Assembly (NCBI RefSeq): GCF_963921235.1
Contig: NC_086108.1
Span: 29,638,001 to 29,702,000 of the forward strand
Reading direction: 5' to 3'
Origin: Mobula hypostoma
Lineage: Eukaryota
Length of the DNA: 64,000 nt
Position 1 is the stretch's first letter. Each line of letters opens with the position of its first letter. The notes under the pieces are model-generated. The model was given only the letters and a program-made list of their open reading frames with translations. It made no database searches and was not told the DNA's origin. Of the stretch, positions 1-64,000 are shown piece after piece. The position numbers were made by a program, and so were the translations under genes.

Positions 1-835
1 AGGACATTGATACCAAGTTAGTCGATGCAGTGGACGGGAAGTAAGTACTCATCCTGATGTAATTAAACTGTGTGGAAAGTGGCTTTGCTGCATTGCTTGT
101 TAGGCAGGATGATCTACACCCACTGAATATGTCTGTTTCCCCCCAAATCCTTGACTATCCATAAACTGGCACCCCTTAAGTCTCCCAACCATTTTTAGTG
201 TCTTTCCAACCACCACTGGGCCTCCTTGTGATACCTTTTGACACTTGCACACCAAAACATATTCAGCCTACTCTCCAATCAACTTTAGAACCTTTAACCT
301 TCCTAGCCCTCATCTTGACCACCACTTGAATGCCATCCCCACCCCCCACCAACACTTATTGACCACCCTCCTTTGGTGAACATCAGCCAACAACTGCTCA
401 TCACCTTTGCCATTACCAATAGAATCCCCTGAACTATCATTTGTCTTCCATTTGTCCTACATCTCCCATCACAATCTCCACCTCCAGACCACTGGCTTTT
501 GGTCCAGATCAACATCAAAGCAGCTTCCATTCCCCTCAACCATCATCACTGACCCTTAACGATCACCAGTGGAGCCTCGGCAAAGAGGATACCATCCACA
601 TTATCTCCCACTAGACCTGGCTATTCCAGTAGGTTGTCTTCTAACCAAAGGGCCTTCAACCTGTTAGCCAGGGGATAGGACACAGACAGAAAGTAAATGT
701 TCAGAAGAACCACTGTTAAAAGCTGCATGGATGTTCAGAAAGCTTGGTTCCAAAACTCACATCACCCATTTCACTCCCAGTTTTCAAGGAACATGTGTCT
801 TCCCATAAGGGGTCCTGAGGCATTCAGAAATATGA

Positions 836-1532
836 GTTAAGTGGCCTAGTGGCTGCTATCTTACAGGACCAGAAACCTGTATTCAATTCTGACCTCTGGA
901 GCTCTCTGTGTGGAGTTTTCATGTTCTTCCTATGACTATGTGGGATCCCTCTGGGTGCTCTGATTTTCTCCCACACCCCTAAGCCATGCTATTGTCAGAT
1001 TAATTGGCTATTGCAAGTTCCAAAGGCGGTGTAAGATGCTCCTTCCCTCCACCAGCCTGCACATCACCCTCGGGCAAGGTGTAGCACCTGCTTAGCCCCC
1101 TGGATCAGGGTCATGTGAAGCCATGAGAGCAGGTGGCGGATAGTCGTATGAGCAGCTGATGCCCATCTCAAGTCCTGGTTATGTGATCACTGACTCCAGG
1201 CAGACAATCTCTGCAGAGTATTGATGATGGCTGAGGTCACCTGCCTTGTAAAGACACTGCCCAGGAGAAAGCAATGGCAAACCACTTTTGTAGAAAAATT
1301 TGCCAAGAACATTCAAGGTCACCATGATCGCCTGTACCGTATGACTGGCACATAATGATGATGATGAAGTTGACCCTAGTGTATATATAGGTGAGTGAAA
1401 CAATCTGGGAGAATTTGATGAGAATTTGGGGAGAATAAAGATTGGAATAATGCAGTATTAGTATTAATGAACAGTTAATAGCCAGAACAGACTCGATGGG
1501 CTGAAGGACCTATTTCCACACTATATCCCTCT
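836..1532 (+). mobile_element. HE1/V-SINE-like tRNA SINE with CR1-derived tail, interrupted at 1020-1366
   Basis: V-domain-like 'tgtgtggagttttcatgttcttcc...ctctgggtgctctgattttctcccaca' and CR1-type 3' end 'gatgggctgaaggacctatttccacactatat'. Boundaries approximate. Confidence 0.7.
1020..1366 (+). mobile_element. Non-autonomous element with RTE/BovB-type 3' end and (GAT)n tail
   Basis: TSD AAGTT at 1015-1019 and 1367-1371. 'ggagaaagcaatggcaaaccac...ttgccaagaa' resembles BovB/Bov-A/Sauria-SINE 3' ends. Ends in tgatgatgatg. Confidence 0.65.
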
Positions 1533-2229
1533 ATAATTCAATATTCTGGGTCTAAAATGAAAAAAAATATACATAATATGCAGCAGCTGAAACCAGCATA
1601 AATGAGCATAACAAGGAACAGCTAGTGAATCAATAGTAAAGAATGAAGCCGTTGTATGCTAAACTTTTGGATTCATAGTAAGTATTGGGAATGAGCCTGA
1701 GCAAAGGGGTATGGTGTTGATCTTTGAGCATACCCCTTAAAGAATAAGATGAACTGGTCTTACTTTATGATGCCTACTAGTGGCTCCTAGACTATGTGGT
1801 TGCCTCTCACACATTCTCCGAATTGGCCGAGCAAACCATTTGGTTCACAAATAATTGGAGATTGGGAATAAAAGCCAACGTACGTAGGCAGTGGTACCCA
1901 CAGGACACAATACATTGAGATGGGTAATTGGACCAATGGGCTTAAAGTTTCCACTGAAACTGAAACATACACTTGTGGCTCATAACTGACGTTCAAATAG
2001 TATGCTTTGCATTGTTAAGAGTGCGGGGCATAGGATTAACATAAATAAGGTGCAAACTGCTGTTGCATTCTGAAAGAGTAGGTGTTGGAGGAGACAAACC
2101 AGAAAGTCAGAGAATGCATTTTCATTCTGTGTTCTCCGAGCATCCTGAAGATTCCACTTCAGCTTCTGTTACTGAAGAGTCATAGTATAATAGTGTGACA
2201 TACAGTACCTGTCTGTTTTGTATCAACAG

Positions 2230-2362
2230 AGCTCTCAATACAAGTCACCTGAAAGCACTTAACATTGAAATGCTACCAGGCTACCATGATCCATATTCAG
2301 GCCGAATACTTACACGGGGAGAAATTGGCTGCTTCCTGAGCCATTATTACATCTGGAAAGAG
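2230..2362 (+). CDS. COLGALT2: Procollagen galactosyltransferase (GT25 family), fourth-from-last coding exon (133 nt)
   Basis: Acceptor ...ttttgtatcaacAG ends at 2229, donor GTAAGA at 2363. Encodes (x)[44 protein letters not shown], close to recalled vertebrate COLGALT2 ([18 protein letters not shown]...[10 protein letters not shown]). Upstream exons lie outside the window. Confidence 0.92.
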
Positions 2363-3329
2363 GTAAGAAGATGGATTCTAATTTGCGCACTCACGTGCTT
2401 CCGCTGCTTGGAAATTGACTTCATGTAAACTGTGTGTGCCGATATTCGCTGCACTTGGCTCAGTGCGAAAACATTCTATAAATTCAGAAATTGTTTTTTT
2501 TTGTTGAGATTAAGATTAGGATATTTTGTTGTTGAAAGTGTTGACCTGCCTCTCAGTTGCATCTGAATTGATCTGACCTGCTGGCAGGTTATATGGTCTC
2601 CCTTCCTGCCTATGAAATGGAAAATCAACCTCAGGGTGGCTCCCCTCTCTCACAGGCTTTCTTTTTATATTCACTATGAAGTGTTGCCCTGAGAGGAGCT
2701 AAACTATCACCTCAGGTCTTCTGTGGCTGATAGTTTTGACCACTGGAACCAATGGACTTTTTTAAAGACCATTTATGCATAACACACTTTCTGAGAACCT
2801 CAGTATGGCTTAATAAAGCCAACATTTGCTGTCCTTCACCCACAGCCCTTGTAAAGGTCATGGTGAGCTGCCTACTTGAACCATTGCAGTCTGTCTCATG
2901 GGAGCTCCAGGATATAGATCCAGGAATGATGAAGGACCAGTGATATTGTTCCAAATCAGAATGGTGTGCGACTTGGAGTGGAACCTGCAGGCGGTGTTGT
3001 CCACACACAACTGCTCCCTTTCTTGGTGGTACAGGTGGTGAGTTTAGGAGGTGCTGATAGATAGGCGGGATGTGCAAGTTGTAGATGCCACGTACTATGC
3101 ACTGCAGCCATTGGTGAAGAGAGCGGATGATTTTTAGGATGGTAGATGAGTGTGCTAATCAAGGAGTCTGTTTGATTCTGGCTGGTGTCAATCTTTTTTT
3201 GAGTTGTCGACCTCTGACCTACCCTTGCTTTAATGGTGATAGAGTTATGCAGCATGGACACAGGTCCCTCCTCCCACAGAAACTACATCAACCATCAACT
3301 GCCCATTTTTTTGCTGCTTCTATACCATT

Positions 3330-3562
3330 GCCATCACATTCTCCCCACATTCTCATGTGTTCCTACTACTAACCTACTACAAAAGAAGGGCAAACAATTG
3401 TGGCCAATTAAGCCAACAATTCACACAGCTTTGGGTTGGGAGGAAACTGGAGCACAAGAGGCAACCCCACATGATCGCCCAGACAGTCTCAGAGGTCAGG
3501 ACTGGACCTAGGTCTCTGGAGTTGGGAGACATTAGTGCTACTAGTTGCACCACTGTGCCACC
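3330..3562 (-). mobile_element. Decayed HE1/V-SINE-like element
   Basis: Reverse-complement V-SINE motifs 'ggccaattaagccaacaa...gttgggaggaaactggagcac...gcaccactgtgccacc'. Confidence 0.55.
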
Positions 3563-3948
3563 TATTCAATTAAGTTTGTCATGAGTGATATTGGTGGGGG
3601 GGTATTCGATGATGGAAGTGTTATTAAATGTCACTGGAAGTTGTTTGGAGAGGACTTTGCCCAAATTAGGATTGGTCACGGTTCACTGGATCTTGTCCAG
3701 TTCCTTGCCTTTTGTTTGTCTTCCATTGTGGATCCATCAATCCAATTCAAAGTGCTCATTACTTGGAATCTTTAGAGGTTAGCTGCTGACCAATGAACCA
3801 ACCACTGGGAGTTCCATTTATTACAATTATAGCCTGACCTAACTTGAAAACTTAGCGTGCCCCAGGGTAAACATAGCCTGTTTCATTATTTGCTTTCTAT
3901 TTAACTTTGGATTTTGATTGAAAAGAAGACGTGGGCCTCCTTATAGAA

Positions 3949-4140
3949 CAGGGGTAGGCAACCTTAAGCACAAATGATTTTCTAGCATGCGTTATTCATT
4001 AATTTGAGGCAAAACATAACTAGATGTATTTAAACCGATAATTCCCATATTTCAAGTCTTTTATGGCACTTATTTGGCCCACTGTTCGCTCATTAATACG
4101 TGATCTGGCCCACAGAGGCAAAAAATATTGCCGACCCCTG
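3949..4140. mobile_element. hAT-superfamily MITE
   Basis: TIRs CAGGGGTAGGCAA / TTGCCGACCCCTG. Perfect 8-bp TSD TTATAGAA at 3941-3948 and 4141-4148. Confidence 0.85.
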
Positions 4141-5004
4141 TTATAGAATTTGAGATAAATGCGACCTGAAATTATGAGATGTCTGAAACTGTACCATTTT
4201 CCATCATCTGCAGCTGAGTGAGTCTGATTGGAAACTTCTGCCAATATCATTCTGAAACCGGATGCTTGCACATGATTACAGGGAATGATAAATCGCTGAT
4301 CATCCATGACAACTTGGAGGAATTGCATGCTTTTTCTTGGGGCTCCCATTGGTAACAAAATTTGGAGAAAGTTCTGAGCAGGAGAAGATTTCCAGTCATA
4401 AATATCCATGACCCGTAGGTTGACGTTCAGTTCAGTGCTGAAAGTGTGCATTAATCTGTTATTATCTGTGATGCAACACAGATTGTAAATTTACAAAAGT
4501 AATGGCGAAGAATTTTTCTTTTGCAGTGTCTAATTTATTGGACACTGCCCTAGGCCATTAAGCAGAAGATGTAAATTTTAATCCCACTGTGATAATTGAC
4601 GAGTTTAAACCAAGGTAAATTTAAGTTACTCCAGAATTCAGTAATTCCTGATAAAAGTTGGTTTCGTGTATGGTAACCACAAAGCAAATGGATTCACATT
4701 AAACAAAAGAAAAATAATGGTTCATGGGATGATAGATTAGAGTTGCTGGGACAATTTTTTTCGAAAACCGAAGACAGAGTAGATTTGATAGAAGTGCACA
4801 GAATGATGAGGGGTCAGTACAGAGTAACCATTCCTTTTGCTGGATGAGTCGAGAACTAGAGATCATGTATAAAATAAAACAGGTGAGAATTAAAAGTGAT
4901 ATAAGGATTTTCTTTCATGCAGAATGTGATTTGAATCTGAAATGCACTGTTTGCAGATAATAGACATAGGATACATTGTGACCTATATGATACTGAGATA
5001 CATG

Positions 5005-5495
5005 CTAGGATGCACTGGGGCACATCATCAGTAATATAACTTGGGGTCACTGGATTTTTTGGGCCTTTCAACATCAGACACTCTCAGCCAGGTTTGTTCA
5101 AGCCCTGGCATGTGTCCCAGCAGCATTAGTTCATAGATCATACTTCTTGATCCATAGCTATCTGGAGACTTCTCAATGGCCTCTGTGACGGTCCTGATGG
5201 CCCTTTGCTTTGCAGCCCCTGTAATGCCAAGAGAGAGTAGGTTCTGCACAGTGAGAAACCAGATTAACCTTTACATCCCATGACTATAAACTGGAATTGT
5301 GCCCTCCGCCCCTGGTACTGCTCTACCAGCTCCTGGTACTTGGATTTCTTATGCTCAATCACCTCCTCTATCTGGTCTTCCCAAGGAACTGTCAGTTCAA
5401 CTATGACCACCTGCTTTGAGGTTTCTGACAGAACAACCATGTCAGGCCTCAGGGATGATAATGTGATGAAGTCAGAGAACTTTAATTGCTTGCGC
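5005..5495 (-). mobile_element. 3' fragment of a REL-endonuclease (HERO-like) non-LTR retrotransposon
   Basis: Minus strand reads KQLKFSDFITLSSLRPDMVVLSETSKQVVIVELTVPWEDQIEEVIEHKKSKYQELVEQY...GCKG then LGITGAAKQRAIRTVTEA, a PD-(D/E)xK-type RLE C-terminus, followed by a 3' UTR. Confidence 0.75.
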
Positions 5496-5719
5496 TACAA
5501 AAGAGGATTGGATAAATAAATTTGCAAGCTTCTGGATACTTAACCACAGGGTTGTTCTGGTAGAGAGTGGGGGTAGACCCAATGCGTTGAGTGACATTCC
5601 TTTACTGTGGCCATGCCATGATTAAACTTTTTCAGGGAAGGAAGTCTACCACTCTTACCTGGGTTTGCCTTTTCATGTTTGACACGTAGCTCTTAATGAC
5701 TCTTTTAAGGTTCTCTTAC

Positions 5720-6185
5720 CTTGCTGTCCTTGTCCTTCCTTCTGACTGGAACATACCTATTCTGTACTCTGTGCAATTGGTCATTAAACACCCTCCAAGT
5801 GTCGGATGTGGACAACGCAAAAACAGCTGTTCCCAATTATCTCTCCCTAGTTCCAGCCTAATGCTCTCGTAATTTGCCCTGCTCCAGTTTACTCCCCTCC
5901 TGCAAGGTCCATCATTATCCTTATCTCCACCTACCTAAGAATTTGAGGAGTTGTGGGCACTGTTCCCTAACTGCTCACCCGCTGAGAGGTTGATCATCTG
6001 GCCAGGCTTTTACCCAACACCAAATCCAGTATAGCCTCTCCTTTTGTTGGGACTATCTACATACTGATTTAAGAAACCCTCTTGGATGCACCTAACAAAT
6101 TCTGCCCTATCAAAACCTCTTGCACTAAGAAGGTTCTAGTTTATATTATGAAAGTTGAAAACCCCAATGGTAGCAACCAGATTGA
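5720..6185 (-). mobile_element. Old CR1 LINE fragment (endonuclease region), likely continuing at ~7766-8300
   Basis: CR1-like minus-strand motifs 'gttccctaactgctcacc...acccaacaccaaatccagtatagcctctcc...aagaaaccctcttggatgcacc'. Frame disrupted. Confidence 0.55.
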
Positions 6186-6189
6186 AAAA

Positions 6190-6920
6190 GGACCTAGTGC
6201 TTTCCCAGCATACCTGATGAATAAACTCCTATCGGGCTTCCAGCCGGGTACACTTATCCATTTTAATCGAAGTTTTGATAACAAACTCTGCCATCTTCAT
6301 CAGGGATGATGCCTGGGTATGTCTAGTTCAGTGGTATTTATACCCCCGTCGTCAGTCCCTCCTGATTGGTTAGTCCTCATCCAATCAGGTTTCCACTGTC
6401 CCACCTTGTTTACAATCAAATTCCAGTTCTTCCTTAGAATGAGGCCTTTGTCTTGGTTAAAATGCTTTTCCTCTTGTTTTATTTCAATGGCTTCCTTCAG
6501 CCGGTGACCCAAAAGCCATTGGCCCAGCACAGTAGTTTTGTGCTGTCAAAGTTAATCGTTGTGAATGCAATGTTCTGCTACAGCTGATTTCTCTGAGTAA
6601 CCCAAATGAATGTACCTCCTATGCTCCTCAAAGCGGGTTTCCACCGTGCGTCCCATCTGGCTGATATACGCTACTCCATATTCACAGGGATTCCTGTAAC
6701 CGCCAACCGTCCTGAGTCCCAGTTCATCTTTGATCTGCATAAGCTTACGGTAACACTTATGGGCTTGTGGAGTGTATTAATCCAGTATTTCTTCAGGATC
6801 TTGGCAATCCTTCCAGAAACTGTGGAAATATAGGGAAGACAGACGGTTATGACCTTCTGTCAGGTTCTTCCTCAGTGTTGGTTTCCTGGTTTTTCTGTCG
6901 GTCCTTTTAAGGTGAAGGAA
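6190..6920 (-). mobile_element. Penelope/Poseidon-type PLE 3' fragment (GIY-YIG endonuclease and 3' end)
   Basis: ORFs 6552-6740 (KDELGLRTVGGYRNPCEYGVAYISQMGRTVETRFEEH...SAVAEH) and 6300-6530 (RLKEAIEIK...FNQDKG) match Poseidon-type GIY-YIG motifs. Confidence 0.8.
6265..6307 (-). ncRNA. Degenerate hammerhead ribozyme motif at Poseidon PLE 3' end
   Basis: Minus strand ATCC-CTGATGA-A-GATGGCAG-AGT-TTGTTATC-AAAAC-TTC-GATT. Stem II can pair; GAAA is mutated to AAAA. Confidence 0.5.
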
Positions 6921-6980
6921 AGCAATGTATCTCAGTAAATAAATAAAAATTGTCCCCTCTGAGTGTCACTGTGACATTAT

Positions 6981-7765
6981 AAATAGGAAAACAGATTATT
7001 ATCTGAATGGTGGCCGATTAGGAAAAGGAGAGGTGCAACGAGACCTGGGTGTCATTATACACCAGTCATTGAAAGTGGACATGCAGGTACAGCAGGCGGT
7101 GAAAAAGGTGAATGGTATGCTGGCATTTATAGCGAGAGGATTCGAGTACAGGAGCGGGGAGGTACTACTGCAGTTGTATAAGGCCTTGGTGAGACCACAC
7201 CTGGAGTATTGTGTGCAGTTTTGGTCCCCTAATCTGAGGAAAGACATCTTTGCCATAGAGGGAGTACAAAGAAGGTTCACCAGATTGATTCCTGGGATGG
7301 CAGGACTTCCATATGAAGAAAGATGGATGAACTGGGCTTGTACTCATTGGAATTTAGAAGATTGAGGGGGGATCTGATTGAAACGTATAGGATCCTAAAG
7401 AGATTGGACAGGCTAGATGCAGGGGGATTGTTCCCGATGTTGGGGAAGTCCAGAACGAGGGGTCACAGTTTGAGGATAAGGGGGAAGCCTTTTAGGACCG
7501 AGATTAGGAAAAACTTCTTCACACAGAGAGTGGTGAATCTGTGGAATTCTCTGCCACAGGAAACAGTTGAGGCCAGTTCATTGGCTATATTTAAGAGGGA
7601 GTTAGATATGGCCCTTGTGGCTACAGGGGTCAGGGGGTATAGAGGGAAGGCTGGGGCGGGGTTCTGAGTTGGATGATCAGCCATGATCATAATAAATGGC
7701 GGTGCAGGCTCGAAGGGCCGAATGGCCTACTCCTGCACCTATTTTCTATGTTTCTATGTTTCTAT
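6981..7765 (+). mobile_element. Young 5'-truncated CR1 LINE with (TTTCTATG)n tail
   Basis: RT C-terminus (QRDLGVIIHQSLK...LYKALVRPHLEYCVQFWSP...RRLRGDLIETY) with one frameshift. Near-identical to the copy at 58839-60546. Confidence 0.92.
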
Positions 7766-8561
7766 TATCCCTGATTAGTAGAGCAACTCCCTACCTCCTC
7801 TTTTACCTTCCTCTCTATCTTTTCTAAAATATTGAATTCCTGGTACATCTAGCACGCATTTCTGGCCCTCTCTCAACCAAGTCTCTGTGTTGGCCACAGC
7901 TTCATGGTTGCATGTACTGATTTATGCACTGTGTTCCTCATCATTACTCATAATGCTCCTAGGATTAAAACACACATATTTCAAGTGATCCATCCTATTG
8001 TATCTATTACTTCTCCTGTCTGTTTTTACTTGTCCTGACATCTAACTTCATCTCCATCCCTCCACCTATCCACTTTCTGACCTGATGCTCGTGCTCCCAT
8101 ACCCCTGCCCAATGAGTTTAAACCCTCCCAAGTAAAATTAGCGAAGATTCCTGGCCAGGATATTGGTTCCCTTCCAGTTCAGGTGCAACATGTCCCTCTT
8201 GTACAGGTCAGCCCTGCCCCAGAGGAGGTTCTAATGATCCAAGAATCTGAAACGCTGCCCCCTGCACCAGTTCCTCAGCCACTCTTTCAGCTGTACTATT
8301 CAGTTGACAGGGAGAGAGACTAAAATGAAAATATAAAATACTACACATGCTGAAAATCTGAACAAAAAAATTGGTAAGTGCCAAAAATATTCAGAAGTTC
8401 AGGCAGTAGCTGCGGAAAGAGAAAGAGCTGTGGGAAGGTAAAAAAAATCCTTCATCAATAATGAGATGGAAGTGTTAATTAGAAAATGCAAACAGTTGTT
8501 GAAGACCTTAGAATGATTTACTCTGTAAGTGCCCCTTGTTGTTATTTTGGTCTTAATTTAG

Positions 8562-8632
8562 CAGGGGTTTCCAATTATTTTTATGCCGTGGACCCCTGCC
8601 ATTAACTGTGGACCCCGGGTTGGGAACCCCTG
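8562..8632. mobile_element. Small hAT-type MITE
   Basis: TIRs CAGGGGTTTCCAA / TTGGGAACCCCTG, with ATTTAG on both flanks. A related copy lies at 16156-16235. Confidence 0.65.
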
Positions 8633-10105
8633 ATTTAGATAGCAGAACAGTGCAAAATTGGTAAAGTCAAGATAGGTGAATGTATTACCTTTGCTTTGGT
8701 GCATAAATGTGAACTTTTTTTAAAAGCTCATTTATACTATGCATAATTGGAATTTACATTTTAAAGTTGGAGAATGGTTGATATTACCACTCACACATAC
8801 CATGGTCGCAGGCACTTTCTCCTCAGCTATGAGTTGCTTTTGACTTCAACAGGGCTTGGCATGGCAAGAGTCTTATGCAACCACTGATCAGAAGGTTTTC
8901 CATATCTGGTATACAATTAACTGTTTTGATAGAACTTGATAAAATATCCTCATTCACAGTTTTTAAAAATTAATGGATCTCAAATTTTGCTCTTTGCAGT
9001 TAAAATTACAGGGCTTGAACATCTAGACAGGTAACCACTCACCTCAGCCCTTCAACAAGTGCTGTGGTTGTTTGGTAAACAGAGAAAACAGCGCCATCTG
9101 TGCTTCAAGCACGGTATTGCTTGCATAAATGCTCCAGTTTCATCCAAGATGGGTTTTGGTTGACTTCAATGGCCAAGTATTTCCTCAGAACAATGAACAA
9201 CTGCTCAACTAACTACTAACTACTTGAGCTGGGAGGGATCTTCATCAACTAGCTTTGATCCATTTGTTGAGGCCCTACATAACAATTGGTCTCCCAGTAA
9301 AAAATCCCATGGAAATAAATAGTTAAGTCTATGTCTCAAGGCTGATCTGGCTCCGAGTAGCTTCAATGTCTCCAGTCTTCACCAGTATTCAAACGTTAAA
9401 CATACTATTGGAATTATCATCAATTTTCAAAATATTTTATAAATAAAATCAGAGAACTTCGAAAAAATTAAATTTACTAATTCAGTAATTAGTGTAGATG
9501 TAAATTCTATGAAACTTCATTATGAAGACAGAGCTATGCACTAAAATGAATAGTTACTGTGCCTGGACAGGAGTGATGGGAGGTTCCTACACTACTCTTG
9601 GATTAAAATTTTACAAAATGTCTTGTACTATTCCCACAGAACAATAAATGTCATTACATATATCAGTGATACGAAGTCAAATTCTGTTTGAGATTCAATG
9701 TCCGAGTGTGGTCAGAGTGGTTACAATGGCTTGCTGGGGAGAGCTTCGGATTTCAACCACACTCCTAGATGACATCCAGATCAAACCAGCTTTGAAAGTT
9801 GTTCTGAAACTGTCCCATCGAGGAAATTGTTTATTCTCTACCTACCCTTACAGATTTCGTTACTCTCTTGATCACCAAACTCAGCCCTGCTGTTTTCCCT
9901 CCCTCTGCTCACCCTACCCAGACCAGTTCCGCATTGGTCTACAATGGGTGCTTGATGCCTGGCACAAGCTCATTGAACAGAAGGTCTTCTTTCCGTGCTG
10001 GACTGGAAGGCTCTGAAGTTCTGTGATCCCTTAATCTTCTACACTCAAAGCAACGGAAGTCTGTCAGTGCTAAAACGTATTCTATGGTGGGTCTCCTTGT
10101 TTCAG

Positions 10106-10233
10106 GTCATCGACCGAGGGCTGAAGAAAGCTCTAGTCCTGGAAGACGATAATAGATTTAAACCACACTTTAGAAGAAAGATAACAAAGCTGATGGAAGA
10201 TATTGAGGATAACCAGCTGGATTGGGATCTCAT
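10106..10233 (+). CDS. COLGALT2: COLGALT coding exon (128 nt) with EDD and DWD motifs
   Basis: Acceptor tctccttgtttcAG ends at 10105, donor GTGAGT at 10234. Encodes VIDRGLKKALVLEDDNRFKPHFRRKITKLMEDIEDNQLDWDL(I). Phase joins correctly to both neighbouring exons. Confidence 0.92.
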
Positions 10234-11122
10234 GTGAGTATGATTGGATAAAAAAAACAGAGATTCAAAAGGCATATGATTGAATGATCCAGGATTTATG
10301 TATTTCATCACTATTTACTAGATTTCCACAGAACTAGCAATAATTTGTTTCCTTGTGTAATACATGAATACAATATCTGATGAGAGCTGTTCTCACTTGG
10401 AAAATCTTCTTCAGGAACATTTAGGAATCAAACAACCTGTCATAGTCGTGGCCATGGGCTCATACTTCACACATGGATTGCTAGAAATCTCCACCACAAT
10501 TTCTGGGAACATCCTGTCCCACTATGTCCTTCTGTGTGTGTGTGTGTATATTTATAAGCCTTTGTCTTTCTGTCTGTGTGTCTGTGTACGTACCTGTGTG
10601 TATCACTCCTCAGAGTTTAATTGATTAACTGGGGATCAAAATTATATGTTGAAACAACAAATGCAGTAACTTGTATGATATATTTTGAACACCCAAGCAC
10701 TGCTGTTAAAGAGCTTACGTACATACATTTTGAATTCAGGCTACATGCATCTTTACATAGACAGTACAGGTGTAGGGTGAAAGGTTTAGAAGCAATCTTT
10801 TCACTCAGAACGAAGCTGGAATTTGTAACATACTGCCTGAGTGAGTGCTAGAAGGAGGTATTCTCACAGCATTATCTAGATAACATGCAGAAGGGAACGG
10901 TAAATGGGGTTAGTATAGACGGGAGTTTGATGGGCAACTTGGACATAAAAGCTGGAGGGCCTCTTTCTGTGCCATATGAGGTTATGGCTCTATTAGAGAT
11001 TTGCATCTCGCTGTGTTATACAGGGTACACTTTCAGTTGATGCAGGATATATATTTAACTTGCAAAGATCTGCTCCTTGCATGCAAATTCACTCACATTT
11101 TCCTTTCTTGCTTTAACTTCAG

Positions 11123-11329
11123 CTACATTGGCCGGAAGAGAATGCAAGTGGAGCACCCGGAGAAGTCGGTGCCCGGCATTATGAACCTTGTGGAAGCAGA
11201 TTATTCCTACTGGACATTGGCTTATGTTATATCCCAGCAAGGAGCCGAAAAACTTCTCGCAGCAGAACCACTTGGGAAGATGTTGCCTGTGGATGAATTT
11301 CTGCCCATCATGTACGATAAACATCCCAT
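11123..11329 (+). CDS. COLGALT2: COLGALT penultimate coding exon (207 nt)
   Basis: Pyrimidine tract with AG ending at 11122, donor GTAAGT at 11330. Encodes [68 protein letters not shown](I). Confidence 0.93.
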
Positions 11330-11654
11330 GTAAGTGACTGACTGATGGCTGGGTGGTGAAAGTAGGTTCCAGTCATGAGAGGAACAACAGAGGATGTTCT
11401 AACCCAATATAATGCTGAGAATAATGGCATCAGAGATTAGAGATTTCATAATTTTCTCAGTAGAGATCGTTCCTCAGAGGTGCAGAGCGGAAGGAGCACT
11501 TAATAACAGTAGGGTACTGAAATGCCATCAATAGGCCTTCAATTTATATTTGGCCCATTTTGTCATCATCCTCGGTAGACCAAGAATTAATCCATGCAGA
11601 CTTGTTTGCTGCAGCCAAATTGTTTGATAAAGCATTTTCACACCTACAAGACAA

Positions 11655-12020
11655 AGTTGAGTTCAATGTAAAATAAACATGTATCCACAGGTGCAAATGA
11701 AAAGCTTACTTGCTGGAGCATCACAAGCAAATATGATCAGAGGCACAATATTCACAAGAAAAAAATAAACTAAACATATATTGTACAAAATTACACAAAA
11801 AAGAACACAACTAGAATAACAAAAAGCAGCCCATTGTGGTGAAAAGCGGTTAAAATGATCGCAGTTTTTATATTGAGGTAGTGATTAGTGTTGTGCAGAT
11901 TGGTTCACAAGTACCAAATGGATAAAGGAAAGAAGTTGTTCTTCAACTTGGTGCTGTGGGACTTCACCTTCTATAGCTCCTGCCACATGGTAGCTGATGG
12001 AAAATTGAGTGGTCCAGATC
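11655..12020 (-). mobile_element. Decayed Rex1/Babar 3' end
   Basis: Shares the Rex1 3' region motif 'aagttgttcttcaacttggtgctgtgggacttcaccttctatagctcctgcc' with other copies in the window. Confidence 0.55.
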
Positions 12021-13209
12021 TTTGAAGGAGAATCATTCATCTTTGACAAGTTCTGTCCAGGTTCAGAAGCATTTCATTCCTGTAAATGTTCACTTGCAAG
12101 CCAGAAATGTAACTACAAACTGAGTTCCCACAGGGCAGAGGTTGCCTGCAACCCACAGTAACCAGTAAATGCATCCTGTCAGACTCCGAAATGGTGTTTT
12201 TATTTACGGACTGTACAGAAGTTGGATGTTGGTAAGCTTGGAAGGATGTGTACTGAATGTCCTATTTGAGGGGATAGAATGCTCTCTTACCAGCTCAGAT
12301 TACTGTCAGCAAAACAGATTCCTTCCTTCCACCACCAGGCTACTAATGAAGCCAAAGGACATTTACTGTAAAAGTATATTACGTTAATGCTACCTTGGGA
12401 TTCATTTTCTTGCAGGCATTTGTAGGAAATAAAGAATTAAAGTAGAATTTATGAAAAACTATACATGAACAGACAAACAATGACCGCCAATGTTAAGACA
12501 AACTGCAAGTAAAAAATAAAAAAAGTACTGAGTATATGAGTTGTAAACTTGCTGACAGGACTAGCTTGCACGCCGAATGGTGAAACCTGAAATGCAGGAA
12601 CTCTTTTCGCCGACAGATCAAGTGAAGTTTCAATTGATGGATTTTTGAAATAGTTCACAGAGGAATTTTCAGGGTGGGGTCATACCTATCAGGAAAGGCT
12701 GAACATATTTTATGTAAATTTGTGTTGTACTATTTTAATATTACTTCCTTTTATCTTTGGTAACAGCTTAAGTTATACTTGGTCTCACCAAGTTTCATTT
12801 ATAAAGCAATAAATTAAAACAGGTTTGAAAAACACAGAGAATCTAAAGTAAAACAAAGGGAGGTATGTGATGGTATTTTAGGTCCCAAGACCCTTTTGAG
12901 TTAAAATTTTTGAAATTCTGTTCCTTGTAGAAGGAGATTTTTTCACATAAACATAAAGTTGCCACAGTCCTTAAATTATATTAAACAGTCAGAATCATTC
13001 AGATGTGGTCAGAGGAAATGACCACACTTTTCTGAGACTGTTTGGAGCACATTATCTGAAAGAACAACTCAGTGCCATACTGAGCGAGTGCTGCACAGCA
13101 CGAGACACGTTGCAGAAAAGATGTTAAACAAGAATCCCTTTGAGTTTTCAGGCAAATGCAAAAGATCTCATGACATGGTTCCAAGAAAGACATATCTTCT
13201 GGCTTATCA

Positions 13210-15733
13210 ATGCTGTCCCAATTCTGCTCACCAGAGCTGGAACATCTAGCAGTAAAGTGCCGTCCTTTTCACCTACCACGGGAGTTCTCTGGGATCATTT
13301 TGGCAGCAGTTTACATTCCACTTCAGGCCAATGTCAAGCAGGCTTTAGATGATCTGAGCAATGGGATCAACATGCACGAGATAGCGCACCCTAATGCCTT
13401 CACCATCGTTTTGGGAGATTTTAACCAGGCTAGTCTGAAAAAACATCACTGAGCAACTACCATCAACAGATCACTTGCAATACCAGAGGAAACAACACAC
13501 TGGACCATTGCTACACCACCACCTAGAATACCTTCCGTGCTATTCCACGCCCTCACTTTGGGAAGTCTGATCACCTAGCTGTATGTCTACTCCCTGAGTA
13601 TAGGCAGAGACTGAAGACTGCAGCACCAGCAGTGAGGACCAAGAAGGTATGGACAAGGGAAGCACAGGAGCACCTACAGGACTGCTTTGAATCGGTGGAC
13701 TGGATTGTATTCAGGGATTCATCTTTGAATCTGGATGAGTATGCTGCAGTTGTTACTGACTTCATTAAAACCTCTGTGGATGAGTGTGCATCCAAAAAGA
13801 CTTACTGTGCATTCCCAAACCAAAAGCCGTGGATGAACCAGGAGGTATGTTGTCTGCAGAAGGCTAGATCTGTGGCATTCAAGTCTGGCGACCCAAGCCT
13901 ATACCAGAAAAACAGGTATGATTTGAAGAGGGCTATCTCAAGGGTGTAGAGACAATTTTGAATGAGTTTGGAGGCGACATCGGATGCACGGCAAATCTGG
14001 CAGGATCTACAAAACATTACTTCCTACAAAGCGAAACCCAATAGCATGAATAGCCACGATGCTTTATTACCAGATGAACTCAACACCTTCTATGCATGCC
14101 TTGAAAGGGAGAACATAACTATAGCTGCGAAGATCGCTGCTGCACCTGATGACCCTGTCATCTCCGTCTCAGAGGCCGATGTTAGGCTGTCTTTAAAGAG
14201 AGTGAATCCTCACAAGGCAGAAGGTCCCAGTGGAGTGCCTGGTAAGGCTCTGAAAACCTGTGCCAACCAACTAACACGAGTACTCAAGGACATTTTTTAC
14301 CTCTCATTGCTATGGGTGGAAGTTCCCACTTGCTTCAAAAAGGCAACAATTATACCAGAGCCTAAGAATAATGTAGGCTGCCTGAATGACTATCGCCCGT
14401 AGCACTCACATGACAGTGATGAAATGTTTTGAGAGGTTGGTCATGATTAGACTGAACTCCTGCCTCAGCAAGGACCTGGACCCATTGCAATTTGCCTATC
14501 ACCACAATAGGTCAACAGCAGATGCAATCTCAATGGCTCTTCACACGGCTTTAGACTACCTGGACAACACAAACACCTACGTCTGGATGCTGTTCATTGA
14601 CTATAGCTCAGCATTTAATACCATCATTCCCACAATCCTGATTGTGAAGTTGCGCAACCTGGGCCTCTGTACCTCCCTCTGCAACTGCAACTGGATCCTC
14701 GACTTCCTAACCAGAAGACCACAATCTGTGCGTATTAGTGATAACATATCCTTCTCACTGACGATCAACACTGGCGCACCTCGGGTGTGTGCTTAGCCCA
14801 CTGCTCCACTCTCTATATACACATGACTGTGTGGCTAGGAATAGCTCAAATACCATCTATGAATTTGCTGATGATACAAACATTGTTGGTAGAATCTCAG
14901 GTGGTGACGAGAGGGCGTACAGGAATGAGATATGTCAACTAGTGGAGTGATGTCGCAGCAACAACCTGGCACTCAGCGTCAGTAAGACGAAAGAGCTGAT
15001 TGTGAACTTCAGGAAGGGTAAGATGAAGAACACATACCAATCCTCACAGAGCGATCAGAAGTGGAGAGAGTGAGCAGCTTCAAGTTCCTGGGTGTCAAGA
15101 TCTCTGAGGATCTAACCTGGTTCCAAAATATCAATCTAGTTATAAAGAAGGCAAGACAGCAGCTATAATTTGGAGTTTGAAGAGATTTGGCATGTCAACA
15201 AATACACTCAAAAACCTCTATAGTTGTACCATAAAGAGCAGTCTGACAGGTTGGATCACTGTCTGGTATGGAGGGGCTACTGCACAGGACCAAAACAAAC
15301 TTGCAGAAAATTGTAAATCTAGACAGTTCCATCTTGGGCACTAGCCTACAAGATACCCAGGACATCTTCATGGAGCGGTGTTTCAGAAAGGCAGCATCCA
15401 TTATTAAGGACCTCCAGAACCCAGGGCATGCACTTTTCTCACTGTTACCATCAGGTAGGAGGTACAGAAGCCTGAAGGCACACACTCAGCGATTCAGGAA
15501 CAGCTTCTTCCCCTCTGCCATCCAATTCCTAAATGGACACTACCTCACTTTTTTTAATACACAGTATTTCTGTTTTTGCATGATTTTTTTAATCTATTCA
15601 ATATACATATACCGTAATTGATTTACTTATTATTTTTTTCTCTCTGTTAGATTATGTATTGCATTGAACTGCTGCTGCTAAGTTAACAAATTTCACGTCA
15701 CATGCTGGTGATAATAAAACTGATTCTGATTCT
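13210..15733 (+). mobile_element. Rex1/Babar non-LTR retrotransposon, most of ORF (APE and RT), in the last COLGALT2 intron
   Basis: APE motifs (CSPELEHLAVKCRPF...VLGDFNQA), RT motifs ([31 protein letters not shown]) and C-terminal RFRNSFFP. Ends AATAAA-(CTGATT)n. Several frameshifts. Confidence 0.92.
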
Positions 15734-15804
15734 AATACTTCAATGACACCACAAGAAAGATAAATAAACTGCTCAATATTACTCTTATTTTACTGTTGGT
15801 CCTA

Positions 15805-16090
15805 TAGTCATAGAGAGAAGCAGAACAGAAAGAGATGGTTACATGCCGATTATAAACCACCCGTTTACACTAATTAAGTCACCCCCAGGTTTAACCACTT
15901 ACTTCCAACAAGGACAATTTACAGTGGCTAATTGAGGTAACAACCCACACACCTTTGGGATATGGAAAAAAGTTGGTGCAGCCACGGGAAACATAACCAA
16001 TCACCGAGAGAATGTGCAAACTCCACACAGAAGGCACCGAAACCAGGTCTCCAGCACTGAGGGCCAGTGGCTCGGCCGGTTGTGCCATTG
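15805..16090 (-). mobile_element. HE1/V-SINE-like element
   Basis: 'aggacaatttacagtggctaatt...gagaatgtgcaaactccacacaga...tgtgcca' is the reverse V-SINE pattern. Confidence 0.65.
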
Positions 16091-16155
16091 CTCTATTTCC
16101 AGACTTCCTACATTACAACAGTCTCTACACTTTAAAAGTATCTCATTGGCTAGGG

Positions 16156-16235
16156 CAGGGGTTCGCAACCTGGAGTCCACAGACCCCTTTCTTAATGGTA
16201 TTGGTCCATGGCATGGAACCTATTGGAAACCCCAG
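16156..16235. mobile_element. Small hAT-type MITE (same family as 8562-8632)
   Basis: CAGGGGTTCGCAACC...TTGGAAACCCCAG. TSD not preserved. Confidence 0.5.
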
Positions 16236-16349
16236 GCCACAGAAGGCAAGCTGTTTTGTCATTTCCAGACAGACAAGGAAAGTGGCTTGACTTTCTCATA
16301 CCTTTTCTTTATTCACTTCTGTATGGCATTTATCCTATTAAATTATTGG

Positions 16350-16750
16350 CTTATTACTCTTGGCACATGCATAAGTATACAGTGAAAAGCTTTGCTTGCT
16401 TACTGTTCATGCAAATCAACACATCATACAGTACATTGAGGGAGAAGAAGGTAAAACCATAACAGGATGCAGAAAAAAGTGTAAAAGCTACAGAGAAAGT
16501 GCAGTGCAAATAAATAATAAGGCACAAGATCATCATGAGGTAGATTGTGAGATTGAGGATCTATCTTACCGTATGAGGGAACCATTAAATAGACTTACAT
16601 CAGCAGGGTGGCAGCTGTGCTTGATCCTGGTTGTATGTGCTTTCAGGCTTCTGTATATTCTGCCTGATGGAAGAGAAAATGTCTGGGTGGGTGGGGCCCT
16701 TGATTATGTTAGCTGCTTTATCAAGGCAGTGAGAATTATGTACAGAGTCC
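16350..16750 (-). mobile_element. Rex1/Babar 3' end
   Basis: 'gtgctttcaggcttctgtatattctgcctgatgg' and the tail 'tttattactcttggcacatgc...tacagtgaaaagc'. Confidence 0.6.
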
Positions 16751-16901
16751 ATTATCCTGAACAGCAAAACAGAGCAGGGATTAAAATGACACTTTTGAGG
16801 CTTTGATCCTTGTATAGTAGATTTATGCCAGTTAGCTTGAGAAAATGAATTGTGCCAAATACATTTTAGGTAATTGTATTCCTCATTTTTTTTTTACACA
16901 G

Positions 16902-17175
16902 AGAAGATTATAAGAAGTTCTATGAACCTCGTGATTTGAAAGCCTTTTCAGTGGAGCCACTGCTGATTTTCCCGACACACTACACTGGAGAACCAGGTTA
17001 CGTCAGTGATACTGAAACCTCCGTAATCTGGGACAATGATGAGATCGCGACAGACTGGAACCGCAAACTCTCCAAAAAGACAAAAGAGCAGGGCGAGATT
17101 GGTACTGAAGCTCAGAACACTGAGGCACTGCAGCCCCAGTCCCCCATCGGCACAGACTCTCGAGATGAACTTTGA
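16902..17175 (+). CDS. COLGALT2: COLGALT last coding exon ending in ER-retention signal RDEL
   Basis: Poly-T tract with acacAG ending at 16901. Encodes EDYKKFYEPRDLKAFSVEPLLIFPTHYTGEPGYVSDTETSVIWDND...NTEAL...DSRDEL, stop TGA at 17173-17175. Confidence 0.93.
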
Positions 17176-18048
17176 CGCGCCTTTGCACTGGCTGGCTCTG
17201 ATCAGCGATCAGAGTCAACATCTCCCTGTCATTTGGTTAAAGTGCCTTCTGGAAGGCAGCTAAAACAATATCTAATGTGACAAAATTGACTGAATGCAGT
17301 GATACAGCAGCAGTTAATTTTAGTGGCTAATTATTAATTAATATTGAATATGTTGATTATTTTGAAAGTGATTACTTTTCCCCCCATTTTCTCTGTCTTT
17401 GCATTGCATCTCACCTATTACATAATACCCACTACCTTTAGGAAAAGGGATGTTGGGCGTGGAATGTTTGCTGTGTTATCCAAGGGATAGCATGTGTTTC
17501 TGCCATTGTGCAACATCACGTTGATATCTGCCCGTAGAGGATACAAATTTATAGTTGCACTCTGGTGTAGGATATGAGCAGTGCTCATCACAGAATGGCT
17601 AATTATTCAACTATTGCTAAACTAATAAGGGCTAAATGTTCAAACTGCTGTTATATCAAAGAGCATTTTAGTGCCTCAAATCAATATTCAGAGTAATTCT
17701 GCTGGTACGGATTTCCTATAAATGCTACTGTTTATTCAGATGTGTTACTTTAAATAACAATATTTGTTTGTGTGTGTGTGTTCTTATTTATTTTTCCCCT
17801 CTTTAGAGGAAAAGCTTGCTTGCAATCTTACTCTGTTGTGTGGATGTCAACTGTCCAGAAGTGTAACCTCATCTTCGTTCTTATTTCTGGCTGTCTTCTG
17901 AAAACAACACAAAGCTGTTCAGTTTCATTTTCTGCCCAACTGATAAGTGAAGATCAAGGTTCACTTTTCCTGACTGGGACATGAGTATCCTCTGATAATC
18001 AAAATGATGCCATTTTGTGAAAGCAAATCAAGACATTTGCAGACACTG

Positions 18049-18244
18049 CAACACACACAAAATGCTGGAAGAACTCAGCAGGCCAGGCAGCATCTATGGA
18101 AGAGAATACAATCGACGTTTTGGGCTAGAATTCTTCCGTAGGACCGATTTTTCCAAAGATGCTACCTGACCTGCTGAGTTCCTCCAGCATTTTGTGTGTA
18201 TTGCTCAGATTTCCAGCATCTGCAGATTTTCTCTTGTTTGCGTT
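18049..18244. mobile_element. Older Neptune-type PLE terminus as an inverted pair (hairpin)
   Basis: Minus arm 18049-18144 and plus arm ~18145-18244. Imperfect TSD TTTGCAGACACTG (18036-18048) / TTTGCAAACGCTG (18245-18257). Confidence 0.75.
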
Positions 18245-19079
18245 TTTGCAAACGCTGGTTTCGTTTTTATTTCAGATTTTCAACATCTGCAAATTTCTTG
18301 ATTTACTTTCACTAAATGGCATAATTTTGATTATCAGATAAAAATTTTTTAAAAACCCTCAGTGGGTCAGGCCACATCTATGAAAAGTGAAACAAATTTA
18401 ATGTTCTAGACCAAAGACCTGAAATGCTGAGAGCGCAAGAAAATAAAAGCAGGAGTAGGCCATTTATCACCTCAGGCCTCCCCTGCCATTCAGTATAATT
18501 ATGACAGATATACTTCAGCTCTCATCTCCCTGTCCTCAGTTCTCCAATTTTTCTAAAAAATATCTACATTGCTTTTGAATTCCTCCCATTGATCTAGCTA
18601 CTACAAATGTCCGGGGTAAAGAGTTCAAGAGATTTACCGACCTCTGCAAGAAACTCCTGCCTGCCTCAGTTTTAAACTGCTATGCCTCCTGCCCCCCCCC
18701 CCCCCCACCAATTTTGTACCTATGTCTCCTCATTTGAAATTCTCCCAAAACAGGTCATCCCCAGTTTACTTATGGGCAAACTGTTGACTGAGTGTTTGAC
18801 AGATCATCAGGATGGATGGGAATGGATTTGCCAACTGCTGCAGGTGGGACATGTTCTATCAGGTGGGAATGAGGCACTTCCATGGGCCTTCTCTCCACTA
18901 TCCACCCACCCTCAACTGAGCCACAACAAGCGGTGACCATCAGACATAGGGGCAGGCTTCAGCCATTTGGGTCATCGGGGGTTGGTTTGAGCTGGGCAGA
19001 GCTGAGAGCAGACTGGCTAGATCACTCACTGAGTCAGTAAGGCCAACTTGCAGTCACTCTTCTTGTGCCTGCTCGCTCT

Positions 19080-19772
19080 CTGAATTGAATTGAATTCAAT
19101 TTAGTATTGAATTGAATTGACTTTATTACTTAACATTGTTCATATACACGAGGAGTAAAAATCTTTACATTAGGTCTCTGTCTATATATGTAATGTGCAA
19201 TTTATAGTAATTTATAATAAATACTATATATGACAGGATAATCAATATAACATATAAATACAGCTGTGTCAGCATGGCCTGGTGGAAGATGTTGTCCTGG
19301 AGCCTGTTGGTCCTGGCTTTTATGCTGCGGTAACATTTCCTGGATGGTAGCATCTGGAACAGTTTGTTGTTGGGGTGATAGGTCCCCAATGATCCTTAGA
19401 GCCCTTTTTACACATCCGTCCTTGTAAATGTCCTGAATCATGGGAAATTCACATCTACAGATGTGCTGGACTGTCTGCACCATTCTCTGCAGAGTCCTGT
19501 GATTGAGGGAAGTACAGTTCCCATACCAGGCAGTGATGCAGCCAGTCAGGATGCTCTTAATTGTGGCTCTATAGAAAGTTCTTGGGATTTGGGGGCCCAT
19601 ACCATACTTTTTCTACTGTCTGAGGTGAAAGAGGTGCTGTTGTGCCTTTTTCACCACACAACTGGTAAGTACAGACAATGTGAAATCCTTGGTTATGTCT
19701 ATGCCAAGGAACTTAAAGCTGTTCATCCTCTCAACCCCAGGTTCATTGATGTCAACAGGGGCTGTGATCCTG
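19080..19772 (-). mobile_element. Rex1/Babar 3' fragment with (ATTCA)n tail
   Basis: ORFs 19613-19798 (VERMNSFKFLGIDIT) and 19202-19600 (FYRATIKSILTGCITAWYGN). (TTGAA)n at ~19080-19120. Confidence 0.85.
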
Positions 19773-19899
19773 TGATTCTGTGATCCTCTCCCACACATGG
19801 TTTCTATTCATTGGACAGTCTGGGCCATGGACAGTTCTCAGGAACAGAACCTGTCATGCTCTGGGGACGAACTGTAGTGCAAACAGCTCGACTTCTACC

Positions 19900-20260
19900 C
19901 TGTCATGCCCGCTCAGGAGTTTATTTGTTTCCATAAGATCACCCTTGTTCTCTTAAACTCCAAAGAATACTGATTTAATATCTTTAGTGGCCATGGTAGA
20001 ACAATTCTCTCATCCCAGAACTTAAACCAGTGCATCTTATTTTGGACAGTGTCCAATGCCATTCATATGTTTTCATACATAAGGGACCTAAAGTGTGCAC
20101 AGTAGTCCTGGTTAGCCTCCTCAGTATGGGTAACAATACTTCCCGATTTCTATACTCCAACCCTCTAGCAATGAAGACCAATATACCATTTGCCTTCCAA
20201 ACCATTTACTGCACCTGCCTGCTACCTTTTGGTGACCGATGTACGAGATTATTCAGATTC
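19900..20260 (-). mobile_element. Old CR1 RT C-terminal fragment
   Basis: ORF 19984-20205 KANGILVFIARGLEYRNREVLL. Confidence 0.7.
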
Positions 20261-20613
20261 CTCCCAATGAATTGTATAACCTCCCTCTTAATCACGATAT
20301 ATTATTTACACAGAAGCTCTTACCCAATCACTCGATCTATTTATATCCTGTTGCAGAGCCCAAATATCCTCACCATAAAATGGCCTCCAACTTATTTGTG
20401 TTGATCATCTCATTTAACCATTAAGATTTCTCCAAAGCAATCAAAATGTATCCTCTACCCCCTCCTCCAGGCCAATAATATAAATCATAATATAATTGAG
20501 GACCATGAAATTATTCCTGGAATACTCCTCTAACTATATCCTATCATCCCAAAGAAGGCCAATCTATTCTGTATTTGTATTCAATGCGATAAACAATTTT
20601 AAATTTATACTTA

Positions 20614-21031
20614 AAAATGCAAACACGAGGAAATCTGCAGATGCTGGAATTTCAAGCAACACACATTAAAGTTGCTGGTGAATGCAACAGGCCAGGCAGC
20701 ATCTCTAGGAAGAGGTACAGTCGAATTTTCGGGCTGAGACCCTTCGTCAGGACTGAAAGAGGAGCTAGTAAGAGATTTGAAAGTGGGAGTGGGAGGGGGA
20801 GATCCAAAATGACAGGGGAAGAACTGCCCAGCTCTTGGCTCCATCCCTCCCCCTCCCGTCTTCTCCTATCATTTCGGATCTCCCCTTCCCCCTCCCACTT
20901 TCAAATCTCTTACTAGTTCTTCTTTCAGTTAGTCCTGACGAAGGGTTTCGGCCCGAAACGTCGACTGTACCTCTTCCTAGAGATGCTGCCTGGCCTGCTG
21001 CGTTCACCAGCAACTTTTATGTGTGTTGCTT
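20614..21031. mobile_element. Neptune-type PLE, inverted pair of 3' termini
   Basis: Minus arm with full tail (20614-~20825) and plus arm (~20826-21031) lacking the tail. Imperfect TSD AAATTTATACTTA (20601-20613) / AAATCTGTACTTA (21032-21044). Confidence 0.85.
20931..20966 (+). ncRNA. Minimal type I hammerhead ribozyme motif
   Basis: AGTC-CTGACGA-A-GGGT-TTCG-GCCC-GAAAC-GTC-GACT. Intact core, stem I AGTC/GACT, 4-bp stem II, palindromic ACGT in place of stem III. Confidence 0.75.
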
Positions 21032-21479
21032 AAATCTGTACTTATACACTTTCCCTTATAGCAGGAGGTATTATATTGAGCATTAGCCTTTTATTGGGCA
21101 CCATATCAAATGTCTTCTGCAAATACAAATACACTGCACCTACAATTTCCCCTCTATCATATCTGCTACTTGCATCCTGATTATTCCCTTTTCACAGATG
21201 CTGCCTGCTCTGTTGAGTGTTTCTAGCATTTTCAGTTTTTATTTTATGCTGTTTAGTGGAACTTCATTATTACCCCAAGTGTCTACAGTGATATAATTTG
21301 CTTACATTCAATGCTGTTCTTAGACCACATGATCTGTCTTTGGAAGTAATTTCTGAGAGAAGAAGAAGACTTTCATTTATATGATTTTCATAATATTCTC
21401 ATACCTTGGAAACAACTATTGTTCTGTCAATCTATTTACAGAAAGTTTTTACAATCAGAAGCTAATAATACTTTTTTTA

Positions 21480-21660
21480 ATGTTGGTTGAGAGATCAATA
21501 TTGGGCAGGACATCAGATATAACTCCATGCATTTCTTTAAAATCATGTCAAGAAGTCATTTATGTGTACCAGGGAGAACAGAAAGGACCCCCATTTGGAT
21601 ATTTCATCTGGATGAGTAGTGCTACACTCCTACAGTATTGCACAAGATGTCTGTCTAGTA
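21480..21660 (-). mobile_element. Ancient Deu-domain SINE (SacSINE1/AmnSINE-like) remnant
   Basis: 'tgttggttgagagatcaatattgggcaggacatc...gtgctacactcctacagtattgcac...gtctag' resembles the recalled reverse Deu-domain consensus. A similar remnant lies at ~35945-36320. Confidence 0.55.
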
Positions 21661-22199
21661 AACAAAAGTTCATCATCTATTTTGATCTCTGATGCTTTTT
21701 GTTTTATGCAGCAATATCTATTTCATTCACAAGCTTGTAAAATTTTGTGATAGTATAATATTCATACAATGTTAACAAAATGGCAGATTAACACTGTTGG
21801 ATGTAAGTTCAAGCTCAGTGGAAATTATACAGGGAGAAACATACGATCTCCAGTGGCTCACTGTGTTTAATTCCTCAAACATGAAGTCATCTGAACCTTC
21901 ATAGTTTTCCCTGGCCTTATCCTACATCTGAAACCTCCTTCCCTTCCATCTCTGAGCTTTAAACATTCTTGTTAGTGGACAGAGTTCCCTTGTGTTATCT
22001 TGGTAGTCTTCAGCTGCCTTCTTTTGTTGAACCTGATAAATTCTTGTTCTCCACCGCACTTTTGGTCATGCTCCCAATATGGCAAATCACTTTTTTTTTC
22101 TATTTAGCATTTTATTTGTCCTTCTTTGCTTAAAGATCCATATAAATAGAAATTTTGATGACATGCTTAATTGACCTTGTTGGAGTATGTCCAGTCATC

Positions 22200-22500
22200 T
22201 CTCATAGAGTCACAGAACATGAGCCCACCAAGTCCACGTTGACCATCAAGCACTCATTTACACTCACCCTGTTTTATTCTCACTGCATTCCCAGCAACTC
22301 TTCCCACAATTGCCACCCAATTTACTCACTTACATTCAGGCAAATCACAATGATCAATGATCCTACAATCCCACACATCCTTGGAGTGTGGGAGGAAACC
22401 TGTGCAGGACACAGGACACAGGCAGCATCGGAGATTGGGATCAAACCTGGGTCGGTGGAGCTGTGAGGCAGCAACTTCACTAGCTGCACCCCTCTGCCAA
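22200..22500 (-). mobile_element. HE1/V-SINE-like element
   Basis: 'ggagtgtgggaggaaacc...ggatcaaacctgggtcggtggagctgtgaggcagcaac...ctgcacc'. Confidence 0.6.
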
Positions 22501-22830
22501 CTTAGAAAACCTGAAACGAGAAATGATCCCAAAGTCACAAACCACCAGAAACTTTTCCTAAAGTAACCAGCCACTGACGTTTTTACTTTAACAACAAAGA
22601 CAGTTTCTATGCTGTCATTTCCATTAAAGGCCAAAGCGATAGTTTCAAATTTCAGGGGTTGAATAAGACTGTAATTGGTAAATTTAATAAACTTTGATCA
22701 GTTTGCACTCTTAATATACTGTATTTTTATGTTGCATTAGTTTTACACCAAAGCAGTTTCAATTTTGATGCCGATCACACTATTGAAAGAAATGGCCTGA
22801 CAGCAGTGTAAAAATTATCGTGGCAGCCAA

Positions 22831-22968
22831 GAGTCCTGCCGAAGGGTCTCAGCCCGAAACGTTAGCTGTATTTTTTTTCCATAGATGCTGCCTGGCCTGC
22901 TGAGTTCCTCCAGCATCATGTGTGTATGTTGCTTGGATTTTCAGCATCTGCAGATTATCTCTTGTTTT
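22831..22968 (+). mobile_element. Short PLE terminus starting at the hammerhead motif
   Basis: gAGTC-CTGCCGA-AGGGTCTCAGCCC-GAAAC...agatgctgcctggcctgctgagttcctccagc...ttttcagcatctgcagattatctcttgttt. Confidence 0.75.
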
Positions 22969-23267
22969 TGCATTCTTATTGATTTGACTTCACTTCTGAG
23001 GCGTGTTTCAACTGAGACCATGCATGTGTGATGACTGTGAAGTTAAGCTCAATGTGTGCAATGCATTAAGTGATCAAAAAGTAATGTACTTAATATCACT
23101 GGTTGGACAGAAAGTATAACAGTCGGGAGTTGTCCATTTGTATCTTGTACTGTTTCTCACTAAGGTGGAAAACAAGTTATCTCGTTCTGTACCATTGCTT
23201 TGACAACTCCACACAACCACCAAAAAGTGTGTAAGACACAGCTGAGGTAACTTGCTGTCTGTTCTTC

Positions 23268-23935
23268 TCAAAGTAAATTTATTATCAAAGTACATATATG
23301 TCACCATATAAAACACTGAGATTCATTTTCTTGTGGGCATACTCAATAAATCCATGATAGAATCATAACCATAATAGAGTCAGTGAAAGACCACACCAAG
23401 TTGGGTGTTTAACCACTGTGCATATACAAAAGGAAAAAAAGGAAATACTAATAATAAACAGATAAGCAAAAAATATCGAGAACATGAGATGAAGTGTCCT
23501 TGAAAGTATGTCCATAGGTTGTGTGAACATTTCAATGATGCAGCAAGTGAAGTTGAGTGAAGTTATCTTCTTTGGTTAAAGAGCCTGATGGTTTAGGGGT
23601 AATAACTGCTCCTAAACCTGGTGGGGTGAGTCCTGAGGTACCTGAGGCTTCTTCCTGATGGTAGCTGTGAGAAGAGAGCAAGTCCTGAGTGGTGGGGGAC
23701 CATGATGATGGATGCTGCTTTCCTGCGACAGTATTTCATACAGATGCGCTCAGTAGTGGGGAGGTCTTTAGCAGTGATCAACTCGGCAGTATCCACGACT
23801 TTTAGTAGGATTTTCCATTCAAGGGGATTGGTGTTTCCATACCAGGCTGTGATGTAGCCAGTCAATATACTCTCCACACCTCTCTAGAAGTTCGTCAAAG
23901 TTTTAGATGTCATTCCAAATCTTCACAAACTCTTC
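23268..23935 (-). mobile_element. Rex1/Babar 3' fragment
   Basis: ORF 23593-23877 ESILTGYITAWYGNTN...RFRSSYYP and tail 'aaagtaaatttattatcaaagtac'. Confidence 0.85.
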
Positions 23936-23959
23936 GCATTAAAGTTATGAAGATTTATA

Positions 23960-24865
23960 AGGAAATTACAGTACTGGAGTGCCCAGCTATAAGGAGAGAT
24001 TGGATAGGGTGGGACTTTTTTCCCCCTGGAACATAGGAGACTGAGAAGAGACATAATAGAAGTTTATAAAATCATGAAGCACTCAGTTAAAGTGAATAAC
24101 GGAAGTCTTTTCTTTGGGGTAGGGACAGTCCAAATTACAAAGTGAGGGTGGAAATGTTTATCCGGAACCTAAAGGGCAACTTTTTCACACACAGGAGTCA
24201 AAGTATTTGTAATGCATTGCCGGAGGAAGTGGTAGAGGCTGGTATAATTGAATCTTCTGGAGAGGGTTCCAAGGGGGTTCACAGAAATGATTCCAGGATT
24301 GAACGGCTTGAAATATGAAGAGCATTTGATGGCTCTGGGCCTGTACTCACTGGAATTCAGAAGAGTGAGGGGTGATCACATTGAAACCTATGGAGTGGTG
24401 AAAGGCCTTGATAGGGTGGATGTGGAGAGGATGTTTCCTATGGTGGGAGGGTCTAAGGCCGGAGGACAGCCTCAGAATTGAAGGATGTCCTTTTAGAACA
24501 ATGATGAGGAGGAATTTCTTTAGCCAGAGGATGGTGAATTTGTGGAATTCATTGGTGGCTGTAGAGGCCAAGTATTTACGTATTTTTAAGGAAGAGGCTG
24601 ATAGATTCTCAAATGGTCAGTGCATGAAGGGATACAGGGTGAAGGCAGGAGATTGGGACTGAAAGGAAAAATGGATCAGCCATGATGAAATGGCAGACAA
24701 GATTCGATGGGCCAAATGGCCTAATTCTGCTTCTATATCTTATGGTCTTAGGTCTTATAAATACAATACTTTAAAAACATTTGGATAGGTACATAGAAAT
24801 GGTTTAGGGGGATATGGGTCAAATGCAGGCAAAAGGTCAGCATGGACGAGGGGCCAAAGGGTCTA
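23960..24865 (+). mobile_element. Nested CR1 3' fragments
   Basis: ORFs 24248-24481 and 24408-24662 (LGLYSLEFRRVRGDHIE, RRNFFSQRMVNLWNSL). Tail 'tcttatggtctta'. Confidence 0.75.
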
Positions 24866-25134
24866 ATTTATTCACAGTTCCATGTTGCCCTGCTTATTGG
24901 TTTTCCTGAATATTTCAATAAAGCAAGAGGAAGAGAGACACTTCTGCAACAAAAATCTGCATTCTGGTAACATCTCTAATGCAGAAATATGTACTTATAT
25001 TCTACTTAAAAAAAACAAACCTTGATAAAAGAGCTTCTACCTAACCACTGTCTATATCATTTCTTCCCTTCTTGGGCAAGTTTCAGTCAGGTTTTAGAGC
25101 AAACCACAGCACAGAAACGGCCCTTACCAAGATT

Positions 25135-27841
25135 CACACATCAAAGTTGCTGTGAATGCAGCAGGCCAGGCAGCATCTCTAGGAAGAGGTACAGTCGACA
25201 TTTCAGGCCGAGCCCCTTCGTCAGGACTAACTGAAGAAAGAGCTAGTAAGAGATTTAAAAGTGGGAGGGGGAGGGGGAGATCCGAAAATGATAGGAGAAG
25301 ACAGGAGGGGGAGGGATGGAGCCAAGAGCTGGACAGGTGATTGGCAAAAGGGATATGAGAGGCTCATGGGACAGGAGGCCCAGGGAGAAGGAAAAGGGGG
25401 AGGGGGGGATAAACCCAGAGGATGGGCAAAGGGTATAGTCAGAGGGAGAAAAAGGAGAGTGAGAGAAAAAATGTGTGTATATAAATAACGGATGGGGTAC
25501 GAGGGGGAGGTGGGGCATTAGTGAAAGTTAGAGAAGTCAACGTTCATGCCATCAGGTTGGAGGCTACCCAGATGGAATATAAGGTGTTGTTCCTCCAACC
25601 TGAGTGTGGCTTCATCTTTACAGTAGAGGAGGCCGTGGATAGACATGTCAGAATGGGAATGGGATGTGGAATTAAAATGTGTGGCCACTGGGAGATCCTG
25701 CTTTCTCTGGCGGACAGAGCGTAGGTGTTCAGCAAAACGATCTCCCAGTCTGCGTCGGGTCTCACCAATATATAGAAGGCCACATCGGGAGCACCAGACA
25801 CAGTATACCACCCCAGCCGACTCACAGGTGAAGTGTCGCCTCACCTGGGAGGACTTTCTGGGGCCCTGAATGGTGGTAAGGGAGGAAATGTAAGGGCATG
25901 TGTAGCACTTGTTTCGCTTACAAGGATAAGTGCCGGGAGGGAGATCGGTGGGAAGGGATGGAGGGGATGAATGGACAAGGGAGTCGCGTAGGGAGCGATC
26001 CTTGTGGAAAGCGGCGGGGGGGGGTAGTGAAAGATGTGCTTTGTAGTGGGATCCCGTTGGAGGAGGTGGAAGTTACGGAGAATAATATGTTGGACCCGGA
26101 GGCTGGTGGGGTGGTAGGTGAGGACCAGGGGAACCCTATTCCTAGTGGGGTGGCGGGCGGATGGAGTGAGAGCAGATGTGCGTGAAATGGGTGAGATGCG
26201 TTTGAGAGCAGAGTTGATGGTGGAGGAAGGGAAGCCCCTTCCTTTAAAAAAGGAGGACATCTCCCTCGTCCTGGAATGAAAAGCCTCATCCTGAGAGCAG
26301 ATGCTGCGGAGACAGAGGAATTGGAGAAGGGGACGGCATTTTTGCAAGAGACAGGGTGGGAAGAGGAATAGCCCAGATAGCTGTGAGAGTCAGTAGGCTT
26401 ATAGTAGACATCAGTAGATAAGCTGTCTCCAGAGACAGAGACAGAAAGATCTAGAAAGGGGAGGGATGTGTCAGAAATGGACCAGGTAAACTTGAGGGCA
26501 GGGTGAAAGTTGGAGGCAAAGTTAATAAAGTCAACGAGCTCAGCATGCGTGCAGGAAGCAGCGCAAATGCAGTCGTCGATGTAGCGAAGGAAAAGTGGGG
26601 GACAGATACCAGAATAGGTTTGGAACATAGATTGTTCCACAAAGCCAACAAAAAGGCAGGCATAGCTCGGACCCATGCGGGTGCCCATAGCTACACCTTT
26701 AGTTTGGAGGAAGCAACAAAAAGGCAACGCATCTCCCCCATTTCACGCACATCTGCTCTCACTCCATCCTCCCGCCACCCCACTAGGAATAGGGTTCTCC
26801 TGGTCCTCACCTACCACCCCACCAGCCTCCGAGTCCAACATATTATTCTCCGTAACTTCCGCCATCTCCAATGGGATCCCACCACTAAGCACATCTTTCC
26901 CTCCCCCCCCCACTGCTTTCCGCAAGGATCGCTCCCTATGTGATTCCCTTGTCCATTCATTCCCCCCATCCCTCCCCACTGATCTCCCTCCTGGCACTTA
27001 TCCTTGTAAGCGGAACAAGTGCTACACATGCCCTTACACTTCCTCCCTTACCACCATTCAGGGCCCCAGATTGTCCTTCCAGGTGAGGTGACACTTTACC
27101 TGTAAGTCGGCTGGGGTGATATACTGCATCTGGTGCTCCCAATGTGGCCTTCTATATATTGGCGAGACCCGACGCAGACTGGGAGATCGTTTTGCTGAAC
27201 ACCTACGCTCTGTCCGCCAGAGAAAGCAGGATCTCCCAGTGACCACACATTTTAATTCCACATCCCATTCCCATTCTGACATGTCTATCCACGGCCTCCT
27301 CTACTGTAAAGATGAAGCCACACTCAGGTTGGAGGAACAACACCTTATATTCCGTCTGGGTAGCCTCCAACCTGATGGCATGAACATTGACTTCTCTAAC
27401 TTCCGCTAATGACCCACCTCCCCCTCGTACCCCATCCGTTATTTATATACACACATTCTTTCTCTCACTCTCCTTTTTCTCCCTCTGTCCCTCTGACTAT
27501 ACCCCTTACTCATTCTCTGGGCTTTTCCCCCCCTCCCCTTTTTCCTTCTCCCTGGGCCTCCTGTCCCATGATCCTCTCATACCCCTTTTTGCCAATCACC
27601 TGTCCAGCTCTTGGTTCCTTCCCTCCCCCTCCTGTCTTCTCCTATCATTTTGGATCTCCCCCTCCCCCTCCCACTTTTAAATCTCTTACTAGCTCTTCCT
27701 TCAGTTAGTCCTGACGAAGGGTCTCGGCCTGAAACGTCGACTGTACCTCTTCCTAGAGATGCTGCCTGGCCTGCTGCGTTCACCAGCAACTTTGATGTGT
27801 GTTGCTTGAATTTCCAGCATCTTCAGAATTCCTCGTGTTTG
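25135..27841. mobile_element. Neptune-type PLE inverted dimer (RT and GIY-YIG)
   Basis: Minus arm 25135-26713 (GVAMGTRMGPSYA, FLRYIDD, CKRNKCYTC linker, VVYC..CGLLYIGET) and plus arm 26727-27841 with full tail. Perfect TSD CCTTACCAAGATT at 25122-25134 and 27842-27854. Confidence 0.93.
27707..27742 (+). ncRNA. Minimal hammerhead ribozyme motif in PLE terminus
   Basis: AGTC-CTGACGA-A-GGGTCTCGGCCT-GAAAC-GTC-GACT. Mirror copy on the minus strand at 25193-25228. Confidence 0.72.
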
Positions 27842-28288
27842 CCTTACCAAGATTGTTAGCGACATTAGGCACAACAGGGTTTCAGTTCTAATTCTCCTGG
27901 ATCTAAGTGCTGCTTTTGACACAATTGACCACAATGTTCTCCTAGATCACCTTAACAACTGGGTTGGTCTCTCTGTTAGTGCCCTTAATTGGTTTTGCTC
28001 ATATATCTTGAAGAGAAATTTTTTTGTCTATTGTGGAGACCAAATTCTAAGAGGTAACATATACCTTTTGGTGTTGCTCATGGAAGCTATTCTTGGTTCC
28101 CTATTCCTCTTATACATGCTCCCCCTAGGAGATATCATTCGAGAGCATAAACATGATGTCCACAGTTATGTAGATGACATACAATATACATTTCATTTGA
28201 GTCTGATGATAACACCCTATTTTCTCTGACTTCTAGTATGGCTGCAATAAACACATGGATGAGCAATAATTTCCTAAAACTAAATGAA

Positions 28289-28452
28289 TTCAAATCCCTT
28301 ACTCACTCTTCCTTCAGTTAGTCCTGACGAAGAGTCTCGGCCTGAAACGTCGACTGCGCCTCTTCCTATAGATGCTGCCTGGCCTGCTGCGTTCACCAGC
28401 AACTTTGATGTATGTTGCTTGAATTTCCAGCATCTGCAGAATTCCTGTTGTT
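28289..28452 (+). mobile_element. Short PLE terminus with hammerhead (28320-28355) inserted in L2
   Basis: AGTC-CTGACGA-AGAGTCTCGGCCT-GAAAC-GTC-GACT followed by the family tail ending ...gaattcctgttgttt. Confidence 0.8.
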
Positions 28453-30233
28453 TGAAGATTCTTTGGCTGGTTCAGTAGCCAAAAGAGAAAAACTTTTTGA
28501 TAAACTTGGGAATTTAGCTCCCAGTATAAAATCAGAAATAACTAGTGTGGGTGTTATCTTTGATTTAGATTTGAATTTTAACTCCCACATAAAGAAGGTA
28601 ACTAGAACATTATTTCTTTACTTAAAAAATATTGCATCTCTGTCAGGTATTGATTTTGAAAAACTAATTCATGCCTTTATATCAAATAGACTAGATTACT
28701 GCAACGCACGTTTCACTGGCCTTCCAATGCAATCTGTTGACAAACTTCAACTCATTCAGAACATCACTGCCAGACTTTAACTAAAAGCAGGATAAGGGAA
28801 AATAGCACTCCCATCCTAGCTACTCCACATTGGCTTCCTGTATCTTTTAGAACTGGTTTTAAATTTCTCTTAAACACAAGAAATTCTGAAGATGTTGGAA
28901 ATCCAAAACAACACACACAAAATGCTAGAGAAACTCAACAAGTTTTCATTCTTGTTTTTAAAGCTCTCAATAGGCTGGGACCGGATTACACCATAGAATC
29001 ACTTTCATTTTATAACCCTGAGAGAGCTCTCAGGTGCTCTTCTGCCCATCTCTAAAATTTATAAAGCCTCCCTCAAAAGATAATTGGCAAGTCAGCTTTT
29101 TTGAACTACGCTCCTAAACTGTGGAACTCAGTACCTAAAACTATATGGGATGCAGACTCAGTTGACACTTTTAAATGCCAGCTCAAAACCTATTTATTTA
29201 ATCTTGCTTGTGACTAACATCTTCTTCTCTTTTATTTTCATGCTTGCACTTTATTGTAAAGCACTTTGAACTACATCATTTTCATGTGAAGTGCTCTACA
29301 ATTAAGTTACTGTTATTATTATGTTTCTGAGGCACATCACCTGGAAATACAAAGAAAAAAATCTTCAGGATAAGGAAACTAAAAGAAAAGATCAGTACAA
29401 ATAAGCTAAACTTAACTTATGCAACTGTTCTAAAACCAAATTGCAATGTTAGACGAACAAACCAATATAGGTATTCGCATCTTGTTGGTATGATTTTTTT
29501 CAGTTCATTTCTGGGATTTAGGCATCTTGGCACAGGCAGCATTTATTACCTTCATTTGCCTTTCAAAGGATGGTGTCGAACTTCTTCCTTGCTGTGAAGG
29601 TACTCCCATCGTGTTGACTAGAAATTGGATAATATGGGACCACAATTTTCTGTGTTGTGCAATTCAGATTTAGGGAAAGTTCTGATTCTAACTGAAGTGA
29701 AGTCGAAGTTTCACAAGTTTCATGATTTTCCTTCAGGAATTATTGTGTACATATCATTGTGGAGGCAACTTATGAAGAAACATTACTTAGAATTAATTAA
29801 AGGACGCCCTGCCCATGGACACCTACATCATTAAGACACTCTGTGTAGTCTACTAAGTATGATTGCTCCTGCTAGGTCCATCAATCTCCAACCATGCTCA
29901 ATGATTTGTGGTCCTAAAGTCCTCAAAAATCAATTTCTCAAACCTACCCATCAATAAACGTCTTTCCAACACCACCTCCTATTGATCAATTGTCCACTAA
30001 TAATCAATCTATAGACTTTCTACTTCTCATCTGCAACTATCTCTGACTACCAGTCTCCAGTCCGATCCCGTTCACATTCATGAATTCTTGACACTGGCTC
30101 TTAATTCTCCAACTGTCGACCCATTCCTGACCTTCATTAATCATTAATTTACTTAGCCACAAAGCTCCCCCACTCACCTCTACATCCTGTCTCAGCTGCT
30201 GACAATGCCCAGCATCTTCCCCGATCCCTTCTG

Positions 30234-30896
30234 CTGTACTATGCAAAATACTTAGGCACAGCTAAACATAGCTAGGGTGCCTAAGACTTTTGCACAGTAC
30301 TGTATTTGTCAACGTGGAGCGGAGAGTGAGTTTGTAAATCTGGCAGGAGCAAAGGATGTTGGGAATGGCGAGAATGGAGCACCATATGAAGGGTGTGGAC
30401 CAGGTGGCAAAGAAGGAGTACCAGAGGTTGGGTGGGGGGCTGTGGCATGGGTGCAGACATAACCAGTCCTGAGACACCAGGCTAGGTAATTTGATTCCAA
30501 ACAATGTGTTTATTGGTCATTACAAAATATCTCTCCAGTGCTTCCTGCTCCCTCCCCTCTCGCTTTCTCTTTTCCCAACCAGGATTGCCCTCTCCCTGTC
30601 CCCTTCCCACTCTCAGTTCACGATAGAGACCCATATCAGAATCATGTTTGTCCTTGCTGAAGAGTCTCTAAGTCGAAACGTCGACTGTACTCTTTTCCAT
30701 AGATGCTGCCTGGGCTGCTGAGTTCCTCCAGTATTTTGTGTGCCGTTGCTCAGGTTTATCATCACTCACATATGTCATGATATTTTTTGTGGCAGCAGTA
30801 CAGCGCAATCAATACATAAAACTACTACACTACTGTGCAAAAGTCTTAGGAAACCTGGATAAATATACATATGCCTAAGACTTTTATACAGTACTG
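30234..30896. mobile_element. Composite Tc1/mariner-type MITE bounded by two ~69-bp palindromic mini-elements
   Basis: A CAGTACTGTGCAAAAGTCTTAGGCAC-like repeat occurs four times, forming hairpins at 30234-30302 and 30828-30896. The interior holds a Rex1-type tail and a PLE/hammerhead piece (~30650-30749). Confidence 0.7.
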
Positions 30897-31619
30897 TGTA
30901 TCCACAGAGGCTAACATCTTCAATCCTATATCCCTGTTTATTAACTCTTTCCATTCTAATCCCTCTAACATTGCAGCTTCTGAGTAACTCTACCCCTCTA
31001 TCATTGCCCTGCCAATGAACCCTCTAGCCCTCCTTTTTATCAGTCCTTACCTGCTGCCCCTCCTCTCCATCATCCATTTTCTCCCTCTCTGTCTGTCCTT
31101 TGCACAAATCCGGACCTCCTTTGATTATTAATCTCCACCCATCTCCCAGCTCCATCGAACTTTCAATCCAGGACTGTCATCTGCTCTCCTGATCCTTCTC
31201 CACAGACTACCCTCTAAAATTCCATGGCAACCTCACCCACTCTCCTTCACTGCCCCTACTATTCATCCTGCCATTCAGATGAACTAAATGTTGGGGTTAG
31301 TAAAGGAAGGATCTTTTATTATCTAGGTCCTGTACAGTAGGGCATGATGCATTGAGCCTTGTATGGTGCTGACCATTAGCTCCCCATGGATAGGATTTGA
31401 TTCCTCAACCTCTGTATCATTATTACCAAGCAATTGGGCTATGGCCTTTTAAATACCTAATTAATTATCACTGCCTTAAATAGCGTGCATTACAATTTTG
31501 TTCTATTTCATTTGTTTCAATTGTGTTTGGTTTGGTTTAAATATTGAGATAGATGTTGTTCTTTCAGTAATCCATGGGTTAATAATGCTTCTCATGGAAC
31601 AATTATTGATCATTAGAGT

Positions 31620-33705
31620 TAACATGTTGCACTGATGCGGCAGTCTTGTTGAACTCGTGTTCCTCTGATCTTGAACACCTAACTGTCAAACTCCATCCAT
31701 TCCCTTTACTGGGGAGTTCTCCTCCATAACCCTGTCTGCAGTTTACATACCACCAGCAGACGACAATAACCAACCGCTTGAGATACTGCATGATGCCATC
31801 TTTCAAGTCGTAGTTGGGGACTTCAATCAGACTTGCTTGTCAATTTCCATCAGCATAAAACCTATAGCATCAGATATCCCAACACACCAGACCACTGCTA
31901 TAGTAAGATAAGGAATGCCTACCATTCCATGCCCAGGAAAATCAAATCACTTGGCTGTCCTTTTCCTGCTTGCATACAGGCAGAGACTAAAGAGCAAAGC
32001 TCCAGAGATTGGAACACAAAGAGGTGGTCACAGAAGACAAAGAAACAGCTATGGGATTACTCCGAGTCAATGGACAGAGCCTTGTTCAAGGACTCACCTA
32101 TGGATCTGAATGAATATACCATGTTTGTCATGGTCTTTACTAAAACAGTTGGTGATGAGTGTCTCCCCACAAAATCATTCATGGGCTTCTTACCCATTCA
32201 GAAGCCCTGGATGAACCATGAGATCCACAATCTGCTGAGAGCCAAATCAAAGGCATTCAATTCTGGTGACCAAGAATGTTACAAGAGGTCCAGGTATGAT
32301 CTCCAGAAAGCCACCTCATGGATGAAATGGCAATTCCAGACTAAACTTGAATCAGTGAACATTGCTCGTCCGTTGTGCCTGGGCTTGAATACTATATCCT
32401 CTTATAAAGTTAAAACAAGCTGTGATGAAAAACCAAGCTATCAGAAGATTGATGCTGATGAGAGAGTTAAGAGAGACAAATGGAGAAGTGTTCAAAATGT
32501 TAATGAGATAGGAGAGAGATTAACGAAAAGAGACACAGTTCCGAGTATTGACAGACCGGTTGCTTTGAACCTGAACTGTTTGAAGTTTGATGGACAGGCA
32601 ATACCCCAGCAGGGGGATAAAAGGAACAGGTTCGCTAAGGCACGACACACACCACGAGATCACGAGATAACGAGACCCTGGAAGTGCAGTGTGCCCCCCA
32701 CAAGTTGGCAGGCGTTTGGAGGTCTGGTCGCGGGAACTGACCATAGACGCACAAGGTGAAAAGGTACGATCGGCGGGAACCTGGTGTGTGTGTCCACCCT
32801 TGCCTGGATGCAGGGTTCACAGCGGAAGAACGGTCGTATCCAGAACGGAGGGGTCACAGTCGGTGACCACAGAAGACATTAAAAGGGTTCGCCCGAAAGC
32901 TAACTGCGAAGAACAAAGGTCTGTGTGAATCAGAATTTGCATATTCTCTCTCTCTCTCTCCAACGGCACAACAGCGATTGCTGCAAACCGTACTAAGCTG
33001 AACTGAACTCTGCATCACTTGAGACTGATCATTTTACCCCTAGACTGCGATAGAGCTTGTTAGATTCCTATTACCCTAGTTCTGTGTACATGTGTGTTTG
33101 CTAACCTGTTGCATTTATATCCTTATGATTAGAGTACTGTGTTACTTATTTGTTTAATAAAACTTTCTTAGTTCCAGTAATCCAGACTCCAACTAAGTGG
33201 TCCATTTCTGCTGGTTTGGCAACCCAGTTATGGGGTACGTAACAAAGTGAAAAAAGGCAACAGCAGGGATTTGCTTCCAGATGAGCTCAATGCTTTCTAT
33301 GCTTACTTGCTTACTTTGACCATCAAAACATGGAGGAACCATCATGAAATCCTATATCCCTCAATGATCCAATGATTTCATTCTCTGAGGCTGATGTACA
33401 AGCAGCCTTCAGGAGGGTGAACCCACAGGAAGCATCGAGCCCAGTCCAGGTACCTGGCCAAATGCCTGTCACAAACTGGCTGGAGTGTTCTCTGATATCT
33501 TGAACCTCTTGCTTCAGCCATCTAAGATAGCCACCTGCTTCAATTATACCGTGCCGAAGAAGAGCGTGGAGACCTGCTTCAATGACTATCACCCAGAAAC
33601 ACCTACATCCACAAAGATGAAGTGCTTTGAGAGGTTGGTTATGAAACATATCAACTCCTGTCTGAGAAGTGGCTGAGGTCCAATCCAGTTTGCCTACCAG
33701 AGCAA
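31620..33705 (+). mobile_element. Rex1/Babar (APE and N-terminal RT), interrupted by a solo LTR
   Basis: Motifs [50 protein letters not shown]. Confidence 0.85.
32421..33244 (+). mobile_element. Solo LTR (probably Gypsy-type)
   Basis: TG...CA ends (TGTGATG...CGTAACA). 4-bp TSD AAGC (32417-32420) / AAGT (33245-33248). TATA-like GATAAAA at ~32616 and AATAAA at ~33155. Related to 45218-46077. Confidence 0.85.
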
Positions 33706-33884
33706 CTTAGTGCCAATGCAAAGCAACAGGGAATTTCCTTCAGCAATACCTGGAAAGAGCTTGTAAAGACACTCAGGAAGAGAAAATCGTTAATATATAT
33801 TCTATTTTAATTGCAACTATCTACTAATTCAGGAATATTCTGTATATACATAATACAGGTCTGAAGTTTCAATTGATCCAAGTC

Positions 33885-35150
33885 AAGCGACTTGGATCTG
33901 CTCCAATTTGCCTACAGGCACAACAGGTCCCATCTCATTGGCTCTTCACTCAACCTGGGAACAGCAAAGATGCATACATCAGAATGCTTTTTATCGACTA
34001 CAGCTCAGCATTTAAAGCCATCATCCCCTCAAAACTAATCAATAAGCTCCAAGACCTTGGCCTCAATACCCCCTTGTGCAATTGGATCCTGGATTTCCTT
34101 ACTTGTAGACCTCGGTCAGTTCGGATTGGCAAAAACATCTCCTCCACAATCTCCATTAGCACAGGAGCACCAGTGTACTTATCCTCCTGTTCTCCTCACT
34201 TTACACCTATGTCTGTGTGGCTAAGTACAGCTCCAACACCAGATAAAGTTTGCTGATGTGGGCTGTATCAAAGGGGGTGATAAATTAGCATACAGGAGGG
34301 ATATTGAAAATTTGGTTGAGTGCTGTAATAACGACAATCTCTCACTCAATGTCAATAAGACCAAGGAACTGATTGTAGACTTCAGAAGAGGGAGACGAGG
34401 GGTCGATAAGCCAGTACTCATCGGAGGATCAGAAGTGGAGAGGGTCAGTAACTTTAAGTTCCTGGGTGTCACTATCTCCGAGGACCTGTCCTAGATCCAT
34501 AGTATCAATATTATTGCAATGAAGGCACTACAGCACCTCACCTTCCTCAGGATTCTGCAGAGGTTCAGCATGTCATCAAAACCTTAGCAAACTTCTATAG
34601 ATGTGTGGTGGAACGTGTGCTGGCTGGCTGCATTATGGACTGGTATAGGAACTCAGTGCCTCTGGGTGGAAGATCCTACAAAAGGTATTGTATTCAGCCC
34701 AGTATATCATGGGTAAAACCCTCACAACCATTGAGCACATCTACATGAAATATTGCTGTAGTAAAGCAGCATCCATCACTAAAGATCCTCACCGCCCAGG
34801 CCATGTTCTTTACTCGTGCTGCCATCAGGTAGAAGGTACAGGTGCCTCAGGACTTGCACTACCCAGTTCAAGAACAGTTAATATCCCTCAACCATCAGGG
34901 TCTTGAACAAAAGGGATGGCTATATTCATTTAAGGACTCCGTTATATTGTTATTTCATGCTTGTTTTTTATTGCTATTTATTTTTATCTGTATTTGCAGT
35001 TTGTTTGCGGTTTATAGTTCTTAATGTTTACTGTTTACAGTTACTGTTCTATAGATTTGCTAAGTATGCCCACAGAAAAAGAATCTCAGGGTTTTCTGTG
35101 GTGACACATATCTACTCTGATAATAATTTTTACTTTGAACTTTGACTTTG
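33885..35150 (+). mobile_element. Rex1/Babar RT and 3' end
   Basis: [56 protein letters not shown]. Tail (TTTGAAC)n. Confidence 0.88.
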
Positions 35151-35174
35151 AATGAGAGGTCCATGAGCCACTCT

Positions 35175-35920
35175 TCATTGGGTGATCAGAGGTGGAGAGT
35201 GCTAGCAAATTTAAATCCTTGGTGTTAACATTTCAGAGGACCAGTCCAGTGGCCAGCAGGTAAGTGTAGTTATGAAGAAGGCATGGCAGCACCTCTACTT
35301 CCTTAGAAGTTTTGTGAAGATTTGGCATGACATCTAGGAATTTGACAAACTTCGATAGATGTATGGTGGAAAGTATATTGACCAGCTCTCATCACAGCCT
35401 GGTATGGAAACACAAATGCCCTTGAATGGAAAATCCTACATAAAGTAGTGGATGCAGCTCTTCCGTCACAGGTAAAGCTCACCATTGAGCACACCTACAT
35501 GGGGTGTTCTCACAGTAAAGCAGCATCCATCACCAGAAGCTCCCACCAGCCAGGTTATGTTCTCTTCTTGCTTCTGCCATCAGGGAGAAGATACAGAAAC
35601 CTCAGGACTCTCACCATCAAGCTCTTGAACCAGTGGGGATAACTTCACTTGTCCCATTACTGAACTGTTCCCACAACCTATGGACTCACTTTCAAGGATG
35701 TTTCATCTCCTGTTCTCGATATTTTTGCTTATTTATTTATTATTATTTTTTTTTTCTTTTGTATATGCACAGTTTTCTGTTTGTCTGCCCTGTTAGGTGT
35801 GGTCATTGACTCTATGATGGTTCTTTGATATACTGAGTATGCCCACAAGGAAATGAATCTCAGTGTTGTATATGGTGACACACATGTACTTTGATCATAA
35901 ATTTACATTGAACTTTGAAC
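35175..35920 (+). mobile_element. Rex1/Babar 3' fragment
   Basis: KAASI...LLPSGRRYR and tail 'aaatttacattgaactttgaact'. Confidence 0.8.
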
Positions 35921-36910
35921 TGCTGGTGCCTTAATTAAAGAAAAAGATTTGTACTGATAATGTGTCTTTCACTATATCAGGAGATCCTTGCAAATGTGAT
36001 AGAGGAGCAGTTCTAATGTTGCAATCACAGCAGCTGACTTTCACTCAGCAAGTTCATTCAACAGCAACATTATAATAACCAGTAAATCTGTGGGAAGTAA
36101 GTCAGAAAAATGTGTACCTTGGGTAGTTGATGGCTGGGTTGAGTTGTTCTCGGATTTTGGCAATCCATTTGCAAACACTTCGTCACCATGTGACATCGGA
36201 GAATAACTCAACTCAACCAGTAAATCTGTTCTTATGTTGTTGGTTGAGTGCTAATTATTGGTCAGAAGGCCAGGTGAGTTCTCTCACTCATTCAAAATAC
36301 TGCTGTGAATTTTCATTATATTATTCATGTGGGCATGAACACTGCTGGTCAGGTAGAGCAAAGCAGGTGCATTTCTGTTTCAGGAAGGAAAGAAACAGCT
36401 TCATTAGCTTTGGTTATGTAGGGTCTCAGCTGATGATGCTGTTGTAATATCCATTAATAATGTCACTATTGGAATCAAGATGCATCATCTGCAATGATTT
36501 TATTACTTTCCATTGACGTGATACACTTGTGTTCACTGATAGTCCCATACACTGAGGGATCATTGTTCCCTGTGCTTCTGCATGTTTCCATCAGCTTAAA
36601 ATTGTATAGCAATTCTATCTATCTACAATAAATTTCACACACATAGCACCCTCTTAAAAAATGCCAGGCAAGGTTTGGCAATGAACCACATGAAGAGATA
36701 TTAGGCCAGGTGACTTTAGCTTAGTTAAAGAGGAACAACTTAAAGGAAAAAAGGTGGTGAAATTTTAATGGGAGTTTCAGGATTGAAAGTCTGGAGAGTT
36801 CAGGCAAATGCTAAAGCAAAGAAAACCAGGAAGTGTGAAGGGCAAGACTTGGGGAGCTACAATGGCCAGTTAACAGTACGAACAGAAAGAGCTCATACTC
36901 AAATACTGTA

Positions 36911-37178
36911 CACTCAATGGCCACTTTATTAGGTACACTTATACACCTGCTCATCAATGAAAATATTTAATCAGCCAATCATGTGGCACCAACTCAAAGA
37001 ATTGGGAGAATGGCCAGACTGATTCAAGCTGATGGGAAGTCAAACTAACCGAAATAAACACGCATCACAACAGCGGTGCACAGAGGAGCATCCCTGAATG
37101 TGCAGCATGTCCAAACTTGAAGAGGATGGGCTACAGCAGCAGAAACCATGAGGTATCTAATAATGTGGCTACTGAGTG
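36911..37178 (+). mobile_element. Internally deleted Tc1-family DNA transposon
   Basis: TA|CACTCAATGGCCACTTTATTAGGTAC ... GTATCTAATAATGTGGCTACTGAGTG TIRs. Interior resembles Tc1 transposase (RMARLIQAD...HNSGAQRSI). Confidence 0.8.
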
Positions 37179-37899
37179 AAGATCAATGAATCATACTTAC
37201 TAGATCTTTGGATTAATTATTAAATGTAAGTTCAGTCAATGTAGCATTAATATAACACCTAATTTCAATGTAATATTACCCATTGATTATCAATAAAGAA
37301 AGCAAGTTCTAATAGTGGTTTACTCAAATATCACTCTCTACATATCACTCCACAGCAAGCACTTGAGTTCTGAGGATATCTACTGTAAATGGTTGTGCCT
37401 CTTCTTTAGTACAAGGGATCTAGGGCTGATTTTTCTACATACATTCTCTCACTGAAGAGCAAAAGGAGACTTTCACAGAGTCGCAGATCAAGCAATTTCA
37501 TCTGTTAGGAAGGCTTTACAGAAACTTAGAACTGCAAGCACACAAGAAGGCCATGTATTCTTATTTCTACTTCCTTCTTAAGTCTCAAATTGAAGTTATT
37601 CTTCTAGGATTATATGTATTCGAAGATATTTTTCAATAAGAGTAAAGCAATATACTTTTAAGTCAAGTCAATGTGTGACTGAGAGAGGAATTTGAATGCA
37701 ATAATGTTCTCATCTGCCTGTTGCTCTGCCCACCTACAAGTTGGAAATCACAAATTTCCGGTATATTGTTGAAGAACCCCTAGTGAATTGGATCATGCAC
37801 TTTGAAGGGAATACATATTCAACTATGGTGTGCTTGCAGCGGCGGATTTACTGATCAATGTTGTAGACAGGTTCCGATTAAGCTCTGTCTTGGGTTCAG

Positions 37900-38890
37900 C
37901 AAAAACTCCTGGTACCCCTAAGGAACTCCACAGTGACCAGGGGTGCAACTTTGAGGTGGAGGTGTTTGGTGAGGTCTGCAGGCGGCTGGGAATCATCAAA
38001 ATGCGGACCACCTCTCCTCACCAGCAAAGTGATCGGCTGGTGGAGGATTCTATCCGCCCCCGGCTACTCAGCTTGCCATTCTCATTAGCCAGCACCAATG
38101 TGATTGGGATCGCCTCCCAACCCTGGTATTGTGGGCATAACAGACAGCAGTTCAGGAGGGCACTAGGTGCACGCCGACTGTGCTCATGTTTGTACATGAG
38201 CTCCCAAGCCAGTGTTCCTGGGGTGGCCAAATTGGAGAACCTGCGGGTTGTTCATGATCCAGCTCAGCAGAACTGAAGCACGGCCAACAGCCACCAAAAA
38301 CAGGCTTATGATACCCTCAACCGGGAACAGGACTTTACTGGGGGTTGGGGCCCGAGTGTCGGTCTATTGCCCCTCCTGGATGAAGAGAGGGACTATTCCC
38401 CAACTGGGAAGCCCACTGTAGGTGCTCAACTGCATCTCCAGAAACCCCCCAGTGCCTCAGGCTGCAGCGTCGACCACCAGCGGGACTTTTGGACCTTGTT
38501 GTGCACTCTGGGATTGCTGGGGACCACCGACCCCTCAGTTGGGGCAGTGTGGCGCTCTGGGAGGGGCATGGTCGACAGCCCACCTCAGCATTCGTAATGA
38601 ACAGCGGTATTTATTGTTCTTTTATTAAAATGTTTTTGTGGGATTATGGTATCTGTTCAAGTTCATTTATGTTACATTTTAGCTATTTGCATGTACGTTT
38701 GTGGGTCACCCGACGGTAACCAGGGTGTGTGATAATCATCTCATCTGTGTGAGACTGAGCTGTTCTTTCTCGGGGTCATAGCGCCCAGTCTAAGCGGTTG
38801 TTGAGATTAACGAGTTTGTCTGCTATTATGGACCTCAATACTGTGTGTATAGTTGCGATGCCATCTATATTGAGCTGTACTTTATAACTA
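37900..38890 (+). mobile_element. Decayed Ty3/Gypsy LTR retrotransposon (integrase and probable 3' LTR start)
   Basis: ORF 37830-38276 contains PKELHSDQGCNFE...CRRLGIIKMRTTSPHQQSDRLVE (rve core). Possible LTR start TG near 38728. Confidence 0.75.
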
Positions 38891-39787
38891 AGTAGGGAGG
38901 AGTAATATATATATCGTTGATTAAGCATTCTTGTTTGTTTAAATAATTAAGAGTTATATTTAAAAATACGTTAATTGCTGCGTCGTCATGCTACACGCGA
39001 TATATGCGCGCCTCGCTTAACGTAAACTCAAACCACATTCGTGTTTTCGGACTCCTGTGAGTTTCTTTGAATTAGTTTAATCTTTAAGTTACAAAACATA
39101 AGAGCCTCCTCCCTGACTCTCGGCAAAGGGCAGGTGGAGACTGCACTTTGTACAGCCAGGGTGATGGAGCTAACAGAGCTGCTCCCTTGCAATTGCCAGC
39201 GTCATAGGTTCGATCCTGACCACCACTTCAGCGGTGCCTGCGTGAAGTTTACATGTCCTCCCCGTGACGAAATGAGTTATTCCTGGTTTCCTCCCTCCTC
39301 CCAACATATAAGTCGGGGTGGGGGATACCTGTATAGCGACCGCTCTCGGAGATGGTATGGAACGCACTTTCTCCCAGGGACATTGCCTGCAGAAAGCTCA
39401 CGCCGCTTTGAGGGAACGAACTTCGGTTTTACCGAGAGCTGCAGAGAATACGAGGTCTGCGACCAGACTCGCCTTGATGGTCTGTTGTACCATCTGGCAG
39501 CGGAGGCGGTCCCCAGTGGAAATCTCCTTATTCAGAGGTCCTTCCCCTTTACACTGGGGACCGGGGGCGGATGGTGTGGCACAGGGCAGTACCGTGCTTC
39601 AGGTTTTTAAGCAGGTTGACCGACACCCCGTCCACCTGCCCATTCTGCGGCCGGGAGGCTGCAATCTCTCACACCCATGTTCTATCTGAAGCGGCTGCTG
39701 TCCGGGCTCTGGTTGCACTTCATCGCCGCGCTCCTTGTATACGGGCGCCCAGTACGGAAGGGAGCGGGTCGCTTGGAGGATTTACTG

Positions 39788-40853
39788 CAACGCACATCAA
39801 AGTTGCCCAGGCAGCATCTCTAGGAAGAGGTACAGTCGACGTTTCGGGCCGAGACCCTTCATCAGGACTGACTGAAAGAAGAGCTAGTAAGAGATTTGAA
39901 AGTGGGATGGGGAGGGGGAGGTCCAAAATGACAGGAGAAGACAGGAGGGGGAGGGATGGAGCCAAGAGCTGGACAGTTGATTGGCAAAAGGGATATGAGA
40001 GGATCATGGGACAGGAGGCCTAGGAAGAAAGAAAAGGGGGAGGGGGGAAAACCCAGAGGATGGGCAAGGGCTATAGTGAGAGGGACAGAGGGAGAAAAAG
40101 GAGAGAGAGAAAAAGATTGTATGTATATATATATATATATATATATGGTGCACCCGATGCGGTCTTCTATATATTGGCGAGACCTGACGCAGACTGGGAG
40201 ATCGTTTCACTGAACACCTACGCTCTGTCCGCCAGAGAAAGCAGGATCTCCCAGTGGCCACACATTTTAATTCCACGTCCCATTCCCATTCTGATATGTC
40301 TATCCATGGCCTCCTCTGCTGTAAAGATGAAATCACACTCAGGTTGGAGGAACAACACCTTATATTCTGTCTGGGTAGCCTCCAACCTGATGGCATGAAC
40401 ATTGACTTCTCAAACATCCGTTAATGCCCCACCTCCCCCTCGTACCCCATCCATTATTTATTTATTTATATACACATATTCATTTTCTCTCCTTTTTCTC
40501 CCTCTGTCCCTCTCACTATACCCCTTGCCCATCCTCTGGGCTCCCCCCCCCCTTTTCTTTCTCCCTCGGCGTCCTGTCCCATGATCCTCTCATATCCCCT
40601 TTGCCAATCACCTGTCCAGCTCTTGGCTCCATCCCTCCCCCTCCTGTCTTCTCCTATCATTTCGGATCTCCCCCTCCCCCTCCCACTTTCAAATCTCTTA
40701 CTAGCTCTTCCTTCAGTTATTCCTGACGAAGAGTCTTGGCCTGAAACGTCGGCTGTACCTCTTCCTAGAGATGCTGCCTGGCCTGCTGCATTCACCAGCA
40801 ACTTTTATGTGTGTAGCTTGAAATTCCAGCACCTGCAGAATTCCTCGTGTTTG
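39788..40853. mobile_element. Neptune-type PLE inverted pair
   Basis: Tail-less minus arm 39788-~40140, (TA)n junction, plus arm ~40146-40853 with GIY-YIG remnant and full tail. Perfect TSD TGGAGGATTTACTG at 39774-39787 and 40854-40867. Confidence 0.92.
39834..39869 (-). ncRNA. Minimal hammerhead ribozyme motif (best-preserved copy)
   Basis: Minus strand AGTC-CTGATGA-A-GGGT-CTCG-GCCC-GAAAC-GTC-GACT. Confidence 0.78.
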
Positions 40854-41526
40854 TGGAGGATTTACTGGCAGGCTCGCTCCTGGGCCTAAAGGTGGCTATT
40901 CACAGGTCCAGGCGGCGGAAAGTCGAGGGCTCTGCCAAGGCCGACTGCCTGTCCCTCTTCCGAGGACACTTTTAATGCCCAGCTGTCCTTGGAGAGGGAG
41001 CATGCTGTACGGTGGGGGATTTTGGAAGTGGTGCTCCCCCCCCCCCCCCCGGATTAAGTGTTTTATAGATAGTAGTAATCATATTTTAATTTGAAATTAT
41101 TCAGTTGTGTAAATACACAATATTTGTTTGTGTATTTGATGTGTAAATAAACTGTTATAGTTTTGTAAAAAAATGTGGAGTGGAGCTTGATTGGTCAAAG
41201 GACAATAAGTGCGTAAGTGACTGATGGAGGGGACATAAAAATAAGTTAGTGTAAATGAGAGACTGACACCTCTGGCCAGAGCGACTGAGGACTAAGTGGA
41301 CTGAAGTGACTTTGTGTGCTATGGTATTCTATGACCACAGTGCAAGTGGCTGTCAACATGACTAAGATGATCAATGTTTTGTGGTGGGTTTCTAACGAGT
41401 TGGAGCTGAATATATTTCTGACATCCCAGTATTGTATAAAGAAAATTACTTGCACTAATCAAGGAGATGTAAGAACATTCTATTCTCTCCTGCCAGAAAG
41501 CAAGTGATTTTCTGAAGATTGCATAC

Positions 41527-41839
41527 TTAAAGGCATCCATTCATCTTGCAAGACCATGGATCTGCGCCTGGAAAGTCTTCACTGTCCAGGGCGCAGGCCA
41601 GGGCAAGGTTGTGTGGAAGACTGGCAGTTGCCCATGCTGCAAGTCTCCCCTCTCCACAACACCAATGTTGTCCAAGGGAAGGGCAAGGGCCAATACAGCT
41701 TGGCACCAGTGTCGTCACAGAGCATTGTGTGGTTAAGTGCCTTGCTCAAGGACACAACACACTGCCTTGGCTGGGGCTCAAACTCACGACCTTCAGATCA
41801 CTAGTCGAATGCCTTAACCACTTGGCCACGTGCCCACAC
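41527..41839 (-). mobile_element. tRNA-derived SINE with CORE-like segment and RTE-related tail
   Basis: A box TGGCCAAGTGG (41818-41828) and B box GAGTTTGAGCC (41775-41785), then 'gtgtccttgagcaaggcacttaac'. TSD GAAGATTGCATAC (41514-41526) / GAACGTTGCATAC (41840-41852). Confidence 0.8.
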
Positions 41840-42802
41840 GAACGTTGCATACAGCCCACAGGATAAAGTACCATTGACTGCACATACATTGTGCTGTGTG
41901 TCACATTGGCAAATATGGCCAGTAATAGAAGAGAAGTGGATGGTGTGCAACAAGAGACAATGCTGGTCAGTGCCTGCAGACAGAATGTCTTCATTCTGTG
42001 TTCACCTGCAGTGCAACTTAGTGTTGGCCAAGTTCGAGTTGGCTACAATGCGGCAACCGGGCAAGAAAGGTCACTGACAGCATGATCGTTGACTCGTGAA
42101 TGTCTGACGAAAATTAATGCACCATGTAAAATTAGAAAGAACGGGCCATATTCTTGCACACTGACCAGCCTTGCCACCACTAAGGAACAGCATTTGCCAT
42201 CTTGATGTCCACAGCAATGGTAAGTGTGTGAGGTGAAGTGTTGGACTGTTGAGCATGATTGATGGAGGTTGCCATAGATGTGTGGTGAATTCTGCTCTAT
42301 TTGAGCCTGGTGGTGCAGTTAGTGTGATGTGTCATTTGGAAAAGCATTGACCTTGACTACCCATTATAGACATTGGAGTTCCTGCTATCCTACTGTACAT
42401 TCAAATGCTTGGGCGATCACCACCATTGCTGAGACAATTGTCTTTTGAGAATCCAAGGCATAGAACATTGCTCCTTTCATTTTTTCCCTTCATTAAGGCC
42501 TCCGCTGGTTCCCAAGTACACTTCAGTTCCCACCCTGCTGGCAGCTCTTGCCCCAGCTGTAATGCATCCCCCCTTGAAGAGATATGGACCAACTTCAGTG
42601 CAAGATATTAGATCCCTGCTGATCATTCAGCCAATGTGCCATTAGTGTTCTCTGATTGCTGAAAAGATGCAACAATAATCTGAATTTATATAGCATCTTC
42701 TCACATTAAGATGACTTTGGGTCTTTCAGAAGAATGTTGTCAAATACAATTTGATACTGAGCCACAAACAAGCACTTAGGCAAATGAGCAAACTCTGGAT
42801 TA

Positions 42803-44836
42803 CAAACGCAAACACGAGGAAATCTGCAGATGCCGGAGTTTCAAGCAACACACACAAAAAATGCTGGTGAGCTCAGCAGGCCAGGCAGCATCTCTAGGAA
42901 GAGGTACAGTCGACGTTTCAGGCCGAGACCCTTCGTCAGGACTAACTGAAAGTAGAGATAGGAAGAGATTAGAAAGTGGGAGGGGGAGATCCGAAATGAT
43001 AGGAGAAGATAGGAGGGGGAGGGATGGAGCTAAGAGCTGGAAAGTTGATTGGCAAAAGGGGTATGAGTCTGGAGAAGGGAGGGGTTCATGGGACAGGAGG
43101 CCTAGGGAGAAAGAAAGGGGGAGGGGTGAAGCACAGAGGATGTGCAAGGAGTATAGTGAGAGGGACAGAGGGAGAAAAAGGAGAGAGAGCAAAAAAAATT
43201 AATAATAAATAACGGATGGGGTACAAGGGGGAGGTGGAGCATTAACAGAAGTTAGAGAAGTCAATGTTCATGCCTTCAGGTTGAAGGCTACCCAGAGGGA
43301 ATATAAGGTGTTGTTCCTCCAACCTGTGTGTGGCTTCATCTTGACAGTAAAGGAGTCCATGGATAGACATATCAGAATGGGAATGGGACGTGGAATTAAA
43401 ATGTGTGGCCACTGGGAGATCCTGCTTTCTCTGGCGGACAGAGCGTAGGTGTTCAGTGAAATGGTCTCCCAGTCTGCGTCGGGTCTCGCCAGTATATAGA
43501 AGGCCGCATCGGGAGCACCGGATGCAGTATATCACCCCAGTTGACTCACTGGTGAAGTGTCGCCTCACCTGGAAGGACTGTCTGGGGCCCTGAATGGTGG
43601 TGAGGGAGGAAGTGTAAGGGCATGTGTAGCACTTGTTCCGCTTACACGGATAAGTGCCAGGAGGGAGATCAGTGGGGAGGGATGGGGGCGACGAATGGAC
43701 AAGGGAGTTGTGTAGGGAGCGATCCCTGTGGAAAGCAGAGAGAGGGGTGGAGGGAAAGATGTGCTTAGTGGTGGGATCCCATTTGAGGTGGTGGAAGTCA
43801 CAAAGAATTATATGTTGGACCTGGAAGCTGGTGGGGTGGTAGGTGAGGACCAGGGGAACCCTATTCCTAGTGGGGTGGCGGGAGGATGGAGTGAGAGCAG
43901 ATGTGTGTGAAATGGGAGAGATGCATTTGAGAGCAGAGTTGATGGTGGAGGAAGGAAAGCCCCTTTCTTTAAAAAAGGAGGACATCTCCTTTGTCCTGGA
44001 ATGAAAGGCCTCATCCTGAGAGCAGATGCGGCAGAGACGGAGGAATTGCGAGAAGGGGATGGCATTTTTGCAAGAGACAGGGTGGGAAGAGGAATAGTTC
44101 AGGTAGCTTTGAGAGTCCGTAGGATTATAGTAGACATCAGTAGATAAACTGTCTCCAGAGATAGAGACAGAAAGATCTAGAAAGGGGAGGGAGGTGTCAG
44201 AAATGGACCAGGTAAACTTGACAGCAGGGTGAAAGTTGGAGGCAAAGTTAATGAAGTCAACGAGCTCAGCATGCGTGCAGGAAGCAGCGCCAATGCAGTC
44301 GTCGATGTAGTGAAGGAAAAGTGGGGGATGGATACCAGTATAGGCTTTGAACATGGATTGTTCCACAAAGCCAACAAAAAGGCAGGCATAGCTGGGACCC
44401 ATACGGGTGCCCATGGCTACACCTTCAGTTTGGAGGAAGTGAGAGGAGCCAAAGGAGAAATTATTAAGAGTAAGGACAAATTCCACTAGATGCAGCAGAG
44501 TGATGGTAGAGGGGAGCTGATTAGGTCTGGGATCCAAAAAGAATCGGAGAGCTTTGAGACCTTCCTGGTGGGGGATGGAGGTATATAGGGACTGGACATC
44601 CATGGTGAAAATAAATCAGTGGGGGCCAGGGAACGTAAAATCATTGAAAAACTTCAGAGCGTGAAAAGTGTCACGAACATAGGAAGGGATTGAACAAGGG
44701 GGATAAAACAGTGTCGTCTTATCTCTTACTATCTCTTCTTTCAGTTAGTCCTGACGACGGGTCTCGGCCCGAAATGTCGACTGTACCTCTTCCTGTAGAT
44801 GCTGCCTGGCCTGCTGCGTTCACCAGCATATTCTGT
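42803..44836 (-). mobile_element. Neptune-type PLE with 453-aa open RT-GIY-YIG frame and short inverted terminus
   Basis: ORF 43242-44603 (DVQSLYTSIP, GVAMG, YIDD, CKRNKCYTC, VIYC...YTGET). Full tail at 42803 and tail-less inverted arm ~44720-44836. Perfect TSD AAACTCTGGATTA at 42790-42802 and 44837-44849. Hammerheads at 42908-42943 (-) and 44747-44782 (+). Confidence 0.93.
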
Positions 44837-45217
44837 AAACTCTGGATTAAATGGTAGGTTTTGGAAAGTGTGATATAGGAGGAAAGTGAGTCAGAGAGGT
44901 TCAGAAAGTGAATTGCAGGGGTTTGAAGGCAGAACTCTCAGCTGAAGAGGGAAACGATAATGGAAGAATGTGTATCCGAATGAAATAGAAAGGGGAACAC
45001 TGAAAGCAAGATTGGGAATTATAATGTTGAGACCTTTTGTTGCTTCTTCTCAAAAACAGATTTCCAAAGAGCGAAATTCTGCCAAAAAAAAAACTCAGCA
45101 TTTACTTTCGATGTATAGTACTTGGATCGAAATAATGCATTCACAGACACAACAGGAGCCAATGGGATTCTAAGACATTGCTTGTTGCTTAAACCATCAC
45201 AAATATTTTAGAATATT

Positions 45218-46077
45218 TGTTACGTACCCCGTAACTGGGTTGCCAAACCAGCAGAAATGGATCACTCAGTTGGAGTCTGGATTACTAGAACTAAGAAAGT
45301 TTTATTAAAGAAACAAGCAACACAGTACTCTAATCAAAAGGATAATAAATGCAACAGTTCAGCAATGATAAATACACATATGCACAGAATTAAGATAACA
45401 GGATCAATCAAACTCTATCGTTGTCTAGGGGCAAATGACCAGTTTCAAAGTGACATAAAGTTCAGTTCAATTTAGTTCAGTTTGCAGTAATCGTTGCCGT
45501 GGCGATGGGCAGTGGGGTGGGGAGGAGAGAGAGCAAAACGAATGAATATTCAAAACAGCTTCCACACACAGACCTTCGCAGTCAGCTTTCGGGCGAGCCC
45601 TTTGTGATGTCATCTGAGGTCACCAACCATGACCCCTCCATTTCCAGATACGATCGTTTCCCTGCGCTGAACCTGGCACCGAGGCAAGGGTGGGCACCAG
45701 GTTCCCGCCAATCGTGCCTTTCCACCCTGAGCGTCTACAGCTTGATCCTGCAATCAGCCGTCCAAAAGCTTCCCACCGACTTGTGAGAGGCGCACCGCTT
45801 CCAGGGTCTCGTTACCTCGGGTGTCATGTGTGTTGCCTTAGCGAACCTGTCCCTTTTTATCCCCCTGCTGGGGTATCGCCTGTCCATCACTTCAAACAGT
45901 TCAGGGTTCAAAGGGGGAGCCGATCTTGACAATACCCAGACTGATGTCTCCTTCATTAACATCTCCAAATGCTGCCTCATTGTGTCCCTTATCTCTCCCT
46001 CTCCTGAAGACAGGTGGCAGACCAACTGCTGATCACACAGGACAGCTAACATCTTATCTATGTGTATTCTTGTCACA
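45218..46077 (-). mobile_element. Solo LTR (same family as 32421-33244)
   Basis: TGTTACG...TGTCACA. Perfect 4-bp TSD TATT at 45214-45217 and 46078-46081. Confidence 0.88.
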
Positions 46078-48529
46078 TATTTAAGAAGTGAGTCAACTCA
46101 CTTCAAGATAAATCTGTGAAGGTACATTTAAAACAAAACATTAGTACTGGAAATTCTCATATTTTTGCATAAAGCCATTTGGTTCATCAAGTATCACTCA
46201 CCTATGCATTGGGCTAATTTATAATAGCCAATTAACCTGCTGTTTATAATATCCAATTAATTTGCATGTTTTGGAGGTGTAGGAAGAGACCAAGGTACCC
46301 AAAGAAAATCCATACAGTTACAGGGAAAACAAGCAGATACCACCATGGGTTCAAATTGGCCCAGGTTCAATGTGAAACAGTCACCTTATCTACTACATGA
46401 AGCTGATGTGAGGGTAGTAGTGACTTTGTAAGATTGTAACAAACACGTGAATGCACATTTTATAAGCCTCCCAATTTTTATAGAATTTATCAATAGCAAG
46501 ATCGATGCGATTTGACAACTTTCTCTTGCTCATTCTACATCATCTGAACTATGAAGACGTTTGGAGGAAGAGAACAGTACAAATTACTTCATGCTTTTGG
46601 GTAAACAGTGCAGTAACTCTACTGAATAACATGCCAGTGGATTTTGAAGTGGAACAACTGCATTAAAAGAATATTTGGTTTATTGATTTGCAAATGACAG
46701 TCCATGAACAGTCCATGTTGATGGTATATGAAGTATCTATTTAATAACACAGTTCATAAAATATTTATATGCTTCACAAATTGAAAATAGGTAGTTTAAT
46801 CCTATTGCCTGTGAGAGATTAATAAATTGTAATATGTAATGAATATATAAAGTTATATATTAACAGAAGATGACAAATAATTAAAGCAACTTGATGAAAA
46901 ATTAATATTTCCACAACAGATAACAGTGCACGTGTACCAAGCCAGTGGGCAATAGACGCTTTCACATGCTTTCTGTTTTTTTCTGCATGAAAGATAAAAG
47001 AATGTTAGTTTTACTATTTCTGTATCTAACTGGTCACCCATCAACTTAAGAAGATAACAATTACACAGAAGCAATGTTCCAAAACACTGAGCTTCCTGGC
47101 AGCTCTGTTTCAATTGCTGTTTTAGTATCTCACTATTTTAGGTGAATTTTATTTTTAGATTTAGCTAGTGAGTATTTTCTGCCTTTTTGTCTGTTAGCAA
47201 ATTGTTTACTCATTTTGACTTCCATTTTGTGGTTTACTTAGCCTTACAATGAGAAAATTCATGAGTAGTTTTATAAATTGACTAATATATGGTATTACCC
47301 TAGGATTTTTTGCCTTTCTGTTGTTTAATTTATAATCAGAATCAGATTTAATTACCACCAACCTACATGACATGGAATTTGTTGTTTTGTGGCAGCAGTA
47401 CAGTGCCAAGACAAAAATTACAAAAATAAATAAATCGTGCAAAAAAAATGGAACAAGGTAGCGATCATGGATTTGTGGACTATTCAGAGATCTGATGATG
47501 AGGAGAAGAAACTGTTACTAAATTACTGAATCAGGCTCTTGTACCTCCTCTCTGAAATGTAGGAACAAGAAGAGGGCATGTCCTGGATAGTGAGGTTTCT
47601 TTTGGTGAATAGCCTGGAGATAATATTAAATTAATTTAGATTAAGATGTACAGCAATGCAAAACTTTGCCCTTGGAAAATGTGTTCCTCACTTGCTACGT
47701 TTGCATTAATTTGTTGCTTTTATCTGTTATTGTTGCTAATTGTTTCTGCATTTCCCCAGGGGAAATAATGGTAATGCATTTTGGGTTGAAACTTGCTGAA
47801 AGTGACCCAGTCCTCCTGCTCAGAATCTTTACCCATGATCTATCCACGTTAATGCTTATCTTGTTTGTGTGCAGGGGGCTAAAGTCAGAGGCTTTCTGTC
47901 AATCTCCAGCAGTTGTGAGATGAGGAAGCGCTGCCTAAAATAACCCCGGTAGCTTTTGACAACTAGCTAAGTGGGAGATAGGGTTTTACCAGTTGTAAAA
48001 GCAGTCAGTAATTTTTGATAGGTTTAAAGTGTCGCTAGTAATCAGATCAGTTTTAATAATTAAATTATTGAGTTAATTGAGGCAAATAATGCAAAAATAT
48101 TAAGCAGTTTCAAATCTTTTGAAAAGGAAGGTAACATTGCATAAAGTGCTTATAAATAATTTATATAAAAGAAAATTATTTAAAAATACTTACCTTCCTT
48201 TTTACCGCCAACATGTTTGCTAATCCCTATTGGAATTAATGATACCTTAGATCCTGTGCCAAATCTGCAGAATGCCAGGAGTCCCAGGAAGACTGAGTTT
48301 GGCGTAATAATACATAAACTGAATTCCAGAGGTAGAAATGTTGTTGAAATGGTACTGAGGACGTAGAAGTCATTCCCTGCCTCTCTTCCATACTTTTTAA
48401 CTTACGACGTTTCAAATAGTCAAATGCTGCTGTTTCCCATTAACAACAGCAACAAGCAATCTGCTCATTTTGTCCAAAAAAAGAATGCTTTACCTTTACA
48501 ATTTGATGTGATTTAAATAGATATTAAAG

Positions 48530-49007
48530 TTCATAGTCATAGTCATACTTTATTGATCCCAGGGGGAAATTGGTTTTCGTTACAGTTGCACCATAAATAA
48601 TAAATAGTCATAGAACCATAAATAGTTAAATAGTAATATGTAAATTATGAAATAAGTCCAGGACCAGCCTATTGGCTCAGAGTGTCTGATCCTCCAAGGG
48701 AGGAGTTGTAAAGTTTGATGGCCACAGGCAGGAATGACTTCCTATGACACTCTGTGCTGCATCTTGGAGGAATGAGTCTCTGGCTGAATGTACTCCTGTG
48801 CCCACCCAGTACATTATGTAGTGGATGGGAGACATTGACCAAGATGGCATGCAACTTAGACAGCATCCTCTTTTCAGACACCACCATGAGAGAGTTCAGT
48901 TCCATCCCCACGACATCACTGGCCTTACGAATGAGTTTGTTGATTCTGTTGGTGTCTGCTGCCCCAGCACACAACAGCAAACATGATAGCACTGGCCACC
49001 ACAGACT
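48530..49007 (-). mobile_element. Rex1/Babar-related 3' fragment with (TATGAC)n tail
   Basis: ORF 48669-49028 RINKLIRKASDVVG...HPLH...RKSFLPVAIKLYN. Confidence 0.75.
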
Positions 49008-49116
49008 CAAGGTAAATTTTAATATCAAAGTACATATATGCCATCATAAACAACCCTGAGATTCATTTTCTTGCAGACATTCACAGTAAATGCAAAGAAA
49101 CACAATAGGATCAATG

Positions 49117-49252
49117 TTAGTCCTGACGAAGGGTCTCGGCCTGAAACGTCAACTGCACCTCTTCCTACAGATGCTGCTTGGCCTGCTGCGTTCACCAGCA
49201 ACTTTGATGTATGTTGCTTGAATTTCCAGCATCTGCAGAATTCCTGTTGTTT
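49117..49252 (+). mobile_element. 136-bp PLE mini-insertion consisting of hammerhead plus tail
   Basis: Perfect 15-bp TSD ACAATAGGATCAATG at 49102-49116 and 49253-49267. Hammerhead motif at 49119-49154. Confidence 0.9.
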
Positions 49253-49658
49253 ACAATAGGATCAATGAAAGCTTGCACACAAATTCTAACAAGCAATCGA
49301 TAAGCAAAAGGCAACAGACTGTGCAAAGACAAAAAGAAGAACAAATTAATAATAAACAAATAAAAATAGAGAATATGAGTTGTTAAGTCCTTGAAAGTAA
49401 GTCCGGGGGTTCAGAATCTGTTCAGTGTTTGGGTGAGTGAAGCTATCCACTCTGGTTCAAGAGTCTGGTGCTTGAGGGCTAATAACTATTCCTGAAGCTA
49501 GAGGTGTGAGACCTCAGGCTCCATATGTCATTCATGATGCCAGCATCGAGAAGAGAGCATGGCCTGGATGGTGAGGGTCCTTGATGATGGATGCTGCTTT
49601 CCTCCAACAGTGCTGCTTGTAGATATGCTCAATGGTAGCGAGGGCCTTACCTGTCATG

Positions 49659-50219
49659 TGAGTGAGTGAGGCCTCTGTTGGTCAGGGTTGACTAGGAACG
49701 TTGCGTCCTAGCTGTCTAGATACACGAGCCTGGGCGTCCCTCTCCACGCATCTGATAAGCTTAAAGGAACAGCAGAGACCAATACAGTTTGGTACCAGCT
49801 GTGCCGTACGAGTTGTCAGTCAGTGTTGAACTTAACGTTGGACTGCCTTAGGGACTCCGGCTCCGGACTTTTCCCTTGGGATTTACTCCCAAAGCCTTCC
49901 CCATGAGTGGGTATAACTGCAAGGCAGCAAAGGTTTGAGATCAGAGTTTTCCTTCTCCGAGATGAACTGCCAGCTATGGCTTACAAGCCCCATCTGCCCG
50001 AAGCGACTGGTTTTAAGGCACCAGTAAACTGCTTTTCCCTCTTCTCCTGTCAGTAGAAATGATTCCGTCGGGTTTAGTAATGACGTAAGTCAAATGTGAA
50101 GGCTCGGAGCGGAACCTAGTTGTCAGAGGCTATTTGAGATGCATGCCACTGGGAGCATTTAATAGGTAGTGGGAGCTTGTCCGCATTACCACCCCAATCC
50201 ATAACAACCTTAAGAAGGA
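49659..50219 (-). mobile_element. RTE-derived non-autonomous element with (TCAC)n tail
   Basis: TSD ACCTGTCATG (49649-49658) / ACCTGTGATG (50220-50229). 'gagttttccttctcc.agatg..ctgcc' resembles RTE-clade UTR sequence. Confidence 0.65.
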
Positions 50220-50559
50220 ACCTGTGATGGATTGGACTGTATCCACTGTTCTGGAGGCTTTTCCGTTGAAGGGCATTGGTGTTTCCATACCAGGTTGTGA
50301 TGCAGCAAGTCAGAACACTCACCACTTTGTGTCGATGGAAGTCTGTCAAAGTTTTAGATGACATGCTGAATCCTTGCAAACCTCTAAGAAAGTAGACGCA
50401 CTGTTGTGCTTTTTTTGTAATGGCAGTCTGAAATGATAACACTGAGAAATTTAAAGTTACTGACCCTGTCTGCCTATGATCCCATGACGAGGAGTGACAG
50501 TAAAGCTGTACTTAACCTCATAGTCATAAGTATAAAGTGAGTAGAGCAGAATATCCATT

Positions 50560-50800
50560 TTCCTTTTAAACCTATCACTTCCCAGTTTCTCTCCAATCCA
50601 TCCACCTTCCCCCCACTTGGCTTCACCTATCAGCTGCCAGTTTATGCTCCTTCCCCTCCCCCACTTTCTTATTCTGGCTTCTTCCCCCTTTCTCTCCAAT
50701 CCTGATGAAGGGTCTTGGCCTAAAACGTTGACTGTTGATTCCCTCTGTAGAAGCTGCCTGAGCTGCTGAGTTCCTCCAGCATTTTGTGTGTATTGCTCAG
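50560..50800 (+). mobile_element. Older PLE 3' terminus with decayed hammerhead (~50698-50733)
   Basis: 'aatcCTGATGAagggtcttggcctaaaacgttgactg...gctgctgagttcctccagcattttgtgtg'. Confidence 0.7.
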
Positions 50801-53800
50801 ACCTGTGCTATCCACTTTCTAGTATGGGCCAATGATACATCTTGGCCTGCTTTTAATCAATTCCTTGTCGCTGTCTGGAATCATTCCTGAAATAATAAGC
50901 TTTATTGGGAATAGACTGGTGTCACTGTGTTCTTGAAACTGAAGAACCATTTTTCCTGACTTAATAGCTTGATGAATTTTCTAAATTAATCTTTGCTATT
51001 TCCATATTCTAATAAACCATTCCAATCAGTATTCCCATTTGTATAGACTTTTTACTGTGGAATCTCTTAATTCTTTTGAAAATCTTTCAAAATTCTAACG
51101 TTTTGACTTTTTTGTTCCCATTTTCCAGTAATTTTACCAACCAAGTAATGCCCCATCAGTTATGAATTTTAAAGCGAGTTGTTGATTTGCTACAATAACT
51201 TGTTATATTCAACTTTTTTAGATATTACTTTGGTCTATTTCCCTCCCACAGCTGAAAAGAACTGCTGATCCCTTGATAAAGCTCGTCACTACATCATCCA
51301 CTCACAGCCAAATCTATTCAGACTATAAACAGTGTGCCTTAAAAAAACAGAAAATGTTTGATCAGATTAATTAGCATCCAAAAGAGAGTTATAATTTAAT
51401 ATTTCAGATGTGACTTTTGATTACAGTCACAGCCAAACTCTCTCTTTCGGATATTGACTAGATGACAGCTCATTTCCATCTCTCCCTGTTTATTGCGCAG
51501 AGTTGGAGGCGGTGTTTAGTCACTGAATATATTCAAGGTTGAACTACAGAGGAATAAAGATTTATGGGGATTAGACAGGAGTATGAAGGTGAATATCAGA
51601 TGAGCAATGATTTTATTGAATGTTGGAGCAGGATCCAGGGAATATATGCTTCTCTGGCTCCACAGTATTTATAATACTCCTGTGTAGGTTGGGGAATGAT
51701 TTATCTTAGTCTGAAATTTGAGAAATTCAATAGGTGAGTCAGTAATGTATTTTATACCCACCCAGTCCCCACTTCCACAGTCCCGGTCCCAGTCGGTGCA
51801 GAGGAGGGTGCTGATTCCGCATTTGCATTACAGGTGTAGGCCAAATTCATTGACACCCCACATCTAAGAGGGTCCTCCTTACTTTTCATCCAACTGTGTT
51901 AAGTCTTGATGTCAATAAGTGGACTGAATAAAAAGCTGCAAAGATGAGGAAGGTGGAACAATTCACAAGGATGCTATGGTCAGCACCATGAGAACGTTGT
52001 ATTATATCTGCTTCATTACAATTTCAGAATTCTTCATTACATGGGAAAGCAAGGCTTTCACAGCTAGACTACTGTTTGCACTTATGGTTCCTGCACTACA
52101 TGAAGGGTGTGATGGCGCAGGAGTGGGCAAAATTATGTTAGCGGAGCCACTGCCTCATAGTCCCAGTGATCACATCCAGGCCTGATCTCTGGTGCTCTCT
52201 GTGTGGAGTTTGTACACTCTCACTGCCACTGCAAGTGCTCTGGTTCTCCACCACATCCTGAACTATGAGCTGCTTGGTTAATTACCACATTACACACTTG
52301 TGTGGTAAGTGAATGAAATGGTCAGTGGTGAGTTGGTGTGATTGTAGGTGAATCAAAATGGAATTGGAGTTGGAATAGTACCAATGGGTTCTTGATGGTC
52401 GGAGTTGATTCAGTGCACCATAATTCTACAAGGGCACCGCACGATCAGTTTAGCAAAGAGGAGGGATTGTCAAAAGAGGTGGAGGAGATATTTTGTTATG
52501 GCATATATTATTACAGAGAGTCCTGAAGGGGTCAACACAAAGAGAGGATCTTCCCACACATCAATAATTAGGATTCCTAGCCGGAACAAGGATTGCAGTG
52601 AAGTTCTGGAAAATTATTTCAGACAGGTTATGGTGAAGGTTGACAATTCACTACCTTAAAGAGTGGTTGAGCACATTTTGAAAAGCATTGGATGATAACA
52701 CAATAGGTTGTTGCACAAAATGCTGGGATATTGGATTAGACTGAACACAATGGGACAACTCTTTGTGTTTCATGAATTTTTATCATCTTATAGTTTACAA
52801 ACCCTTGTCATTTTGTGTGTGCACTCTGCAGCTGAACCCAAACATTTTTTGTGAGATCTTGAAATCCCTGTACCTATCACATGTATCCTCCCGATCATAC
52901 ATGTTCAGCCTTCTATACAAAGGCCTTTCATCCCCAATTACCCAGCATTGTAGAGACAATAGAGCACACGGAAAGTGTTAGACAACAAAGTCGATGTGTT
53001 CAGATGTGGGGGTGCAGGGTAGTAGAGATGATTGGTGTCAAGACCTGAGGATGTGAAGCTATTGCGAGGAGGAGAAGATTAGGGTGATGATGAGAGGCAT
53101 GGGTTTGATGAGATCATTAGAGTATACTGCAGTTGTGGTGGGGAAGGTCTGGGAGTGTGGTAAATCAGAAGCAGGTGGGGTGGTGGATGCAGTGGGGAGG
53201 AAGGAGAAATTATTCTGGGATGGTTGAGAGAGGAGATACCAGCTAGAGGATTGATTATGGATTCAGTGTAAGGTTCAAGAAGGGTGTGAGGATATTGGCA
53301 GTGAGTGGAAACTAATAGTGGGGTTGATGATTACTCATTGAGACAGCCACTAAAGACTAGAAAATAAGAAAATAAGGATTTAAGATGGATTGAATCCTCA
53401 AACACCCATCCACAGAGTACATAGAAATGTGATTTTTCACAAGCACTAGAGTAGTCCCTGTTAAGACTGTTTTTGGTTTAAGCCTAGCCATTTAGTAGAA
53501 ATCTGAATACTTGACAACAACCTCCAGTAAACTTGGATATGGCCTGCTCAGGGTAGTGTCTGATGGCGTTTCAAATTTTTGGCATTTTTACCCTCCCATC
53601 CACTGTGTGGGTTTAAAACCTTTCCCACCAGGCTCTTTGTCTGACTGTCATCTGCATTCAGTAAAGCATCCAGCAACTGCACAATATCTAGTCATCGTGT
53701 TTTACATCAGGCCCACATCATCTTTGGTTTTAATGTTACTCTGTTGTGAAGTGATTCATTCACGGAATATGGATGCCCAAGCCTCTATTCATAGGTCAAA

Positions 53801-54019
53801 TTGTCTTTGAGAATTATCAGTGAGTCACAGCACTGAACCACCATAGTTCATACAGTGAGAGTCTTTGCACAATGCTGAAAGGTAAAAATCTCTAAGGAAT
53901 TCGATCCAGAGGCATAACTTGAGCTACAGTCATGCAGTGGTATTTAGTTGCAAGTAATGATTAATCTATCTCCTTTCCTTTTCCTATTTTTCCTCTGGAG
54001 TTATAATCAATTATAATGC

Positions 54020-56250
54020 TAATCAACTGGCTAGAGTGTTCACTGAGATCTTTAACCTCTTGTTTCGGCAGTCTGAGGTACCCACCTGCTTCAAACAGGC
54101 TTCAGTTATACCAGTGCCCAAGAAGAATGTGGTAACTTTCCTCAATGACTATCGTCTAGTAGCAATTACATTCGTCATGATGAAGAGCTTTAAGACATTG
54201 GTGATAAAACATATCCAGCCTCTACCTGAGGAGCAACTAAATCCATTCTAATTTGCCTACTGTCATAACATGTCAACAGCAGATGCCTTTTCATTGGCTC
54301 TTCACTCAGCCCTAGAATACAGGTATCTAGACAGTGAAGGATGCTCTTCATTGACCACAGCTCTGAACTTAACACTATCCTCCCCTCAAAACGTATCAAT
54401 AAACTACAATATCTCCTCGTACAACTGGATCCTCAATTTCCTCACTTGCAGACCCCAGTCAGTTCAGGTTCAAGTTTAAGCTTAATTGTCATCCAACCAT
54501 ACATGAATACAGCCAAACAAGACCGTCTTGTTCCGGGGCCAAGGAGCAAAACACAGTACCAATAGTCATACACAGCACAAAGCACATATAAGATACTAGC
54601 AGTAAAATACAGTCACACAAAAAAATACAGTCTAAATCTTTGAATCCGTGAATGTTACAGTAGTCTGCAGTCGAACACAATGCAGCTTGTCTTCTGCTGA
54701 GCAAACACTTGGGGACAACACCAATTCCAGCATGGATACCGCGCCACACTGCTGGAACACCTGACTCTGACGCATTCCCCTGGGCAACTTGCAAAAAGGT
54801 GACGCTGCGGCTTGAGGCCTCGTCCTCGCTACAACCAGGGTCATACAGCTCCCCCACCGTCTGACCCCACCCTCCTTCAATAAACCAGCTGCAACATTCC
54901 ACACCACCAATGTCCACAAGAAAAGCGAAGATGATCACGCACTGCTACACTGCACACCTCCTTCGCACACTGATGCCTCTCTGTTGCAGACAGCATCACA
55001 GTTTGCACCAACCCAGCTCCTTTTGTTTCTCTGCCAAAAAGCAACTTGCTGGTGGGGTAGACTTTACGTTCTTAACGTGTAAAAAAAAATGTTAAAAAAA
55101 GACATTAACACCTTTGAACACCACGTGGAAGGCTGCATCCAAGGGCACCGTTGTCTCTATTACTGGAAGTGATTGGCAACATCTCCTCCACAATCACCAT
55201 CAGCACAGGTGCATCACAAGGCTGTGTGCTTAGCCCCCTGCTCTACTCACATTTTGCTTTTAACTGTGCGGCTCAGTACAGCTCCAGTGCCATATTTAGG
55301 TTTGCTGAGGACACCACTGTTATGAGCTGAATCAAAAGTGACAATGAATCAGCAGATAGGAGGGAGATTGAAACTCTAGTTGAATAGTGCCATAGCAACA
55401 ACCTCTCACTCAATGTCAGCAAAGCCAAAGAGCTGATTACTGCCTTCAGGAGGAGGAAACCGGAGGGATCAGGGAATCAGCAGCTTTAAATTCCTCGGCA
55501 TTTTCATTTCAAAGGATCCATCCTGGGCCCAGTATGTTAGTGCCATTACAAAGGCACAGCAGCACCTCTACTTTCTTATAAGTTGCTGAAGGTCAGCAGA
55601 TCATCTAAAACTTTGACAAATTTCTGTAGATGCCTGGTGGAGAGTGTACTGACTGGTTGCATCATGGCCTGGTATGCAAACACCAAAGCCCTTGAATGAA
55701 AAAAGTCTCCAAAGATAGTGGATACAGACCACTCCATTGCAGGCAACACCCTCCCTACCATCGAGCACATCTACAAGGAGCGCTGCCGCTGGAGAGCAGT
55801 ATCTAGCATCGAGAAGCTCCACCACCCAGGATGTGTTGGCTCCTCGCTGTTGCTATGAGGAACCAGGTGCAGGAGCCTTGGGACCCACACCACCAGTTTC
55901 AGGAACAGTTATTATCCCTCAAACATCAGGCTCTTGAACCGGCATGGATAAACTTACTCAACCCACATTGAACTGGTTCCACAACCTACCGACTTACTTT
56001 CAAGGACTCTGCAACTTACATTCTCAATATCTATCTATTTATTTATTATTGTCATTATTATTAGTAGTTTTTATCTTTCTTTCTTTTTGCACATGAGTTG
56101 TTTGTCCAGCTTTGCTGTGTGCAGATTTTGATGGATTCTATAATGTTTCACTGTATTCACTGTGAATGCCCACAAGAAAATGAATCTCAGGGTTGTATAT
56201 GGTGACATATATGCACTTCAATAATAAATTTACTTTGGACTTTGAACTTT
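54020..56250 (+). mobile_element. Rex1/Babar RT and 3' end, interrupted at 54467-55170
   Basis: FTEIFNLL...VPTCFKQASVIPVPKK...LNDYR, MLFID, WILNFLT. Tail 'aataaatttactttggactttgaact'. Confidence 0.85.
54467..55170 (-). mobile_element. Non-coding SINE-like element with Rex1-type (TTGAAC)n tail
   Basis: Splits the host Rex1 sequence 'cagtcagttc|gattggcaac'. Minus strand begins ACTTCCAGT and ends ...atgacaattaagcttaaacttgaac. Confidence 0.55.
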
Positions 56251-58029
56251 ATATCACCTGAATTATTTTGTTGTAAGTTTCCCTCAACCTGCAATTTCTG
56301 GACTTCAGTCCTCTGGGAGAAACCTCAGTTGGACAGCTGGGAAACAGGCTGATCAGCCCACTGAATCCACGTCAGCAATCGCAGGCCTTCTACTGGAATT
56401 CTACACTACAGATTGGTACACCCACAAACCACTGCCGCTGTTCTTTCTCAGGGTGGTGGAGGAGTTCAGCACATCATGAAAACAAGGCTTCCCTCTATGA
56501 AGTCTGTCTATCCTTCTCACTGCCTCAATGAAGCAGTCAGTGTAATCAAAGACCCAGTCACCCGAGACTTTCTTTCTTCCCCCTCCCTTCAGGCAGAAAA
56601 TACAAAAGCCTGAAAGAACATACTAACAACTAAAGCACAGTTTCTACCCCAAATGTATTAAGCTCTTTAATAGACCTCTTGTATGATAAAATAGGCACTT
56701 GACCTCACAATCTACCTTGTTATGATCTTGCACATTATTGTTTATTGGCACTGCACTTTCTCTAGCTTTTACACTTCATTCTGTATCGTTATTGTTTTAC
56801 TTTGTTCTTCCTCCATGCACTGTGTCCAATTTGATCTACATGACCAGTATGCAAGATAAGCTTTCACCTGTATCTTGGTACATGTGACAATAATAAACCA
56901 CTACCAATCCCAAGAATTGGAAGAATTGAGATGCTGTCTCCTTAACCTCATGTGAGTTGAAATATTTTGACTATCAACACACCATTTTGTTTCTCATACA
57001 TAGGAACTCCCTAGTCTTTTATAAACAGTGCACAGGATATCTGCTTGTGCTGATATTTCAGGGGCATTCAGACCACCCATTGGCTGATTGCTAGATTGAT
57101 CTGATAAGCACTTGATTGTTGGGGAACATCCACCCATCTGCCCGTCTTTTATAGACACAGAAACTGCATGCCATTTGATCTTCAGGCATATTGCCTTTGG
57201 CAAGTTCCCTTACGACTGGACAAGCTGTGCTGTCCGGATACCTCTTTAAGTAATCTGCATGGATTATTAGTACAGCAGGTGGCGAGGGTGAAACAGTCCC
57301 GAGCAGTCGATGGTCATAACTACTAGTTGCCACACTGCACATTTTATGAACTGTAATCAGAGCAGCACTGTAAGGACAGACACCAATTTACACCAATTAC
57401 TTTATCACTTCTGGCCTCCTAGCACCTCGGTGTTGGTAACAGTTTCAGGTTTGTCATCACTGGCATATCTCATGAAATTTGTTGTTTTGTGGCAGCAGCA
57501 CAGTGTAAGAAATAAAAACCACTATAAATTACGAAGGTAAATGAATAAGTATTGTGAAAGAGGAATTAAGTAGTAGGATCACTCAGAAATCTGATGGCAG
57601 TAGGGAAGAAGCTGGTCCTAAAACATTGAGTGTGGATCTTTAGGTTCCTCTATTTCTTCCCTAATGGTAGCAATGTTCTGGATGTTGGGGGACCTTAATG
57701 ATGGATGCCACCTTGTTGAAGGTATCCTCGGTAGTGCAGAGGGTTGTGTCCATGATTGAGCTGGCTTGGTCTACAACCCTCTTTCACTCTTGCACATTGG
57801 AGCCTTGATAAATTTATCTTTGAAACTACGCATCAATAGTTAATCAGGTCTGTGGGAGGTGAGCAGTTCAAACCAGGGAAAGCATCAGGAAGTCAACTTC
57901 GACCCACCATCAGATCCATTCTATTGCAATGCATTGAGCCACTAAACCTCACTGAATGATGTCAATAAATGTTTAGGGCTCAGACACTGCTGTTCTCAGA
58001 CCCCGTAGTGAGAGGGTGCTTCTACTGGG

Positions 58030-58790
58030 GTATAGAGGAAACCCAAGAAACGTCAGATGCTTGGTATTTGCCTTTCCTATCAGATCCTATCCTCTGTGTG
58101 GTTAACGGGATATTGTGGCAGGGAGGGCTTTAACTTTATGTGTCACTGAAAATGTCCTTGGAAGGAAGAAAGAATCTATATAAGCAGGATTGGTTACACC
58201 TGAACTGAAATGGGCCAGCCATCATTGTGGGGAGGTTTGCTGGTGCTGTTTGGGAGGCATTAGACTAACATAATAGGGATTGGAGCACAGAGTAGATCAA
58301 GAGTTGAGGGGTGGAAACTATTAGTTATTGGTGGAACGCTAGGTCAGTCCAGTGGTTAAAACAAACTTGGGAGGAAGGCAAAGCAAGAACTCTGACTAGT
58401 AAGGCAGATAAACCTAATACATGGATCAGCCCGTGGGAATATGCTGTTGCTCCTTATCAAGGAAACATGGTTGAAAGGAGGACAGGACTGGCAAATCAGC
58501 ATTTCAGAATGTAAAATATTCAGGTGTGGCGGGGAATGTAAAAGGGAGGTGGCATTGAAATGTCAGATAAAGGGTGTACTACTGCATTGGAATTAGAATG
58601 ATATTAGAAAGAGGGAGAATTTCTGAGAAGGCTCTTCAGACGAGGTGACATGGGGAAGGTCACCTCATTGAGCTTAGCACAAAAATGGAGAGATCACTTT
58701 GGTTATACTGCTAGCCTCCATGCAGACTGCTGGAGTCAGAGAAATACAGACAAATTCCAGAGGATATAAATGTAATCCAGATGTGGAACT
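58030..58790 (+). mobile_element. Old CR1 (ORF1 esterase end / ORF2 start), continuing ~61132-61500
   Basis: 'ctatataagcaggattggttacacctgaac' (LYKQDWLHLN, SGNH-like) followed by decayed APE-like sequence. Confidence 0.55.
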
Positions 58791-61131
58791 GCAATACATA
58801 CAAAATCCTGGAGGAAATCAGCAAGTCGGGCAGAGTCTATAGAAACATAGAAACATAGAAACATAGAAAATAGGTGCAGGAGTAGGCCATTCGGCCCTTC
58901 GAGCCTGCACCGCCATTTATTATGATCATGGCTGATCATCCAACTCAGAACCCAGCCTTCCCTCCATACCCCGTGACCCCTGTAGCCACAAGGGCCATAT
59001 CTAACTTCCTTTTAAACATAGCTAATGAACTGGCCTCAACAGTTTGCTGTGGCAGAGAATTCCACAGATTCACCACTCTCTGTGTGAAGAAGTTTTTCCT
59101 AACCTCGGTCCTAAAAGGCTTCCCCTCTATCCTCAAACTGTGACCCCTCGTTCTAGACCTCCCCAACATCGGGAACAATCTTCCCGCATCTAGCCTGTCC
59201 AATCCCTTTAGGATCTTATACGTTTCAATCAGATCCCCCCTCAATCTTCTAAATTCCAACGAGTACAAGCCCAGTTCATCCAGTCTTTCTTCATATGAAA
59301 GACCTGCCATCCCAGGAATCAATCTGGTGAACCTTCTTTGTACTCCCTCTATGGCAAGGATGTCTTTCCTCAGATTAGGGGACCAAAACTGCACACAATA
59401 CTCCAGGTGTGGTCTCACCAAGGCCTTGTACAACTGCAGTAGTACCTCCCTGCTCCTGTACTCGAATCCTCTCGCTATAAATGCCAGCATACCGTTCGCC
59501 TTTTTCACCGCCTGCTGTACCTGCATGCCCACTTTCAATGACTGGTGTATAATGACACCCAGGTCTCGTTGCACCTCCCCTTTTCCTAATCGGCCACCAT
59601 TCAGATAATAATCTGTTTTCCTATTTTTGCCACCAAAGTGGATAACTTCACATTTATCCACATTAAATTGCATCTGCCATGAGTTTGCCCACTCACCCAA
59701 CCTATCCAAGTCACCCTGCATCCTCTTAGCATCCTCCTCACTGCTAACACTGCCACCCAGCTTCGTGTCATCCGCAAACTTGGAGATGCTGCATTTAATT
59801 CCCTCATCCAAGTCATTAATATATATTGTAAACAACTGGGGTCCCAGCACTGAGCCTTGCGGTACCCCACTAGTCACCGCCTGCCATTCTGAAAAGGTCC
59901 CGTTTATTCCCACTCTTTGCTTCCTGTCTGCTAACCAATTCTCCACCCACACCAATACCTTACCCCCAATACCATGTGCTTTAAGTTTGCACACTAATCT
60001 CCTGTGTGGGACCTTGTCAAAAGCCTTTTGAAAATCCAAATATACCACATCCACTGGTTCTCCCCTATCCACTCTACTAGTTACATCCTCAAAAAATTCT
60101 ATGAGATTCGTCAGACATGATTTTCCTTTCACAAATCCATGCTGACTTTGTCCGATCATTTCACCGCTTTCCAAATGTGCTGTTATCACATCCTTGATAA
60201 CTGACTCCAGCAGTTTCCCCACCACCGACGTTAGGCTAACCGGCCTATAATTCCCCGGTTTCTCTCTCCCTCCTTTTTTAAAAAGTGGGGTTACATTAGC
60301 CACCCTCCAATCCTCAGGAACTAGTCCAGAATCTAACGAGTTTTGAAAAATTATCACTAATGCATCCACTATTTCTTGGGCCACTTCCTTAAGCACTCTG
60401 GGATGCAGACCATCTGGCCCTGGGGATTTATCTGCCTTCAATCCCTTCAATTTACCTAACACCACTTCCCTACTAACATGTATTTCGCTCAGTTCCTCCA
60501 TCTCACTGGACCCTCTGTCCCTTACTATTTCTGGAAGATTATTTATGGAGGGGAATAACCAGTCGACGACGCAGGCCGAGACCCTTCATCAAGACTGGAA
60601 AGGAAGGGGGCAGAAGGCAGAGTAATAAGGTTGGGGAGGGGAAGGTGGACAAGATGCAGGTGATGCAGGTGAGACCAGGTGAGGGAGAAGGTCAGGGGAG
60701 AGAGGATGAACTAAGAAGGTGGAAGTGGTTAGGGTGAGAAGACTCTCTTTTTCTCACCCCTTCTGTCTCCTTCCCTTTCGGCTGTGGTCCACTGTCCTCA
60801 CTGAAAAGATCCCTTCTTCTTCAGTCCCTTATCTCTTCCGCATACCCCATCACAGTTTCTTACATAATCCCCCTCCCCCACTCACCCACCTTCCCTCTCA
60901 CCTGGTCTCACCTTTCACCTGCCAGCTTGTACTACCCCCCCCCCCCCCACTGCATCTTCTTATCCCGGCTTTTGCCTCCTTGCTTGCCAGTTGTGATGAG
61001 GGGTCTCAGTCCATACGGAGAATATTCATTTCCTGCCATTGATGCTGAGTGGTGCTTGGTCCTGCTAACTCCTCCAGTGTTTTGTGTGTGTTGATCAAGG
61101 TTTCCAGCATCTGCAGAATTGCTTTGTGTTT
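58791..61131. mobile_element. Older PLE inverted pair split by a young CR1
   Basis: Minus arm 58791-58838 resumes at 60547-~60740 (decayed hammerhead at 60561-60596). Plus arm ~60745-61131 ends ...gcatctgcagaattgctttgtgttt. Confidence 0.7.
58839..60546 (-). mobile_element. Very young 5'-truncated CR1 LINE with uninterrupted RT ORF
   Basis: 518-aa ORF 58945-60501 (KSPGPDG, NYRPVSL, YLDFQKAFD, GVPQGSVLGP, KFADD) and (CATAGAAA)n tail. Confidence 0.95.
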
Positions 61132-62163
61132 CAGGGTATGGTAGTCGAATATTTCAACATCTCCAATGTTAGCTGGGAACCTTCTTAGTGTGAAAAGCTT
61201 GGAAGGGAGAATATTTAAAATAGACCCAGGAGAGCTTTATGAGCCAGTTTGTAGATATTCTGCTAAGAAAAGGGCAATACTGACCCCATTTTAGGGAATG
61301 TGGCCATGCAACTGGTTAGAGTGTCAGTGGGAGAGCTTTCCAGAGACAGATCAAAACTCTGTGTGTCATGGAAAGAGATAAGGATTTAAATCCTGGACTG
61401 GGGGAAGGCTGATTAAATTAACATAAGACAGGAACTAGCATCTACAACCAGCAAGTGAAAAGCATTTAAATTGAAAAAAAATGAGACTTCAGGGCTAATA
61501 TGTGCCTGGGTGATTATCTAATGAGGATAACTTCATTCAGCTTCACCTGCCCCATCGCTGGAATGTTCCCACAACCTATGGACTCACTTTCAAGGACTCT
61601 TCATCACAGATTCTCGATATTTATTGCTTATTTATTTATCACTATTTCTTTAATTTTCTATTTGCACAGTTTGTTGTCTTTTGCACACTGGTTGAATGCC
61701 CAAATTGTCGTGGTCTTTCGCTGATTCTATTATGATTATTATTCTATTATGGATTTCTTGAGTATGCCCACAAGAAAATTAATCTCAGGGTAGCATACGA
61801 TGATATATACATACTATGATAAATTTACCTTGAAGAAAGGATGAAGGGAAATGACAGCAATTATAAGGAACCTAAACAAAATGTGGAATTCAAAGTTAAC
61901 AAGATTTATCATGCTTTGGGCCATATTATTTTTGACCAATCTTTTCTTCAGGGAATTTGTTTGTTTTGTGACTTTCTTATTAGGACTTCCAATTGTTTCT
62001 AAATTTGAATGTTTGGGGAATTATTTCTTATTTGGGAATATTTTGCTGAGGCCCAGCATTATTCTCAAACTTTATTGCCATACAGTCAAAAAAAAGGAAC
62101 TAATTTACAGATCCTTGTGAAGTAATTACTCAGAGCAGCCTAGCTTGGCATGAAGGTAAAAGA

Positions 62164-62298
62164 CAAACACAGAGATTCTGCAAATGCTGGAATTTTAGAG
62201 TAATACACACAAAATCCTGGAGGAACTCAGCAGGCTGAGCAGCATCTACAGAGAGGAATAAATAGTTGACATTTTAGGCCAAGACCCCTCATCAGGCT
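62164..62298 (-). mobile_element. Short older PLE terminus ending at the hammerhead 5' edge
   Basis: 'aaacacagagattctgcaaatgctgg...agttgacattttaggccaagacccctcatcaggct'. Confidence 0.7.
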
Positions 62299-62409
62299 AA
62301 AAATAATGAATATAAAAGAAATAGAAAATAAAATGAATAAAGGTAAAAATGAAGATAAAAGAACTCTGTTCCCTAGTAATGTTTCCTAGGCAACATCATA
62401 GCATAATGA

Positions 62410-63186
62410 AGAGAAAATCTACAGATGCTGGAAATCCAAGCAACAGGCACAAAATGCTGGAGAAACTCAGCATCTCTGGAAAAGTGTAAACAGTTGATGT
62501 TTCAGGCAGAGACTCTTCATCAGGACTGGTTAAAACAAAAGATGAGAAGTCAGAGCAAGAAGGTGGAGGGAGGGGAGGAAGAAATACAGGGTGGTAGCTG
62601 ATAGGTGAAACCGGGAGAGGGCGATGTAAAGTGCTGGGAAGTTGACTGGTGAAAGAGATAAAGGGTTAGAGAAGGGGGAATCTGATAGGAGACGGTAGAA
62701 GACTATGGAAGTAAGGGAAGGGGGAGGAGTATCAAAGGGAGGAGATGGGCAAGTAAAGAAATAAGTTGAGAGAGGGAAATGGGAATGGGGAATGCTGAAG
62801 GAGAAGATGAGGCAATTACCAGAAGTTTGAGAAATCAATATTCATGCCATCAGGTTGGAGATTACTCAGACAGAATATAAGGTGTTGCTCCTCCAACCTG
62901 AGTAAGGTCTCTTTGTAGCGGTAAGGGAGGACATGGACTGATATGTCAGAATGGGAATGGGAAGTAGAATCGAAATGGGTGGCCACCAGAAGATCCCATT
63001 TTTCTGGTGGACGGAGCATAGGTGCTTGTGAAGCAGTACCCCAAACTATGTTGGGTCTGACCTATATATAGGAGGCCACAGTGGGAACACTGGGTACAGT
63101 CGATGACCATTACAGACTCAGTTCACCTGGAAGGACTGTTTGGGGCCTTGAATGGTGGTGAGGGAGGAGGTGTAGAGGCAGGTATA
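62410..63186 (-). mobile_element. Older Neptune-type PLE 3' part (GIY-YIG C-terminus and terminus)
   Basis: ORF 62816-63019 VATHFDSTSHSHSD...LRLEEQHLIFCL...QPDGMNIDFSNF. Decayed hammerhead at 62492-62527. Confidence 0.8.
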
Positions 63187-63782
63187 GAACCAATTTGGAA
63201 AATTAAAACATCATAGCATAATTTTGTTACAAGCCATAGAAGAACTATTGATAATAATGAACTTTTGTGTCATTATGAAGTACAACAGGAATCTGAATTC
63301 ATGCAAGTGGACTAAACAAAAGGGGGCAGAATTGTGGCTCGGAGTTTGAGATGTGGATTATACTGCAGAGGGAAGCATGCCAGTAATCATAACCTTTTTT
63401 ATTTATTTGAACACACGCAGAACAACCCTGATAAACCAGCAGTTTGAGCGAACATTGGAGGGCAGCACCATGCAAATACTAGAGGGCAGCACTGCACCAA
63501 TCGGAGGGGGCCAGCCCCCAGCCTAGTACGAAATTCAGCAGCAGGCAGCCAGCTCTGATGTCTCATTCACCGGTAACCCTTAAAAGGGACTCCAAGGCAT
63601 ATGGGCCTTGTCCTCGCCACAACTGAGGCAACACAGCTGTCATTTTCACCAATGAATCAGTTAGCCAGGCTTGCAGTATTCTATGTTAACAATGTTGAAC
63701 AGGGTCTTGTAATCACAATAAAAAGCCTCTGAGTCGGTAGGTTGTGGGTTCTAGTGAAATCGGAGCACAAATCTCCCCAGTA

Positions 63783-63982
63783 CAGGCCCTCCCCAGGTTA
63801 ACACAGGGTTCTATTCCTGAAAACCAGCTGTAACCCAGACAGTTTGCAAACTGGAAATGTGACTGCAGACTGAATTCCCACACACTGAAGATGCCTGCAG
63901 CCCCACAGCAATTGTCAAGTCTATCTTGCTATTTGTCTGCATGGCCTGTAATAAGTCAGGTATTTGTAACCTCGGGAGAGCT
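63783..63982. mobile_element. Possible Tigger/pogo-type MITE
   Basis: TA|CAGGCCCTCCCCAGGTTAAC ... GTAACCTCGGGAGAGCTT, imperfect TIRs. Confidence 0.4.
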
Positions 63983-64000
63983 TTCCAGCATCGAGGGAGT

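Follow-up and report, generated by a model that had tools for sequence, protein, structure and literature searches.

Minimal hammerhead ribozymes are known from metazoan Penelope-like elements (PLEs), including Neptune elements of fishes, and a single genome can hold thousands of them as solo motifs (Cervera and De la Pena 2014; PMC4209133). The motifs described here, from a 64,000-nucleotide stretch of the Mobula hypostoma genome (the window), share with them the type I form, a stem I of 4-5 bp, a loopless palindromic stem III (15.2-16.2), an unpaired base between positions 9 and 10.1, a location in the pLTR, a predominance of solo copies of truncated elements, and inverted pairs 100-700 bp apart. 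They differ in a stem II of 4 bp (7-8 bp in Schistosoma families), a G-U pair at 10.1-11.1 in the youngest lineage, the core change A6C in another lineage, low sequence variety among lineages, and copy numbers far above the 4,000 of coelacanth and the 9,000 of Xenopus.

Like members of the Neptune clade (Craig et al. 2021; PMC8557442), the carrier has a single ORF with DKG, RT, a long CX2-5CxxC linker and GIY-YIG with CCHH residues, and occurs as partial tandems and inverted 5'-truncated copies with a one-sided 30-40 bp tail; it differs in that no clear case of (TA)n targeting was seen. In PAc, a Poseidon element of Anolis carolinensis, the hammerhead cuts only with the element protein, and uncut RNA is the dominant template (Frangieh et al. 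2024; PMC11167929). The present family resembles PAc in its pLTR hammerhead, in its likely use of uncut RNA as template, and in two clusters of 3' ends about 35 nt apart, as expected of two internal RT start sites. PAc, however, has no zinc finger in its linker, and the start of its ORF falls within the hammerhead, whereas here 138 nt separate the predicted cut from the start codon behind it. Non-LTR retrozymes (bioRxiv 10.64898/2026.07.22.740005) also carry a type I hammerhead derived from PLE pLTRs; the window copies, in contrast, are dispersed truncated retrocopies with no tandem array among 18 sites, and only one small tandem (three copies 145 bp apart) was seen outside the window. The A6C change is shared with the Bcep176 phage hammerhead and strongly slows other hammerheads in Mg2+ (PMC3088659, PMC7151607); here it has become fixed in a retrotransposon lineage whose copies number in the tens of thousands. 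No name for the family was found in the papers searched.

Hammerhead motifs in the window

The first-pass annotation had proposed about 18 motif copies in this window, and each of the 18 sites it listed was recovered by a profile of the motif and its flanks, with E values from 3.6e-45 to 0.011. At 14 sites the motif aligned ungapped with at most 7 mismatches in 36 positions. A general descriptor of minimal hammerheads found 7 sites in the window, compared with a mean of 0.02 (maximum 1) in 100 Markov-2 control sequences. The features are as follows:

18048..18240: old fold-back; region 18111-18120 holds the 3' half of the motif only (-)
20620..21035, both strands: fold-back insertion of pLTR pieces 20620-20822 (-) and 20824-21035 (+)
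20719..20754, -: motif whose stem III palindrome is broken; forms the left arm of the 20620..21035 fold-back
20931..20966, +: minimal hammerhead motif, intact, with G10.1-C11.1 and a UUCG loop; cut predicted at 20962/20963; right arm of the fold-back
22832..22967, +: A6C-lineage copy, starts at motif position 1
25135..27841, both strands: inverted pair of 5'-truncated copies, 25135-26712 (-) and 26726-27841 (+); GIY-YIG frame 25518-26072 (-)
25193..25228, -: motif in which C15.2 is replaced by U and stem II has a mismatch
27707..27742, +: motif intact, with G10.1-U11.1; cut predicted at 27738/27739
28289..28455, +: youngest-lineage pLTR end piece of 167 bp (98% to the reference unit); its motif, 28320-28355, carries a mismatch in stem II
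30650..30739, +: A6C-lineage copy, decayed, with indels
39807..40856, both strands: inverted pair whose members, 39807-40127 (-) and 40147-40856 (+), meet across a run of (TA)n
39834..39869, -: intact motif, U7, G10.1-C11.1; predicted cut 39838/39837
40719-40754, +: second motif of the 39807..40856 pair; mismatches in both stems
42809..44716, -: longest window copy, 5'-truncated; keeps the ORF's 3' half together with the 3' UTR, a motif and the tail
42908..42943, -: motif intact, on the ORF strand, some 300 nt 3' of the stop codon; predicted cut 42912/42911
43242..44615, -: open frame of 457 aa that covers the C-terminal portion of the RT (YIDD), the CX4CxxC linker and a GIY-YIG endonuclease bearing the CCHH residues
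44721..44828, +: pLTR piece inverted relative to the 42809..44716 copy, at whose 5' end it lies; motif 44747-44782, C15.2 to U
49116..49252, +: 137-bp insertion starting 3 nt before motif 49119-49154 (mismatch in the cut-site pair); 14-15 bp target duplication
50698..50797, +: old-lineage copy, G12 lost
60561..60596, -: old-lineage copy, GAAA lost
60989..61135, +: old copy, very decayed (E 0.011), GAAA lost
62164..62300, -: old copy that has lost G12 and stem I
62409..62527, -: old copy with damage to the palindrome and the stems

The coordinates and strands of the six copies singled out as best were exact on re-check. Core, ACGT palindrome and both stems are kept in just four of the 18 copies, all of them among these six (20931+, 27707+, 39834-, 42908-); the other two are damaged, 28320 by an A-C mismatch in stem II and 49119 by an A-C mismatch adjoining the cut site. 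The remaining copies, listed as mutated or decayed, do show damage (60989 and 60561 are without GAAA, and 18111 is the 3' half of a motif), but 22832 and 30650 are not simply decayed and belong to the separate A6C lineage. All 18 copies lie in 5'-truncated or fold-back insertions, and no pLTR-ORF-pLTR tandem occurs within the 64-kb window. With 14 of 18 damaged, most window copies are broken leftovers and not working enzymes.

The minimal type I anatomy that had been claimed agrees with the lineage majorities. The CUGANGA core, the GAAA and the NUH triplet are intact in four of five, all four pairs of stem I and of stem II form in all five, and stem III, as described, is the loopless palindrome ACGT in all five. 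An unpaired A stands between A9 and stem II (motif position 12) in 84 of 87 copies. The 10.1-11.1 pair is G-C in four lineages; the youngest has G-U, in 15 of the 18 copies whose other CpG sites are intact, and CpG decay as the source of U11.1 was rejected for this lineage. No compensatory stem changes were found among the five lineages, whose stems are nearly invariant and so give the comparison no power, and the fold therefore rests on likeness to known hammerheads. A check against Rfam Hammerhead_1 had been suggested, but scans against Rfam matched no hammerhead family, either for the window (E up to 1) or for one copy (E up to 10), so that such a search would miss the motif. The motif is without a stem III for these covariance models to match. 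Matches to Rfam miRNA hairpins at 20758-20925 fell below the gathering score, arise from the 20620..21035 fold-back, and were set aside.

The carrier element, its abundance and its lineages

The carrier had been called a Neptune-type PLE, and the motif indeed lies in the pLTR, on the ORF strand. One element (L041) encodes a 1016-aa ORF with RT followed by a C-terminal GIY-YIG, including DKG, YIDD, a CX4CxxC linker and the CCHH endonuclease residues. In a by-eye comparison with the reference rows of Figs S1-S2 of PMC8557442, where the long CX2-5CxxC form excludes Penelope/Poseidon and the Nematis form is short, the ORF resembled the Neptune and not the Nematis rows, with a linker spacer of 23 residues as against about 25 in the two Neptune rows and fewer than 10 in the Nematis rows of Fig. 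S2. The 120 homologues listed included no clade-labelled reference protein. Judged by ORF features and the by-eye linker match, the element matches the Neptune type. Its tandem unit is 3515 nt long; some 300 nt separate the stop codon from the motif, and 170 nt the motif from the start codon that follows. Tandem units with two motifs 3515 nt apart exist. Young elements are near-intact (98-99% identical, with the 1016-aa ORF).

A strict pattern gave 48,565 exact matches genome-wide and none for the control. In a sample of 140 spaced 10-kb pieces (1.4 Mb in total) we counted 142 motifs, against none in the reversed decoy, and the family made up 3-4% of the sampled sequence; extrapolation from this sample gives about 350,000 copies, about 70,000 of them intact. 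The claim of great abundance is upheld. The sample holds one motif per 9.9 kb; with 14-18 motifs per 64 kb, the window is about twofold richer than the sample.

Among the five lineage majorities, 31 of 36 positions are invariant; those that vary are A6, N7, two loop II bases and 11.1. Conservation of the motif relative to its flanks had been set as a test, and across lineages it was 0.94 in the motif, compared with 0.72 on the upstream side and 0.61 immediately downstream; the tail that follows is nearly as conserved as the motif (0.86). Old copies decay neutrally: in old lineages, 36 of 319 core and 305 of 2452 flank positions had changed (p 0.65). Young copies chosen by their flanks carried 5 core changes where 15.9 were expected, a deficit that holds in a random set (1/426 vs 16/669) and is absent in an ORF-selected set (4/477 vs 7/742). 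In contigs from four other runs (four organism codes, four studies), differences present at 10% or more within the motif fell at CpG sites and at the last base, and loose ends gathered at the motif's two edges.

The A6C lineage (lineage C) accounts for 19 of the 142 sampled motifs, or about 47,000 copies by extrapolation, and is autonomous. Random decay was rejected as its origin: A6C gave 493 matches, compared with 373 for G and T together, and about 27 of 30 loci have lineage-specific flanks, with their own RT/EN at about 55-78% identity.

Copy ends, folding and the possible role of cleavage

Among young copies, 16 of 70 start at -12 to +12 relative to the motif and none at 29 to 38. Genome-wide, 487 starts fall at the cut site, with 78, 182, 157 and 201 at neighbouring positions. 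This excess could be the trace of cut RNA; as proof of cleavage the 487 starts were rejected, because fold-backs and deletions with GAC(T) microhomology make up about half of them, and the second arms of fold-backs hold no information on RNA ends. Direct, non-fold-back starts were estimated at 93 (27-204) for the cut site, 52 (15-106) for one base further and 420 (229-612) for position 3. An upstream copy-start control (867 matches) was discarded, as it had picked up lineage substitutions in untruncated copies. Since copy starts are piled at the front edge of the motif, the copied RNA was likely mostly uncut. The 3' ends fall at 134-136 in 24 of 71 copies and at 97-106 in 26 of 71.

The monomer is predicted to fold into an inactive rod with GACG paired to CGUC (minimum free energy), and cutting is predicted only for a pair. 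For 6 of 6 natural copies the double hammerhead was computed to be 1-10 kcal/mol less stable than two monomers; as nearest-neighbour energies disfavour the double fold, a chaperone is likely needed. We consider it probable that the 18 sites are minimal type I hammerhead motifs, 14 of them damaged, in the pLTR of a hugely amplified Neptune-type PLE, with cutting predicted only in pairs and likely with the element protein, and with a template RNA that is likely mostly uncut. Two motifs, brought together within a tandem transcript or within a dimer of RNA and protein, would pair through ACGU and swap stem I strands, and the swapped pair would form two cores cutting after GUC. Selection would act on source elements and not on inserted copies. 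Reverse transcription would begin some 100 or 135 nt behind the start of the motif and would often run off the RNA 5' end at the motif's front edge, leaving many short solo and fold-back copies.

Cleavage might instead be obligatory, with tandem motifs excising a 3.5-kb unit that is ligated into a circle and copied, as modelled in PMC4209133. The core invariant in four of five lineages, the tandem units with motifs 3515 nt apart, the shortage of core changes in flank-chosen young copies, and the local excess of cut-site starts, with a step between positions 32 and 33, are consistent with such a route. We nevertheless regard it as unlikely: the A6C lineage reached its tens of thousands of copies with a change that strongly slows other hammerheads, front-edge starts dominate, the cut-site class consists to about half of fold-backs and microhomology deletions, and the core deficit appears in the random set but not in the ORF-selected one. 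A motif that no longer cuts and is kept as an internal promoter, splice acceptor or protein-binding site is less likely again. A pyrimidine tract and CAG stand exactly at the stem I 5' strand in all lineages, where copy starts also gather, some lineages have a branch-point-like or initiator-like word, and covariation is absent; in Drosophila virilis, a Penelope intron ends at helix I (PMC4209133), and an internal promoter is known (PMC2377424). Yet three of the five variable positions are free in hammerheads and a fourth keeps a wobble pair, the junction expected if the strongest donor-like site upstream, in the region of the endonuclease, were spliced to the motif had 0 genome matches, and no GT..AG joint was present among the joints listed. 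That the host uses the dispersed copies as functional catalytic RNAs seems to us very improbable, despite the extrapolated number of intact motifs, the family's share of the sample, and the same-strand motifs at 27707 and 28320, 613 nt apart: old lineages decay neutrally, most window copies are damaged, and one motif of that pair (28320) has a broken stem II.

Going beyond the pair-cutting reading preferred above, we tentatively suggest that the family may be a natural experiment, in which lineages with a crippled core (A6C) or a weak 10.1-11.1 pair nonetheless reached copy numbers in the tens of thousands. Copies would derive mostly from uncut front-edge RNA, the self-complementarity of stem I in cDNA would prime fold-backs, and the minor class of cut-site starts would be a fossil of cleavage in vivo; the genome, at about 350,000 copies, may bear the largest hammerhead load reported.

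The hammerhead class itself was already known. What this family contributes is scale, with several hundred thousand ribozyme-like motifs of one vertebrate genome missed by Rfam scans, and a test bed for the role of PLE hammerheads, a question left open by PMC8557442 and PMC11167929. It offers near-intact young elements, core variants made by nature, and insertion junctions in the tens of thousands that can reveal the ends of the template RNA. If the natural-experiment reading is true, the ribozyme would be a slow switch, gated by protein, that decides whether an RNA serves as template or as message, and not an obligatory processing step.

Hammerhead motifs and other elements in the window

The 36-base motif, a minimal type I hammerhead in the pseudo-LTR (pLTR) of a Penelope-like element (PLE), is, as judged from sequence, real and correctly identified by the first-pass annotation; it is a predicted ribozyme already known in kind. 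Minimal hammerheads of PLE pLTRs are in print, among them those of fish Neptune elements, as are their solo copies and inverted pairs (PMC4209133). All 18 sites listed in that annotation were recovered by a profile of the motif and its flanks, and 14 could be placed ungapped against one of its six best sites with no more than 7 mismatches. A general descriptor found 7 sites, as compared to a mean of 0.02 in 100 control sequences; an Rfam search returned no hammerhead match. The coordinates of the six best copies were exact, but core, ACGT palindrome, and both stems were intact, when checked site by site, only at 20931(+), 27707(+), 39834(-), and 42908(-); the copies at 28320 and 49119 each had one broken pair. 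The site at 18111 is half a motif, and those at 60561 and 60989 lack GAAA.

All copies in the window are 5'-truncated pieces. Five are inverted pairs, the two motifs of which lie on opposite strands and cannot pair within one transcript. The same-strand motifs at 27707 and 28320 (+), 613 nt apart in separate insertions, the latter with a stem II mismatch, could pair in one transcript. A (TA)n run occupies 40120-40146, where the two arms of an inverted pair meet; it may represent a target site or have arisen by expansion within the 3' UTR of the element.

Other coding matches in the window
58945-60585, minus strand: 546-aa open frame with a full RT domain (Pfam RVT_1, E 5e-34)
31794-32759, plus strand: 321-aa frame without a Pfam match, 77% similar to 45216-45965
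50116-50511, minus strand: weak Pfam matches to ALKBH8_N (E 2.5e-05) and SpvB (E 0.009, below cut-off)

The 546-aa frame resembles a CR1-group LINE; its 3' part recurs at 6981-7765 with 95.5% identity, and this family is thus also young. The 321-aa frame is probably a LINE fragment, since its Atlas look-alikes, unnamed eukaryotic clusters, include some that have exo-endo-phosphatase or RT members. The matches at 50116-50511 most likely reflect the end of a LINE frame plus chance.

Carrier element and its lineages

A 457-aa frame whose stop codon precedes the motif at 42908 by about 300 nt encodes the C-terminal part of an RT together with a CX4CxxC linker and a GIY-YIG domain. When the same genome was searched at the protein level, 242,139 first-look candidates came up, of which 93 were scored, and 20 long-frame loci were retrieved. 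One of these (L041) contains a 1016-aa ORF with DKG, YIDD, linker, and endonuclease; five copies like it are 98-99% identical. In another locus (L048), a partial tandem, the motifs are separated by 3515 nt, and the start codon follows the predicted cut at a distance of 138 nt. The earlier assignment to a Neptune-type PLE is supported by linker length and RT motifs, which in a by-eye comparison resembled the Neptune rows of PMC8557442 (Fig. S1-S2) and were unlike the Nematis and Penelope/Poseidon rows shown there. The best named homologue among the matches listed was from Chiloscyllium punctatum (72%). Another homologue (P0046), a turtle gene model joining two PLE RT-EN units to a PRY/SPRY domain, is probably an annotation artefact.

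Clustering by flanks of the 108 copies (of 183) with an intact upstream flank gave five lineages, with 4 outliers excluded, lineage C (the A6C lineage) limited to its 30 C6 copies, and lineage D comprising only 4-6 copies. After a CpG correction set by hand, lineage majorities agreed at all but 5 of the 36 positions; in the established hammerhead numbering, the variable ones were A6, N7, 11.1, and two bases of loop II. Mean identity across lineages was 0.94 in the motif as compared to 0.72 upstream and 0.61 in the spacer behind it, an excess over the flanks whose absence would, by the criterion of the first-pass annotation, have refuted its reading. No compensatory pairs were observed in the stems among the five lineages. 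In contigs of four other runs, variation of at least 10% within the motif occurred only at CpG sites and the last base, and loose ends clustered at both motif edges.

In old lineages, the core has decayed at about the same rate as the flank (36/319 changes versus 305/2452). Among 99 young copies chosen by flanks, the core carried 5 changes versus 15.9 expected and the stems 23 versus 20.7; this core contrast was present in the random set and absent in the ORF-selected set, and is thus a hint of selection on source elements only.

The core change A6C (493 strict matches, versus 373 for G and T together; 19 of the 142 copies in a 1.4-Mb sample) is a lineage trait, associated with a loop variant and with flanks and RT/EN pieces of its own. 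Of 18 copies of the youngest lineage that retain the other CpG sites, 15 have U at 11.1, in the first pair of stem II. In other hammerheads, A6C slows the reaction strongly when Mg2+ is the cofactor and more mildly when it is Mn2+ (PMC7151607, PMC3088659).

Predicted folding and the copied RNA

As a monomer, the motif is predicted to fold into a rod, with core GACG paired to CGUC, whose stability does not exceed that of shuffled sequences (z -0.65 to -1.55). For all six natural copies tested, a double hammerhead (ACGU-ACGU, swapped stem I strands) could be drawn; its energy exceeded that of two monomers by 1-10 kcal/mol and that of an inactive duplex by more, tertiary contacts not being counted. 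This predicted instability would fit the low activity that such motifs show in vitro (PMC4209133) and the protein-assisted cutting of PAc, the Poseidon element of Anolis carolinensis (PMC11167929). Of nine Xenopus dimers, one cut (10.64898/2026.07.22.740005).

Sixteen of 70 young copies begin within 12 nt of the first base of the motif (14 of them at -2 to +8), and none of the 70 starts at positions 29-38; the 3' ends form two clusters, one at 134-136 and one at 97-106, corresponding to the known tail. Genome-wide, start patterns numbered 841 at position 3 and 78, 487, 182, 157, and 201 at positions 32, 33 (the cut site), 34, 35, and 43, counts for which the upstream control was invalid. Among the loci inspected (the first 20-21 each at positions 3 and 33, 14 each at 32 and 34), many position-33 matches were fold-backs, inverted pairs of pLTR pieces within one insertion, whose first arm stops near the motif front or in loop II and whose arms are joined through GAC(T) microhomology. 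Stem I pairing in the cDNA would prime the second strand and so yield such joins. Direct starts were estimated, with wide intervals, at 420, 11, 93, and 52 for positions 3, 32, 33, and 34; uncut RNA starting at the front edge is thus likely the main template, and a small class of copies may start at the cut site. Three independent fold-backs (L235, L236, L237) share one junction: first arm to motif position 2, one extra A, and second arm from the cut site.

The front edge may be a site of transcription initiation, a splice acceptor, or a stalling point. In all lineages the 0-40 nt upstream (e.g. window 27677-27708) contain a pyrimidine tract and CAG at the stem I 5' strand, and in some also a branch-point-like word, an arrangement that reads as a 3' splice site or initiator; young lineages have a duplicated CAG..AG. 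The one candidate splice junction into the motif that was searched for was absent. For the tail (motif positions 50-135; e.g. window 27756-27841), which is conserved across lineages at a mean identity of 0.86, folding predicts a long hairpin that runs up to the two clusters of 3' ends; this structure is a candidate for protein binding or for the start of reverse transcription.

Abundance in the genome

The great abundance claimed by the first-pass annotation is borne out across the 3.48-Gb genome: one 32-letter pattern had 48,565 exact matches and its reversed control 0. A sample of 140 stretches of 10 kb (1.4 Mb in total), placed at round-number coordinates on large contigs, contained 142 motifs at 10 or fewer mismatches (decoy, 0). 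The core was intact in 56 of these, and 29 kept, besides the core, the palindrome, stem I, and three or more of the four stem II pairs; the family made up 42,883 bp (at least 85% identity) to 53,696 bp of the sample. Extrapolation gives about 350,000 motifs, about 72,000 of them of the stricter class, totals that are rough and probably low, since the same sample predicts 37,000 exact pattern matches versus the true 48,565. Elsewhere in the genome (G000:C2:12242900-12243219), three copies in tandem, 145 bp apart, possibly form a small retrozyme-like array. Published counts are about 4,000 motifs for coelacanth and 9,000 for Xenopus (PMC4209133). The M. hypostoma family was not found in the published papers searched. 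It stands out for its copy number and could serve well as a test system.
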